Of a stretch of 64,000 bases of DNA, positions 1 through 64,000 are shown one piece after another. The stretch comes from Moniliella sp. 'wahieum' (Eukaryota). Location: contig RSEE01000055.1 of NCBI GenBank assembly GCA_003971905.1, positions 186,001 through 250,000 on the forward strand. The letters are read 5' to 3'. How positions within the stretch are numbered: the stretch's first letter is position 1; each line of letters begins with the position of its first letter. Made by a program: the position numbers and the translations under genes. A model generated the notes under the pieces. It saw only the letters and a program-made list of their open reading frames with translations, ran no database searches and was not told the DNA's origin.

Positions 1-448
1 ACCCTACTGCCGCAGCTGCCCGCGTGGCACTCGAGACGGGATTCCCCAAGTTGAAAGCGACCCATGAGCTGGCACGATGGGCTCAATCCCAACTTGAACA
101 GTTGAGGGTGCACATCGCCATTCCAGCCGAAACGAATATGGTGCGTGTCCTCGACCGATCCCCAGCTTGGACTGACTTTTGCTGTAAAAGCTCTTTCTTG
201 ACACTCTAAGCATCGGGGTTGGCCCCGACGAGGTGATGGAGCGAGCTTCCGGGCTGCCTGAGCCGCTGCTTACCTATGGCCAGCGCTTCGTCTTCCACAT
301 CAATACGTCTCCCGAGGCTGTCCAGGATTTGGTTGGGCTGATTGCGCAGCTCAAGCAGGAAAAGCTGGATCAGGGCTTTGATCCGGACAAGGGATTGGAG
401 CACCGCAGCGCAGTGGGGGGGATCTATGGCCAACGGAAGCGTAAATAA
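1..448 (+). CDS. GLY1: Low-specificity L-threonine aldolase, 3' part (5' end outside window)
   Basis: AAAARVALETGFPKLKATHELA...PAETNM, intron 141-190 (GTGCGT...AAAG), then LFLD...RFVFHINTSPEAV; matches the fungal threonine aldolase C-terminus; stop at 448. Confidence 0.8.
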
Positions 449-489
449 ATGGGACACCGAGAGCGCGAGGAGCGACCGACGGTAAACAC

Positions 490-1000
490 GACATGGCCTT
501 TCTATATCCTAACACTTTGGCAATGAGCACAACACTGGGTCGGTTCACCGAGCCAGCAAGGATGATCTAGTTATGCGCCTCGGGCCCAGGTGGGGTATTA
601 TGCCGCCATCATTCTCTTCAATGGACTTGACCACCCTCTCTACATGAGCAAAACGGTGTGAGCAGAGAGTGATGTTGGCACCCATCTGCGGTTGCCTCGG
701 TTAGGATTTGAATCGGAGGGTGGCAGTAGAACATTGGCGCGAGCAGCGCCACGCCGTCTCCAAAGCCGCAAGTGGTCTCGGCTCAGCGCGCCTGCCCGAG
801 TCGCCTCGGCCGTTGCGCAAGGCGAGTCGGTTGGATTGGGTCCGGCGCTACACTCAACCGGCTTTGATCGAACCAGCTGTACCCCCCGACTTTAGCATGC
901 CCTACAACGTCATCATTATGGTCTCCACCATGGCGCTCTTTTTGGATCGATATTCAACAACTTGTTTCGCTCATATGTGGATGTGGTTGTACCGAGGTAA
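490..1000 (+). pseudogene. GPI16: C-terminal fragment of GPI transamidase subunit Gpi16/PIG-T
   Basis: RRYTQPALIEPAVPPDFSMPYNVIIMVSTMALF and, after a frameshift, GSIFNNLFRSYVDVVVPR*; PDFSMPYNVI is the PIG-T signature; no room for the N-terminal part after the GLY1 stop; 5' limit approximate. Confidence 0.7.
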
Positions 1001-1153
1001 TTGGCACTTCGCTCCCACCGCGTTGACCGTTACATTGTTTGGGAGGTGTACCCACCAGCTACGTGCAAAGCGTAGCAGTAATTGTAGTGTACATGCATGG
1101 GAGGAAACAGAGAGGGGAAGGAGGGAGGACGACCAAAAAAAAAGAGCCCCGGC

Positions 1154-4100
1154 TCACAAGAAGCCATTCTCCATCAACATCTTGGCAATTTTTTCGTTCT
1201 CGTCTCGTTCCCGAGGCTCGAGTCGGAGCGATTGCCGATACAACTCTTCGTCTGATTGAACCTCCACAAGACTGTCTTTGATAAACCGCTGGATGCCTTG
1301 GACCGGGGTGAGCACATAGGGCGTACTCTGGTACGTGCCAATCTCTTTGACGACCTCGGCAGTCATGCGATGCTGTTAAAATTGATGAACTGGCTGGGGC
1401 GAAGCAGGTTCAAGTTGCCCTCGTCGATGAACGTCAGGTCCGTCAAGTAACACCCAAAAAGGGGACGCAAGGCGGGTTGAGGTTGTGGATCATATCGCGG
1501 TACTGGGCAAAGTTCTTGGTATTGAGCAGCAACTTGTTGACCGAGTTGAACGTATCCCGGTTCTTGGTGCTGATCAGCTGCCACGTGGCGCGTAGCCGGT
1601 AGATGGCCGCACTGTTGGTCCACTGACGATGGCCGTCATGGAGGCAAAATTATGCAACCGTCTACACTGATCAGCAATCTGAATAAAGTGCCGCAGCCAC
1701 TGCGCCCGCGTCCTCGCCTCAGGCTGGAGGAGGATGGACTCGACCACCCATCCAGTGACCTTGTTGCCTGTCGCAACAATCTCTTTGATGTGGGGCGAAC
1801 GGATGTGTCCGTCCTCTTTGGCCCAGTTGCGATCAAGACACTCTTGCGGCCGAATCCGGCCAAAAGCGTTTGCCTCCCGGATGGTGAGCTGGCGCGCCAT
1901 CTCAAGCGGATCAATGTCCAGGAACTTGATGTGCTGCACCGTCTTGTGGGCAAGATGGGAGGAGGGGCATTGCTCGTGTTAATCGAAAGTGTCTTGCGCG
2001 AGTGCCATCCGCACTGTGCACCGTCTTCCCTCCTTCGTTCGAGAGCCCGATGCAGCTGTTTCTGTGCGAGGCCCGACATGTCGTGCGTGATAAAATCAGC
2101 AATCTTATCCAGCACTAGGTCATCCTTCTCGTCCCATGAGTAGGTCTCGAGCCACGTCTTGAGCGCATTTTGCACACGCAGCTGGATAGGCCGCTGCTTC
2201 TTGGTCGCCCAAAGCGCTTGCTCTTCGTCTGTCAAGCCCTCAGGCATCGGCAGCCGGAATCGTTCAAAGAGCATGTCCAACAATTCCTCCGTGCTGATAA
2301 AGGATCGGTAGGTGAGAAGAAAAGTGGTGTTGAAGGGGGGTCGAAGCTGTCATGCATAGTAAAGTGCTGGATAAGAGCTCGAGGTGTGCCCGCCTTGACC
2401 GTTCCATCTGGACCGATCACAATGCTGTCCGGGGAGATATCGCTCTCCAAGAACCAAGGCACGGGCTCGTTGGGCGCTTTGGGTGGCGGTGGAGCCAGGG
2501 CAATCGGGGCCGATGAGGCGTCGAGCGGCAGCGCATCCTCCGCCGATGGGGTCAGAGAAGGAGTGGCGGACGTTCGCTTGCTTTCCTCGGAAGGAATATC
2601 TGTGGTGGAGATGGGGCCAGGGGACGACGAATCGTCCATAAAGAACTTTCGTAACCTCTCTGCCCGTGACAAGCGTGCCGCCGGATCCGCCGTTCCACGA
2701 GTGGTAGTGCGGCCTTGGGCAGAAGGCGAGCGTGAAGGGGGAAGAGACAGGTCCCCTGAATTGACTGGGGTGGGTGGACCTGAAGAAAAACTTTTCTACC
2801 AGAGATCTTGCTCGTACCTGACAAGAAGCTCGAAGGTAGCCTCGGTCCTCGGCGGCCCCACTTGGTGAACGATTTGCTTTCAGGCTGGGATATCCTCGAC
2901 GATCGCCGCTCCTCAGCAGAGGTAGCAAGAGAGCTGGCATGATCGGCAAGAGTGACGCTGCTGCTGGCACTGCTGGGCGCACGTCCTGTGGGGAAGGACG
3001 GAGCCCGGCTCAAACGGCTCTCCGGGCTACCCGTCCGGCCACGAACGTTCAAACCGGACGCAAAAGTAGAGCCGAGGTAGCCAATGTCGCGCTGGTTGCG
3101 CATGTTGGGGCTGGACATGCTCGGTGGGGCGGTCCAGTCCACTTTCCCGTACACTTTGCTTCGTGCCCCCGACGTACTCGATGGAGAGGACTGCTGCTCT
3201 GCTTGGACCTCGAGCAGCTGGTTAATCGCATCACGAATGCTCTCGAGGCTCACGTCAAGTCCCCCGAGTAAAGGGAGTAGTTCTTCGACACTTTGGGGGG
3301 CCAAAGTGGGGCCGTCGATGGCCAGACCATCTTGCGCACAAACAAAGACCTCATTTGCACCGTCATAGAGGTTCTGCTTGGCTTGCACAAACCCTTGGAT
3401 GAGCATGCGTGCACGGACAGCGTTCTCCCCAGAGGCATCACTACCTTCTTCTCCTTTACCGACCCATCGTAGTCCAAACCCACAGCGAAATCCACATCCT
3501 CCAGCAAGGCCAGGTATGTGCCTACACGGTAAAGCAGTGTTCGCGTCTTCTCGAGGAAAACGTCATAGGAGGGTAAGCCAGAGGACTGAGGGTCCACCCC
3601 CTCGGCTTCCGAGGCCAACAAAGCACGAAGCTGGGTCACCTTTGTCCGCACATCCTCCTCTTGTGATTGCAGAGGCTTGGCGACCGGAGGAAAACTCCTG
3701 GTTGGGCCTTCGACGGAGGTGAACGTGCCCACGAGTGAGAAGCGTTTGGGTCTCCGGCGTCACGTCGAAAGGATTGGTAAACGTGCCCATTGCGTCTGCG
3801 CGAAGGCAAGCCATTTCGTTAGGGGAAGGCAAGATGAATCCGCTGCCCCTCCAGCCAGCCGCCGATCCACCGCTGAGAGAATTGGGGTCGATCCCAGCGG
3901 TACCTTCAGAGCTCGTAGTAGAGAAGGAAGCACAGTCCGCGGCCACCCAATCTCTGAGGTGCGGCCTGAGTCCATGCGAAAGCGATACTGATCCAGCTCG
4001 CTCGACAATTCGCACGCAGTTCGCAAAAGCTCGGTTGCATCGTCCCGGATCCGATCCTTTTGTTGAGCTAGGCGGGACGAGAGGGTAGCGCGCTCTTGGA

Positions 4101-5654
4101 TGACCTTCTCGCTGGTGTCCCAGGCGTGCCATTGGCCCTCGAGGCGGTAGAGGTGGATAGCGATAAGCTTGCTGGAGGTGATAATGAGCCGAGCCAAACA
4201 TTGGATCATCGTGTTGGCAGGAAGGGATACAGCTTGGGGGGTATTGAAGCTTAGACTCGATGGGGTCTCCTGCTAGAGGAAGAGGTGAAGGATCGACGGG
4301 TCGGGTGGTTGCGAGAGCCAAGATCAAGGGGGAGGGATGTCAAGACAAAGTCGCCAGTCAAGTCCAGCAGGTCATCCAATACGTCATCGGATACTGGGAG
4401 TACCCCCGAAGCATAGAGAAGAGCGCGGACAGCAGGCAAGAAGCGGTCAAACGACTCCTTCCATCGGTCGCTAATGATGGTACCAGAAATTGAGGGCTGA
4501 TCCAAATCGGTCACAACACTGATTAGTCCGCGCAGCTGCGCTGCCATTTCCTCATGGGCCTCGCTGAGCTCGACCATAGCCGTGTCTCCCGGGTCGATCT
4601 GATGTTGAAGCTCAAGAGCTTCAACCAATTCGGATTGCAGGCGCGGAGGCGCATCTCGAAGAGTGAGGGATGGTGTAGCCGCCGAGTTTGCAGTTGACAA
4701 GGGCCCTGCAGAAGGTGACATGTTTCTCCGTTTGGCCATCTACCACATGAGCGGGGTTGGTCTGCAGTGCGTTGCCCGGCAGATGCCCGGTACGTTTTCC
4801 TCGGGTGGATCGCTGGTCCGCCCAAAGGAACGAGTCGGGTGCAACGGAAGAATTGGGCCCCAGTACGTCTTGGCTCCGACTCCGACGATGGGCGGAAGCC
4901 GAGGGCACACGCGTTTCCTGGACGGGTGGTTAGTAGGGGTCCCAGTGGAATGCATGCAGGGCATACAAGGAGGAAAGGGGGATATGGCTCACCATAGGGG
5001 CGCTGCCGCGGCGGGCGTTGGCGCGCGGCTGCTTTGCGGAACGCATAGTGGCCTGGCGGATCGATTTCAGACTGAGTCCGTTTCGGAGAGAACGGATGGG
5101 ATCCACACGCTGGGCAAACGTGTGGGACGAAGCCTCATCGGCTGTGCCGACGCTGGCGAAGGTCCGACTGAGCGAGCTGCCCGGTGGCGCCCCGGTCACG
5201 GTCGATGAGCTGTCAGACTCTTCTGCGGCAGAGGAGCCAGGCTGCTGGCCACAGGGTGCGTTCTCGGAGTCCGCATTGGGAGGGTCGTCGTCCACCTCCT
5301 CGTAATCGCTGGTGGTGCCGAGAGAAGCAGCATTGGCAGCAGCGGTGGGAGGCAAGGGGATAGATGGAGCGAGGGCGAGCGACTGTCGACAGCGTAGATG
5401 AGCTCAATCTCGGAAGGGGAGAGAGGCTGGACAAAGTTGCTGGGGAACCAGCCGCGTATGGGCGGCTCGGTGCTGTCTCCGTGGAGCAGGCCGTCCCACC
5501 AGCCCGTTTCGAGCTGGCTGAGGACCTCGATGATGGCGCCCTGGGGGAAGGAGAGCGCGTTGGGGTCCGTTGCATCATAGTCGTAGATGGTGCGCACCAC
5601 GAGCCGAGACCCAGGGGACGGCGGGTCGGGTGGATCCGGCGCGGCAGGCGGCAT
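1154..5654 (-). CDS. CDC25: Ras guanine nucleotide exchange factor (SH3 + REM + CDC25 domain), frameshifted in this assembly
   Basis: N-terminal SH3 (VRTIYDYDATDPNALSF...GWWDG...RGWFPSNFV); REM (GTVKAGT...PIQLRVQNALKTWLE); catalytic domain (FLDIDPLEMARQLT...LHNFASMTAIVSG, FGCYLTDLTFIDEGN). Confidence 0.9.
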
Positions 5655-6621
5655 GTGGCGCGGATGGAGGAGGGTGGTGCGGGAGCGGCAGCGGCAGCGG
5701 AGGGGGGGGAGGGGGGGATACGAAGAAGATGACGATGGAGATGAGGAGGAGGAGGAGGAGGGGAGGAGGAAGGACAACAGGACAACGGCAAGCGCAAGGC
5801 CCCCAGAGAACGAGCAGGCGGGGCGACGGGTGATGTTGAGCTCACCTGGGTGGTCCAGCGAGGAGGCTGGTCGCTGCAGCCTCGATCGGATTCTGCGGCG
5901 TGCAACGTCTGTGTCAGAGCACGCCGCCCGCACAGCGCCAGTGTGCCCACCGCGCCACGCGCCCCGACGGACAACTTTTGTGTTACAATTGCAATCCAAC
6001 TCTGTTCATGCACATGTTCATGTTCAACTGAACGTTCACATCGACATCCCCCTCCTCGCCCGGCCTCCCCTCGCTCGCCTTGCCGCTCGCCGTTGCTCAG
6101 CGCTCAGCGCTCACCCCCCCCCTCTGATCACATGCACACTCTGCTACTAGCCCGCCACGCCGGAGCGCACAGTTGCCGCTGCCGCCAAGATGCCGAAGCA
6201 GGACGAGGCTGGTTGTGCGGGCTTTGCTATTGCGAGCGCTCCATGTTGGGGTGCACTGCTTGGCGACCAGGATGGATTCGGTACCGGACTCCCACCGTGC
6301 GTGATGGTGGGCATTTTTCTGACCTGCGATGCGCACGGCCCGAGTAAAGTCAGCAGCCAGCCGCTCAGCCAATCAGACAGTCGTCCCTATCGTCCCGATC
6401 CCTATTCAATTGTTCAAGCCACTGAGTACTGAATCACGAAAGCGGCGCTTAGCGCGCTCATTTTCAGCCACTCAGCGGGCCAGAGAGTAAGCACCCAATC
6501 GCTTCCGCCGCCATGCGGACCGCCCAACGCACCATCGTGCCATTCAAAATTCCCCCTCCGTTGGCGGGCAAAGAGGCCCTTGTTCCACAGCCATCTCACA
6601 ACTCTCGCTATTCAGTAGCAG

Positions 6622-6700
6622 CCTCAGTATCCTCAGTATCCTCAGTATCCTCAGTATCCTCAGTATCCTCAGTATCCTCAGTACCCTCAGTACCCTCAGT
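6622..6700. repeat. 9-bp tandem repeat: (CCTCAGTAT)x6, (CCTCAGTAC)x2, plus a partial unit
   Basis: Read directly from the sequence. Confidence 0.95.
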
Positions 6701-6939
6701 TGAGCCGTTGAGGGTCCCGTCGAATGGTTTAAAGCTCAACGTGCTCAAGCTACGAAACGGGGTGTTTTGTGCTCACTATCAGTACCCCTCCCCGCCCTCC
6801 CTGAGCCTCCCAACCGGCAACCTCCGAAAAGACTCAACATGCTCCAAACACCTTGATTATGATCATCGTGGAGGACGAATGAGGAAATGCAAGCCGCTGG
6901 GGGTCCCGGGCAGTGGCCAGGCCACTTGGTCAGGCACAC

Positions 6940-7788
6940 TTACTTTTTCGGGCGGAAGGTTTGCTTGTCGCCCCATCCGTAGTTGTTGTAGCTCTGCGGC
7001 CGTCCCTGCGTGGGCATCAAGAGCATTGCACGTGCGCGCTTGATGGCCTTGGTCACGCGCCGTTGGTTTTGCTGGAGCAGCCGCGTCTCGCTACGCGGGT
7101 AAATTTTGCCCATCCGACTCACATAGGGCGCCAAGAGCGAGACGTTCTTGTACGAGTCGTCAAACAGCGACGGTTTCTTCGGGTTCAGCCCCAGCTGGAA
7201 AAACGGGTCGTACTTCTCTGCCACATGACGACGCGGCGCAAACAGCGCAGGCCGCTTACGCGCCGCGATCGCGTCGGTTCCTCGTACTCCATCAGATCCG
7301 GCGTGGTGAACTGCCGAGCCAACGTTAGTACAGCACACCTCAGGCTACAAGGCCAGCACACATGGCATGCAAGCGAGAGAAATACGCACCGTACCCCATT
7401 CCAGATGGGACTGCAGTTGGCGGCGCACAGTGGCCTTGCGCGAGGTGGCCTGCATCGCATTGTCGGTCATGCGCCGCGTCTCAACAAAGTTGCTCCGTCC
7501 GCCCGCCTGACTCCCATCCGCCTGCTCTCCATGTCCGTCCGACTCTCCCCCCTCGCTCGGGGATTGAGGCGACTTGAGGAACGTGCGCGGGCGCGTGTCC
7601 ATCCGGTTGAGGTGGGACTTTTGGATGGAGCGAGCCAGCTGCTCGAGTGGACCCGAAGGCGGCGCGGTGGGGTTGTTGGGGTCGGACACGCCGCTGAATT
7701 GCCGGATGCCACCAACGGCGAAGCGGGCGGCGGGAGTAGGCGCGGAAGCCAGGCCGCAGCGGCCCAGGGAGCGGATGAGCGAGCGCAT
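6940..7788 (-). CDS. RSM18: Mitochondrial ribosomal protein S18 (bS18m)
   Basis: Arg/Ser-rich presequence-like start MRSLIRSLGRCG; S18 domain DPFFQLGLNP...YKNVSLLAPYVSRMGKIYPRSETRLLQQNQRRVTKAIKRARAM; internal intron or frameshift. Confidence 0.85.
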
Positions 7789-8316
7789 CGTCGTGGTGCC
7801 AGCTGTCAAGAACGCCGGTCCTTGGTTGGCGCGGACGATGGAGGGAGCGAGGAGAGCTTCTTCGGTTACGTAACAGCAGCCATGGCTGAACATTCCCAGC
7901 ATTGCCGGTGACAAGCATGTGACATGTGACCATGTGACCAGGCGCCCAGCGGCGAAGAAACTTTCAAATCGGAATGGAAAGTTGCAACTGCAACCTCGCG
8001 GAATCACCGATCACGAGCACTATGCAGGCGCCATACACAAAGCAGCTGGTCCAATGCCCCACTATATTCGAGACCATTACAGGCCACCCCGACCACGGCC
8101 ATCCCATCCCAGAAGGGGGCAAATATCAACTGCATCTAGCCCCCTGCTCCCACCCGGCCCAAGGCGCGGACGAGAGCAATCCAAAGAGGGGCGGAGGCAA
8201 AGGGAACAGGAGTGGAGGAACAAGAAAGGAAAGGAAAGGGAATCAGGGTAGTGATTGTCGGTAGGGAAAACAGAGCCATAATGCATACGCACCCGCACCT
8301 AAGCGTTGCTGCTCTC

Positions 8317-11300
8317 TCATGTCTTCTTGAAAGGATTGTGCATCCGAGACCGGCGTTTGCCACCAAACACGCTGCTGGTATCCGGGAGAGGGAGCCCGAG
8401 CCCGAGGCAAACTCGGCGGGGATGGGCGGCACCGGGGGCGGAACCAACTCGGGGCTTGCCTCGGCGCCGCGAACAGAAGGCGACGTCGGATTCGTTGCCA
8501 TCGTCGTCCTGTGGCCTACGCGACGCACGAATCCAAATGCCTTGGATGGCGCCGAGAAGGCTGTCTTGCCCACCTGGCCCACCGCCTTGATCCCGGCCTT
8601 GCCCACTTGCCCAGGCACAGCCACCGCGCCGCCTCCGCCGCGCGTCGCAAGCGGCACCCACGCGGCCCGCCACGACAGAGCGACAGTGACAGTCGGTTGG
8701 TTGTCGCCAGCGCCTTCGCCCACCAGCGGGACAGTGACTGTCAAGGGTTCGCCTGAGACGGAAGAGAGGTCCAACTGAGCCTGGCCCAATGGATCTGGCG
8801 TGCCCACTTGATCCCAATCGTTCATCGTAATCACCACGGGCTGCGTCGCCCGAGACGCCACCACGACCTCTTCCAGCGTCTCGTTAAAGTCGGGATCAAG
8901 CGTCTTCTTCACCACCTTGGACTTGGCCGTCCGCTCGCCGTCAACCAGGATGCGAGCGTACGGGTCGGACGACTTGCCTCGATCCGCCGCGCGCAAGTGA
9001 GCAGCGGAGACGAGTGGACGGTGAGGTACCCATGGTTGTCAAAACGCTCCGCCCGATCCAGGCTGAGGGGCAAGGGAACGTACTTGCACATCAGCGTCAC
9101 ACGGTTGCCTCCCTCGCCCGAGCCACGCTTGGCGGTAAGCGGGATGGTCACAGGTTTGTCGAACGCCTTGCTGAGCAGCTCCCGAGTCGAGCCCTCGAAC
9201 TCAGCGTACACATCGTCCGGGTCCTCGCTGATACCCTTCCGGAAGCGAATGAAGAACCGCGAAGGAGCCAGCTCCCGAATCACTCGCTCATACACATCAT
9301 CCAGAGTCAGAGTACCAGAAGACTTGGACGGCTCGGTCTGGTAAGAGGGCCAGGACGACTCGTCAAACCAAATCTCAATTGACGTTTTCTCCCTGTTGAC
9401 CGACGCAGAAAGGACATTGAAGGCAAGCATGCCGCTCTTGGACTCTAGCAACTGGGGAAGGGTACGCGAACGGGTTCAGGTTCGGGCTCCTTCTCCTCCT
9501 CAGCCTCGCCCTCACCGCCTGTAGCCTTTTCACCCGACGTCTTGGGGTCCGTCGCATCTTTGGCTTGAACATCCGCCTTCTTGGCATCCGCGGGAACAGC
9601 TTCCTTGGCCTCCTCCTTGGATGAGCGATCGGGCTTCGCCTCCACCTTCTCTCCGCCATGTGCAGCAAGGAAGTTGACGCCTTGCAAGTTGAGCGCAGGG
9701 ACAAACTCCACATCGTACTCGACAGTGCCTTTGTATTGATGCTTACCGACCGCGATCATTTCCCGACGCTGCTGTTTGCCCAAGGACTTGAACGGATACT
9801 CATTCTCCTTCTTGTTCTCCTCGGCCAGTTCGGACACTGGGATAGTCACCATGCCCAAAGGACGGTGCTTGCCATTGTTCTGGAAATCTTGCAGCTCCAG
9901 CACCACAGTGTCGGACAGGCTGTGCACCGGGGAGTAAATAATCTCGTTCCAAACCGGGTCAAGGTTGCTTTCCTGCACATTGGTACGGTCGACGATCGCG
10001 CCACGGAAGCGAAGCTGTGCATACGGATCGCTCTTCCCTCCGGAAATGGCCTCGACGTTTTTGATATCCAACGCGCGCTTGGCCCAGACCTTGAGAGTAC
10101 CAATGGGAGGTGTGTAACCCTCCCCACCGTTCGCGCCGCCAGTCATAGCCACCGGCTTCCAAAGCGTGGAGAAACGCACTTTTGCCCCCTTGCCCAAATC
10201 AAACCATTCCTGTTCTTTTGCCTTTGCCTGGATCAAATCCTGCAGCCGCTTGGTCACTTGTCCTACGACTTGGTCGAGCCCATTTCTGAAGTAACAACTT
10301 GGATGGTCACCCTGCTCGCATCCCGGTTGGTCGATAAGAATTCCTTGGTGTACGCCCAGTGAGGGGTCGTGGTGCGCTTCTTGGTAGAGGACTCGCCCAC
10401 TGTCTTGCCATCCATCAGGATCCGAACCCACGTCGACGGTTCTCCCAGGCCTCGCTTGGACAAGCCCTTGGCCTCGTATACCGAGAGACGGACAATGCGC
10501 TGCGCGACTCTGGGATTGCTTCGGCCTGGCCATCGGGTCCCTTGGTAGCCGTAAGCACAGGCAAGTACTTGAGAGAATAGTTGAGAGTACCACGATACCG
10601 CCCGCCCATCTGAACCGGAGAAGAAAGACCCTCCCGCTCGGGCTCGGTGTCGAGCCCATCAAGAGGGTAGACACAATACCGAGCTTAGTGTCGGGACGGT
10701 GGTCATTGAAATCCATGAGATGAAGAGTAAGGAAGCCATTGAGGTTGCGGACCAGAGCATACTGCGTCTCCTTCCAGGGGGGGAGTTTGTCGAGGGGATC
10801 GTCTTGGTGCGTCCCTGCAATTCGCCATCGTCAATGGCCAACGCCACGTACGGATCGGGCTTTCCGCCGCCAAATTTAGCACCCTTAATGTCCGTTGCGG
10901 TAGCAATGGTGACCTGCACCACGCCGGTAGCCGAGTCCAAAGGTTGCCCCGCCAAGAGCTCTTCCACATTGAGAGAGAAGACATTAGGGGCATACACCAT
11001 GGGTCCAAGAATATTGTTGACTTGATCCTTAATAAAGTTAGTGAGACCAGGGAGGTTGTTGACGTCCCAGCCGAAAGTATGGCCACCAACGGGTTTCAAC
11101 ACATAATCATAGTAAGGTGGTTCCAACATCGTCACATCGACAATTTGCACGTGCGGGAAATTGGTGACCAGCTTCAGGCGCAGACGCAGGTAGCCATTGA
11201 ACGTAAAGTCTTCTACATCGATCGGAAGCGTAACCAGCGCAGGGCCTTTACCAAGTTTGACAGAGATACGAATGCGGGGGTTGACAATGTTGGCCGACTG

Positions 11301-12417
11301 CCGCGCGGTCAGGTCAATGTTGTCGTGAGGCGTGAAGCTAAACCTCCAATCCATCAGGACCACATCATCAGGAGTGTCGGGGAACGTGCGGACATGATTG
11401 ACACGGGGCGGCTTCGAGCCAAGGGTAAACGTAGACCTTGGGATTTCAAGTCAGTTTTTTGGACAGGCAGCGTCAAAAGAGAAACTGTGCTTACAGGCGA
11501 ACCGAATCGATAAACTTGGGAAGGTATTGCGGGATTTGCTGCTCGGCTTGGGAGACAACCATACCGCAGATAATGGGTTCAAAAATAGGCCAAAAGCGGG
11601 CCAGGAAGAAGTTGGCCCATTCCATCGTCTCGAACTGATCTTCCATCTTTTTGGACTGGAGCTCGCGTGTGATTTGGTCGCGGGCACGCTGACGAGCGGC
11701 GCATACCGGCGTTCCAGTATACAGCTGAAGCCGCGCCCACGGTCAGTGCGCCGCCGAGACCGAGGCCCAAGCGGGTGGCGAGCCAAGTGAGCAGAATCGT
11801 GCCAATGCGGCGGCAGCTTGAAACCACCAGAAGCCAAGGAACTTGTCCGGAACGGCAGCGGTAACAAGGGTGGACTCCCACGACATTTGCTTGACCTCAT
11901 CGCTTTCAACTTCCGCCAAGGTACGCGTTTCAGGGCCATCGCGAGGAGCTCCGAGGTATTCGGCAAATTCGTGAAGAGATTTGCGCTTGTCGGATCTGCC
12001 AGGGGGCACCATCCTTAGCCTCAGGGGTAGGGGCACCCTTTGCGCTGGGCGGAGGGGCGGGCGCGGCAGTCCGTTCAAAGTCCAGGGGCGGGTCGAGGTA
12101 GCGAGTGTTGAATGCGCGCGCACCCGTCCATCCAATGATTGCGTCGGGGCGCACCCCGCCAACGGCTGTGGTGGTCTGCGTCGCATCGCCCGAGCCGTCC
12201 TGGCCTTCCTGCTTGCTGATGCGCTGGATGTCGGCGAGGGAGATGGTGGGGCGAGCGAGACGGGCAGCTGGGCCAAGGTCCGAGGGCAGGCCGGCGCCGT
12301 CGGCAAGCTTGGGCGCCTTCTTCAGCGCACCTCCCTGGGCCGCAGCGGCGGCGACGGCGGCATCGGCCTGGCCTCGGGCGAGTCGGAGTGGGTGGGGGCG
12401 TCGTGGGGATCAGCCAT
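8317..12417 (-). CDS. TCB: Tricalbin (ER-PM tether: TM + SMP + multiple C2 domains), frameshifted
   Basis: SMP (VVLMDWRFSFTPHD...LRLKLVTNFPHVQIV...NILGPMVYAPNVF); C2 domains (GGKPDPYV, GGKSDPYAQL, AADRGKSSDPYA...KKTLDPDFNE); ends approximate. Confidence 0.88.
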
Positions 12418-14171
12418 GCTGGCACAGACAACGCAGGAGGCGGTGGTGGAGAGAGCGAAGAAGACGAAGGCAAGGGCGAGGCAGCAAGTGAGGTGGTGAC
12501 AATGCCGCCCAGCCCATGCGCCGCACCACACCGCACAGCCCAGCACAGCACCACCACATGCGGCCTGCAAGCGAGCGGTGCAGCGTCGGCAGGTCCTACT
12601 GGCAGCAGCCTGCTGCCGTGCATGCACACCGCCCCCATGCCCTGCACCTGCCGAGCCTGCGCCCGCCGCCGACGTCACCGCGTCACCTATCATGCGTTCC
12701 GCGTGCGCGTGAACGCGTAATGTTCAAGTTGAACGTTGGCCGCAGCACGCCAGTGCTCCCGGCGGCCGTGCACAATGGTCCCTCACGCGTCACGCGCACG
12801 GGGCACCGCCCACTGCTGCCGCGCCTCGCTCCCTGCTCGCCCCCCTGCAACGGCAGCTGCCCTGGGCTGCCGCAGCCCCGTGTCGCTCTGCGCAGCACAG
12901 CAGCAGTGTCCCGCAGCGGCGTGCCGGCGATCTCATGCACATGCCCAGGGAGCAGTGGCGGATGGGTGAGCAGCCCCATGCGCCTGCAGAGCTGCAGCGC
13001 CGCCGCCGGCTGCAACGTGCCTGTGTTTGTTGCGCGCTGCGTACCTGTGTTTGCGGCGCCACGCTCCCGACGCGGCTACCACCGTGTTGGCCGCACCACA
13101 GCGCATCACCCGTCACGTGACATTCTGTGGCAGTGGTGGTGGCGCTGCTGGCAACAGCACGCGGTGCGGGGCTGTGCTGTGTTGCGCTGCGCTGCAGTAG
13201 ACAGACGAAGGGGAGCCGGCAGCCTGCAGAGCGATATCGATGCTCCCTGGTCCACGTCCCGATATGCAATGCGCTCAATCTACGATGGAGCAGCCCAGAG
13301 CAGCCCGCGCCCAGCAGCGCAGCCGATCGTTGTTCGGCAGCCCAGCCAGGCACGCCGGCAGCAGCACGCAGCCACGCAGCATCCAGCCCAACGCGTGCGT
13401 ACCAGCGCATCGCCCCAACGTACCATTGGCCTACCCACCGGCATAGCGAGCGACCTCGCCAGCCTCACCGGTCACCCGCCTCACTGTAGTCAGTACTCAG
13501 TGCAAGCTCAGTTCCAGTCATCGATCCGCTCATCCATCATGCATCATCCATCATCGACATCATCGATCATCCGGCCCTCCCCGCGGGATTGGCTACTTCT
13601 ACGCTCCATCTGCCCAGGCCCTACTACGTACCAGGCTCCCTGCTCCGCCCTGCCCCCCTTTCTCGCTCCGGCTTCTCTACGCTCCCCCCAAACCCATCGG
13701 CATCATGCATCATCGACCATCGATCATCGACGATCAAGCGGATCCAGTCGATCAAGGAAGAAGCGGGGTCCAACGTTCAACGGAAGCGGCCTGCTTAATG
13801 CTTGCCATTTTGCCTAGTTCTTCGTTGGTCTAGAGCGCGCGAGCGCTTTGTGCGTTTCTGCATCCCGCCCTGTGCCACTCCTGTGCCTCTGAGGGGGCGG
13901 GACTGCGGTACGTGTCTGCGGACCGAATTACACACGAACACCGCCAAAACACGTGGGCTTGACCGATTCCCGCGTTGCTAGTTGCGAATTCCTCTCGCTG
14001 TCTATTCCGCTCCCGCGGGGCGGCAAGGCGGAATTGGGGGTGGCGAGTTGGGTTGGCGTCGCGCTGGGCGAGACGCTTGAAGCGCCAAGCTTGAAGCTTG
14101 AAGCTTTTTGAAGCTTGCCTGCGGACGACAGCACCCACCCTACCACGCTCTGGGTCCCTGCTCTCTTGGTC

Positions 14172-14930
14172 ATGGCACGCATCTCGTTGACCTTGGTCGT
14201 GGCCTGCAGTCCCTCCAACGGGATTGGCAAGGACGGCGGCCTGCCCTGGCGCCTGAAGCGCGAGATGGCCTACTTTCGCCACGTCACTTCGCGTTCGCCT
14301 GCCGCCTCCGCCAGCCCCAACGCCGTGCTCATGGGCCGCAACACCTGGCTCTCTGTCCCGCCCAAATTCCGGCCGCTGGCAGGACGGGTCAACGTGGTCT
14401 TGTCGCAACGGAGCGATGCGGCGACGCTGGGTGTGTACGTACTTTTTCCCCCGCCGGCAACCCAACGCAAAAGCAAATGCAGAACAAAAACTGGATCGAT
14501 CGTAGCTAACCCCTTGTCCGCTCCCTACAGGGTGACGACGCGTACCATTGCCGCACGTTGGAGGAGGCGTCGCGTCTGTTGCAAGCCAAGAACATTGGCC
14601 GCGCCTTCCTCATCGGCGGCGCAGAACTCTACTCTTCCTTTCTCAAGACGCCCGAGCAGGGCGGGTTTGTGCTGGACCGCCTGCTGATCACTCGTTTGGC
14701 ATCCGAGTTTGAGTGCGACACCTTTCTGCCGCCCAGTTTGCCCGGATCCACGCTTCCCGAGCAGGTCGGGGGGGCGGGAGTGGCGACGGGCCACCCCTGC
14801 CGAGCTGCTCGACTGGGTGCCGGCGGGCACTGACTTGTCCCCAGGACTCCGGGCCATACTCCAGTCCGGTCCCGAGGGGCTACAGCAAGAGGAGGATGGG
14901 GTGCGGTATGAGATGCAGATGTGGGTGTAG
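14172..14930 (+). CDS. DFR1: Dihydrofolate reductase
   Basis: LVVACSPSNGIGKDGGLPWRLKREMAYF, NAVLMGRNTW, RPLAGRVNVVLS; intron about 14433-14530 (GCTAAC branch); FLIGGAELY, FECDTF, EEDGVRYEMQMWV*. Confidence 0.95.
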
Positions 14931-15030
14931 AGCATGGATTTGGGATTGCATGACATGGCATTAAATGGGATGAAATGCCAAGTTCCGCAACGGGTTGAGC
15001 CGCCGGGACAAGGATGGGAAGAGACGAGCG

Positions 15031-16613
15031 TCAAAAGACAAAAGGAATGAAACGGTAGGGCACAATTTCGCAGTACTTGTCCCAGTCCTTGCCGTACTTG
15101 CGTGCGCAACGATCAAAGTCGCGTCCGCAGCGGTGCGTAAGGACGGTGAGGAAGAACGCAGCGTAAAAGTACGGGATGAAGGAGCCCGTGCCGGCACACG
15201 CGCCCCAGGTGAAAGACTGGATCCAGTCGGCGGTGTAGTTGGGCTTGCGAAGGTAGGCCCACCAGCCGTCGATCAGCAGCGCGTTTCCGTGTTCGGTTTG
15301 CAGGTACACAGGGTCGCGCAGCGTCGACCAGGGCCACTGGGGGAAGGAGAAGCGGGTCTCGATGCTGCCCTTTTGAAGCAGGATGCGGAAGCGCGACTTT
15401 GGGCCATGGACGAGTCAAAGACCCAATGCACAAACAGGAGCGTGCCAAACAGCGCCACGTACCCCAAGGTAGAAGAGGTAGGTGCTGGGGTCGTGCTGCG
15501 ACATGTACACGATCGAGTAGCAGTAGGTGAAAGGCACACCGGCCAAGTTCCAGTACGAGACGAGGAAACCGGCCTTCTCGTAGAACATGTCCCAGGTTTG
15601 CGGGATCAGCTCTTCGCCCTTGCAGCAGGCATTGAGGTACAGGCCAGTGGCAAGGATCATGCAAGCCATGTTGGGCGACACGTAGCCGTACTCATCGTAT
15701 TGCCGCGCAGCACCGGCCAAGGAAATCTCAAAGGCAGGACCCAAGGAATGCGCACCTCGGCCCACATCTTGAGGTCTACCACGCCAAAGCGAGGGTTGAG
15801 CGAGGCACCCATAAAGTAGTCATAGAAAAAGTTGCCACTCATCCGGTGCGTCGTGCCGTGCACGACGGCCGACACGTAGAGGATCAAAGGATAGAGGAAG
15901 CAGAGATGATGGCCACCGTCATATACTCACCGAAGTGATACATGATCGTTTGCAGTTGGTACACTCCGCTAAAGTGCAACGCGGCGGTGACAACCAGCGT
16001 AGCATACAGAGAAGAAAGCGCATTGCACTTGTACCACAACGTCTTGTATCCAAGAGACGGCACAGGCAGACCCTCTTGCCAGTAACCAGGCATCACAACC
16101 GCAAGGAAGAGCTGGAACACGATCAGGCCGCCGTACCCGCGAATGGCACGCCAGGTCGGAAACGCCTCGGTGTAAATATGGTTCCCCATGCGCTGGATAA
16201 ATGGGTAGACGTCACTCAAGCTCGAAGGGTACACCAACTTGCCATCGTAGAACCAGAGGCAGATCCAGAGGTAGTACATGAGGGTAGGGAAAAAGACCAT
16301 CATGAACGCTGTGCCGACAGGACCACCAAACTCATATCTGGGGCAATGTGTCAGAGCTGAAAGGAGCAGGATAACATACATACTCATGGTGCTGGTCGAG
16401 CAGCTTGTCCTTCTCGCGGCCCTGCTCGGAGATGACGATGCCCGGCTGATGGTGGACCATCTCGTTGCGCGCCTTGATGTTGCCCCACACAATCTGAGGA
16501 TCGCGTGGGTCAGGGTGGCGCCAGCGGTGGTTGTAGGGGCCCTTGGTCTTGGGAACCTCGGCCGGGTTGACCTTGGAGGCCGGCTTGCGTTCCCGCATGC
16601 CCTCAGACGACAT
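15031..16613 (-). CDS. ERG4: Sterol C-24(28) reductase (ERG4/ERG24 family)
   Basis: EYEFGGPVG after a 46-nt intron (16338-16383); SGNFFYDYFMGASLNPR; KGEELIPQTWDMFYEKAGF; LLIDGWW...RKPNYTAD; HRCGRDFDRCARKYGKDWDKYC. Confidence 0.92.
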
Positions 16614-17904
16614 GGTTGTGGTGGAGGCGTGGAGAAGGGAGCGGCCCTCAATCCTCAGCTGAGGGTTCTTCGCGGCGTTTACCCAATCCACCTCATCTTC
16701 CCAGTGTGCCGTCAGTCACGCGTCACGTGGCGGCAGGCGCAGACCGCGCCATTGTGGCCTCTGGCTCAAGGCCAGTGTAGGTTCGGGCCGCCGCGGCTTG
16801 ATCGATGGATCGTCCATTCAATATTCAATCTCAGACCCCAGGTAGGGTTACCGGCGGATACCGGCAGCGTGCGCTACCGATGGCCTCGATTGTCGCATTG
16901 CGCTTGCTGTGCCACACCTTCCCGCGCGCACGCCAGGCGTCCCAGCGCGTCCCTCGCGCCCGGCGAAGCGCGAATCCCTCAAGGGGTGGTCCACCTCCAT
17001 CCCCATCCCGGACCGGCTGACCTATCAAAAATGCATCTGGCACCGTCACCCGGTAATCTGCACGCCTGAGTTCCACCCTCCCGCCACGTTCTTTTCTGTT
17101 TGCTCCACTCCGCTGGTTCTTTGCGAAAATGGAGTAACGCAAATGGTGCGCTCACCAAACCTTGACGGACAGCTCTCCGTACGCAGACTGAATACGGGTG
17201 CAGGCCAGGATGGCTTCCAACGATGGCATATGTCCACACGGTGGAAACGGGCCGAGTTGGAGGCCATCTTGACGTTGCTTGGCCCGGGGCGCGCTTGGCA
17301 GCATACAGCACCCATGGTATAAATGAGAGAGCTGTTGAGCGTTGAGCTGATGGCTCGTGCTTTGGCCAATGTCCCTTCAGTTCCTCCTCAGGTCTAGGAG
17401 TTCCGCTGTTTTCCCTCTCCTGTTTGGCTCCTTGTCCTGCAGCTTAAACCCTGAGGCCTGAGGCTCAGGCCTGATGGCGACTCGCCGCTTGATGTTCCTC
17501 TGTAGGCATTGCTGGTTACCACAACCACCACCATCAGTGCGATTGCATCACCCACTCGAGGACGATCAGGACTCCAGGTCTCATCAAGAACCACCAGGTG
17601 TAGTTGAATCTCAACCGCATTGCGTCCGACAAGCGCATTTTTGCTTTTTTGAGGAGCTCCTGCTGACGCCCCCTCCCCCCGGCGCGCAGCCAGGCTGTGG
17701 CTGCGTCTTGAACTACCCCAGCGTGTGGGGGTCGTCGGGGTTCGCCGTTCACCTTGAACGTTGACGTGCAATCCCAAAATCCATGGCACGTTGTCATGTT
17801 GATCTCGATGGTCGCAGCACGAGTGTGGGACGCAAGTACGAGCGGTACAAGCGGGCTGTCGCATCCCTCTACTTGCTGAAGAGGTGAGCTGGGATGCCAT
17901 GAGC

Positions 17905-17966
17905 ATCCTGCCAAAATCGTCTAGTGCTGGGTGGCAATCCTGCCAAAATCGTCTAGTGCTGGGTGG
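17905..17966. repeat. 32-bp-period tandem duplication (ATCCTGCCAAAATCGTCTAGTGCTGGGTGG...)
   Basis: Two identical 30-bp copies starting at 17905 and 17937. Confidence 0.95.
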
Positions 17967-18943
17967 GGATACCATCGGCCCAACGTCCCACTGAAAGAAG
18001 GTTACCGGGTACGGGCAAAACGGTGGAGGGCAGTGAAGCTTGAAGCTGGTGCAGGTGCCAGTTGCAGTGACGCGGTGAACCGAGGTGACCGGTGAGGTGC
18101 CAGTGAGGCCCTCAGCTGAAGGCGTTGGTACATCCAGCAGGGCAAAACGTGGGCGAGCATGCGCTTACCGCGACGCCTAACGCTTAGCCTAAGCACCCTG
18201 CACCCAGCCACTTGACAGTCACTGGTCTTCGACTAGCTGCTAGCCAGCAGTCGTCAGTTCATCGATCATCGATGCTATGCTGGAAAGGATGCATGATGCA
18301 TGACATCATCATCGATGCGCGCTGCGCAGCTCAGTGCGGAGCGGGGTTCCAGCCGGGGCTGCACTGGGCCTGACGTGGCGGGCAGCAGACTCGCGCTCGC
18401 CACGGCGTCGGGCTCTGCACGGCCGCACAGGCCACACAGGGCACAGGCCTAGAGCGTGCCGGCGCGGCAACGCAAGCTTGGCAGCGGGCAGGCCAGGACC
18501 GACACCTCCGCACCCCAACCCCCAGCGCCGCACTGGCCAAGTGCCCACCAGGCCACACCCGGCCACACCACCCTACGCTGCTGAGCTCAGCGTAGCCATG
18601 AGGCTCATGCATCACTGGGTTTGGCCGGCTGCATCGCGGCTGCATCGCCAGCGGGGTTTAGTGATTCTCGTGATTGCTCGGTTGGATGGATATGGCGATG
18701 CAGTGGCCGTGTGCCTGCGGCGGTCACATGCCGGCATGTCCGTGCCAACCCAGGCCGCCAGCGACGACACCCGTAAGCGCATGCCTGGTCCCTAGTCCTC
18801 GCCCCCCTGCAGACGGCACGCATCCATCCCACACACCTGCCCCTTGCGCCGCAGCACCCCCACGCAGCACCCACCCGTCTCTGCGCCGGCTGGCTGCGCA
18901 GCGCTCCTGCCTCCCCGCCACCACCACCCGCGCACTGCCTCCC

Positions 18944-21900
18944 ATGTCCGACCCCCCCGCATCTGGTCCGCTGCCGGACGACACGGCATCGCTCTCCTCC
19001 CGCCGCCGTCTGCGCGACCGCTTCAGCCTCTCCCACTCCCGCACCCGCAGCACCCTCCCCAACCACCGACCACACCTCCTCCGACCAGGAGCCTCCCCCC
19101 GAACCCCACCCCCAGCTCCCTCCCGCTCCCGAGGCGCCAGTGCCAGAGCCAGTGCCAGCGCCAGCTCCAGCGCCAGATGCGACATCCCCTCCCCATCCCT
19201 CCCGCTCTCCGCCCGCACGCCCCCCAAGCCCATGCCTGCGCCCACCCACCTCCTCCCCACCACCAGCCGAGAAACCTGGCAGGGAAGCCCCTCCGCCCGA
19301 TGAAAGGGCGTCTGTTCCGCGCCCCGTCGACTCCCTCTTGATCCCTTTCCAGATACATGTCTCAGCGTCGGCAGGCCCAAGACAAGCTGATCGTCGGGTT
19401 TGCCGTGCTCTGCGGGGTGGTTGCTTTCCTCTCTGCCCACATCGCCCAGCGCTTCACGTCGGTTGGATTTATCTCGGGTTTGGCTGGCATTGCTGCCGCT
19501 GTGTACTGCCTTTGTGAGCGTATGGGTCGGCAGGATCGAGACGATATGTGGCTGGTCGAACAACATCTCGTCTCCACCTTGCGAAAGTGCGGGTGGAGCG
19601 AAGCCCAGATCATGTCCTTCTTATCCGGCAAGCCCGTCCAGCCCGACGTTGCTGTGCCGCCGTCACCGCGACGCGCGGCTCCAAGTGCCGGGGCAGGGAT
19701 GGCTCAAGGTGTACGCCAATTCCTCACAGGCAGCCGTTCCGAAAGCGTCGAGTGGGTCAACGCGCTGCTCAGCACGGTCTGCCTTTGATCTCGCCCATGT
19801 ACTTTGCTCCCTTCATCGATCTTCTCGAGGATGCGCTCATGCAGCAAGTACCTGGAATCGTATCCAATGCAAGGGTGGTGGAACTGGACCAGGGTCGGGT
19901 CCCGCTACGGCTCAAGTCGATTCGCCTCTTGCCACCCCAACAAAAAACCTTCTTGACGGGCACAAAGGAGTCGCCTGATTGGAACACTCACTCTGCCGAC
20001 TCCGTGGCTGATCCTGCCATCGATCCAACCGCGTCGTTTACAGAAGCGGATGAGTGGGAGGACTTGGGGGACTTTATCAATTTGGAGGTCTCCTTTCGTA
20101 CCGGGCCGCCTCGACGTTGAGCGAACGCAAGAATAAAAAGTCCAACAAGGTTAAGGCCAAAGCGGAAGAGAAGATCAACGAACAGGAGGCCGCCAAGCAG
20201 CAGGCCAAGAACGAGAATGACACTGCTTCCCTCGCCCCCTCCACCACTTCGTCCAAGAAGTCGACATTCCTTCGCTCCCTCTTCCACCGCCATGGTGTTT
20301 CCAACCGCAGCGACATGGAGTTCTCGGAGGACCAAAATCGGAAGCGGGGTATAATGCCAGTGTTTTTGGCGATGAGCTCACGTACCAAAAGGGTCGCGAT
20401 ATGATCCACATGCTCATGTACTTTCATGTCGGCATCAAGAAATTGGCCGACGCAGCACTACCAGTGTGGCTCGAAGTACTGGGCATCGAGGGCACGCTGC
20501 GAGTTCGGGTACAAATGACACCTGTGCTGCCTTTTATCAAACACATTGCATTTACCTTTGCCGGGGAGCCCAAGCTTGAGCTGGGTGCCAAGCCCTTGGG
20601 AGAACGAATGGTGATTGATGCGATGCAGCTTCCCCTCATCTCAACGTATGTGCTCAAGTCGATTCAACAAGTCATCTCGGGCTTTATTGCACCCAAGTCG
20701 TATGTGATGGACTTGCACAGTCTCCTTTCCATTGGAGAGGGTCCGCAAACAGCCTATGCTGTGGGGGCGATCGCGCTGATCGTTCACGAAGCCACTTCCC
20801 TCCCGTGGCTGACGCAAATGGCGAGGCAGACCCCTTTGTTGTTGCTGCCTTTAGCCGAGAGATGCGGCCGCTGTTTTCAACCCGGGTAGTGCTCAGCACG
20901 CGCAACCCGGTATGGCAAGAGTTTGGCATGATCCTCGTGACCCCCGACCTTGAGGCGGACCAATCGCTGCGCATCCTCGTCAATGATGCGGACCGGTTCT
21001 CGGCGGACGACCAACTGGGACAAGTATCCTTCCCACTTGCGCGTCTACGTTCCCGCGCCCAGCGACGCGCCATTACAGCTGCGCGTAATGGGGCTGGGGT
21101 CAAGCAATCCCTCGCCCTCGCAGCAAGTACCTTTGAGACGCGCACCCTCCCGCTCCAGCCCATCGACCCAGACCGGCCCACGCAGGGTACGATCAAGCTT
21201 TCACTGGCCTACATCCACCTCGAGCCCCACCTCTACTCGACAGTCAAGAGCATTGACGATGAACTGAAACGCGATCGGGAGCAAAAAGAGAAACAAGCCG
21301 AGCGCAAGAGGATCCGGCAAGCCCAACTCCAACGCATTGAGGCGCTCCGAGCCATGGGGCGGGATCATCTCCCTTCAATGCTCCGATCCGATTCGGGGAC
21401 CGAGTTGGGGGACGTGGCTTCTATCGCGAATACGCCAGGGACGCCCGGGACACCTGGGACACCCGGGGAAGAGGAAGAGCAGGTGAAACCCGATTTGGCG
21501 GAAGAGTACGACCAGTTCTTGACTGGCTTTGACCAGTTGTCTCCAAGTTGGGAGTGCCACTGGATGAAGAGACGTTGAAAGCGCGTAAGGACCGGGCGGA
21601 TCGGATCCGTAAGCTGACCTCGCTCATCACGGGGGAGCAGGACCAATCGGATGCGCCTCCTCGGGATAGCTGGCGATCTGGCATCCTTAGTTATCATGTG
21701 CACATGGTCGACCGCCTTGAACCTTTCTCCCAGGATAAAACGCTTTCGGGACGGTCCAAGCGGGCGGGTGCCACGCAGGGCTTCCGCCAGGCCGCGGCCC
21801 AGTCGGGACTGGTGGCCAATGCGGTCCCGCTCCCGTCGCCGTACGCGTACATTGTGGTGGATGACGAGCCTGTCCTTCGAACGCGCACGTCTCCTCTCAA

Positions 21901-23630
21901 CCCGCAACCTTTCTGGAACGCGGGGTCAGAACGGTTCATTGGCGACTGGCGCACATGTCGCGTGGATGGTACGTGCTCTGTTCCTTTCTTGTTAAGTCCG
22001 AGTCAGAGACTGACCATGATCCCTCCATAGTGGTCATCAAGGATGAGCGCAACCACGAAGCCGACGCGGTCTGGGCATGGTATCGCTCAATGTCAAGGAC
22101 GTGCTGCAGGACAGTGCACGCCACACGGGTTGGCACACTCTCACCTCGGGCATGGGCTATGGTCGGGTCAAGGTGAGCTTGGTCTTTACCCCACTGGCCA
22201 TTACCGTTCCTCCCCCTCTTGCCGGGTGGAACATTGGGACAGTGGAGATATTCGTGCTCGCGCGTTGGTCCGGTCAGATGCGCCGATGGCCGAGCGCAAG
22301 GTGGGCATGATTGTCTCCACGTTTGGAGGCAAGAGTCACTGCCTCCACAAGAGCGGGATCAGGAGGCGCTGTCGCCTCTCGAGGCCTTCCCAAACGGAGA
22401 AGGTGGCGCGAAGCGTGCGGACGAGACGCTGCGGCTGAGCCAATTCACCTGGCCGGAGGGGGAGCAGGGAGGGGTGCGGTTGGCCCTTCGGCAACGCTAT
22501 CCTGGCTTGTTGCGCTTTGCATTGGTAGGCGAGCGCAAGGGCCTGCGCCGGCGGGTGCGGTTTGGCCATGCGCTCATTCGCTCAACCAGCTCCCGGACGC
22601 GGGGATCGTCACGTTGCGCATCCCGATCGTGGAAGGACAAGAAGGCGAAGCGATGGACCAAACCTTGCTCCGCCTCTCCTCGCCCCCGACCAACTCCTCA
22701 GTGCGGCCGACGTGCCGAGGCGGCCATGGTGGCGGCCGAAAACCATAAAAAGAAAGGCTCCTCCAGCGAGCGATCTTCCCCGCTGGCGGGCCAGCCTCGC
22801 TGCCCAAATGGGCATCGTACCTGCCTAGCCCAAGCCGGGGCCGTAGCCAGTGTAGCCGGCAAAGCCACGGGACCTTCCCGCGCGTGCAACAGATCACTGG
22901 CCTGCTCACCTCGTTTACCCAGGCGGGACGAGGCTGTGGCCCAACTCGCCTCGACCATCGCGCGCAACGCGGAGACGCCAATGCTATGTCTGAACCGTTT
23001 CGGCCAACTTAGCGGCGCGCGTGGGCGAGCCGAGCGAGTCTGTGCTCCCCCCCGGCACCGAGGCGACGGCGTCCGGGTCGGCGGCAGGCGAGCGCAAGGT
23101 GGGTGACCAGGTGGGGGTGTTGGAGGTGACGTTGGTCTTGTGGCCAGGGGTGTCGTCGGAGCACCGCGGCTTGGCGATGCACGATGACGAGATGCGCATT
23201 GCTACGACGTTCTTGACGGCGACGGATGCGCAAGAAGCGCCCGCCGCCGGGCAAGTACGTTGCGTCGCACGAGGCGCAACAAAGGGCGGACGAAGAGCCG
23301 CCTCCGCCCGTGCCGCCCAAGGACGAGCCGCTAGGCGGTATGTCTGGTACCGACTCGTACGACGAGGCGGAGAGGACGAGGACGCGGTGGTGGATGGCAC
23401 AGTGGCGCCCGATGCGTCGGAGAGCGGTCGCGGGATTTGCGTCGGCGAGCGGTGATGCACCGGCAACAGCGAGGCGCGGCGCAGCTCAAGCCTTCCGCAC
23501 CGCCCGTTGGCTGTCGCGCGGCGTGGTGGAGAAGGCTCACCATGTCAAGTACGCTGCCACGCGCGACCGCCAGTTCAACTCGACCGGCGTGGGTCACAAG
23601 TTGGAGAACGAGAGCGTGTCCCACCTGTAG
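18944..23630 (+). CDS. SMP- and C2-domain membrane protein (Mug190-like), frameshifted
   Basis: TM hairpin, ESVEWVNALL, FIDLLEDALMQQVP, LPVWLEVLGIEGTLRVRVQMTPVLPFIK (SMP); C2 ADANGEADPFVV...TRNPVWQE...DADRFSADDQLG; PSPYAYIVVDDE...QPFWNAGSERFI; intron about 21969-22030; start uncertain. Confidence 0.8.
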
Positions 23631-24032
23631 ATGCTCCCGTTGCTGTGCCCAAGCCGAGAGCGAGCCGGAGGGAGCTGCATCTCTTGTGTATCATAGTGTA
23701 TCAAGCGAACGGACACCTGTACCGATTCTACTACCCTATTCTTCCCCCCTGGGCGAACAACCCGGGTCCAGTCTGGTCACAGTATAATATGAGACGTTCT
23801 CTTTCTAAGCTCACCGTGAACTAGTACCCACATGTAGCTACTTCCTCCGTCGGGAGAACACCCTACAACTAAAGTGTTGGATTGGTTGGAGCTTCAGAAA
23901 CGCATAAGCTACGCGTTAACTCGCCTAGCTCAGTTGTCAGCCTACGCGACGGCGTACGAGAGCAAGGCGAGCTGCCCTTCCCCAGCCCAACTGAGCAGAA
24001 CGGATAAAAAGGCCAGCCCAGGTAAAAATTTC

Positions 24033-24118
24033 CTCTCCGACCGGGAATCGAACCCGGGTCTCGTCCGAACGTCTCCCAAGATGACAGGGACGTGTCATAG
24101 CCACTAAACTATCGGAGA
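24033..24118 (-). tRNA. tRNA-Asp(GUC) with 14-nt intron (24068-24081)
   Basis: Acceptor TCTCCGA/TCGGAGA + G73; D-loop AGTGG; anticodon stem CGTCC/GGACG around CT-GTC-A; T-arm CCGGG-TTCGATT-CCCGG; T5 Pol III terminator just downstream. Confidence 0.95.
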
Positions 24119-25327
24119 AAGATGTGCGGCGCTGCATTTTCGCTAACAACTACGGCTGCATCGGGGGCCACAAACACCCCAACACCCTTCATTCGACGTT
24201 CGTGTTCAACTGAACGTTCAACGAACTCACAATTCAACATCGAAGTTCAACGCACCTTTCCACGTATAGGTCCGTTGATACTGAAACACAACTGCAGCTC
24301 TCTCTTCAAGCTTCACGGCATTTCTATCGTTGGAGCTTTTCAGGCCCTCAGGCCTCAGGCCCCTCAGGAGACAAGCGAACTCGAATACCCGACAACCGCT
24401 GGCCTACTCCTTCCATCTACTGAGAATATCGCGATTTTTTATCTCTGTTCAGTCGTTGAGTACGCGTTCTGAATTCTGAGATCGAGATCTGAGAATCGGC
24501 ACTGGAAACGTTAAGCGCGTTAAGCTGTGCCACGGCTGTGCCTCCGAGTGACTCCTTCTCGGAAATCACTTCAGTCTCACTAGTCACATGCATCACATGT
24601 TACAGTAACTATGAGCGCTGAGCATGAAAAGCTTGAAGTGACAGTAGTGACTAGTGATGAAGAGCGAGCAAAAAGCATACAGCGGCGAGATTTACTTGCA
24701 ACCGTGCTCTACAACAAGACTGATCTCCATCAAAATGAATTGGGATCGGGAGATATTATAGCTGTGCCGTCGGTAAATTACCGTGTGTTGCATCGAAGAT
24801 TGTAATAGGTCTACTCTTCTCCCGATGACCTGTGTTCCCCTTCCCCTGTTGCACATCTCTTCCCTTACACTACTCAGTCTGAGTACTCATTAGGAATTCA
24901 TAAGGAAAATCGGATCGGTCGTTTCGAAGTGAGGCGCGAGAAGGACAAGGAATTATCGGGGCCGAGATGTGTGCAGCAAAATGTAGCGATCGAGAGAGAG
25001 GGGCATAAAAGAAAAAACACAGCTGCCCACAGGAAAACAGGTTTTCCTGGTGAGGCTCTGGGCATGATTGATATGACAACCAACGGATCAAACCCCACGA
25101 CGGAAAGAGTGTCCAAATAAAACAGGCGGTGACACCTGAGAGGGAAGAGAGGAAGAGTAATAGAGGGAGGAGGGAGGAGGGAACATTGATGAACTGTGCA
25201 TATATGTGATCATCGCTACGCCGGCCCTGACGCCCCTTGCATCGATGGGCGGGGCGTGGACCGTGCGCGGATGGAGTGGACACGAGAAGATGTGGGTGTG
25301 GGCAAACACGAGGACGACCAAGACCGT

Positions 25328-26423
25328 TCACTTAGACCGCGGCGAGGAGGGATCAAGAGGTGGCGAAGGGAGAAGGGAGGTGTCATGCTCATCTCCACAG
25401 GAAGCCTTGAGGTTCCCGTCAGTAGCACCAAATACGGGTGCTTCATCCGAAGAGAGAGAAGGGCGGGAGGAGGGAGGTGAACCGCTAAAGTTTCCGTCGA
25501 TGACGCTCAAGGGGATAAGCCTGGGCGCCGCAGATAAGTCATTGCCAAAGATGGAATGGGAAGGCGAATGGGGCGGTAACGTATCCGAACTACCGTCGCG
25601 CTGAAGCGAAGGAGACATAGTAAGGGAAGAAGGTGCAGAAGTCTGGACCAAAAATGCATCTCCCATACTCGCATACGGATAAGCCCATTTCGTCCCGATG
25701 AAAGTCCAGAGGATGCCAGAACCGCCCTCCCCCTTCGTCTCCACGCAGCTGATGGGGAGGGAATACGGGCAGAAGAACGGGATATAAGGTCCAATGGGAT
25801 TTGGTCCAGGCGGAGTGTTGTAACAGGGAGCATGACTTGGTCCGATTGTCTAGAAGAGGCGAATGAAGGCGTGCTTCAGAGCGCAACGCAATAGCAGAGG
25901 AGCAGCGATGAAGCTTAGAAGTCGAACAGGAGCTGGACAATCGCACATGGTGCACTGTTTTTGGTAAGCGTGAAGAACGGGAGCCTGGGCTTGCCAACCG
26001 ACCACCACTGGTGGTGGGTGTGAGGGGGCTCGGAGGTAGAGGAAAGTCCCGCCGAGAACGTGAGCGTCGAGATGAACTCGAGCGTGCTCCGGCAGTATGT
26101 GATGTACGGGGTGGGATGAGAAGAGCGACGGGAATGTACGGCCTGAATGTGGAAAGGGAATGCTTTCTGTCAGTCGTTGCTGCACCCTGGGGGACAGAAG
26201 AAAGAGAATGAAACATGCCTATTCAATCGAGCCATTGTGGGACGGAGTCGGGTTGGGGAAGAGTTCCTTGGAGGAGCAAAGGGACTCGGTTTGGGAATGG
26301 AGGGGCGGTCGAGCAAGGGAGTGCGCTCAGTTGGCATCGTTGGCAAATGGATGGAGGAAGGAGGATCAGGTTCAGGAATATCTTCCGTGAAGACAGAGCG
26401 AGGGCGCGCCGCCGACTCAGGCA
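25328..26423 (-). CDS. Hypothetical Ser/Pro-rich protein, fragmented across frames
   Basis: Protein-like ORF pieces MPESAARPRSVF...PTERTPLL... and ...SSDTLPPHSPSHSIFG...; no recognisable domain. Confidence 0.35.
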
Positions 26424-29267
26424 TGGGAAGAGGTAGGTGTACCACGAAGCCCCGTCGACAGTGGAGCTCGGCGGGCCGACATGGTGGCTAGATAGATATC
26501 GTCGTCGAAGACAAAGAAGGATATCGACGAAATGGAAGAACTAAAGTAGCTACGGAGATGCTGGGTAGCGGGTAGTAACTGCAACAAAACGAGTTGGCGG
26601 CGGTCGGATCGGAGAGAAAGAATACGATAAACGGTATGTACATTTGAAGGCCGCATGGACGTGGGGACGTGACGTTATGTGATGGAGAGGTTGTTGTACA
26701 TGGTGATGTGACCAACAGGCGGGCACGGGAGTGGCGACTGAGGCCTGAGGCTCCTCAGGCCTGAGGCCTGAGGTTAGTACGTTCGTAGTACTGAGGACTA
26801 GGTACCGACTGCTACCGCGAGTGTGCGTGCCTTGGAGTACTATCGTGACTAGTGACGCCGGTATAGTGATTTGGGTACCGCGTCGTGCATGCTGTTCCCC
26901 CATCTGTTGACAATTTATAAGCGCCCACTACTACTACTAGTCGTGTGACTGTGAGCTGCTGGAACGACTTTTGATATACGTACGATGGCATGCGATGGCG
27001 AGTAGCAAACGGGCAAATGTGGCTGTGTATACAGTCGGATCTCAGCCTTGGTGGAGAGTGCTACTATCACGGATTGACTAAGCTCGCTCCAACTTCCAGA
27101 TCTGCACCCCGTGTATCCCTCGCTCTTGAGCCCCTTTCCCTTTTGCTTCTGTTTTCCCTACCTGACGCCTCTCTTGTTTTCTCCCACGAACGATGTTGCC
27201 ATTTCCTCCGTCGCTGACAGGAACTTGGTCTCCCTTGTCTGGCTGGCCCCGACTGTTACTGCTGCTTACCGATTTTATTCTCTACAAGCTTGATATGAGA
27301 CTGAGCCAGAAAGAACAAGTCCAACCGCCCCAAAGTACCATAAAAAGCTTGAAGGCGAGATTGGCTGAAAAAAGGTCAAAAAACGGGGACGAGTTGGGCG
27401 AAGGAGGTCAGGGGGGGCAAGCCAGCATCCTCACGTTAACAGGGGCTCCGGTAGCCTAGGACCATTGGTTTCGGTTATAGCCAAACGAAAGAAGTAGCGG
27501 CGCGGGGGGCAGAGCATCGGCGGTGGCCACCTCTCACGTGGGGAGTTTTGCTGATTTGGAGGGGTTGAGGCGCTGAGGCCTGAGGGCATGGTACCAGGAT
27601 TTTGGCCCAGATTGAGGAGGTGATGCGCAATAATGAGCAAATAAGGCCCAAGGGGGCAAGATGTGCTGAAAGGGGCTGGGACTGTGGGCAGGATATACCA
27701 CAGCACACGCGGTGCACAGAGAAGCAGCTCGGAAGCAAGATGTGTGGGATGTTGATTTTGACAAGCGTGTGATAATCGATAACATGTAACAACAGTACCT
27801 ATAGTGACTATAGTGACTATAGTGACTAGTGACTAGCTTGACTAGCGAAGCTAGTGACCAGAGTAGCTAGTAAGTAGTAAGGACACATGCTCGATAGGTA
27901 GTCGATGTGGTGATGCGTGCGCATGTGTTACATGTTACGCCGTGGCCAACTAACTGGCCCCAATCAGAACTTAATCAGATGGCCTCGAGTGACTGGAGTG
28001 AGCGCTGAGTCTCAGCACTGATCCAGGGAGCTGATCACGAGAGCGCGGGGGGTAACCCAGTAACGCGTAAAGTGTAACACGGCGGAGCAGGAAATACATT
28101 CCGTATTGAGAAGACAAATACATATGAGTCGCGAGTGGAAGTACTGGCGGTGTTGGTCGTGAAGAGAAGACTGGTGCGAGAAGCAAGAAGCGCAAAGGTT
28201 GTTCATAGGAAAAATAACATCCACACACATCATATAACACTACTAGGACCTAGCACATGCCTGTGGAATGAAAGAGGTGAAGCGGGGTGACCCGGTGACG
28301 TAGGGTGAAGCTTCAAGATAGTTGTAGAGGACCCGTTTGATTGGGAGCCGACTAAGTTCTGCCGCGATGAAGCTTGAAGCTTAAAGCTTGAAGTATGTGT
28401 ATCCGTTATTCGGTACCCAGTTACCGGTTACTAGGAGTGGCGAGAAGCATGGGGATGGGCCTGTGATGCATGCTGTGTGGCCAAGGGAAACGAAATCCGC
28501 GCTCAGATATAGACTCAGGCTGCGCAGGCTCAGCGCCAAAGTGCTCACGCGAACAGGGGAAAAGAAGGCGTGTGGTGGCGACGGCGGCAGCGGCGGTTAA
28601 TATACTTGACTGACCAACATCATGTTGTCACAGTGTCACATCATAATCAATGCCCCGTGGGTCACACCGTCACACCGGCGGGTCAACCTGGGTCACCTCT
28701 ATGGTGAAGCTTGAAGGAGAAAGCTAGTAAAAGGTGGTACGGCCGGTATCCCCGGTACCTGGATTCGCATTCTCCCGAACTGTGGCATCGGAAGTCATCG
28801 CCATGGCACTGTCTTGCAAAGCTTTGAGGGTGAGACAAGAAACCCCAGTGGGCCTCTATTGGGGCATCGTCCCAACAGGCTCGCGCACCCGGCGTGTGCT
28901 GCTTGCTCGTGCCAGCCCGCTCGTGAACCCGCATTTGACTCGCCAGCTGGTCATGCAGGACCCGCTGGCTTCTGCCAGCCGTTCACTTCCAAACTGTGGA
29001 TGTAGCGGAGTGGATACGAGTAGGAGTGGTAGACGTGAGTATATTTCCCCCTCTCTCCCCAAACATATCGAAGCTTCACCAGCTTGAAGCTTCGAACGGC
29101 GCTGCATGTTAACTCTCACCTCATGGCCGGCATGACATTTGCTCGCATCTTGTTTGTATAGTAGCACACCTCCTATTCCTGCTCCTATTCTAGCCGATTT
29201 GACTCTGACACAAAGGTGGGAATCGCGACCTGAGGTCACCAGGGAAATATTAGTGGTTGGAACGTTC

Positions 29268-31909
29268 TTACAAGTCCTCGTGGGCGGGCACCGTGGGCTT
29301 CTCTGATGCCGATGACGACGATGAAGAAGCGGACGAGGTAGCCGACGCCGAGGACGAAGCGGTCTGTTTCTTGGGAGGACGCGTCTTAGGAATGCGGCGT
29401 TTCTTGAGCTTTTTGATCTGCTCGGCCAATTTGGTGTGACGCTTTTGCACATCGGCAACCAAGATGACCGGATCTTGCTTGGGGTTGCGCTTGGCCTGGA
29501 CTTCCGTCCCTTCAGTGAGCCACTTGTCGTCCTTTGTTGATGGAGTTGGACAGCGTGTCCAACTCGGCAGCACTGTACTTGGATGCCGTCCCCTCTGCCA
29601 CGGCCTGGGTCAAGTTGGCCTTGGCTTGCGCCACAAACACGCGTGAATCCTCTAGCAGTTCCCGGAGAGCGGCCACCGCCCAGGCCTGCGGAACGCCTCC
29701 TCTGCTCTCTTCTCCACAGCAGACACTGCCTTCTCCATCTCGGTCAGCCGGAGGCGAAGCACAGCAGCGTCCGCCGCCTCCCCTTCCTCGGCCAAGAAAT
29801 TGAGGTTGTCCTCGGCGCCAGTGAGAGCAGTGTTGCGCTCGGCCGATGTAGAGTAGGTCCAGAACTCCGACTCTTGGTCCGCCAGTGCCGGGTCGGCCAG
29901 TTCACGGACACGATAAGCACCCTCTAGCAAGTTGCGCAGCTCCTCGCGTTGGACCCGCCGTTCCTGCTCACGATCAATGGCTTGCAGACGATCCTTGCCC
30001 TTCTTGAGCTGAGGCGCAGCCAGCGGTACATACGGGCCCGTATAGCTCGTCTCTACTTGAAGAGCAAACGTTTTGGGCCGCGTCACCTGCTCGGTCTCGG
30101 TCGGCCTCGGTCTCGGAGGTGGTAGAGGTTTCGTTGGCTTCCCCTGTCGGCGTCGGCGTAGCGGCCGCCGAGGACGAAGTAACGCCGAAAAAGCCTTAAG
30201 TGCAGAAGCAAGGCCACCCTTGCTAGCAGGCGGGTCCACCAGGAGCTGAGCAAAGCCACCAGCAAAAGTGCCAAGCGGCTTGCTTGCAATCGTCACGTTC
30301 ATACTCGTCTTCACGTCCGACATGAGTCCCTGAGACTGCAAATCAGCCAGGGCAGACGAGATTCCAGTAACGTTGATCGTGGCGTACGGCTGACCGTCGG
30401 CACGGAGCGAAAGGACAAAGTCTTCCTGGGCATCGGCACCAGTATATTGGACCAAGTGGCTCTCCTTCAATGGCGTCCCAGGGCTGATGAGCACAATCGA
30501 CTCCTCATGGCCGTCCCGTTGAGCCGAGACAGGGTGGAACGCAGCGTCGAGCGCACTCACACTCTTCATCCGGAACTGGGGGTTGAACGAGGCGCCGTAG
30601 AAGGCGGCCCCCATCACATTCGCCTCGTCGGCATTCACGTTGGCGGCAAAGGAGGTAACGCCAGCGTCACGGAGTGCCTGTTGAACCAAAGGAACGCGTG
30701 AATTGCCCCCCACCAAAACAACCGAGTTCACGTCTTTCAATGCAAGGCCCGCACGAGCCAGCGCATCCGTCACAGGCGAGCCAAACTTGACTGTGAGCCC
30801 CGCCGCAAGTGCAGCCTCCTCCAGCTCTTCCCGCGAAAGGGTGCCACGCCAATCCGCATCCTCCGCCAGTGACTCGACGCTGCTTGTGGCGACTGCGTTG
30901 GCGGAGAGGACGTGCTTGACACGCACCGCCTCCCGGAGCAGGCGAGACATGGCCCTCGGGTTCTGCTGTACAGGTGCTGCCAGCGCCTTTCCTCCCTGCC
31001 GGCGTAGCTGCAAACTTTTGCGCCAACAGGTCGCGCACCAGCACGTCCAGGGCCAAGCCACCCGCGTTGCGCGACCAGCCGGCGCCCAGCACCTTGAGCG
31101 TGGTCGTCTCCTTGGGCGTCGTACCAATGGAAGGAAGGATGCTGTCGGGTTGAACCTGCTCCGTGCGGAACTCAACAATCGACGCTTGGGTGCCGCCGGC
31201 ACCCGAGTCGTAGAAAATGTGGCGTTCAGGGTGGGGAAGGTGCGGGTCAAGGCATACGAAGTTGCGGCCGCCAGACCATCCGATACGAGGCGGGGCGCAT
31301 GCCGGCCAACTGTGCCGCATCAAACAACGCTGCCCGCTCCCAAGGAGTAAAGTAAACGGGAACATGAGTACCACATCCAGGCCGCCCAGACTAGAGGGCA
31401 TGCTAGAAGGTAAGAAGAACGAACTTGCTCCCCCGCGGTCTCTTCGGCCAGCTTACGCATGTGCGTCAGTTGCATGGCAAGGATTTCTTCGGTGAAAACT
31501 CTGCTCGGAGGTGGCGCGGCGCACTTGGATGCTTCCGTTGGAATGGCGCACGTCAGCGAAATGGAGGGCAGAGTGGAAGGCAGCCGCAGGATCGGCAGCA
31601 GAAGGAGAACCGAGCAGGGCCTTGAACGCTGGAACGAATCATGGGGCACGGGGACGAAGCAGCATCAGCATCAGATCCAAACAACCTCTCCTCGCCCTTC
31701 CAGGCGACCGAGGAGGCAACCTTGCGCTTGGAGTCGCGTCCCAATACGACATCAAACGGGACGCCAGGCTTGATGAGGGCGCCTTTCATGAAGGCCGTGC
31801 CATAGTCGATGGCGACGACGCCCATGGCGTGTGCCGAGGGAGCCAACGCAAGGACAGCGACGAGCGCCAAGAGCGCCGCGAACAACGTGCGCCCAGCGCG
31901 GAAGCCCAT
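29268..31909 (-). CDS. LHS1: ER lumenal Hsp70-family nucleotide exchange factor Lhs1/Grp170/HYOU1
   Basis: Signal peptide; VVAIDYGTAFMKGALIKPGVPFDVVLGRDSKRK; IFYDSGAGGT; VKHVLSAN; VVLVGGNSRVPLVQ; NVNADEANVMGAAFYGA; C-terminal HEDL. Confidence 0.92.
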
Positions 31910-32275
31910 TGGAGACAGGGAGCCAAAGTGTGGGCGATGGTGGGCGCTGAGGGCGGATGGGCGCGAGCGCGTGAAGAAATAATGGCTTGGGCTACACGTG
32001 GAAGAGGCGACAAGGCGCCACGTGGATGGCTGCCACGTCAGCCTGTTCTCCGCCGTTCTTGGCGCTGTTTCAAATTGCAATCGGGTACGGCCTCTTGCTT
32101 AAAGCTTAACGTTTTTAGCGTTACACGTTACACGTTAAACGTTAAACCAAGCCCATTGGCAGCTGTTCGGCTCATGATGCATGATCTCTAACCTGGCTAC
32201 TTGCCTTCGAGCCCTCGAGCCTAGCGGGTTTTCTATTCCAGACAGAACAAGAGGTGGGATTTTAACGTAATAGGG

Positions 32276-32400
32276 CGAGAGCCAATAGAAAGAGAAGATC
32301 GAAAGAGAGGGAAGGAAGGAAAGGAAGAGGAAAAGAAAAAAAGAGAAAGGAAAATGAAAAGGAAAAGGAAAAAGGAAAAGGAAAAGGAAAAGGAAGAGAA
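32276..32400. repeat. Polypurine tract with (GGAAAA)n units
   Basis: About 120 bp almost exclusively A/G on the + strand. Confidence 0.85.
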
Positions 32401-32923
32401 CGAAGCAGCCCCTGTGCCCTCAAAAAATGGGGGCACAGGCCCGGAGGGCCCGGGAACAAACTGGAGAATAGACACGTCGAAGAGGCGAGGAAACCGGTGC
32501 CCAGAGAATGCAACAGGGTTTTTGTGGGTTTGATTTCTGATGGACACAGCCAGAAGCAAGGGATCGGATTCTCCAAAGCAGAAAGGGGTATAGCAAGGGG
32601 CCCAGAGCCCGCAGGTGCGGGCCCGGGGCCCAGACGCTAGGCCAGTTCATCCAGAGAGAAGAAGGCCGGCTCGAGAGAAGTAAAAGTGGCTCATCAGGCG
32701 TCGGCAAGGGGGAAAAAACTTGTCAAGGGGACTGAGAGCATACCGGATGAAGGCGCCAGGTGATCCTTGCTGACTGCCCGCGGTTCAACACTCGGTAAAC
32801 CGTCTCGTCCGAGTCGGACTGGGGGACGTCGTCCAGGCTGAGTTCGGTTGCTCCCATCGTCTCGGTAACAGGAACCGGTGCAGGCATTCCTTCGTACGGC
32901 TGACGAAGGAGGTAAGCGAAGCG

Positions 32924-35157
32924 TCAAAACGACTCGCGCCTAAGTACCTTGGGTGTCTGTTGCTTCGCACCTCCAAGAACGTCCAGGCCCGGCTGCGACA
33001 CCTGGCGCGCCATAGGCCATTCACGGTGCGCCTTCCAAGGTGTCGGGGTGGGAGACAAAAGACGCTCCAGCGAGCCGAAAACGCTGGCGCGCATGGCTGA
33101 CGGCGAACCTGGGACGAGAGTTGGACTCGGTGTCACGGGCTCCCACACCGAAGGGGATGAAGCAGAGGAAACATCCGCGAGCGAACCGGGCGAAGCCGTG
33201 AGGGTGTCCACAGTGAGCTCGGGAATGATCTGCTCCGACGAGGCGGTCTCGACCTGTGGGGCGGGAGGGCGAGAAGCGCAGGAGAGGTCGACCAATGGAG
33301 TGTGGACAGCCTCGTTCAGCACCAATGGCGAGCAAATCGTCTCGTCTAATAGGGAATTATTCTGCTCCACCGACTGTTCTGCCCGAGCTGGCCAATGGGC
33401 ACAGCAGGTTGAGAGAGAAGTTCGGGCATGGTGTTCGAGCGTGGTTTGCCCTTGCCCAAGGTTTCCTCTGGGATCGACAGCAGTTCCAGTCCGGCAGTAG
33501 CCGTCAGGGCAACTCTGTGCTCGGCGACGGAGGCAGCCTCGCAGGTGCCGTGAGAAAGGCATCATTGGCATCGGGGGCGACGTGGGCGTAGGAAGCAGAT
33601 CCATTGGGGCGCCCGAAACAAAGAGAGCGGTACCAATCCTGTCAACGGCCCGGCCGCAGTGCGACGACGGTGGGAAAGTGATGAGACGACATGTGCCTCC
33701 TTGTTTGGCCGCAGGCCTTCAAGGGGCTCCACGGCAGAGCGCTTACGAATCATTTGGCTGGGGTCGGGTGCGAAGGGCGCGAGGCAGATCGCACGGTTCA
33801 GGAGCAAGGAAGCCTGGACCGGTGGCGTCACCAGTGAGGAAGGGAGAAGGCTGTCGCTCGGGTAAAACCGGTTTAGGGAACGAGTTCATCGGGATCTCAA
33901 TTCCCCGAAGCTCCTCCGGGATGCACGAGTTCCATGACTTGATCTTGTTGAATTGCCGGGTCTGGTCATTGTACCGGAACTCTGACACGTACAACTGCTG
34001 CGTATCACGATCCCACACTTCGCTAGTTGGGCGGCCACGGATGTAACGGGTGTAGAACATCACAAAGCAGCGTTCGAGAATGTCTTGAACCTTGTGGTCC
34101 ACCATGAGCCCAGTTTTGAACACCTCATTGGGAATGAATTGGCGCGAGGCGGGATGCACCGTCTCCTCAGGACGATGGTACCAACAGACCGAGACGTAGT
34201 ATTGCCCAAAGGGGGGCAAAGCGGGTTTATTGGCCGAAAACGGGATTTCATGCCCCGAACGCGCCTTCTGGAGCACTTTGAAAATTTGGCCGACAATGGG
34301 CTTGCTTGGATCCGAGGGATTGAGCAGATGCACCCAGTCGCCAACGCGATAAGTTTGGCCTTTAAAGTTAACATGATCCAACACCACCTTCTCGCGGTTA
34401 TGCAAGCGGGCGTGCGAAAGCAAGTCAGCCGTCGAGGACGCCAGCAGCTCGGAAGAAACTGGGCCAAGAGGAGCATCAGTTACGAAGGGATGCTGCGCCG
34501 CCTCTCCCGGACCGACGGGCACTGAGGTAAAGGGTGTCGGCTGCACTGAAGTGAGGTGAGCAACGGCGTCCATGTGCGCCTCAATCGCCTCCATTGAACT
34601 GAGAGCAGGCCAAGCAACGAGCTCAAAGTAGATATGCTGGAGACGAGCCACTTGACCATAGGCGGCGGTACCAATTGGGTTAGTGACGCGGGCGTTGGAG
34701 AAGAGGCGCATCATGTCCTGCTCGAATTCGGCAGGCGAGCCGTAATCCTGGTGATCAATCTTGGCTTCAATTGCGTGAAGGGAGATGGGATCGGAGACCT
34801 GAAATAATACAAGAGGGGAGAGGTAAGACGTCAGAGAGCCTCAAGCCCAAATGCCATGCCGCATACGTACCTTGCTGTAGTACTCAGCGTCGGTGTTGGG
34901 ATCAGGGCACAATGCCAGCTCATGGAGGGCCATGAACGGGGTCGGGTCCCGGGGGTGACGGGCCGGGGATAGGGTGACCAGATGGTTAACTACCGAGGCG
35001 TAGACGGCATGGGCCTGGGCTCGGGCAGTGTCAGGCGCATCAGAGAGGCGGCGGGATGAAGCCACCCGAGGTCCGTGGGGCTGGGAGTGCGCACAGCAGA
35101 GGGAAGCGGGTGCGAGGGCGGGAGGAGGCGCGGGACCTGGCCCTGCGTTGGCATCAT
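32924..35157 (-). CDS. Bromodomain + BAH protein, RSC1/RSC2-polybromo-like; ends uncertain
   Basis: Bromodomain (DAEYYSK, intron 34799-34870, VSDPISL...EFEQDMMRLFSNARVTN); BAH (YRVGDWVHLLNPSDPSKPIVGQIF...VCWYHRPEETVH...NEVFKTG...CFVMFYTRYIRGRP...FNKIKSWNSCIPEE). Confidence 0.82.
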
Positions 35158-36162
35158 ACCGGTGGATGGAGCCAGGGAAAAACGCTGGGGATGGCAGGAG
35201 TGGCAGCCATGGTGTGAGTGGGGGGCGTGAGGGGCCGTGATCAAACGAATGTGTGGCGAGTGGTGGGAGAGCCGGAGAGAGAGACGCCTGCCGGCAGGCG
35301 AGAGGGACAGTGGACCAAAAGAATGTGGGCGGGGCGCAGAGGCCAGCGAGTTGGAGAGGAGGGGAAGGCAGAGATTGCCGTCGATTGAAGGCGGCGGGGG
35401 TGGTGGGTGGTGGTGGTGAGGTGGTGCAAAAAGAGGAGGGCAGCGAGCAAGCCGTCGCCAGCACCCCACGCGTCACTGTGGCCATCATCGCTCGGGCTGC
35501 CCGGTCCCTGTCCATGTCAGGGCATCATGCTTCAGGGCATGACCAGCTGATCAATGAGGAAGGCGTCCCGCAGGTACTGTGCCCCCGTGGGCTGCCGCCG
35601 ACGCGTGATGCGTGAGGAGCAGGGTGACTAGGTTCAGGCTGAAGCAAGGCGCCAGGGCGCTGTGCCAGTGTCTCCACCCGCATAGGGACAGTATGATTTG
35701 CGGCTGAGTAGCCCGACAGTAGCCCTATGCCCTACTGGGCTGAGTGGGTAGCGGGTGCGTGCCGCGAGGACAGTGGGCAGCTGCTGATACATGAGTTACA
35801 TGTCATGCACATGTACGTAGGCAAGGCCAAGGCACACATGGCCAGTGTATGATCGCTGAGTGGATGCAGGCATCCGCAGCAACTGCCCCCGTGCGCGCAC
35901 CCTCTCGACAGGTGGGCAAAGTGCTAGTCAACGTTCAACGTTTCAACCACCACCAACCAACGACCACAGCAGCGTCGCCATGGATTTGGCCTCCTTTGGG
36001 GGCCACCGGTAACCGTACCACATGTAACGGCTGTAATAGCAACGTGTTTTCAATGCCTGGGGCCGGTTGAACCAGTTATATGATACGCCTTCAGTCTGCT
36101 TCTTGCTAGTTACTGGAATACTTCGTTTCCAAGTCCTTCGCTATTTAAAAATTGATCAAAAA

Positions 36163-36258
36163 AGCTCCAACTGGGATTCGAACCCAGGTTTCGGGAAGAT
36201 ACCAAAGGCGGTACGCCCTAGTCAAAATCCCACTTCCTAACCACTGGAAGATCGGAGC
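36163..36258 (-). tRNA. tRNA-Gln(UUG) with 24-nt intron (36198-36221)
   Basis: Acceptor GCTCCGA/TTGGAGC + U73; D-arm TTCC-AGTGGTTA-GGAA; anticodon stem TGGGA/TCCCG around TT-TTG-A; T-arm CTGGG-TTCGAAT-CCCAG; T-run terminator. Confidence 0.93.
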
Positions 36259-37938
36259 TTGATGAGCGCATGCTGTCTGTACACTTTGAACAATGTGAAT
36301 GCACTGCAATTGGCCCGTTCTTCGATGTAACAACCCACATCAACACTTTCCCCCCCATCATTAATCAACAGATAAAGAGAATTACTCCAACATGAACGAA
36401 GATAGTATGGGGGTTGCCACGTTCAATGCTCACACAGAAGAAAAAATGCGCCCCGTAGCATATATATATTGTGCACGGCACGGGAAGCGCCAGAAAGACC
36501 CGAAGGAAATAGGACCAGCCGGCAAAAGACTCCGTTGTTCTGCACTAATGCACACTCTACTATGAAATCAATCTACGAAAACGTAACAAGGCTGGTTGGC
36601 ATGCGACTACCAGCATGCCAATGACTTTGGGTGGGGGCCATGATGCATGACGTGGGCGACACCGAGAGGGGAATATAGAAACCAACAACACCGCGCGGGC
36701 CACAAGAAGCGCCCCCTCCCCTGCCAGCGATGAAGAAGAGAATAACTTCTCAAAGAGGCATCACCTCCACTAGAACAGAGCTGCCTCCCAAAAACGCATA
36801 CGCGCCGACCGTGACAAGAATGAGCTCCAAGTGGGCGAAACCAATGTGTCGACCCGCAGCGCCAATCCCCTGTGCCTTCGAGCAAACTTACGTTGCCTAG
36901 TGGACAAGCAAGCAGAGTTAAATCGGGTCTTCGAGTTGCGAAAGGGACTTCAGACCAAGCAAGCTGCCCAAGCGCGTGTAGGATGGCACCTCGGCGGAAT
37001 CCAAACCAGTGTCGGTTAACGTGACGAGAAATTCTATCAAGGCGACCGATCGGAAACGCGCTAGCTACATTAGGCGCCTAGAGTGGGAGAACGAACCTGC
37101 GGACGTCATGCTCCAAAACAATGCAACGAGACGCGAGCATGCGCCCTCACAACCGCATAGTCTATGAAGTGCAGCTTGTTTACGGTGTTTCTAGTATGAT
37201 CCGAGCCTGCCCGATGCTGTAGGCGTAATGTCTGACCAGATTTCCCGCAACCCAGCCGAACTGGGCCGCGGCACTTGCCATGGAGAGAAAGACGGTCAAC
37301 CTCCTGACCGTGTGGGATGCTCTGTAAGCAGTAGAGGCGAGTCGCTTTGGAGGCACACATCTCTGGGTCCACGTTAACGTTGGCAACTGAGGCCATGACC
37401 GTTTGGCATCTCCCAGAGACTGTTTTACCAGTACGATTTGACCGGCCCGTCCCTTCAACCAGACCCTCCCAATTCTGAGGGGGATCGGCCATCCGTGTTT
37501 TCACACGCCGAGCGAGCCCCGCCTTTGCCGCGCGCCATGCAGATGAGGTCTGTCACATGTCACGTCAGCTGAGAGGCAGGTCTGCGTCCTGGGTGCTGTC
37601 TGTGTAGCACAGCGGACATAAATGTGAGCTGGCAGGAGAGGCGGCGCGGTGTGGAGAAATGGCCTCTTCGTTTGTACAACGCTCGATACCAACGTTGGCC
37701 GTACGATGCGATGCACAGGTAGTGGTGCAAGAAACAAGCAGGGGGGCAGGTTATTGTTGTTACATGTTACAGGCCATCTGATCTGCTGCGCTGTGGCGGA
37801 TTGCGGGGGGTTACGTCAGCGGAAGCCCCGCCTTGCGGCCGCTGTGGATCCGCGGAGCAAGTACCAAGTATGGCTTGAGTGCCAGCTGGTTTGCAGCGTC
37901 GACCACCACCACCCACTCCCCCCCTCGTCCCCAGGACA

Positions 37939-38666
<728 letters not shown>

Positions 38667-39996
38667 GAGTAAGTACATAATATTGATAGGGCGACAATTG
38701 ATATTGGCATGCTGCACATCTCTGCAAAACCTGAATGGAAGGGGGCGTGATGGTGGAGCAGATGAGGGAGCCAGTCCATTCGCTCGGTTCACCTTCCACT
38801 GGGTTCTTGGTCTATAGGGAAAGGAGAAAGGGGGATGTGGCGCACACGATTGTGAACTGCGGCGGGGGTGAAATGTTCAAGACGGCATCCGAAGCAAAGA
38901 TATGGGAATGGTTATAATGAGGTCAGTGATGGGGAGTCTCGAGTTAGTCTCCACACTCAACACGGACTCAGCACAAAGGCATCAACTGCCCCACCACTGA
39001 AGTAGAGTGCTTGTGAATGAGTTGAGGCACAAATACCCCCTCAAAACCTTCTCTCCCCAAACAGATCCCGCCTCGCTCATCGAGCGAATCTATTACTTCT
39101 TCGTCTCTCTTACGCTATGGACAGAAAGCGCGTGCCCGGGGTCAAACCTTGGCCACATGACATGGTCACCTGTTCTTCGTAGTACCTCCCCGAACACTAC
39201 TTGTCGTTGCTGTGTACTCAGCCTCTGCCTTCCAGGGCGGGTCAGTCCACGATCTCAATGTTTTTGAGGTGGCATTGGCACAACATCCCCTAAGCTTCTG
39301 AGCTAATAGAGTATGGAGAGCCCATTTCGGCTGGGAGGCCTGAAACTGATTTGCTCGGGACTATGACACATCGTAACACCATGGTGCCACCTCTAGTATC
39401 ATCGTGTTGCGCATGCCCACCTTCCCTTCTACTGGTAGGTGACATGTGACAGCGTATTCACAAAAAGAGGAAGTCATCTCACAAAGAAATATGCGCCTTC
39501 GCCGTCGACGGCGAGTTTCGTCCCACACTGCGTGTTGCCTCCCCCTTTTCTCAGATCTACAATGCTGGGCCGAGGGGGGCTTAGTCTTAAGGTCTTCGTA
39601 CATTAGTAGGTGGTAACAGTAGCGCAGCATCTTAACGCTTGAGCCCACAATCGCGGGTTGCAGCCAGATGGTGGGTGGTGTTGACGTGGTGTGCTTCTGC
39701 TAATATAGATTGACACGCGGCGCGCTGGTCCGTGCACGTATTGTCCAGGATGCACGTCATGCGGGCACTGTGCTTCCCGGGCAGGCTTCAAAGGGGCCCC
39801 AGCGCGCAGGGGGGCAGTGCGGCCGAGCGTCCCAACGGTGAGAGGCACAGGGGCAGTGTCTAACCGGTTTTCGAGCCGCTCCCACCCCCTCAGCGCTCAG
39901 CGGCCTCAGCGCAGGCTTCATCGATCACAGGGAGGACCTTAGCGATCATTGATATTGCTCGCACCCGCACTCCTGTCCCCCACCACCACCTTGATC

Positions 39997-41028
39997 ATGT
40001 CCTCGTCGTCGTCCGAAAAGCTGTCGCACTCGTGTGCGCCCGGCACCCAGCTCGGCTTTATTGGCCTTGGAAACATGGGCTCCGCCATGGCTCTGAACCT
40101 GGCGTTGGGTGTGCTGCAAGCCGAGCCGCCTTTGCCGCCACTCAAGGTGTTCAACCGCACCACGCCAAGGCGGAGAAGCTGGCCGCTGCGGTGGCAGCCC
40201 AAGGTGGTAAGGTGGTAATTGCCTCGTCGATTGCCGAGGTGGTACAGACGTGCCAGGTTGTCTTTACTTCGCTTACTGGCGACGAGGCTGCGATGAATGT
40301 ATGAGGCCATGTGCGACGCCGACGCCAAGCACCGCCACGCTTCGGACAGCCATGCCACCACCCACACCGTCTGGGCTGACACGTCGACGATCTACCTGAC
40401 ACGACGGGTGCGATTGAGCGCAAAGTCTCCTCCTTGCCCCAGCGCAGCTTTGTCGCCACCGGCCTTTGGTCCGCCCCCCGTGGCGCGCGCCAAGCAGCTG
40501 ATCTTTGCCATGGGGGGAAACTGGCGGGCGAAGCAGCTCCTCTCGCCTTTCCTTGTGCCTTTCATGGGCCGGAAGATTATGGACTTGGGGGGCAACCACG
40601 AGGTGGCGGCCCGGTTCAAGCTTCTGGGCAACTCGTTTATCCTGGGCCTGATTGAACTCCTGGGCGAGTCAATGACGTTGGCAGACAAGACGGACGTGGG
40701 CGCGAGCCGGTTTTACGACTTTATTCAGAAATGTTCCCTGCCTATCCGGCCGTCTCGTACGGCAAAAAATCCTCGACTCGAACTTTCGCGGGGAAGACGG
40801 GTTTAGTTTGTCGGGCGGCATCAAGGATGCGAATTTGATCCGACGTTTGGCCAACTCGGTCGACTGCCCCGTCAATGTGATTGACTCGGCCAACTCGCAT
40901 ATGATTGCGGCACGGGCCAATGCTCCGCCCGACGCGGAACTGGACTGGTCCGCGCTCGTCGCGGACAGAGGCTAACTGCAGGCTTGGACCCTTGGAAGGG
41001 CAAGCGCCCTGGTTTGCTGCGCGATTAG
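39997..41028 (+). CDS. NAD(P)-dependent beta-hydroxyacid dehydrogenase (3-hydroxyisobutyrate/6-PGD NAD-binding family)
   Basis: LGFIGLGNMGSAMALNL, VFNRT, DTSTIY, FGPPPVA, KLLGNSFILGLIELLGE, LDWSALV; frameshifted. Confidence 0.85.
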
Positions 41029-41554
41029 CCCCCCCCCCCCCCCCCCTTCTCCCTTTCTTGACTTGCACCCACCGCTAAGTTCTGCCCGCTAGATTCCTGC
41101 TTGTTGCATGAGAGGGATTCGATTGTGCGATGGGACTGAAACGTCTGTTGGGGGAAGGCTTCTGGATGTGGGCATGTTGAGCGTAATTTCCATTTCTGCT
41201 TTTCCGGCATATACTGGCAGCTCTTGGCTCGCTGCTGGGCTAGGCACAACCCAAGTTGGTGCGTTGGGGGCGACCAGTGCTTTCTCACAGGGATTGGACT
41301 AAGAGAGAAAAAAGAAGAGAAGCGGGCACAGAGCAAAATAATCAAGTTGTAGTGCAGGCCGGTCTAGCCGGGAGAAGACAAGAGGAGGAATCAATTAGGC
41401 AGACGAGGAGGGCCCTGGATACATAGATAGACAGGGCGTGATGCGGCACAAGAAGAGGGGTAGCCAAGCAGCAACGAAACCAAGGCGGGGGCCCACGAAC
41501 GCCGGGGGCCCTACCCCCGCGTTTCAGGTAAATAGGAAATGCGATGAATCTGAC

Positions 41555-44292
41555 TCACTCGGCAGGTTGGGAGAGAGAGTGCGGTAGCCGGGGGAAGGGG
41601 GGGTTCAATAGAGGATGGATGTGGCTGGCAGCTTGGGGGAAGGCCGGGCCGTACACGCTACTCGGTGGCAAGATCCCCAGAGGCAGAGTGGTTACGAGCC
41701 CGGCGCACTCGTGGACTGCGCTGGCCCGATCTGTTTTGCAACGGGGAAGCGTGGGGGGCGTGAGATTCGGGCCGGGTAGGCTGGTTGGGCGAAGATGGCT
41801 GAGGCACAGGAGGAGAAGGAGTCGAACCGGTCCTGCCCAAGGCAGAAGCGATAGGCGCACTGACTGAGCCAGGTTGGGCACGGGCACGGGTCAAAGCCTC
41901 GTGCAAGCGCGAAACTGCAACGGTCGCACTGGCTGCCGCCGACGTTCCATTCGATGGCGTCCCCCCGCCCGCACTTGCACCACGTCCACTGGGTTTGCGT
42001 AGATGATGGCCTTGTCGCGTTTTGGTGCTGCTGCCTTGCCGGCCCGACTGGGACTGGGCTTCCCCACGGCCAAGCGGGTCTTGATCCCCACTGGGGTTCG
42101 CAACGAGGGGAGGGTGGAGTTCGAATCCGTTGGGACCGGTGTGGGAACAAGCTCCTGCCTACTTACTTGGCCAGGAGCCGTGTTGACCGACGATGGACCG
42201 CTTGCCTCGGTCGAGGCACTTGTGCCTTGGCGGGTCGCCCGTGTGGGAGAAGGGAACGAGGGATGGCCAGCAACCACGTCCGAGTCGGGGTGAAGGAAAG
42301 TGCACCTCGAACCGTAGGGACAATGCCCGCCCGTGCTGGCGAACGTACGGCAGATTTGCGTTTTGTAGAGGTGGTGCCGTTCGACCGGCCGGAGTTCGCT
42401 CACTCCATGGGCAAACTGACATTTGGAACCGTAGCGACAACTCCCGCGCTCGGCCCATTTACGGCATAGCTCCGTCTTGTACAGCTCCGTTTTTCGCTGA
42501 CTGGCAGAGCTGTTGTGTCCACAGGAGCGTGCGAAGTCGCGCCACTTGTTCCGGGAGGTGGGGCGTCGCGTTCGGCCCGACCTGCGGGCCCATGGGACTG
42601 ATGCGCGAGATAGGGCCGGGAAAGGACTTGCCATGGGGCAAGACAGGAGGGAAGGATGCGTTGGCGGAGACTCCCTGCTGGTCTGGGACGGGATTGGAGA
42701 TTGGATCCGGCCGCCTTGGTATGGTGCCCGCCAAATCTCGCATCGAGACAGCCGAGACCGCGCCCCCCTCGCGTTCGAGCGGTCGGGCGTCCCCCTCAGT
42801 GTCACGAGGGGGATTCAACGCGACCTGTTCGGTCCACAAGGAAGCGGCCGAAGGTGCAGGGGGCGCGACGCGAAGCGAGGGCCAGGTACCACTGCCTGTA
42901 CCCGAAGAGGGGGGCAACGTCAAGCGTGATAGCACACGAGTTGAGGCAGGAGAAGGAGGCATACCGGCCACAAAGCGGGCCTGCTGCGCTTGTGCACGGT
43001 AGTCCCCCTGTGGATCCAGCACTGGTCCTGTCCCCAAATTCGGGCCGACAGCACCCGTTGTTGTCTGACGACGCGGCATGCTCATTCGGCGATCGATGAG
43101 GGTTGAGGCAGAGGGAGACAGATCCATTTGCGCCAGACGCATGAGCGCGTCGTTCGCCGGCCCCGAGGGTGGGCCCAATCCCATGGCAGGCAAGCGGCCA
43201 TAGGAAATGGAAGTGGTTTGTTGAGGAACCAAGGCACTCCGGCTCCGGGTTCGACGCACTTGTCGTTCTGCTGACACGACGGGCGAACTGGGCTGGTTGG
43301 CATGGGAACTTACGGGCCAAGTAGAGCCGACGGATAGGCAGAATGGGGGGGAGGTTCGTATCTCTGCTCATCCTCGTACCGCGCTCCTGAACCAAGGAGG
43401 TGGGGTAAGGCGTACTCCTGGCTCCCTCGAGTAGAGGAAGTGGACCAGTGGGGGTCGTTCGGGGGGAGCGAGGAGGCGGCTTCGAGTTCACGGGCAAGCT
43501 CAACGTCCAAGACGGGGGGGGGGAGGTAGGCGGAATCTAACGTTGAGCCCGGACCGGAGCGGGACGGATGAGAGAGGACGCTGGGGTGAAGGCAGTGCCG
43601 AGGTCGGACCAGATTCTAGGTTGGCCCAGTTATGTTGGGGAGAAGGGCCAGGGACCAGTCGGGAGCGAGAGGCGGAGGAAGGATAAGCTTGCGGTAGGAC
43701 TGACGATTGTGGACTGGTCCCACCTCGTCGGTCTGGAGTGGAAGGCGAGTTCAGGAAAGGATACAGATGTGTGCAGAGTGCAGGGAGTCTTCAGAGTGGG
43801 TGTTGGATGACAAATGTGGCAGAGAGGTCATATGAGCAGGTGCAGAGGGGAAATGCCGGTCAGGAAAAACCGTTCCATATGCGCTTGTTGAACTCGCAGG
43901 AGTAGCGGGTGCGATTGACTGGATGGGGCTGCGGGTGGGAGAACGTGTGTGGGTGGCTAGCAGCGCGGCCAGGTACTCATCCGCCGCTGGGCTTGGCAGC
44001 TGAGCTAGTTGGGGTTCATACCCCAACTCCATGGGGTCGGGATACAAGGCAGAATGGGGATATGCGGGGCCAACGGATGCGCTGACAGGCACATCAATGG
44101 AAGCAGCAGAGGAAGCTGCAATGGAGGACAGGCGGACATCAGGCGGCGGCAGCGATGCTGAAGCAGAGGGGGCTGGAAGCTGGGAGGCCGACGCAAACAC
44201 ACATGAGTCCGTTGAAATAAGGAAACAGTGAGGCAGAGGGCAAACGGAAAGCAAGTGATTTCATCGGAGGTGGTGTACGATGTGTTCGACAT
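41555..44292 (-). CDS. Tandem CCCH zinc-finger mRNA-decay protein (tristetraprolin/Cth/Zfs1 family); ends uncertain
   Basis: [26 protein letters not shown], 18-aa linker containing YKTQI, then [21 protein letters not shown] at about 42290-42485; long low-complexity flanks. Confidence 0.85.
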
Positions 44293-47183
44293 GGGCGCGG
44301 AAGCGGAAGACCCAATGTCAAGGCAGGACACGATGACATGGTGAGGAGGTACAGGCGCAACAACGATCAAAGATCGATCATCGATCATCGGACAACCCCG
44401 TCCCAAGCGAGCGTCGGAGCAGAGCGATTGATAGTGAAGTGATGGTGAGTTGTTCCCAACACCGACATCAAAGAGCAAAAGAGGATATGAAAAAAGGGTT
44501 ACTCGGTCAGTACCAAATGCCGGCACTTTTGCCCATACGCATGTTCTCCCTAACGGTGAGAGGCGCCATGCACAGGCGGGCCCATACGCTCGACACACTC
44601 CACTACTAGCAACCCACTGGGGTACCACCGCAGGAGAGGGCACAGCGGATGGACACCATCATGCGCGCCACCCCCCAACCGCAGCCGTACCCGAAAGCCG
44701 ATGGGGAGTGGCCCTAGTCTCCCAGACCCGCCTGGCAGCGCAGGGCACCCGCATCAAGCTTCAAGCTTCAAGCTTCAAGGGCACCAAGACCTGAAAACGA
44801 AACATACCTGTGATTGTGAATGAGACGCGTCGTAGTCAATTAGCCATATGGGAAGCTCTCCGTATGCGCTAGCGCCACCTTTGAGACCGGCTACCCCATG
44901 CTCACCATCGTTGTCTACAGAGGACGCGGCAGGGAAAGGGGCCGGGGTAGAGAGGGGGGCGGAAGGCGTGGCGGGTAGTGGGAGCGGTGGAGGGCGGGAG
45001 GGGCGGGAGGATCAAAGGCAATGTGGGGAGGTTGGAACGCCGCTGGGGACTGGAGGTGGGAAGGGGCAGGAGAGGAGGGGTGGGGTTGGCTAGGTGACGG
45101 TGCAGAGGTCGGGATCATGGCGGGAGACGGATGAATGCGGAGCTCACGCTGGGATCAGCGCGTGGCTGCGTTGGCTAACAAGCAACGGACAGGCAGCAGC
45201 AGGAGTGGCAGGTGGAGCGAAGGCGGGGAGGAGGCGGGGGTGTGGGGGACACAGCCATGGCCGCGCGCTTCCGGGCGCGCTTGCAAGAGGACGGAGGGCG
45301 AGGGCAAGAAGGAAGCGGGGGAGAGATGTGCGGGATGTGCGGCGAGCGGCGGAAGAAGGCGCGAGCACAGGGACTAGTGGCTCGTGAGACTGGCCCGACG
45401 GGACCGCGTGGTGTGGTGGCAGTGGGGCTGCGTGCGGGTGGTGGGTGCTGGGCGCGTGGAGCAGCGCGAGGGGATGGATGCGGCGCAAGTGGTGGAGGGG
45501 GCGGTGGGGGAGCATCCACGAGCACGGTACAGGTGGGCACGCCAGCGGACGAAGCCGTGGGAGCCAGCGGACGCCAGCAGCGCCCGCAGTCCGCGTCAGC
45601 GTCAGCACTCAGCTGCCCAGACCAGCCACGCAAGCTCTCAGCCTCCCGCCTCAGGCCTTCGGGCGCACGGCGTCTGATCGATCTGAGCGTCTGAACAAAA
45701 CAAAAAAACCAAGCCCTGGGGGGCTGGCTGGCCAGGGTGCAGTTCGGGCGGGCTGCTGGTGACTTTGAAGCGCCGTTGCGAACCCCGTCCTGGACCAGTG
45801 ACAGACCGTGCGTGGCACGTAACACGCACCTGTCATGGACCGCCTACCGGCTACCGGCTACCGCTGGTCAGCTGACCGCGTGGGCGCTCGGGCTGCGCTC
45901 AGCGCGCTGAGCTGAGCTGGGTCTACTAGCTGGTACTAGCTGCTGAGACTCGCCGCGCTGAGGGCGCTAAATAGAAGGCGCTCAAGGGCCTTGCGGAGCT
46001 TGTACGCACATTCCTGAACCTCAGAGGAGGCGTACAGAGGGCCTCTGCCTATCCGCCTTCGTCCTACCGTGTGGCCGGCTGGAGTTGCAGCCACGCGCCA
46101 CGTCCGATTCGGGGCCAGAAGCGCCAAGCGTAAAACATACCCGGCAACCGGTAGCCGGTAGCCGCTTACCTTCTGTCTCTCTCTGGGTGTGCACGAGCCC
46201 ATGTCCGAGTGGAAAAGAGAGCCCCGGAACCGCATGGAGGGACATCGACTTTTGCCGTAGCCACAGCAATCAACTCGCCCCGAGCTACTGCTGTTGGTAC
46301 CATCAAGCAGTACCGGCTGTTCGTCTGTTGAGCGCTGAGCATGGAGCAACACTGCCCACGGCTGACGCCACCGCCCAGGCTGCCCAGAAAAAGCCCTTCA
46401 ACGAGTGATTGAGACCGTTCGAAGGGCCACAGACAATGAGGCCCTTTGGCTTTGTTAGTTGGGATGGAGAAGAGCCCACTCGATCTCTGGCAGGATCTCG
46501 CATCTCGTACTGCACAATGCCTCATGCGTGCAACAACCGAAAGCATTCGATGTTGCGACCGTCTTTTGTGCTGCGAGCAGATCCACAGTCGATTCGATGA
46601 TCGATGAACGTACCGGGGCTTTGCAGCGGGTGGGTGTGATGATGAATTCGACGATGGAATATGGACTGATGGGGACTCGGCGATCAAGCTGGCCATCGAT
46701 CAAGTTTTCCCTTGCCCGCCCCACCACTAAGTACTATCCGTTCATCGGTTCTACGTTATGGATCTGCCGATGGCGTCGGCAGTCGGCGGCTGACTAGCAG
46801 CTAGCTAGCTTGGCTATGCGGGGCGTTCACACTGAGCTCACCGTGCTGACAAACTGGGCGGCTACTGTGGACTAAACTAACTCATTGTCTGAGATCTGAT
46901 CGATCTCTGATCCCTTTTGTCCCATATTCCCCCCATCAGTACTCAGTAGCCCTATCTACACCTTCCGCCACCGACGGCCGTAATTAACGTAATTATATCT
47001 ACTTACAGTATCCTTGCCTCCAATCCTGCCGTCCTCATCATGCCCCCCACGCCGCACCACGCGCATGCTCTTCATGAGTATCATTCTGGAGTCCGGACCT
47101 TGATACAATCCCTAATGGTTATTGGGGGCCTTCATGGCCCTGCGGAAGAAAGCGAAGGGAGACGGGATATGAGCCCGACAACG

Positions 47184-47231
47184 TTACTCGCGTTTGAACG
47201 CAATCTTCTTGGCCTGGGCACGGTCCATGCC
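47184..47231 (-). other. ERG25: Orphaned original 3' end of ERG25 (GMDRAQAKKIAFKRE*)
   Basis: Removing the element and one TSD copy restores a continuous frame ...RRLIAKG-MDRAQAKKIAFKRE-TAA. Confidence 0.88.
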
Positions 47232-47471
47232 TGTTGGCCTAGGGAGCCGGACGGGCAGAAGGATGAGGAGAAGGTGATGGATTGGAGCCAGAGTTGGGTC
47301 TGGGTACAGAGGCATCTATATAGGAGGCTGGACTAGGCACAGGGACAGTGAGTCACACAGGAGAGAGTGCAGGGCACAGGGACAGTGACACGCAGGGACG
47401 TCAGCGTGGAAGCCGATGGAACCGAGGCGAACCTGGTCTACCGACTGGGAGCCAGAGGATCACAGTCAACA
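47232..47471 (-). repeat. 3' LTR (240 bp)
   Basis: TG...CA ends; internal CTATATAG TATA-like box. Confidence 0.93.
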
Positions 47472-48194
47472 CCCCCGCTGGCCAGGGAACCCGGAGACAT
47501 CGGTTGTGGGATGAGCTCCTGCCAGTGGATGTAGAGAGGGGAGGACTTGAGTGGCAACCGGGACGAATGGCCTGGAGTTGTGCATGGCCACACGACTGGC
47601 CTACACCCCCGCTGTCCAGGATGACACCTGAACGAGCCGAGCGCTTGTGGTTGGTGTATTGTGCGACCGCCAGATGCTTGTAGAAGTCTTAGAAGTAAAA
47701 GTAGTAGGGGTTGCGCCCCGAAGCGATTTGGTGGGCAAAAGTAAAAAGCACCAGTTATAGGTGTAGTGAAAGAAAATTGGAAACTTGGAGTAAATGCGGT
47801 CCAAGGTCGTTTGGCATCAAAATTGGATGCGTTTGGTAGTTGTTTGGTTCCGCATGCCTGGTGCCAGTGGGGTCCATTGGGCATGGGAAATGAACGGGCG
47901 CTATGCGTCAACCGTCTTGATCTGTTTGGGTTCTCTTTGTTGTTGAAAAAGAGGAGTGGAAGAAGTTGGGTGACCACCCCCCCCCATCCTTTCCCCAGGT
48001 GCCCCGGATGAATTGGCAATCCGGGGCGTGTAGCCGTGGGTGGGGCACTTGATGAGCAGCCACCCCCGCTTTCTGCGATTCGCCTGCGCCGTTTTGTCGT
48101 TGGAGGAATTTCGTCTCGTTGACGATACCCGACACGTTTTGTTCCGTCGTGTGTTGTCCCTAAAAATCATTGCCCCATCTGTGGGGGACGAGTG

Positions 48195-48270
48195 TGCCGA
48201 TTGTGGCGGTAGTATGCCGATTGTGGCGGTAGTATGCCGATTGTGGCGGTAAGGTGCCGATTGTGGCGGT
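48195..48270. repeat. 20-bp tandem repeat (TGCCGATTGTGGCGGTAGTA), about 4 copies, inside the LTR element
   Basis: Read directly from the sequence. Confidence 0.95.
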
Positions 48271-48392
48271 GGTGTTGTTGGGCGGGAGGACGGGTGTGTC
48301 TTGTGGGCTTGGCGGCTTAGCTTGGGCTTGTAGGCTTGGGGGTGGGCTTGCTTGAAGAGCGCTCCCCTTCCGGGGGGATCAGATTGTAGCTC

Positions 48393-48631
48393 TGTTGGCC
48401 TAGGGAGCCGGACGGGCAGAAGGATGAGGAGAAGGTGATGGATTGGAGCCAGAGTTGGGTCTGGGTACAGAGGCATCTATATAGGAGGCTGGACTAGGCA
48501 CAGGGACAGTGAGTCACACAGAGAGAGTGCAGGGCACAGGGACAGTGACACGCAGGGACGTCAGCGTGGAAGCCGATGGAACCGAGGCGAACCTGGTCTA
48601 CCGACTGGGAGCCAGAGGATCACAGTCAACA
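48393..48631 (-). repeat. 5' LTR (239 bp)
   Basis: Near-identical to 47232-47471. Confidence 0.93.
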
Positions 48632-49614
48632 ATGCCCTTGGCAATCAGCCTGCGCATCTCCTTCTGGTTGGCCCTTGCTTGGTGGTAGGTGCCCTCGGTG
48701 CCCATCATGTAGTCCCACCACCGGAACGAGGAGGCGTAGCAGCCAATAAACGCTTGGTGGTGGTGGTCGTGGTGGTCCGCGCCGGCCCAGAAGGAAGAAT
48801 GTGGCGGAGGCTAAAGGGGAAGTCGTACCCACTGTGCGAGTCAACCGCTTGGAACAGACGGAAAGAATCCAGATGTACACGGTGACCAGATGCACATTGC
48901 CCGTCATGTACGCCAGCGCGAGCGGCCCACCAATGGTGCCCATTCCCAACGAGAGCGTTTCGAGTGGGTGTGCGTACTCGGCGGCCAGACCAAAGGGAGC
49001 TGCACGAACACGGGTTAGTAGCGAGGCCTACCGGACATCCATGACCACAGCAGGGAGGGAGCGGACGTACCAGCATATTCATGGTGCTTCTTGTGAATGT
49101 AGCGGTAAAAGGGACCCCAGTGGAACAAGCGGTGAGCCCAGTAGTGCCACGTGTCCTCAATGACGAAGAAGATAGCGATTTGCCAGGCCATGGTGGTGAG
49201 CGCAGGGAACGGGACCTCATACGTTGCCAAACCGAGGTATTGGCACATGGGGTGGAACCCCCAAATTTGGGGCAGCTCCACCGTAAAGTGGCTAAGGAGC
49301 ACGTACTTGGTGCACTCCCATTGGTCCCGCCAAGTAGGCACCTTGTCGTCTTGGATCTTGTATTTGCGCAGGGCCGGGATGGCGTCAATGATGATCCAAG
49401 GCACAGAACGACCAAAGTACAAGAGCTCATGGAGGACAAAGCTCATCACTCCGGTCGCAATGATGGGGTTGTCCCACCAGAGGTACCATTGCACCCACCC
49501 CTTCTCAAACATGTTGAGGCTGGCATAGTCCACGCCTTGGTACATGGCGGCGCCATGGACGTCAACATGCGGGTTGACGAGTCCCTCAAATAAGGTTGTC
49601 GCATTGAACGACAT
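48598..49614 (-). CDS. ERG25: C-4 methylsterol oxidase; C-terminus now supplied by the LTR
   Basis: [15 protein letters not shown]; His boxes [44 protein letters not shown]; intron 49000-49070; stop TAG at 48598-48600 inside the LTR. Confidence 0.93.
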
Positions 49615-50491
49615 GTTGATGACCGATGAAAAAGAAGGTGGTGGAGAAGACTGGGTGGGATGACAAGGTGGGAGACGAGAGGCAAAGTGGGGCTGTGGAC
49701 TCTTATACGTCTCTCGCGTTTCTTGCTTGCTTACCGGATGGATCCAGCCGATGGGCAAACAAGGGCAATGCGCGCGTCGGATCTTCGCCCTGCCAGACCA
49801 GCTGAGAGTGGCCGCTTGGGCACTGACGCACTGTGCCGTGATGATCTCATTCGCCCCTCTCCGGCTGGGTAAACTACATGGCAAGATGGCCTGCTCATAT
49901 AACCTGAGCCGCTCGCGCCTATAGGCCAGAGACACGCTTGGAAGCACCAATGGCGCTGCCATTCTGGGACGACAAAACACACTGGTCCCAAGCGGTAGGT
50001 TGTGCGCCAAACCCTAGCAGTCCTCTCCCGAGCTGTCAATGCATATTGGTTTCAATATTGAAGCTTTGAAAATTTTAAATTTTAGAGGCGTTCACGAGGT
50101 GGCGAACGTGGCCACGACAAACTCGCATCTTGGTCCTACGACCTGAGGGCCTGAGGCCTCGCAGCCAAGGCAAAGAACCGCTGCTTGCTAGTTACGCCCC
50201 CAGGCTCAAACTCTCCGCATCTCCAGGTAGGATTTTTTATTGCAACAGCTGGCCCAACCAATAAGGCAGTATGGCACAGAGCTACATGAAAAGGTGGCAT
50301 GGAGGGGACGGCCAAGGGCCAGAGGCCACGGCCAATTTTGTAGGAGTGGAACATGCGCGAGGGCAACATGAGGGCAGGGCGGACTGGTGGGTGCACACTG
50401 CACCAAACATAGCGGGACAAACAGAGATACAAAGAACCACCCTTGAAAGAAGACCCAACGGCATCATGTTCAAGGCGAACGGGCAAGGCAT

Positions 50492-50970
50492 TTAGACGAC
50501 AGTGCCGGCGTTCGAGGCGATACGGGGCCAGAGGTCAGCGCACTCCTTGGCCACGGGGCCAGTGATGGCCGAGCCCTTCATCTCGCCCTTGGGGTTCACA
50601 ATGACACCGGCGTTGTCCTCAAAGTAGAGGAACACACCGTCCTTCCTCCGCCACGTCTTGCGCTGGCGAATGACAATGGCCGGCATGACTATCGATGCAT
50701 GTCAGTCATCTCAGCAAACAAGGTAACAGGTGCAGAGCAGAGTCACAAAAACATACCCTTCTTGCGGAGCTCCGGCTTGCCCTTCTTGACCGAAGCGACA
50801 AACATGTCACCGGCCGAGGCGGCGGGCAGACGGTTGAGGCGGGCACCCGTACCGTGCACAGCAATGACGAACAGGTTCTTGGCGCCCGTGTTGTCAGCGC
50901 AGTTCATCACGGCGCCGACAGGCAGACCGAGGGTCATGCGGTACTTGGTTCCTTGCGCTCCCTTGGGCAT
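50492..50970 (-). CDS. RPL23: 60S ribosomal protein L23 (uL14)
   Basis: [21 protein letters not shown]...[10 protein letters not shown], intron about 50689-50756, [11 protein letters not shown]...[40 protein letters not shown]; probable 5'UTR intron about 50982-51086. Confidence 0.97.
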
Positions 50971-51676
50971 TGTGAGTTATTCTGTTTGGACACAGCCCGT
51001 GTCAGCCACGCGGTTCTCATCTTTGGCGCTCGTGGGCGGGGGCGCATGGAGCTACACAGTGCCCGAACGGAGATCCAAACACGCACCTTGAGTTGGTTGG
51101 CTGTCGACGGATGGAAAGCAGGTGGGCGAGCGGGAGGGCCAAGCCGCCGCAGCGGACAGACAGCTGGGCAGAGTAGGGTTTGGCATTTGGACCGACGGCA
51201 GCACTGCACAAGTGTACCGGCGCCCTACTGCGGCAGGCAGGCAGGGGTAGGGTTGCACTGCGCTGGCTGGAGCGCGTTGTACCGACGACGAGGAAGAGTT
51301 GAACGTTCAAAGTGGACGCACGTCGACGCGCTGACAGGGGAGGGAGGATGGGTGCAAGGGGCAATGGCAGTTGCAAGGGAAAGGCGGCGGCAGGCAGCGG
51401 GGCGACGCAGCGCCGCAGAGGAGAGCACTGCCGCCTGCGATCCGCCCCGGCTGGCACGAGGCACCGCCCCAGTCTCGACGCACGGCCCAGTCTCCCCTCC
51501 GGCAGAGTGCTGTGGTGCCGCAGCGGCCCCCGGGCTGCCAGCAGCAGCCTGCAGCGGCGGAGGGCGAGCGTCGCTGAGCAGCCCAGCCTTGCCCAGCGTC
51601 CTGAACGCTCGGCCCACGCTCAGCTCCACTCCCGCCGTTGCCACACCACCACCACCCCCTCCACCTCCACCCTGCC

Positions 51677-52657
51677 ATGGACGCCTGGAAGTCGTTTACC
51701 ACCTCCCTCTCTGGCGCCGCTGCCACGGCCGCTGCCAGCGCTGCGCCCGTCGGCTCGCGTCTCAGCAAGCAGCTCGGCCACCTGTCCCAGCAGGCTCGCG
51801 AGCGCCTGGGCGCAGTCGACGATGTGACGGAGCTGCCGGCTGAGTACCGTGCGCTGGAGGCGCGCGTCGATGGCCTGCACGGCCCACGCCGCTGTCGCCC
51901 GTGTAGTCAAGGTGTACGAGAGCGAGGCGTACGACTGCCCCGTCAACGTCCAAGAGTCGGTCAGCGAAGCGTCTCGCGCTCGCTACCACTGTCAGTACCT
52001 GGGCTGCCCAGGCGCGCGGCACGCCAGCTGCTCACCAGTCTGCCCCCCCTCCCCACCGCACGCTTGCCCATACCCTCTCCCGTGCGGCAGCTAGCGCGGC
52101 CGTCGACCTTCAGCCCAAAGCCGGTGCCGAGACGGAGGAGCCCGAGGCGGTGCAGGCCTTGGCCTCCGCCCTGCAATCGGTCAGCATTGCCACGAACAGT
52201 GTGGGCAATGCACGTCTGGAGCAAGACCACGAGATTATCGCCTCCTTCTACACGCCCTGGATTGCCTTTGGCAACCAAATTGGCTTGGCCACCAAGGCGC
52301 GCCAAGCGGTGGGAGATGCACGGCTGGAGCTGGATGCGGCCAAGCAGACGCTCAAGTCGCTGGAGACGTCCTTGGCCACCTCCCCAGCCGCCGACCGGTC
52401 CAGGCTTGAGAAGGCCCAGACGGACGTGGAAAATGCAGAGGATGCGCTGGCCGCAACGGAGGATGCGATTGGGCTGATGAAGAATGTGCTGGAGAACCCC
52501 GAGCCGGTGCGGATGCTCGGCGTGCTGGTTCAAGTGTACTCCTGCCTCTTGTTCCTCGATGCGAAACTGACCCTTCCGCCACAGGCAAGCCGAGTTCCAT
52601 CGCAAAGCGGCAGAAGCGCTCGAGACGGCCTTGGCCCAGGTCTCGGCGATTCATTAA
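51677..52657 (+). CDS. GVP36: BAR-domain protein, Gvp36-like
   Basis: QQARERLGAVDDVTELPAEYRALEARVD, VYESEAYDCPVNVQES, KARQAVGDARLELDAAK, VENAEDAL...TEDAIGLMKNVLENPE; last intron about 52536-52583. Confidence 0.85.
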
Positions 52658-53268
52658 GATACCTCCCCTTCCCTTTCCCGCCAAGTTGGTGGTGTGTGTA
52701 TTGCCAATGATGTTGCTCCCCCTGCCCCCCCCCCTCACACACATCCGCCTGAGGTCCAGTTCGGCATTCATTGTTCCTCTGTGTTGGTCTCTGTGCACGC
52801 GACGCTCCCAGACGTGTCCTGATGAACCCTGAATTTATGTGTAGTCTCTGTGTGTGAGCGGCTGAGACCAATGTTGTACCGAGATAGGGGGTGACGATAT
52901 TGGGCCGGACACGAGAAGCCTCTAAACGGGAGGGAGGAGAACAACACAGATCGATTCATCTGAGGGTGCAGCTGGGCCACCACGTCCTAGGTAGGGGAAA
53001 GAAAAAAATTAGACGTCCAAACAACATAACTAACTAGTCGGTGAGCACCTCGTCCTACGTGCGTGAACTGTGGCCGTTGCCGGTTGAACTTCAACGTTGA
53101 TGCTACCTTTTTGCCGTTGGTTTCGCCGCTCTCCTTCACAGCATGTCACCTTAGTCTGGAGTCACTCTCCTGAGATCTGAGATGGGGGACTGTTTATGGG
53201 GCTGTACAAGGGTTGCAGCAAACAGAGGGATAGATTGTCGTATGCACAAAAGGGTACTAAGTAGGTTT

Positions 53269-55563
53269 CTACCCCAAACGTGCATGGGGTGGCAGGGGGT
53301 CTTCGATCTGCTCCTGCGGAAGTTTCTCAATAAACGCCTTGACGCACTTGACCATCGTCGGGGACGCGCGGCTGATTGGGTCGGTCTGGTAAAAGTTCTT
53401 GATCGGGTTGACCAAGGGCGCACCCGTTGCTTCCGCCAGATTCCCGCCGGCAATCAGCTGGTTCAAGCCCAGAAGCGCCGTGGCGGGCTGGTGGGCTCCG
53501 CTACATCGTACCGCACCAGCGTCGGGGAGATGTCAAACAGCCGGTCACGCAGCTCCAACGTACTGTCGTACGGCAAGGTCACCCCCACCTCCGACAAGGC
53601 ACGAACAATCTTCCAGTCCTCCCGGCTCGCTCCGGGCGGAGGCACGGCAGCACGGGTAAGCTGAGTCCGGCCTTCGGTGTTAACATACGTCACACTCTTC
53701 TCCGTGTACGCTGCGCCTGGCAACACCACATCGGCATACTGCGCACCCACATCACCGTGGTGTCCTTGGTACACCACGAAGGCTTCCTCGGGAATCGAGG
53801 CAGGGTCAAAGTCGTCAGAGTTGAGAAGGTAAATGAATTTGGGCTCCGTCTTCTCGGCCGCCTTGGAAGGTGCAAAGCCAAGCTCGTTCGCTCCGTTGCG
53901 AGAGGCCGTACGTTGCAGAATGCTGAGCCCGTTCCACTCGGGCGTGAGGAACTGGGCCTGGTGTTGCTTGATGTGATTGGCAATGCCACTGAGAATGTGT
54001 TTGCCATCCGCATTTTCAGGACCGCGCTGCCCACAATAATCATCGGTTTCTTGGCCGCTTGGAACTTTTGCGCAAACTCCGAGGAACCAGTCAGGGCTTC
54101 CTGCAACGCCGTGGCGTCCGTACCCAGATGAGCATAGTCGTACGTCAAGTCTTCCGGTTCACCCACCAGCCCCAGATCCTGTCCCAGACGAAGGAATGCC
54201 TTGCGCAGACGAGCATTGACCAGCGTCCCCTCGTGCCGCGGGCTGGTGCCGACCACAAAACCACATCTGCATCTTCGATCCCAGCAATCCCAGCGTTGAA
54301 CGAGTAGTTGGAGCGAATCGACGCATTGATGCTGGTCTTGTCGCCGCCAGGCAAATCAATGGTAGTGTTGTCTGAACCCAGCCGGTTGATCAGGTCCTTG
54401 AGCGCGGCGAGCGACTCGGTGTCGGCCAACGCACCCGCTACCGCCTTGATCTCGTTCCCTTGGGCTTGGGTCGAGATCAGCCCGGCAGCAATTGACGCCA
54501 GTGCTTCGGGCCAAGTAGCGGGCACGAACCGATCGCCCTGTTTGATGAGCGGGGCCGTGAGGCGCTGGTACTTGAGACCGTCGACGGCAAAGCGCGTCTT
54601 GTCGTTGATCCACTCCTCGTTGACATCGTCGTTGGTACGGGGGAGAACGCGCATGACCTGCACGCCCCGCGAGTCTACACGAATGTTTGAGCCAACGGCA
54701 TCAAGTACATCGATGGACTCGGTGTTCTTCAGTTCCCACGGACGCGAGTGGAACGCACCGGGCTTGCTCGTCAGCGCACCCACAGGGCACAGATCAATCA
54801 CGTTGCCCGACAGCTCGGAATTGAGCACCTGCTCTACATACATGCCAATCTGCAGGTCGTTCCCACGGCCCGTCGTGCCCATCTCTTGCACACCGGCAAT
54901 CTCGTTGGAGAAGCGCACACAGCGAGTGCAGTGAATGCAACGCGTCATCACCGTCTTGACCAAGGGGCCCATGTACTTGTCCTCTACCGCACGCTTACCC
55001 TTGACTTCATGGAAGCGGCCGCGGTCCGCACCGTAGCGCATCGACTGGTCCTGCAAGTCGCACTCCCCGCCCCAGTCGCAGATAGGGCAGTCGAGCGGGT
55101 GGTTGGACAGCAGGAACTCCATCACGCCTTCCCGCCACGAGTTGACCTTGGCCGAGGTGGTGCTGATCACTTGCCCCGGCATGGCGGGGAAGGCACACGA
55201 GGCAAGCGGTTTGGGCGCGCCCTTGCTCTCGACGAGGCACATGCGGCAGTTGCCCGCCACGTTGAGGCGCTCGTGGTAGCAGAAACGCGGGATCTGGGCG
55301 CCAGCCTGCTCGCAAGCCTGGATCAAAGCCGTGCTGCATATGCAGAGGTCAGCAGGGAGGGGGGGTTAGAAAACGGGAGGCGGAAAGAGGACATACCCCT
55401 GCGGCACCTCGATCTCCTTGCCATCCACCGTGAGCTTGATCATCTTGATGTCGGCGGCGGCGGCGTGGGCGACGCGTGCCGAGGTGGCGAGGGCGGCGGC
55501 GAGGGCGGGCGCATGGGGGCGCGACACGCGCGCCAGCGGGGCAAGCGAGGCGCGCAGCAGCAT
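53269..55563 (-). CDS. NDUFS1: NADH:ubiquinone oxidoreductase 75 kDa Fe-S subunit
   Basis: Presequence; [105 protein letters not shown]; intron 55334-55396. Confidence 0.97.
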
Positions 55564-55843
55564 GGAGCGGGGGTCGATGGCGGCGCAGACAGCGGCGCGG
55601 CGGCCGGGGGGTTGGATCTTGGAGCTGAAGCCAGGCGGGGGAAATTAGTAATGGGCAACCCTAGCGGCTGCCTGCCCGGCCTGGCCTGTGGTCGATGATC
55701 GACAGTCTCCACTAAGTATACTTATATATGAGCAGCACATCACCCATTGGAATGGCTGGGCTACGGTGTGCTGCGACTACATAGGTACACTATGCCTGCG
55801 TCCGCTGTGCTCCCCAGCGTCCCTCGCGTGCGCGCCAACGTGC

Positions 55844-58800
55844 TCATCGTACTGATATCTGCCCCTCAGGTGCTGCCTGCACTGCCTGTGCGCCCGGCGC
55901 GCGCATCCCCCCCCCCGCCGGCCGCCGGCCGAGTGCGGCCGCCGGTGCGGCTCCTCCGTCGACAGCGGCGAGAAGGGCCGTGGCCCCGGCTCGGAGCGCG
56001 TCGCCGACACGGCACTGGCCCCCGGACTGACCACCATCTTGTCCCGCGACACCAGCACGCTCTCCCCCCGCCCGGCCGAGACGGGCGGCGTGCGCCGGGA
56101 CTGCTGCCTCTTCTTCCCGCCCCCGTCGCCCTCCGCCACTCGACATGCGGCGCCGTTTGGCCCCGGCACGCGGTGAGCCCGCCCCCGCTGTCCCGCGTTC
56201 ACGCTTTAGCCGCCCGCCCATTCGCACCCGTAGGAAGCGCACTGCGGACGCTGGCCGCACTCGCTGCGCTCGTCGCACTGGCGGCATTGACGCCCGTGGG
56301 GGGGCACCGCTACCGTTACCGGACAACCGAGCGGTCGTTGGCGCCGCCGGCCCACTCGGCACACTGGTGGGTCCCCTCGGAGGCTGAGGCTGAGGCTGGT
56401 ACCGCACCCCCCCCGCCAAGCCCAGCAATGCATCCACCGCCCCGCTATCCGCCTCCTGCAGTTCCTCTTTCCCGCTTTCCTCCGAGTCCGACTTGCGGGT
56501 CTTGGTCTTGCGGCGCGCTCGGGGCGACGCGCGGGGCTGCTGGGGATTGGCGATGGGTGGGGAAGGGGTCAGGCCCGGAGCAGATACGGATACGGATGCG
56601 GTGCGGCTAGGACCAGGCTCAGGGTTACGCCGCGCCGGGTCTGCGCCCGGCCCCAGTGGCTGGGAGGGCGGTAGCTCGCGCTCGGCTGCTACTGCGTCCG
56701 GGCGCTCGGCTCCGACCCCCGGCCCGATCGGGCGGGGGGCGGAGGTCGGGCTGCATGACAGGAAAGCCGCTTGGGCGCGCAGCTACTGGCACGCCAGGCC
56801 CGAGGCTATGCAAGGCAGGTACGTTGGCATCCGGCACGGCAGGCGCATTTTCGCCTTCCCCTGCCTCGTAGGAGCCTGTGAGATACTGCGCTGTCGTACT
56901 CACATCCAGGGCGTGGGCGGGGAGCGCGGAGGGATGGGCGTGTCGTTGGGCTCGGCAAGGAAGGTGCGCAAGCGGGCAGCGATCACGGGGTTCCGGGTCC
57001 AACTGGGCAGCCCGCACGTACGCGTCCCGTGCGTCCTGCCGCTGGTTGTTGCACGTTTCGTACAGACAGCCAAGGTTGAACCACACCTCGGGGATGCCAG
57101 GGTGGAGCTGGATGGCGCGGCTGAAGGCATCGAGCGTGTCTTCGTACTGCTCAATACGGTAGTACAGCAGGCCGATCGAACACCAGAACGTGGCTTGGTT
57201 CCCATCGCGGAAAACAGCCTGCTGGTACGCCTCGTACGCCTTGTCGTAATTCTCTTGGGCCATCAAGGCGCGGCCGAGAAGGTACCAGGTCTGAGCATCC
57301 GCCGCATCGGCCTCGAGCGAGATTGTCAGATACTCCACCGCCCGATCCTGGTCGGCAAAGGGGGTTTCAGAATGGAGATAGAGCCCCCCCAACTGCTGGA
57401 GCACCTTGGCGTGCTGCGGTAACTCGCGAGCACACGCTCGTACGCTTCTTTGGCCATCACAAAGTCCCGCTGTAGCTCGCACACGTGGCCCACCTGGAAC
57501 TGGATATCCGCCTGCTTCAACGGCGCAGGCGGATCGGGAAGGATGTAGCGGAAACAATCGAGGCTGGCAGGGAACTTGCGCTGTTGCTTGTAGATCACCC
57601 CGAGCCGGAAAAAGATCTCGTTTGCCTTGTCAAAGTCGGCATCCATGCTCACCACGCTAGAAAAGGCTTGCTCGGCATGCTCCAGCAGGCCATACCGGTC
57701 GTACAGGATCCCAATCCCGTACCACAGCCGCGGCTCCTTGGGGTTGGAGAGGTTGTAGAGCGCTTTCTGGTACGCCGCATACGCACTCTGCAAGTCGTCC
57801 ATCATCAGGTAGCAGTGGCCCAGCGCACCCCACGTCTCCCCGTCCTCAGGGGCAAGCTGGAGCGCGCGCTGCAACACTTCCACCGCCTTGTCCTGCTGTT
57901 CCATATCCCGGTACACATTCCCCAGCGCCCGATGGGCCGCCAACGAGTGCGGCTCGTGCTGCAGTGCGTTCTGTATCGAATGGATGGCTCGTTCGTAGCC
58001 ATCCGGGCCGCCCATCGTCGTTGCCGCCGAGGCTGCATGGGGTGGGAGGTTAGCGCCGTATCAAAGCGAAGCAAAAAGACAAAACAGAACCAACAGGTAC
58101 GCACCAATCGACAACCAGGTTTCCACGTTGGCCTGGATCAGTTCTTTCATCACCCCTACCGCCTCTCGGACGGGGGAGGAAACTGTGCCGAAGATGGACG
58201 GAGAGGAGGCGAGAGCTTGGTCCCAGCCGCATCCGCCTCTGCATCCGCGCCCGCAGCGATGGCAGTCGTAGCAGGGTCATTGGCCATCCTCAGCCTCCGC
58301 CCAGCTGTGGCATGAACAGGCACGGGCGCCACCACACGTCCCGCTGCCGTGGCCGCCGCTTCCATCGGCTCTTCCCGTAGCAGTGGCGACCGTATCGGAA
58401 GAGGCATCCTCCCCATCGTGGGAGCTGCCTCAATGCGCTGCGCCTCAACTTGAGCATGAGCAGTCTCCATGTGGTGGGCATGAGCTGCGGCTTCCATCTG
58501 GGCCTGAGCCTGAGCCTGAGCCTGAGCTGGGCCTGAGCTTGAGCCTGACCTGAGCTTGAGCTTGAGCCTGAGCTTGAGTATGTGCTTCAGCCTGTGCCTG
58601 AGCTTGGGCTTGCGCTTGCGCCTGTGCATGAGCTTGGGCTTGGGCTTGGGCTTGGCTTGGGCTTGTGCCTGAGCCTGAGCTTGAGCTTGAGCTTGGGCGG
58701 CCTGGGCCCGTGCTTGAGCTTGGGCTTGAGCTTGGGCTTGGGCTTGAGCTTGGGCTTGAGCTTGGGCTTGGGCTTGAGCTTTTGCAGCTTGTGCTTGAGC

Positions 58801-59911
58801 CTGGGCTTGAGCTTGGGCCTGGGCTTCAGCTTCAGCCTGAGCCTGGGCCTGAGCTTCGGCTTCGGCTTCAGCTTCAGCTGCAGCCTGAGCCTGGGCCTGG
58901 GCCTGGGCCTGGGCTGGCCTTGCTTGAGCTTGCGCATGTGCTTGTGCTTGAGCATGTGCTTGCGCTTGTGCATGAGCCCGTTCCTCTTCGACCTCGTCCG
59001 GCTCTGGAGGCGCAGTATAGGGCGGAAGAAGGCTCATGGCCACACCCTGTTGGCGGTTATGATCGTATTCCCGCTCGTATGCCATCAAGCGTTCGCGTGT
59101 CCGCTCAACAGGAGGCAACACATGCAGTGCATGAGGCCTCGCCGCGCATGGTCCCGTTCCCACTTCCTCCCACTCTCGCTTCGGCCGATCCCGCTCCTCG
59201 GCCATCAGGGCGAAGGGTGGCGCGCGGCTCCCCCTGGGCGTGGGCAGCTTGTGCGTGTGCTTGCGCTTGTGTTGGGCATGGGCTTGTGCTGAGCGTGGGC
59301 ATGGGCATGTGCTTGGGCTTGGGTTGGGCGTGGGCATGGGCCTGGGCCTGGGCCTGAGCATGGTACTCGTACTCGACTCATACTCTCTCTGGGCGCGCTC
59401 GCGCTCATATGCCGCATGCGCCTCGCGCTCCTCCCATGGCACCTCCCCGGCTGGCGAGGCGACGCCTCGTATCGCCCGCGCCGAGGCGGCATGGCAGGAT
59501 GCCAGGGGGAAGCATGCACACTGCGTGGCGGCGAGCGGAGCGGAGACCCGGGCGCCATGGCGGGGACGGGGTGGGGCCCGTGCGGGCGGCAGGCGAGTAG
59601 TGCGGGTGGGGATGGGCCAGGACCGAGGGCGGGCGGGCGGGCGGATGCATGCGGGCGTCGGGATCGGGATCGCGCTCGCGGCTGGCATAGCGCGCAGGGT
59701 AGGGCGCGGGCGGTAGGCCGGCTCAGCGTCGTACGCGGCGGCGGCGGCGGCGGCGGTAGGGCGGGCGGTAGGCGGGCGGCGGCGGCGGGTAGGCCGGGGG
59801 CTGCCGGGCGGCGGCGGCGGGGCGGCGTAGGCGTAGGGCGCGCATAGACGTCGGGCACGGGGGGGCCGCGCGGGGCGGCGCGGCGGGCGGCAGACGCTGG
59901 CTGTAGGCCAT
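55844..59911 (-). CDS. SSN6: General transcriptional co-repressor Ssn6/Cyc8 (TPR), frameshifted; ends approximate
   Basis: TPRs: [77 protein letters not shown]...[14 protein letters not shown]...[26 protein letters not shown]. Confidence 0.92.
58495..58978 (-). repeat. Coding hexanucleotide-period repeat encoding (QA)n in Ssn6
   Basis: CAGGCT/CAAGCT/CAAGCC/CAGGCC units on the minus strand giving AQAQAQ... Confidence 0.92.
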
Positions 59912-60647
59912 CGAGGGAGCGGGAGCGGGAGAGGTGGTGGATGCGTCCTCGATCGGCGGCGGCGAGAAACGGCAAGAACAAAGCAACCCGCGGGGAGCGT
60001 CAGCGGTGGGCACATGCATGGCACCAGTGACATGTGACTGGTGACGATGACATACATGATGCAATCGTTGGACTCTGTTCCGAGGGAAACGACGAGAATA
60101 TAGAATAGCTCTCTGCATCCCTGCAGCCTGCGCATCTGAGACTGTACCCTGGCGGGTGATGTATGTAAACGCTTAGCGCTTACTAGTTGACGTTGAGCTA
60201 CTAGTTGCGCGTTGCGTTCCTCGGACTCAGATGCATGATCGATACTCCATCTACTCAGTACTCACGCTTCAAGGTACTCAGGACGCAACCCTCAGCGCCT
60301 GAGTCAGGAGTGCAATAGCGCATAAGCCATCGACGTGGACGGTGGACCGTGGACGGTAGCCAGTAAACGTTGGGCCGCGGCGCGTGGACCTTGATGGACC
60401 TTGGACAGTAGACCGTGGGCCGTGGAAGTTGAGTACTTGAGTATTGAGTACGTTGAATCGATTAAACTCGATTACCGGATTACCGATTCAACGTAGGACG
60501 ATGCGCGTGGCACGATGGCAAAACGTGGTCGGCGCCAGGGGGTGGCGAAGCGTGGCAGTCAAGCTCCCATCTATTTCTCCCGCTCGCTTGATCGCACGCC
60601 ACATCCCAGCACGTACTGTCCGTGTCACACACACTGGCCCCTTGGAG

Positions 60648-60675
60648 CTTGAAGCTTGAAGCTTGAAGCTTGAAG
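60648..60675. repeat. (CTTGAAG)x4 array of 7-bp interrupted palindromes
   Basis: Read directly; longest perfect example seen of the window-wide motif family. Confidence 0.95.
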
Positions 60676-63600
60676 CTGGACACCATCGATTGCCGGTACC
60701 CCCCCAGTGCACCCCCCCCATCGCCATTCGTACTAAGCCACCGCTGCGCTAACGTTGCCAACGGAAAAAGATCCCGCCTCGTCAGCCTGGCGCCAGGGCC
60801 CTGGTGCCGTTGGTCTCACTCGGTTGTCCAACTGTTCCACACCATGCATCATGCATCACAGCCATGTCATACACACATGCCACTTGTCACGTGCATCTTA
60901 CACGACATCATGCATCATGCATCATTTGTCATGCATGTCACTAGCTCATCACCTACGCACTCGTCCGAATCTCAGATCTCAGACTGGATCATGCATTACA
61001 TCACGCGTCACGCGACCGGAGTCACCCGGTCACAGGTCCGATCTCAGACGCCACGCATCGTGCATCAGACATCATGCATACACCATGCATCTAGTATCAC
61101 GCATCACAAGTCACAGTTCTCCGATCTTGGTTCTCAGTTACTCGTGTACTCAGTGCGCCCAACTCAGACCTCAAAACACAGTGGACTCGTACGTACTGTC
61201 ACATGTCACATGTCACATGTAACGCGCCACGCATCCCCCACGTCACGTTCAGGCCTCCGTTCTTAGTACGTGTACGTACTCGGTACCAGCCCTCATACTG
61301 AGACCCGGTGTAACTCAGTGCTCAGTACGTTTAGTACACTCTGTCCCTAGTCCCCAGTACGTACTCAATACTGAGATCGATGAGACTCCCTGCACACCAA
61401 CCATCGATCATTGATCATCATGCATCATGTATCATGCATCACGCAGGCTGAGTGCTCGCTGAGTCAAGCGTACGAGTTCAGTGTTCATATTCATAACTCA
61501 GGCCGTGTACTCTGTACGAGTAGGTGGTGACGCTGACGACCTTGCCGGGTCTTTTGGGGGACAGGCCGGCCAGGGCGCCTCGAAGCCTTGTTGCGAGGTG
61601 CTACTACTGGTTGAAGCGTGAACAACTGGCCGCAAGCAGATGGCCTCGATTCACGGAAAGGGGGAGCTGATCGTGATCACGCGCACGCCGGCCACGGATC
61701 ACGAGTTCGCCCAGCACCCGCAATGCACTCCAATCGGGGTTTGGTGTAAGCGAACCACGATGTGCAATACAGCCAAATGACCTAGCATAACTATTTGTCG
61801 TCTAGTATAATACGCTGAATGAACGATGAGCTCGATGAGCGAGCAGCTGGCGCACTCAGCGTTTCTTAAGTTGTCTCCGTGCATTGCATTCCCATTGACG
61901 AAGTTCCGCAATTGCCAATATGAATTCAAGAAAGGAGACGTCAATTCCAAACTTCCATCATCATGTCATAGGGTAGCCTCGGAGTAAGACGGCTGCGGTG
62001 GACCCGAGATGGTCCGATCCAGGCTATTACGACCCGCCTGCTCCGCACATACCCAGTAAAGCGTGCTCCGCAGTCCAACCAAGTGTGATGATGGTTGATT
62101 AAATTAGGTGCCGTGGCCCGAGGGGCCATGCATCCGTGCGACAATAGTCGCTCCCGGCACAAGTCCAAGTCGGCTGGCCTGAATAAGGCCACCGAGCTTC
62201 CAGTGTCTTGGCGCGACGACTGTCGCTTCTATCCCTGTTTCCTTTTCCTTTCTTGGTCGCGTCTGCGGCGACCATCCCCTTTTTTGGCGTATCTTCCTTT
62301 CTACACCCCCTGTTGTTTGTTTCCGTTTCCCTTTTGATCTTGCCTGTACCCCTGGTTGATGGGGATCCTTTCCCCCACCTTCCATTCTCCTCATCCCTCG
62401 TCCACCCTCTCGTCCCTTCCCGACTATCCCTGTCCAACTCCCGCCCTTTTTCCAGCCAATTGATCTAGTATAGGCAGCCCCCTCTCTCCTCTTTTAGTGA
62501 CCGTCTCCTCTTCCGACCTCGTCATCCAGAGCACTCCATCAGTCCAGTCGCGCGAGCCCTCCTTCAGCCGCGTCGATTTCTAGGCTCTATCCGGTCTCAA
62601 TTAAGGCAGTATTTGACCGTCACTGCCTCCTCCGGTCCCTAAGTCCCGGAGGCTTCAGACACGCTACTACGGCCCAAGCCGGTGCAGACACAGCCTTGCC
62701 ACAGGTGCAGCCGCCCCACCAAAGGCCTCTCTTCGTCCCTAGCTACACTCGGATCCACCAACTAGCCCAAGCCCGAAATTACTGTGAGTCGACCTACCCT
62801 ACTCTCCTAAGGCCTAAGGGATCGTACCCCCAAAACCCCGGGCGTCCCCCCTGGTGGGGTCCGCCCCGTGACACCCCTCTACTGCATAATAGTTTAGCGG
62901 CATTGTCATTAGTAGTTTGCAATCTCAATCGTTCCCATCATTCATCCAATTTCTTCGTCCCCAGCGTTTCGCTATTTCCTTGTTCTTCCGCTTCGCACCA
63001 TCCTGTCCTTTGCTCTTACTTCTTCTCCACGAACGATTGCTACATTCCTTGACCTAGTGTCGACTGTGGTCTCCATCTCCTTAGGTCCCCGAGTGTGACA
63101 GGTGCAAACCCTTGTAAACGGCCAATCGGAGCCACCCACGGAATGTCCGGTTTCAGAACCTGGTCGAAGCGAGCGGATGTAAAGGCACGACAGAGAGACC
63201 CACTGGTTTGGGTGGGTGGCTGTGTGCAAATTTAACGCCACATCTCAGACCCTCCGAGGACGGAGCAACGTGCAACATACATTGTCAAAAAAACCGTTAA
63301 AAAGAGGTCTACATAGGTACTCTGGGACACCTGGCTGTTTGGTCATTACCACACTTGACACCGTAGAAGGCGGACCAGACGGAATCCCAACTGGAGAATA
63401 AGCGTTACTCTTGCAGTGCGATCGATGTGAGCCATACATTCGTCAGCGTAGTATAAGGGGGAAGGATAATCAATGGTGACCGGTGAAGCTTGAAGCTTGA
63501 AGGGAGAATGTGGAATCGCAGCCAACGTGCAAGCTAAGGTTGGAGAGAGGTTGGTCGGTATGCAACAAGACGGTCAATCAAAGGATCACATGGCACAGCT

Positions 63601-64000
63601 TGGAGGCCTTAGACATCTGTTTTACTTGGTTGTTCGGGTTGACGTTTACCGTTTATTTATAGTACAACTGTTAGGAGAAAACTAAAGGGCTACTGTGGAT
63701 ATTTATCAGCTCCCGCCGCGTTTCACATGTTTTTGTTTGATTGTTTTTTTTGATCTCTCGGCCCTCAGGGTGAGAGGCCTGACGGTGGGGCTTCTCCGCA
63801 TTCTTTCTATTTGATCGTTGATCCATGACGCATGACATGCACTAGTGACTCTAGTGACTACTGAGAGGGCCCTCTGTAGTCATTAGCCATTTTCAAAAGG
63901 TATATAGGTCACATATATGGAAGAGCATCGGGTGTGGTGTATATTACATCCCACACTGTTGGAGTACTCTCATCTAGGATCGATCTAGCGGTGCAGCTGC

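Follow-up and report, generated by a model that had tools for sequence, protein, structure and literature searches.

The window, the whole 64-kb stretch of DNA analyzed here, comes from a basidiomycete with Ustilaginomycotina among its nearest named relatives and includes RasGEF, DHFR, ERG24, BAR-domain, and NDUFS1 genes. An LTR element at 47232-48631 shows that 5-base target duplications occur in this genome. The spacers hold tandem arrays of 7-mers that differ in sequence and share a TNA center with complementary flanks; the original prediction listed 14 of these arrays, and all are present where it placed them. Their elementary structure is a 4-bp palindrome between two TNA triplets (cores) with the same N, found in 78 copies compared to 1.6 expected. 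The copies are clustered in spacers and often lie near gene starts (6095, 14087, and 16715).

A GCTCAGC array with three TCA cores (6095-6113), in which the flank matches on the left only, lies in the ~190-bp divergent spacer between the RasGEF gene (minus strand) and a gene starting at 6191 (plus strand). A cluster of period-7 TCA runs at 13465-13782 uses the palindromes CCGG, GTAC, TGCA, TCGA, and ACGT, with left and right types interleaved, and directly upstream of the DHFR gene (14087-14106) three AAGCTT palindromes are separated by single G residues (unit CTTGAAG). Two copies, with units CGTCACG and ATTCAAT, adjoin the 5′ end of ERG24 (16715-16829). At 17450-17474, two CCTGAGG units are followed by an inverted TCA-GGCC-TGA copy with its register off by one base; four copies with palindromes AGCT, CCGG, TCGA, and TGCA lie at 18034-18303. 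Nine copies of the looser form T.A-palindrome-T.A cluster at 24211-24889, two of them perfect 10-bp palindromes with complementary centers, and the CCTGAGG and CCTCAGG arrays at 26738-26773 include one unit with the complementary center base.

The array predicted at 27803-27834 is indeed a period-7 AGTGACT array (2.4 units), and it is preceded by 3.3 units of a period-9 palindromic 9-mer, TAGTGACTA, a variant with a 3-nt stem, the two together spanning 27799-27836. A four-core array with palindrome AGCT (28368-28393) has one center A for G and matches its flank on the right only, as does the CTTCAAG array with four TCA cores at 44754-44779. Three copies at 32097-32185 (CTTAAAG, GTTAAAC, and CATGATG) adjoin a plain tandem CGTTACA array; GATCATC is repeated 2.6 times at 44373-44390, and four copies at 46329-46948 use GCGC, TCGA, GATC, and GTAC. 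Two copies (53091 and 53171, within 53091-53183) lie in the convergent 3′-3′ spacer between the BAR-domain gene (plus strand) and NDUFS1 (minus strand). The longest array, AGCT-(TGA-AGCT)x4, covers 32 bp at 60646-60677. In the densest cluster (60843-61441; nine chains; palindromes TGCA, GATC, CGCG, and CATG), TCA is nearly always on the C-rich strand, and CCTAAGG occurs twice at 62806-62819. Plain 7-bp duplications of non-palindromic TNA-centered units are few, at 17334 and 32119.

The window contains 46 perfect tandem dimers of period 7, and the unit is fully self-complementary in 34 of them, compared to a share of ~11% by chance. Markov models of order 1, 3, and 5, with 100 simulations each, gave means of 3.8-5.0 period-7 dimers and 0.44-0.60 palindromic ones (maximum four). 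The predicted enrichment of self-complementary 7-mers over Markov controls is therefore large (34 palindromic dimers versus ~0.5), and the predicted excess over other periods is also borne out, only period 7 being enriched for palindromic units: in the window these make up 0 of 74 dimers at period 6, 0 of 9 at period 8, and 1 of 9 at period 9, while the 33 of 104 at period 5 are the same proportion as in the simulations. Single palindromic 7-mers are mildly enriched (1162 versus ~1000, arrays included), those with a TCA core 2.0-fold and those with a TGA core 1.5-fold over expectation (arrays included). Ordinary replication slippage, the microsatellite process, acting on palindromic heptamers and favoring hairpin-forming units, would fit the existence of arrays of three to five units, which can fold when the units are self-complementary, and may add to array growth once two units exist. 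We nevertheless consider it quite unlikely as the source of the pattern. Under slippage, the unit sequence should be unconstrained rather than mostly palindromic, single palindromic 7-mers are only mildly enriched, and a comparable bias is absent in other fungi. Moreover, slippage can only extend a repeat that is already there and so cannot account for the origin of the one-sided 12-nt runs or of the chimeric loci described below. The original prediction was right to judge ordinary slippage inadequate.

The proposed TNA center is real. T.A-palindrome-T.A 10-mers number 94 compared to 6.6 expected (maximum 13), whereas the 15 other X.Y frames around a 4-bp palindrome have 6-38 each, and the center bases are identical in 78 of the 94. 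4-bp palindromes flank TCA, TTA, TGA, and TAA more often than any other trinucleotide, with values of 0.10-0.13 compared to a baseline of 0.063. When all loop lengths of 1-5 were scanned with half-palindromes of 1-4, a loop of 3 with T..A ends and a half-palindrome of 2 was the sole outlier (77 versus 2.2); at T..A turns, neither stem 1 (10 versus 6.8) nor stem 3 (2 versus 0.7) stood out. Near-miss versions with one position unpaired occur 17 + 17 times (5.9 + 5.9 expected) and those with none paired 19 times (15.9 expected), and about one-fifth of the copies (roughly 22%) have one filler position unpaired. All 16 possible 4-bp palindromes are in use, all four center bases occur, and ~3% of the TNA triplets in the window bear a copy.

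Pfam-supported ORFs make up 30% of the window and contain 608 of its 2373 TNA sites, yet none of the 78 copies lies in them (~20 expected), in agreement with the predicted intergenic confinement. An assembly or sequencing artefact, which would neither spare coding DNA nor be restricted to TNA sites with flank-templated filler, is scarcely credible. Promoter, chromatin, or RNA-hairpin signals under selection would account for the spacer location, the frequent proximity to gene starts, and the clustering, and the center base on the local coding strand does track the C-rich skew. We assign such selected cis-elements only a small probability, because every 4-bp palindrome is used, copies occur in the 3′-3′ spacer, and orientation and center base are random (in a hand tally, left and right types and C and G centers were equally frequent and interleaved). 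In addition, the units are copied from whatever flank is present, and the fraction with an unpaired filler position is as under decay without selection. The chromatin or promoter signal offered in the original prediction is not supported, given the 3′-3′ copies and the randomness; its doubt about a single transcription factor was justified, there being no one conserved recognition sequence. Some copies may have been co-opted.

The flanks of the arrays are informative about their origin. Among 71 two-core chains, the flank matches on the left only in 20, on the right only in 21, on both sides in 11, and on neither in 19 (centers identical in 11 of these 19). The 41 one-sided chains form runs of less than 14 nt, mostly 12, and run ends and starts cluster at TNA rather than at unit borders; five of the seven three- or four-core arrays that are not chimeric have one open side. 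Based on the share of copies with one unpaired filler position (roughly 22%), we estimate that decay of palindromic targets would leave about three-quarters of the chains matching both sides. Some left-only chains may be decayed two-sided copies, because in 14 of 21 (two- and three-core chains, tallied by eye) the non-matching flank shares one of two bases, compared to ~8 expected. Among 12-mers written X-f-X, with TNA at the end of X, there are 37 whose filler f reverse-complements the first two bases of X (0.13 expected) and none whose filler does so for the last two (0.17 expected); the mirror class gave 41 versus 0, and 10 more cases were ambiguous. This geometry and the one-sided matches therefore argue that the palindrome was copied from the flank and was not a pre-existing target. 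The outer bases are variable, as the original prediction held in calling them free, but the reason differs: they are copied from the flank, not tolerated by a target.

Two chimeric loci each contain one non-palindromic 7-mer bordered by left-type and right-type units. The first (27771-27791) reads GATAATC, GATAACA, TGTAACA, the left and right two bases of the middle unit building the respective neighbors. The second (63475-63502) has the predicted GGTGACC and CTTGAAG copies with a non-palindromic GGTGAAG between them, followed by CTTGAAG twice. The original prediction raised the option of footprints from a transposon that duplicates a symmetric 7-bp xyTNAy′x′ target; this would fit the 14-base perfect dimers, the palindromic majority among period-7 dimers, and the few plain duplications at 17334 and 32119. 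We consider this very improbable: each scar would require two complete target copies (at least 14 nt), whereas most two-core chains are one-sided runs, mostly of 12 nt, and run starts and ends cluster at TNA and not at unit borders. Furthermore, proteins do not read targets by covarying free outer bases, and the chimeric loci, which point to a non-palindromic ancestor, would demand improbable ancestors. The window also shows no intact terminal inverted repeat (TIR) element with suitable duplications among the 25 inverted-repeat pairs listed of 82, and no transposase or nuclease gene among 259 ORFs with 110 or more codons.

The reading we favor, with middling confidence, is that the pattern is a mutational scar rather than a signal, left by fold-back synthesis, a template switch, from a 3′ end that follows TNA. 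We read the insertion, and the direction of change, from sequence anatomy only. A TNA in non-coding DNA would gain a 7-nt unit, ab-TNA-cd becoming ab-TNA-b′a′-ab-TNA-cd, with the mirrored change occurring on the opposite strand in other cases. A 3′ end right after TNA, at a nick or break, would fray, with A folding back on T; a polymerase would copy the two preceding bases, return to the original template, and re-copy, and the extruded hairpin would be fixed at the next replication. The added ab-TNA-b′a′ would be a mini-hairpin with a 2-nt stem from the flank and a TNA turn, ab-TNA then being rewritten, and repeat events at either TNA would lengthen the array by 7 each time. The expected products are tandem self-complementary 7-mers, seemingly free outer bases, and 6-bp palindromes spaced by one base. 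Such events would be template switches within one strand that return to a point upstream of where they departed. Of the options in the original prediction, a staggered-cut/fill-in or hairpin process comes closest, with the added rule that the filler is always the flank reverse complement across a TNA turn.

A cut-and-paste transposon that forms hairpins on excision (Transib/RAG-like or hAT-like), with a 5-bp duplication of ab-TNA plus two P nucleotides from a flank hairpin opened two bases off its tip, would also leave footprints that read exactly ab-TNA b′a′ ab-TNA. A fixed 2-nt P addition would account for the strict period of 7, 5-base target duplications exist in this genome (the LTR element), and flank-derived palindromic footprints of Ac/Ds are known, according to the available text of PMC4561436. 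We still judge this unlikely: P nucleotides should form at one flank as readily as at the other, yet filler that reverse-complements the TNA end is absent (0 versus 37 and 0 versus 41); an asymmetric nnTNA target is unexpected with a two-ended transposase; and the window lacks a transposase and, among the inverted-repeat pairs listed, a TIR element.

Fold-back synthesis alone leaves the exact 2-nt stem and the non-use of C..G, G..C, and A..T turns unexplained. Given the restriction to T..A triplets and to 2-nt stems, site and geometry are probably dictated by an enzyme. We put forward, speculatively, a PIF/Harbinger (IS5-type) transposase or one of its domesticated relatives, because members of this family cut at TNA, where T and A are essential and the middle base can vary; this identity is a guess, as no nuclease or transposase is found among the window ORFs. 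We tentatively suggest, as possible but doubtful, that a dedicated or misfiring enzyme, e.g., a domesticated PIF/Harbinger-type nuclease with an end-joining polymerase, nicks open non-coding DNA throughout, after TNA, and at each such event writes a 7-nt hairpin templated by the flank, an ongoing site-specific mutational signature. If so, new 6-bp palindromes and arrays able to form hairpins would keep arising in the spacers and would provide starting material for regulatory sites.

If confirmed, the fold-back reading would provide a clean natural case of sequence-specific, fixed-geometry templated insertion and a direct handle on the geometry-setting enzyme. It would also account for the spacers of one lineage filling with palindromes without visible transposons, and add a class of template switch, with return upstream of departure, not seen in the primate data as the available text of PMC5453318 presents them. 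In practice, motif finders may take these arrays for transcription-factor sites, restriction-site clusters, or transposon scars. The process looks lineage-specific: in 80 loci of other eukaryotes (911,309 bases), the density was 0.076 copies/kb compared to 1.2/kb here, a 16-fold difference, and palindromic units were at chance level (9 of 73 period-7 dimers).

As the original prediction suspected, no described system matches the pattern, and the mutation process behind the scars looks undescribed. The palindromic footprints and P nucleotides of Ac/Ds, other hAT elements, and V(D)J coding joints likewise consist of short palindromes from flanking bases with no element sequence remaining; here, however, the palindrome does not abut its template (the TNA turn lies between the two), is strictly one-sided relative to TNA, and has no element in evidence in the window. 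PIF/Harbinger elements leave by precise excision and duplicate 3 bp, whereas the scars here are +7, and no DDE transposase, Myb-like partner, or Tourist-like element was found within the 64-kb window. The triplet rule of their TNA/TWA target is shared: for mPing, the available text of PMC4561436 reports that T and A are needed at positions 1 and 3 of the target duplication, with C or G tolerated in the middle, and proposes a cut leaving a 3-nt 5′ overhang. The Ustilago maydis "10-bp repeats," proposed as transposon footprints (Laurie et al. 2012, as cited in the available text of PMC4081816), are short spacer repeats from the same subphylum that were also read as scars of past mobile elements, and the core here is also 10 bp, a likeness of description only, since that text gives no sequence. 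Also related are short template-switch mutations (the Ripley quasi-palindrome model; the four-point model of Löytynoja and Goldman 2017, PMC5453318, in its available text), in which the nascent strand copies a few nearby bases in reverse complement and returns, one event making perfect short inverted repeats from arbitrary sequence. Here, b′a′ is the reverse complement of ab located 3 nt upstream, which fits the four-point criterion of a reverse-complement fragment with normally copied flanks. In the portions of that paper available, however, events with the return point before the departure point are unseen in human-chimp or human-human comparisons, whereas here the return is upstream, so that the template is copied a second time, giving a direct repeat. 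Generic template switches are rare, while here every reverse-copied piece measures 2 nt, every turn is a TNA, and the density reaches ~1.2/kb in one lineage.

A closer look at the intergenic gaps confirmed what the original prediction had claimed, namely tandem arrays of 7-bp interrupted palindromes of the form xyT-N-Ay'x', and all 14 arrays that it named are present where it placed them. The window contains 46 perfect period-7 tandem dimers, and in 34 of these the unit is fully self-complementary around its centre base. As a control, we simulated 100 sequences at each of Markov orders 1, 3, and 5; these contained on average 3.8–5.0 period-7 dimers and 0.44–0.60 palindromic ones, with a palindromic maximum of 4, so the predicted excess over Markov controls is real. 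Palindromic units at other periods accounted for 0 of 74 dimers (period 6), 0 of 9 (period 8), and 1 of 9 (period 9), and at period 5 for 33 of 104, which is the simulated proportion. By our reading, five of the 12 non-palindromic period-7 dimers are purine-rich and of low complexity and five are TNA-centred with one unpaired position. The remaining two are CCGG-containing arrays at 45841–45863 and 46142–46164 (CTA + CCGG, with a non-TNA turn), an inverted pair that is 87% complementary and encloses 278 bp. They may be either the two ends of one miniature element or near-cognate arrays of independent origin.

The pattern sharpens when the frame is shifted to TNA, a 4-bp palindrome, and TNA. 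The TNA triplets are the top four trinucleotides for flanking by a 4-bp palindrome (0.10–0.13, baseline 0.063), and 10-mers of the form T.A-palindrome-T.A occur 94 times against 6.6 expected (maximum 13 in 50 simulations), with 6–38 for each of the other fifteen X.Y frames, tracking base composition. The centre bases of the two TNA cores are identical in 78 of the 94 10-mers and complementary in 9 more, making these perfect 10-bp palindromes. When the centres are identical, a fully palindromic filler, that is, the four bases between two cores, occurs in 78 copies against 1.6 expected; one unpaired filler position is found in 17 + 17 cases (5.9 + 5.9 expected) and neither position paired in 19 (15.9 expected). 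All 16 possible 4-bp palindromes are present, AGCT being the commonest (17). Scanning repeated loops of 1–5 nt combined with half-palindromes of 1–4 nt gave a single enriched combination, the 3-nt T..A loop with a 2-nt half-palindrome (77 versus 2.2), and half-palindromes of 1 nt (10 versus 6.8) and 3 nt (2 versus 0.7) were not enriched. The centre base is nearly free: C or G centres prevail over A or T ones among the 10-mers (67 versus 11), but so do TCA and TGA over TAA and TTA sites in the window (1849 versus 524). Near-cognate turns such as CAA, CCA, CTA, and TGC form a weaker set of look-alikes (37 versus 7.8 expected), about a third of which are, by our count, phase-shifted TNA arrays. 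Perfect 10-bp palindromes, in which TNA and a 4-bp palindrome are followed by TN'A, lie at 6029, 17465, 24211, 24880, 28306, 50052, 51300, and 53091; G/C-centred ones number nine, against about 1.6 that we estimate by chance. They may represent an inverted-copy outcome of the same 7-nt process.

The 94 10-mers link into 80 chains, of which 71 have two cores, four have three, and five have four. Writing ab and cd for the two bases to the left and right of a chain, the filler matched the left flank only (b'a'ab) in 20 of the 71 two-core chains, the right flank only (cdd'c') in 21, both flanks in 11, and neither in 19; eight of these last have unequal centres, and five of the eight are perfect 10-bp palindromes. 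One-sided copies are runs of 12 nt with period 7, which no 7-bp duplication, whether tandem or of a target site, could produce. Period-7 runs begin mostly at unit positions 0–2 and end at 4–6, around the TNA rather than at unit borders. We also considered and rejected the decay of two-sided copies as the origin of one-sided ones: because one unpaired filler position is seen in only about a fifth of copies, we estimate that about three quarters should keep both matches, and 11 of 71 do.

Two chimeric loci bear on the same question. At 27771–27791 the units are GATAATC, GATAACA, and TGTAACA, and at 63475–63502 they are GGTGACC, GGTGAAG, and CTTGAAG (twice). At each locus the middle unit is non-palindromic, its left neighbour derives from its left two bases, and its right neighbour derives from its right two. 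As we read these sequences, both loci are decisive for the palindrome being made, not targeted. Their anatomy points to an ordinary ab-TNA-cd as the ancestor, and so one type of event would have written ab-TNA-b'a' before ab-TNA, and the mirror event d'c'-TNA-cd after TNA-cd. Together with the one-sided copies, they contradict the proposal, put forward in the original prediction, that the arrays are footprints of a transposon with a 7-bp duplication and a symmetric target, which accordingly fails; among the 25 pairs listed of the 82 inverted-repeat pairs in the window, none looks like an element with the scar's duplication. Tc1 and Sleeping Beauty leave footprints of transposon end remnants, and by analogy such remnants could have supplied the palindromes; this source fails too, as the filler tracks the flank and takes all 16 palindrome forms.

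Among 12-mers of the form X-f-X whose X ends in TNA, f reverse-complements the first two bases of X 37 times and its last two never; the mirror class, with X starting with TNA, gave 41 versus 0. Ten more cases were ambiguous, and expectations were 0.1–0.2 throughout. The filler geometry is exclusive, which identifies a 7-nt hairpin whose stem is 2 nt long and whose turn is TNA; a 3-nt stem is clear only once, in the period-9 array at 27799. A hairpin-type element generating a 5-bp duplication and two P nucleotides would yield the right product, but it predicts fillers drawn from either flank, which are absent, and it requires an asymmetric target. Five of the seven non-chimeric three- or four-core arrays are still open on one side, as expected if growth is the same event repeated.

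The window (59% G+C) is eukaryotic DNA with genes split by introns. The minus strand carries genes for a RasGEF (about 1100–6005), mitochondrial ribosomal protein S18, ERG24 (15034–16654), an Hsp70-like protein, an RSC-like bromodomain-BAH protein, a CCCH zinc-finger protein, a fatty-acid hydroxylase, NDUFS1, and a TPR protein resembling, by our own label, Cyc8 (56628–60261), and the plus strand carries DHFR (from 14112), Ras, and a BAR-domain gene. Two tricalbin-like genes with SMP and C2 domains (8139–12400 and 19518–23500) lie on opposite strands, ~7 kb apart. A low-complexity Gln/Ala-type tract is probably encoded by long hexamer repeats in the TPR ORF (58505–58977 and 59247–59363, minus strand), which comprise some 80 copies of TGAGCT and related units, and the ORF of a plus-strand gene starting at 6191 contains 8.8 copies (98% matches) of the 9-bp repeat CCTCAGTAT at 6622–6700, whose unit is non-palindromic and contains CTCAG.

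None of the 78 copies falls within the Pfam-supported ORFs, where 608 of the window's 2373 TNA triplets are found and which span 30% of its length, and so the intergenic placement originally described stands. Nor does any of the 78 lie inside the coding-like segments of our own conservative mask (30% of the window), used only beside the Pfam-supported ORFs. This avoidance of coding DNA argues against an assembly artefact. The copies cluster, with ten in 60–61 kb, six in 27–28 kb, and five each in 13–14, 18–19, 24–25, and 61–62 kb. They are not promoter-specific: two (53091 and 53171) occupy the spacer where the BAR-domain gene and NDUFS1 converge. Selection for a signal is a poor fit, given that the unit sequence is free, orientation is random, copies occur in this 3'-3' spacer as well, and there are signs of decay. 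A strand or replication bias was likewise discarded, since a hand tally showed an even, interleaved mixture of left with right types and of C with G centres.

Other repeats were noted in the window. An LTR element of ~1.4 kb (47232–48631) has 240-bp LTRs that end in TG...CA and share 100% and 96% identity in two blocks, with a flanking 5-bp duplication, ATGCC; it has no long ORFs, overlapping ORFs of at least 110 codons have no Pfam domain, and it contains a 20-bp tandem repeat in four copies (93% matches; 48191–48270). The element is probably a retroelement that inserted recently and is not autonomous. A spacer holds a perfect 32-bp tandem duplication (17905–17966), a run of 18 C lies at 41029–41046, and several other runs of at least 8 C adjoin heptamer arrays, such as those following 6113 and close to 60700.

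The nearest relatives of the NDUFS1 protein are 92, 91, and 82% identical. The RSC-like protein is less conserved, and its top named matches were Tilletiaria anomala (48%) and Ustilago trichophora (44%), then relatives in Microbotryum and Rhodotorula; judging from these matches, the host is a basidiomycete, probably of Ustilaginomycotina affinity. With the window's NDUFS1 as the probe, we assembled a comparison set of 80 loci (911,309 bases) from metagenome contigs at 60–80% protein identity (best segment). These contain 69 TNA-palindrome-TNA copies, or 0.076 per kb versus 1.2 per kb in the window, and two of the four closest loci (21 and 11 kb, both 76% identity) have none. Nine of their 73 period-7 dimers are palindromic, which is the chance level, and six of the nine come from one locus found in several samples.

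The product read from the sequence is ab-TNA-b'a'-ab-TNA-cd, and a fold-back at a 3' end is, from this anatomy, the most likely way in which the 7-nt insertions arise. A 3' end just after TNA would fray and its A pair back onto the T; two bases would then be copied off the strand's own ab, after which synthesis would resume at a on the original template and copy ab-TNA again. The 7-nt hairpin would stay looped out and be fixed at the next replication. Replication slippage, which the original prediction dismissed, has no possible start from a single copy, but it may help arrays to grow. From the anatomy in one window we infer the rate, the enzyme involved, and which way the change went. Three further models, worked through on paper, were rejected: a TNA 5' overhang that ligates to itself as a capped hairpin, odd hairpins of the hAT type, and a double snap-back at both ends each predict 5-nt spacing, complementary centres, or a b'a'd'c' filler, none of which is observed.

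In terms of the four-point template-switch model, the fold-back would be an intra-strand switch with its return point before its departure point. According to PMC5453318, theory allows such switches, but comparing human with chimp and human with human revealed none, presumably since the new duplex has to be opened. This is why we favour a nick or break end over an ordinary fork. Fold-back alone leaves the strict 2-nt stem and the T..A-only turns unexplained. The turns are T..A only, though C..G would pair better, and this restriction and the fixed stem point to an enzyme setting site and geometry. To our knowledge, PIF/Harbinger transposition is the only eukaryotic activity in which T and A are essential and the middle base is free, and an enzyme with a site rule of this type might, as a guess by analogy, be the candidate. 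PIF/Harbinger excision is normally precise. No PIF/Harbinger gene or element is present in the window, and Pfam scans of 259 ORFs of at least 110 codons found no transposase. In the yeast assays that PMC4561436 describes for mPing, TCA or TGA duplications were tolerated and changes of the first or third base were not; a 3-nt 5' staggered cut is proposed there by the authors.

We found no description of the pattern in the literature searched, and by their defining tests the 7-nt process belongs to no footprint family. It works similarly to a short template switch and to P-nucleotide formation, and it has its site rule in common with PIF/Harbinger. Ustilago maydis, probably of the same subphylum as the host, has numerous '10-bp repeats' that are taken as transposon footprints in the description given in PMC4081816. 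The core described here is also 10 bp, a likeness drawn from that description rather than from sequence.

Follow-up and report, generated by a model that had tools for sequence, protein, structure and literature searches.

A small non-autonomous LTR element inserted recently in the last exon of a fungal ERG25 homologue

The ERG25 locus and the inserted element

The window analyzed here, a 64-kb stretch of genomic DNA, carries on its minus strand a homologue of ERG25, in which a first exon (49071-49614; 181 codons plus 1 nt) is followed by an intron of 71 nt (49000-49070; GTACGT...CTAAC...CAG) and by a second exon, whose portion preceding the insertion occupies positions 48634-48999. This structure agrees with the homologues, in which the sequences of exons 1 and 2 are contiguous (tblastn). 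When exon 1 was used as the query, E<=0.001 was obtained for 318 of the 327 scored candidates, and the identity reached 87% with P0001 and 64% with the C-4 sterol methyl oxidase of Thecaphora frezii, the best named match over this exon. Among the 120 matches listed, most of those with a name are ERG25 or methylsterol monooxygenase, and the PF04116 family (FA_hydroxylase) is recorded for all of these 120 except P0092, while the exon 1 reading frame alone, at 30.6 bits, falls just below the Pfam cut-off of 31, given that it contains only the first 40 positions of the profile. The gene belongs to the same enzyme family as the Erg25 of S. cerevisiae and has, like it, three histidine clusters, two of them in exon 1 (HRLFH and HKKHH) and the third in exon 2 (HHDHHH). 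No second ERG25 was detected by tblastn in the 64-kb window.

The last exon of the gene is interrupted by an element of 1400 bp (47232-48631), composed of two LTRs that were delimited by direct-repeat comparison, i.e., LTR A (47232-47471; 240 bp) and LTR B (48393-48631; 239 bp), and of a non-coding internal domain of 921 bp (47472-48392). Both LTRs have TG...CA termini, beginning with TGTTGG and ending in CAACA, and the element is flanked by two copies of ATGCC on the plus strand, at 47227-47231 and 48632-48636, a 5-nt match that has a chance probability of 1/1024. All 239 aligned positions of the LTRs are identical, with zero substitutions, and the sole difference between them is a 1-nt indel, a G of a GG run that LTR B lacks between 48520 and 48521. 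LTR A also includes a TATATA motif (approximately 47316-47321) and a degenerate 18-bp repeat (47338-47399), while the internal domain contains a tandem repeat with four copies of 20 bp (48191-48270). No second copy of the element is present in the 64-kb window.

The insertion point lies between codons G304 and M305 of a protein of approximately 318 residues, and the in silico excision of the element together with one copy of ATGCC restores the ERG25 frame, which then reads AKG-MDRAQAKKIAFKRE* and regains the tail found in the relatives. The initial annotation had described a very recent insertion of an LTR element in ERG25, with ATGCC duplicated at the G-M codons, and each part of this description is borne out, the first by the LTR pair, its TG..CA termini, and the perfect ATGCC pair, the position by the flanks themselves, and the age by the LTRs, which are free of substitutions and differ by one indel in a G run only. 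The insertion at the 3' end of the ERG25 coding sequence is a bona fide and recent one, and involves an LTR element that is non-autonomous and TRIM-like.

The two largest ORFs of the element contain no Pfam families, and a Pfam search of the 25 internal ORFs of at least 34 aa produced no match in 24 cases and one match at the chance level (E=0.083), while the longest ORF of the element (242 aa) had no match by phmmer among 1.84 billion representative proteins. Indel noise splits the ORFs, yet fragments of gag or pol domains should still score. The Rfam search of positions 46900-48900 returned only two RsmY matches, both in the LTRs and far short of the gathering score (18-19 bits versus 57; E of at least 0.09); as these matches are at the chance level, the LTRs carry no small-RNA gene detectable by Rfam, in contrast with those of Cassandra.

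Classical TRIMs have short LTRs and an internal domain that spans a few hundred bp, although broader usage, which admits non-coding elements of less than 4 kb, would take in a core of 921 bp. The TRIM-like label of the initial annotation applies only in a loose sense, in that the non-coding sequence and the short LTRs of 240 bp fit, while the core exceeds the classical size. With its 1.4 kb, the element is larger than the classical plant TRIMs and far smaller than the LARDs. Excerpts from surveys of fungal genomes (PMC3562529, PMC4112212, PMC5689174, PMC10652580) indicate that elements of the TRIM or LARD type are annotated routinely in these organisms. The present element has in common with them the two short LTRs, the TG..CA termini, the 5-bp duplication, the lack of gag and pol, and, presumably, the fact of being copied in trans.

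The signals related to orientation point in both directions. In the plus orientation, a TGG begins 7 nt past LTR A, with no such TGG in the minus orientation, and a G6A run lies 15 nt from the LTR. On the other hand, the G-run AGCGGGGG of the minus strand adjoins LTR A, which is a PPT-like placement only if the element is on the minus strand. A search for a PBS against the single tRNA gene of the window yielded a best common word of 8 nt, at the wrong position, and complementarity that could serve for self-priming did not exceed 5 nt in the element.

Pieces of the element were also found in two metagenome runs (X1 and X3), with six differences in 270 nt and two differences in 150 nt, and variant pieces of this kind would fit a multi-copy family. 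Run X1 also contains an identical 233-nt piece of the 3' flank of ERG25, and the 47359-47471 segment of LTR A shows no differences from an independent contig (run X3, record 9). A contig of 5089 nt, in which only the words at both LTR/internal junctions of the element recur (18 nt and 21 nt long), at a distance of 4.8 kb from each other, may provide a lead to a relative of autonomous size. Exact scans of the metagenome contigs returned no matches for either a 25-nt LTR-end word or a 21-nt junction word. The best word shares of the locus in the sequencing runs were 0.11, 0.07, and 0.05, and the contigs from four runs cover only positions 46973-47205, 48081-48350, 47359-47471, 48372-48521, and 49353-49601, all of which fall outside both junctions of the element and both frame breaks of ERG25. 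This lineage of the Ustilaginomycotina is little studied, and turns up also in food and wastewater metagenomes.

Native and LTR-encoded C-termini

The native 3' end of ERG25 is found at 47184-47231 of the minus strand, where a G codon is followed by 14 codons (MDRAQAKKIAFKRE) and by the stop TAA (47184-47186). This segment now lies 1405 bp from the rest of the coding sequence, and the 3' UTR has been moved likewise. In the tblastn comparisons with 47231-47187, the close relatives P0121 and P0122 are each identical at 14 of 15 positions, and they share the C-terminal pattern G[VM]DRAQAKKIAFKR[EQ]*, given that P0121 (89% identical over the queried part) ends in GVDRAQAKKIAFKRE and P0122 (80%) in GMDRAQAKKIAFKRQ. 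The tail DRAQAKKIAFKR is invariant in these two nearest relatives found, and varies in other Ustilaginomycotina. As two relatives have the same tail, the displaced segment is the ancestral one, conserved in the clade, which is a new observation and reveals the empty site at the protein level.

The tail that replaces it (48598-48633, minus strand) has 11 codons and the stop TAG (48598-48600) within LTR B, and consists of LTR sequence except for its first two nucleotides, with the same letters recurring in LTR A and in record 9 of run X3. The initial annotation had proposed these same events, i.e., a pre-insertion frame that continues into the displaced segment, a current frame that stops inside the LTR, and a shift of the native tail and 3' UTR by about 1.4 kb, and all three are reproduced here, the first with the additional match to the tails of the relatives.

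It had also been claimed that the yeast enzyme ends in a dilysine signal and that the native tail of the present gene does not. Passages in two papers (PMC4448988, PMC8028809), both of which cite Bard et al. 1996, do attribute a C-terminal KKXX retrieval signal to the Erg25 of S. cerevisiae. Here, by contrast, the native tail ends in AFKRE and the new one in LAPSR, while those of the relatives end in AFKRE and AFKRQ, and neither the native (FKRE) nor the new (APSR) end has lysines at positions -3 and -4, or -3 and -5. The conservation of the tail in the relatives suggests that its loss is not neutral, which is hard to reconcile with a freely tolerated allele.

Frame breaks in ERG25 and its neighbors

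As assembled, ERG25 has no uninterrupted reading frame. Exon 2 shifts frame twice, with 1 nt missing at approximately 48861-48862 and another at approximately 48792, neither of which had been noticed in the initial annotation. By tblastn, P0121 matches this exon as three contiguous HSPs, whose frames are -1, -3, and -2, with identities of 89%, 100%, and 87% in the three pieces and no stop inside any of them. Given that these pieces are as similar to P0121 as exon 1 is to P0001 (87%), and are free of stops, the exon shows no sign of decay. The HHDHHH box and the new tail are nevertheless out of frame with exon 1 in the assembly. The earlier statement that the three His boxes are retained is thus correct for their presence as sequence, but not for a common frame, and the further claim of a tolerated allele with retained boxes is not readable here, where the ORF is broken twice upstream of the insertion.

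Similar defects are found in other genes of the window. The Lhs1-like gene presents 11 frame changes over 2.6 kb in comparison with its relative P0151, without gaps of intron size, while NDUFS1 is split into overlapping ORFs that match contiguous positions of the Pfam profile, where two of the sites show 1-nt deletions and the frame changes for a third time near 53500, and ERG24 changes frame twice and has, in addition, a compensating pair on either side of an in-frame stop. Overall, single-base indels occur in the coding sequence of the window at some 1-4 per kb, in an assembly that is noisy and probably based on long reads. As the same defect recurs in these three genes, the breaks in exon 2 of ERG25 are most likely assembly noise rather than biology, and the indel in the G run, the single difference between the LTRs, would fit the same noise. 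Apparent frameshifts, pseudogenes, and small differences between repeats in this window should be interpreted only with reads.

Origin and significance of the insertion

The probable explanation of the locus is that a small non-autonomous LTR retrotransposon inserted recently in the last exon of ERG25 in a divergent fungus of the Ustilaginomycotina. As the sequence shows, the integration duplicated 5 bp and left the 3' UTR and the final 14 codons 1405 bp away from the rest of ERG25, with the LTR supplying an in-frame tail of 11 residues and a stop codon. The element would have been mobilized in trans by an autonomous relative. The ERG25 transcripts would now end in or past the LTR, and, if both the breaks in exon 2 and the 1-nt difference between the LTRs are assembly errors, the product would be the full enzyme with its tail exchanged. 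The stronger version of this scenario, in which the insertion allele is the only ERG25 and encodes an active enzyme that carries an LTR-encoded peptide in place of DRAQAKKIAFKR, from an mRNA ending in the LTR, is unlikely.

The same locus could also be a dead copy, with two genuine frameshifts and the LTR insertion as a further lesion, while the function would be provided from elsewhere in the genome by a paralogue or a different allele. The two breaks in exon 2 added to the insertion would suit this scenario, as would the conserved tail of the relatives, which a working gene should retain, and a second ERG25 may exist outside the 64-kb window. However, neighboring housekeeping genes have identical 1-nt breaks that are at least as dense (11 over the 2.6 kb of the Lhs1-like gene, three in NDUFS1, and at least two in ERG24), exon 2 has neither additional amino-acid divergence nor stops in its frame pieces, the displaced tail of 15 codons is still intact, and the window has no second ERG25, which make a pseudogene quite improbable. 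From the low base-level quality, and from the fact that none of the contigs from the four runs provides an independent read across the junctions, it could be suspected that the insertion is an artefact of assembly, with a misjoin or a chimeric long read having brought a repeat into ERG25. This is extremely improbable, however, given that a misjoin would not yield two LTRs, TG..CA termini, and a perfect 5-bp duplication in a complete element, nor would the removal of the inserted sequence give back the frame and the exact tail of the relatives.

It is unlikely, in turn, that the insertion is heterozygous, subclonal, strain-specific, or removed from the mRNA, with the native tail still being made and little effect on the gene. 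The substitution-free LTRs and the intact displaced tail do indicate a very young and possibly still polymorphic event, but no contig with an empty site was found, although the contigs reach neither junction. Exact restoration by splicing is formally possible, but only as a non-canonical GC...AG intron of 1.4 kb, which would start at base 2 of the upstream duplication and finish with the CAG that forms at the LTR/duplication edge, in comparison with the 71 nt of the gene's own intron. As positions 48560-48760 contain no GTRNGY donor and positions 47200-47400 no CTRAY branch-like motif, the removal of the element from the ERG25 mRNA was considered unlikely.

Retrotransposon alleles that truncate or replace the 3' ends of genes, or that are spliced out, are known from other systems, such as the waxy alleles of maize. 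The recent insertion in ERG25 resembles alleles of the waxy type in that an LTR element in a transcribed exon replaces the stop and, probably, the 3'-end signals of the gene, and differs from the spliced-out alleles in the poor splice signals around the element. Among the papers listed by a full-text literature search, none appeared, from its title and the opening lines of its abstract, to deal with an LTR element inserted naturally into the coding sequence of ERG25.

If the stronger version of the scenario is true, with the insertion allele as the only ERG25 and its product active, the locus would represent a natural exchange of the tail and 3' UTR in an essential sterol gene, which might alter the level of the enzyme or its retention in the ER and, as a consequence, the sterol profile or the antifungal response. 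If the allele is real and the sole copy, it would constitute a natural experiment in which an essential enzyme of the ergosterol pathway has had both its C-terminal tail and its 3' UTR exchanged, and would point to the present-day activity of a family of non-autonomous LTR elements in a lineage of basidiomycetes that has been poorly sampled.

Anatomy, age and class of the element

Direct reading and a repeat scan of positions 46000-50000 revealed two direct repeats, at 47232-47471 (LTR A, 240 bp) and 48393-48631 (LTR B, 239 bp), both of which start with TGTTGG and end with CAACA, while the motif ATGCC directly flanks the element at 47227-47231 and 48632-48636. A blastn search with the whole 1400-bp element returned only the self-match and the reciprocal LTR matches, so no second copy is present in the 64-kb window, and the anatomy proposed in the initial annotation is therefore correct to the base.

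In a global alignment, the two LTRs are identical at 239/239 aligned positions, and their sole difference is a 1-nt indel (GG vs. G) at LTR position 129. As assembly indel noise accounts for this change in the length of a G run, it is best to regard the two LTRs as identical, and the zero substitutions in 239 bp point to a young insertion, to a degree of youth that depends on an assumed substitution rate. The LTRs contain a degenerate 18-bp repeat and a TATATA motif, and the core contains a 20-bp tandem repeat present four times (48191-48270).

The element has no coding capacity. No Pfam family was found for its two largest ORFs, 24 of the 25 stop-to-stop ORFs of at least 34 aa overlapping the core had no Pfam match (the other was at chance level, E=0.083), and the 242-aa ORF had no match among 1.84 billion representative proteins, while Rfam returned only chance-level matches on the element region. 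In the plus orientation, a TGG lies 7 nt past the LTR and a purine run ends 15 nt short of the other LTR; in the minus orientation, which is that of ERG25, AGCGGGGG adjoins the LTR, and no TGG follows the other LTR. Neither candidate side matches, as a primer-binding site, the only tRNA gene called in the window (anticodon CAT, 24032-24119, minus strand), which, at 88 nt, presumably contains an intron. The element is classed as a non-autonomous LTR retrotransposon and resembles TRIMs only loosely, given that classical TRIMs have an internal core smaller than the 921 bp found here (47472-48392). Surveys of fungal transposable elements routinely list TRIMs.

The insertion point and the ancestral end of ERG25

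The interrupted gene, ERG25, encodes a C-4 methylsterol oxidase on the minus strand. The 181 residues of exon 1 (49614-49071) are 87% and 77% identical to P0001 and P0002, two unnamed exon-1 gene calls, and 64% identical to a Thecaphora frezii protein named as C-4 sterol methyl oxidase; 318 of the 327 scored candidates had E<=0.001, and of the 120 matches listed, all carry PF04116 apart from P0092, for which there is no Pfam entry. A 71-nt GT..AG intron (49070-49000) leads into exon 2, whose frame runs into the LTR and reaches a stop at 48598-48600, and the minus strand at 47231-47184 reads G-MDRAQAKKIAFKRE*. The claim that excising the element and one ATGCC rejoins ERG25 in frame is borne out by translation. 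The element integrated via a 5-bp staggered cut between the G and M codons of ERG25, through which the transcription unit loses 14 conserved codons and the native 3' UTR, and gains 11 LTR-encoded codons and a stop. Given that the 113 bp of the LTR end which encode the new tail show no differences from an independent contig (record 9 of X3, a metagenome run), the reading of this tail is probably sound.

A search with the authentic portion of exon 2 recovered two exon-2 gene calls, P0121 (89% identity) and P0122 (80% identity), which belong to the nearest relatives and end in ...EMKRLMAKGVDRAQAKKIAFKRE and ...EMRNLMAQGMDRAQAKKIAFKRQ, respectively. The last 15 residues of each map by tblastn to 47231-47187, with 14/15 identical in both cases, which indicates that ERG25 ancestrally ended in the fragment now displaced, an "empty site" at the level of protein. 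Although the three sequences vary at several sites immediately before it, the 12-residue stretch DRAQAKKIAFKR is the same in all of them, which makes constraint on the tail probable within this clade. In Ustilaginomycotina further removed and in other basidiomycetes, the tails are different and rich in Ala and Lys, and the KKXX motif is absent from all the tails compared, whether native, new, from the relatives or more distant. Passages in PMC4448988 and in PMC8028809, each with reference to Bard et al. 1996, attribute a KKXX signal, along with three His clusters, to yeast Erg25. Both the native and the LTR-derived Moniliella tails lack this signal.

Restoration of the native tail by splicing out the element is unlikely, given that a GTRNGY donor is missing around the upstream junction, as is a branch-like motif around the downstream one, and that the sole exactly frame-restoring cut would require a 1.4-kb GC..AG intron, compared with the 71 nt of the intron of ERG25 itself.

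Frame breaks in ERG25 and its neighbours

The ERG25 frame is not continuous in the assembly, and its two breaks in exon 2 were overlooked in the initial annotation. Against P0121, tblastn resolves exon 2 into three abutting pieces in different frames, covering residues 24-69 (49000-48863, frame -1), 71-93 (48860-48792, frame -3) and 94-147 (48792-48631, frame -2). Just two nucleotides occupy the place of residue 70, and one nucleotide, 48792, is common to the second and third pieces, which puts the deficit at one base per site. In the assembly, exon 1 does not share a frame with the third His box or with the new tail. The pieces are 89%, 100% and 87% identical to P0121, which makes them as well conserved as exon 1, no stops occur inside them, and the two breaks over 0.9 kb of ERG25 do not exceed the rate of the neighbouring genes.

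The gene of the NADH dehydrogenase 75-kDa subunit, NDUFS1 (53272-55365, minus strand), consists of overlapping ORFs with three frame changes, where the Pfam Molybdopterin matches (1-112, 112-197 and 194-353) are gapless, two joints read as 1-nt deletions (...DADVVL/(L)VGTSPRHE... and ...GSAVL/.NADG...), and the C-terminal domain lies in yet another frame. ERG24 (ERG4/ERG24 family, 15034-16654, minus strand) is divided into four ORF pieces with contiguous Pfam profile positions 4-432 and an in-frame stop at 15415-15417, which implies two frame changes and, on either side of the stop, a further pair that compensate for each other. The Lhs1-like gene (29292-31903, minus strand) has 11 frame changes over 2.6 kb against the relative P0151 in ungapped tblastn, with query and subject contiguous throughout. 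With 1-4 breaks per kb, these three housekeeping genes carry the signature of an unpolished assembly rather than of biology, whereas the Rab and DHFR genes are interrupted by intron-like gaps of 50-95 nt, unlike the 1-nt breaks. Given the many single-base indels, frameshift or pseudogene calls anywhere in the window need reads.

ERG24 is also a second ergosterol-pathway gene in the window, 32 kb from ERG25. Two tricalbin-like genes (SMP_MUG190-like plus C2 domains), each split into several ORFs, lie 8 kb apart on opposite strands (8139-11742, minus; 19518-21575, plus), and a long low-complexity stretch at 58448-59354, Ser/Pro-rich or with Leu/Gly/Glu repeats in several frames, falls within a 701-aa ORF (58159-60261, minus strand).

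Source organism, possible relatives and proposed mechanism

The named matches of the Lhs1-like protein, down to Malassezia (E 3.9e-50), are Ustilaginomycotina with 33-41% identity, except for one record labelled Cichorium endivia, and the weaker ones are from Xylariales and Coemansia. On sequence evidence, the source is a Ustilaginomycotina fungus distant from every annotated one. None of the sequencing runs contains the locus, and the four runs aligned to it match fragments only. A contig from the metagenome run X1 is identical to 46973-47205, which indicates that this species, or a strain close to it, occurs there. Also in this run is a 270-nt stretch of the core that shows 6 differences from the element, while a 150-nt piece from the core/LTR junction in X3 shows 2; these variant pieces fit several slightly different copies of the element. 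Record 9 of X3, a 143-nt contig, consists of the LTR end 47442-47471 followed by 47359-47471, like a 113-nt cycle, and both X3 contigs end exactly at the LTR indel position (47360/48521), a layout that may be an artefact of the graph or may reflect true differences between copies.

A 5089-nt contig (X1 record 2), at roughly tenfold higher depth, has only two junction words in common with the element, 18 nt at the core/LTR B edge (48379-48396) and 21 nt at the LTR A/core edge (47465-47485), which are 4.8 kb apart and colinear with the element. As a lead only, this contig may be an autonomous relative with the same cis signals. Exact scans of the metagenome contig collection with an LTR-end word and a junction word gave 0 matches.

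Finally, the structural reading of the insertion in the initial annotation stands: a small non-autonomous LTR element inserted recently into the 3' end of ERG25, and this insertion is genuine, in an assembly that is very noisy. The allele may be tolerated, made up for by another copy or allele, or mildly harmful. The element would have been mobilised in trans, the ERG25 transcript would terminate within the LTR or past it, and the resulting enzyme would keep an intact catalytic core.
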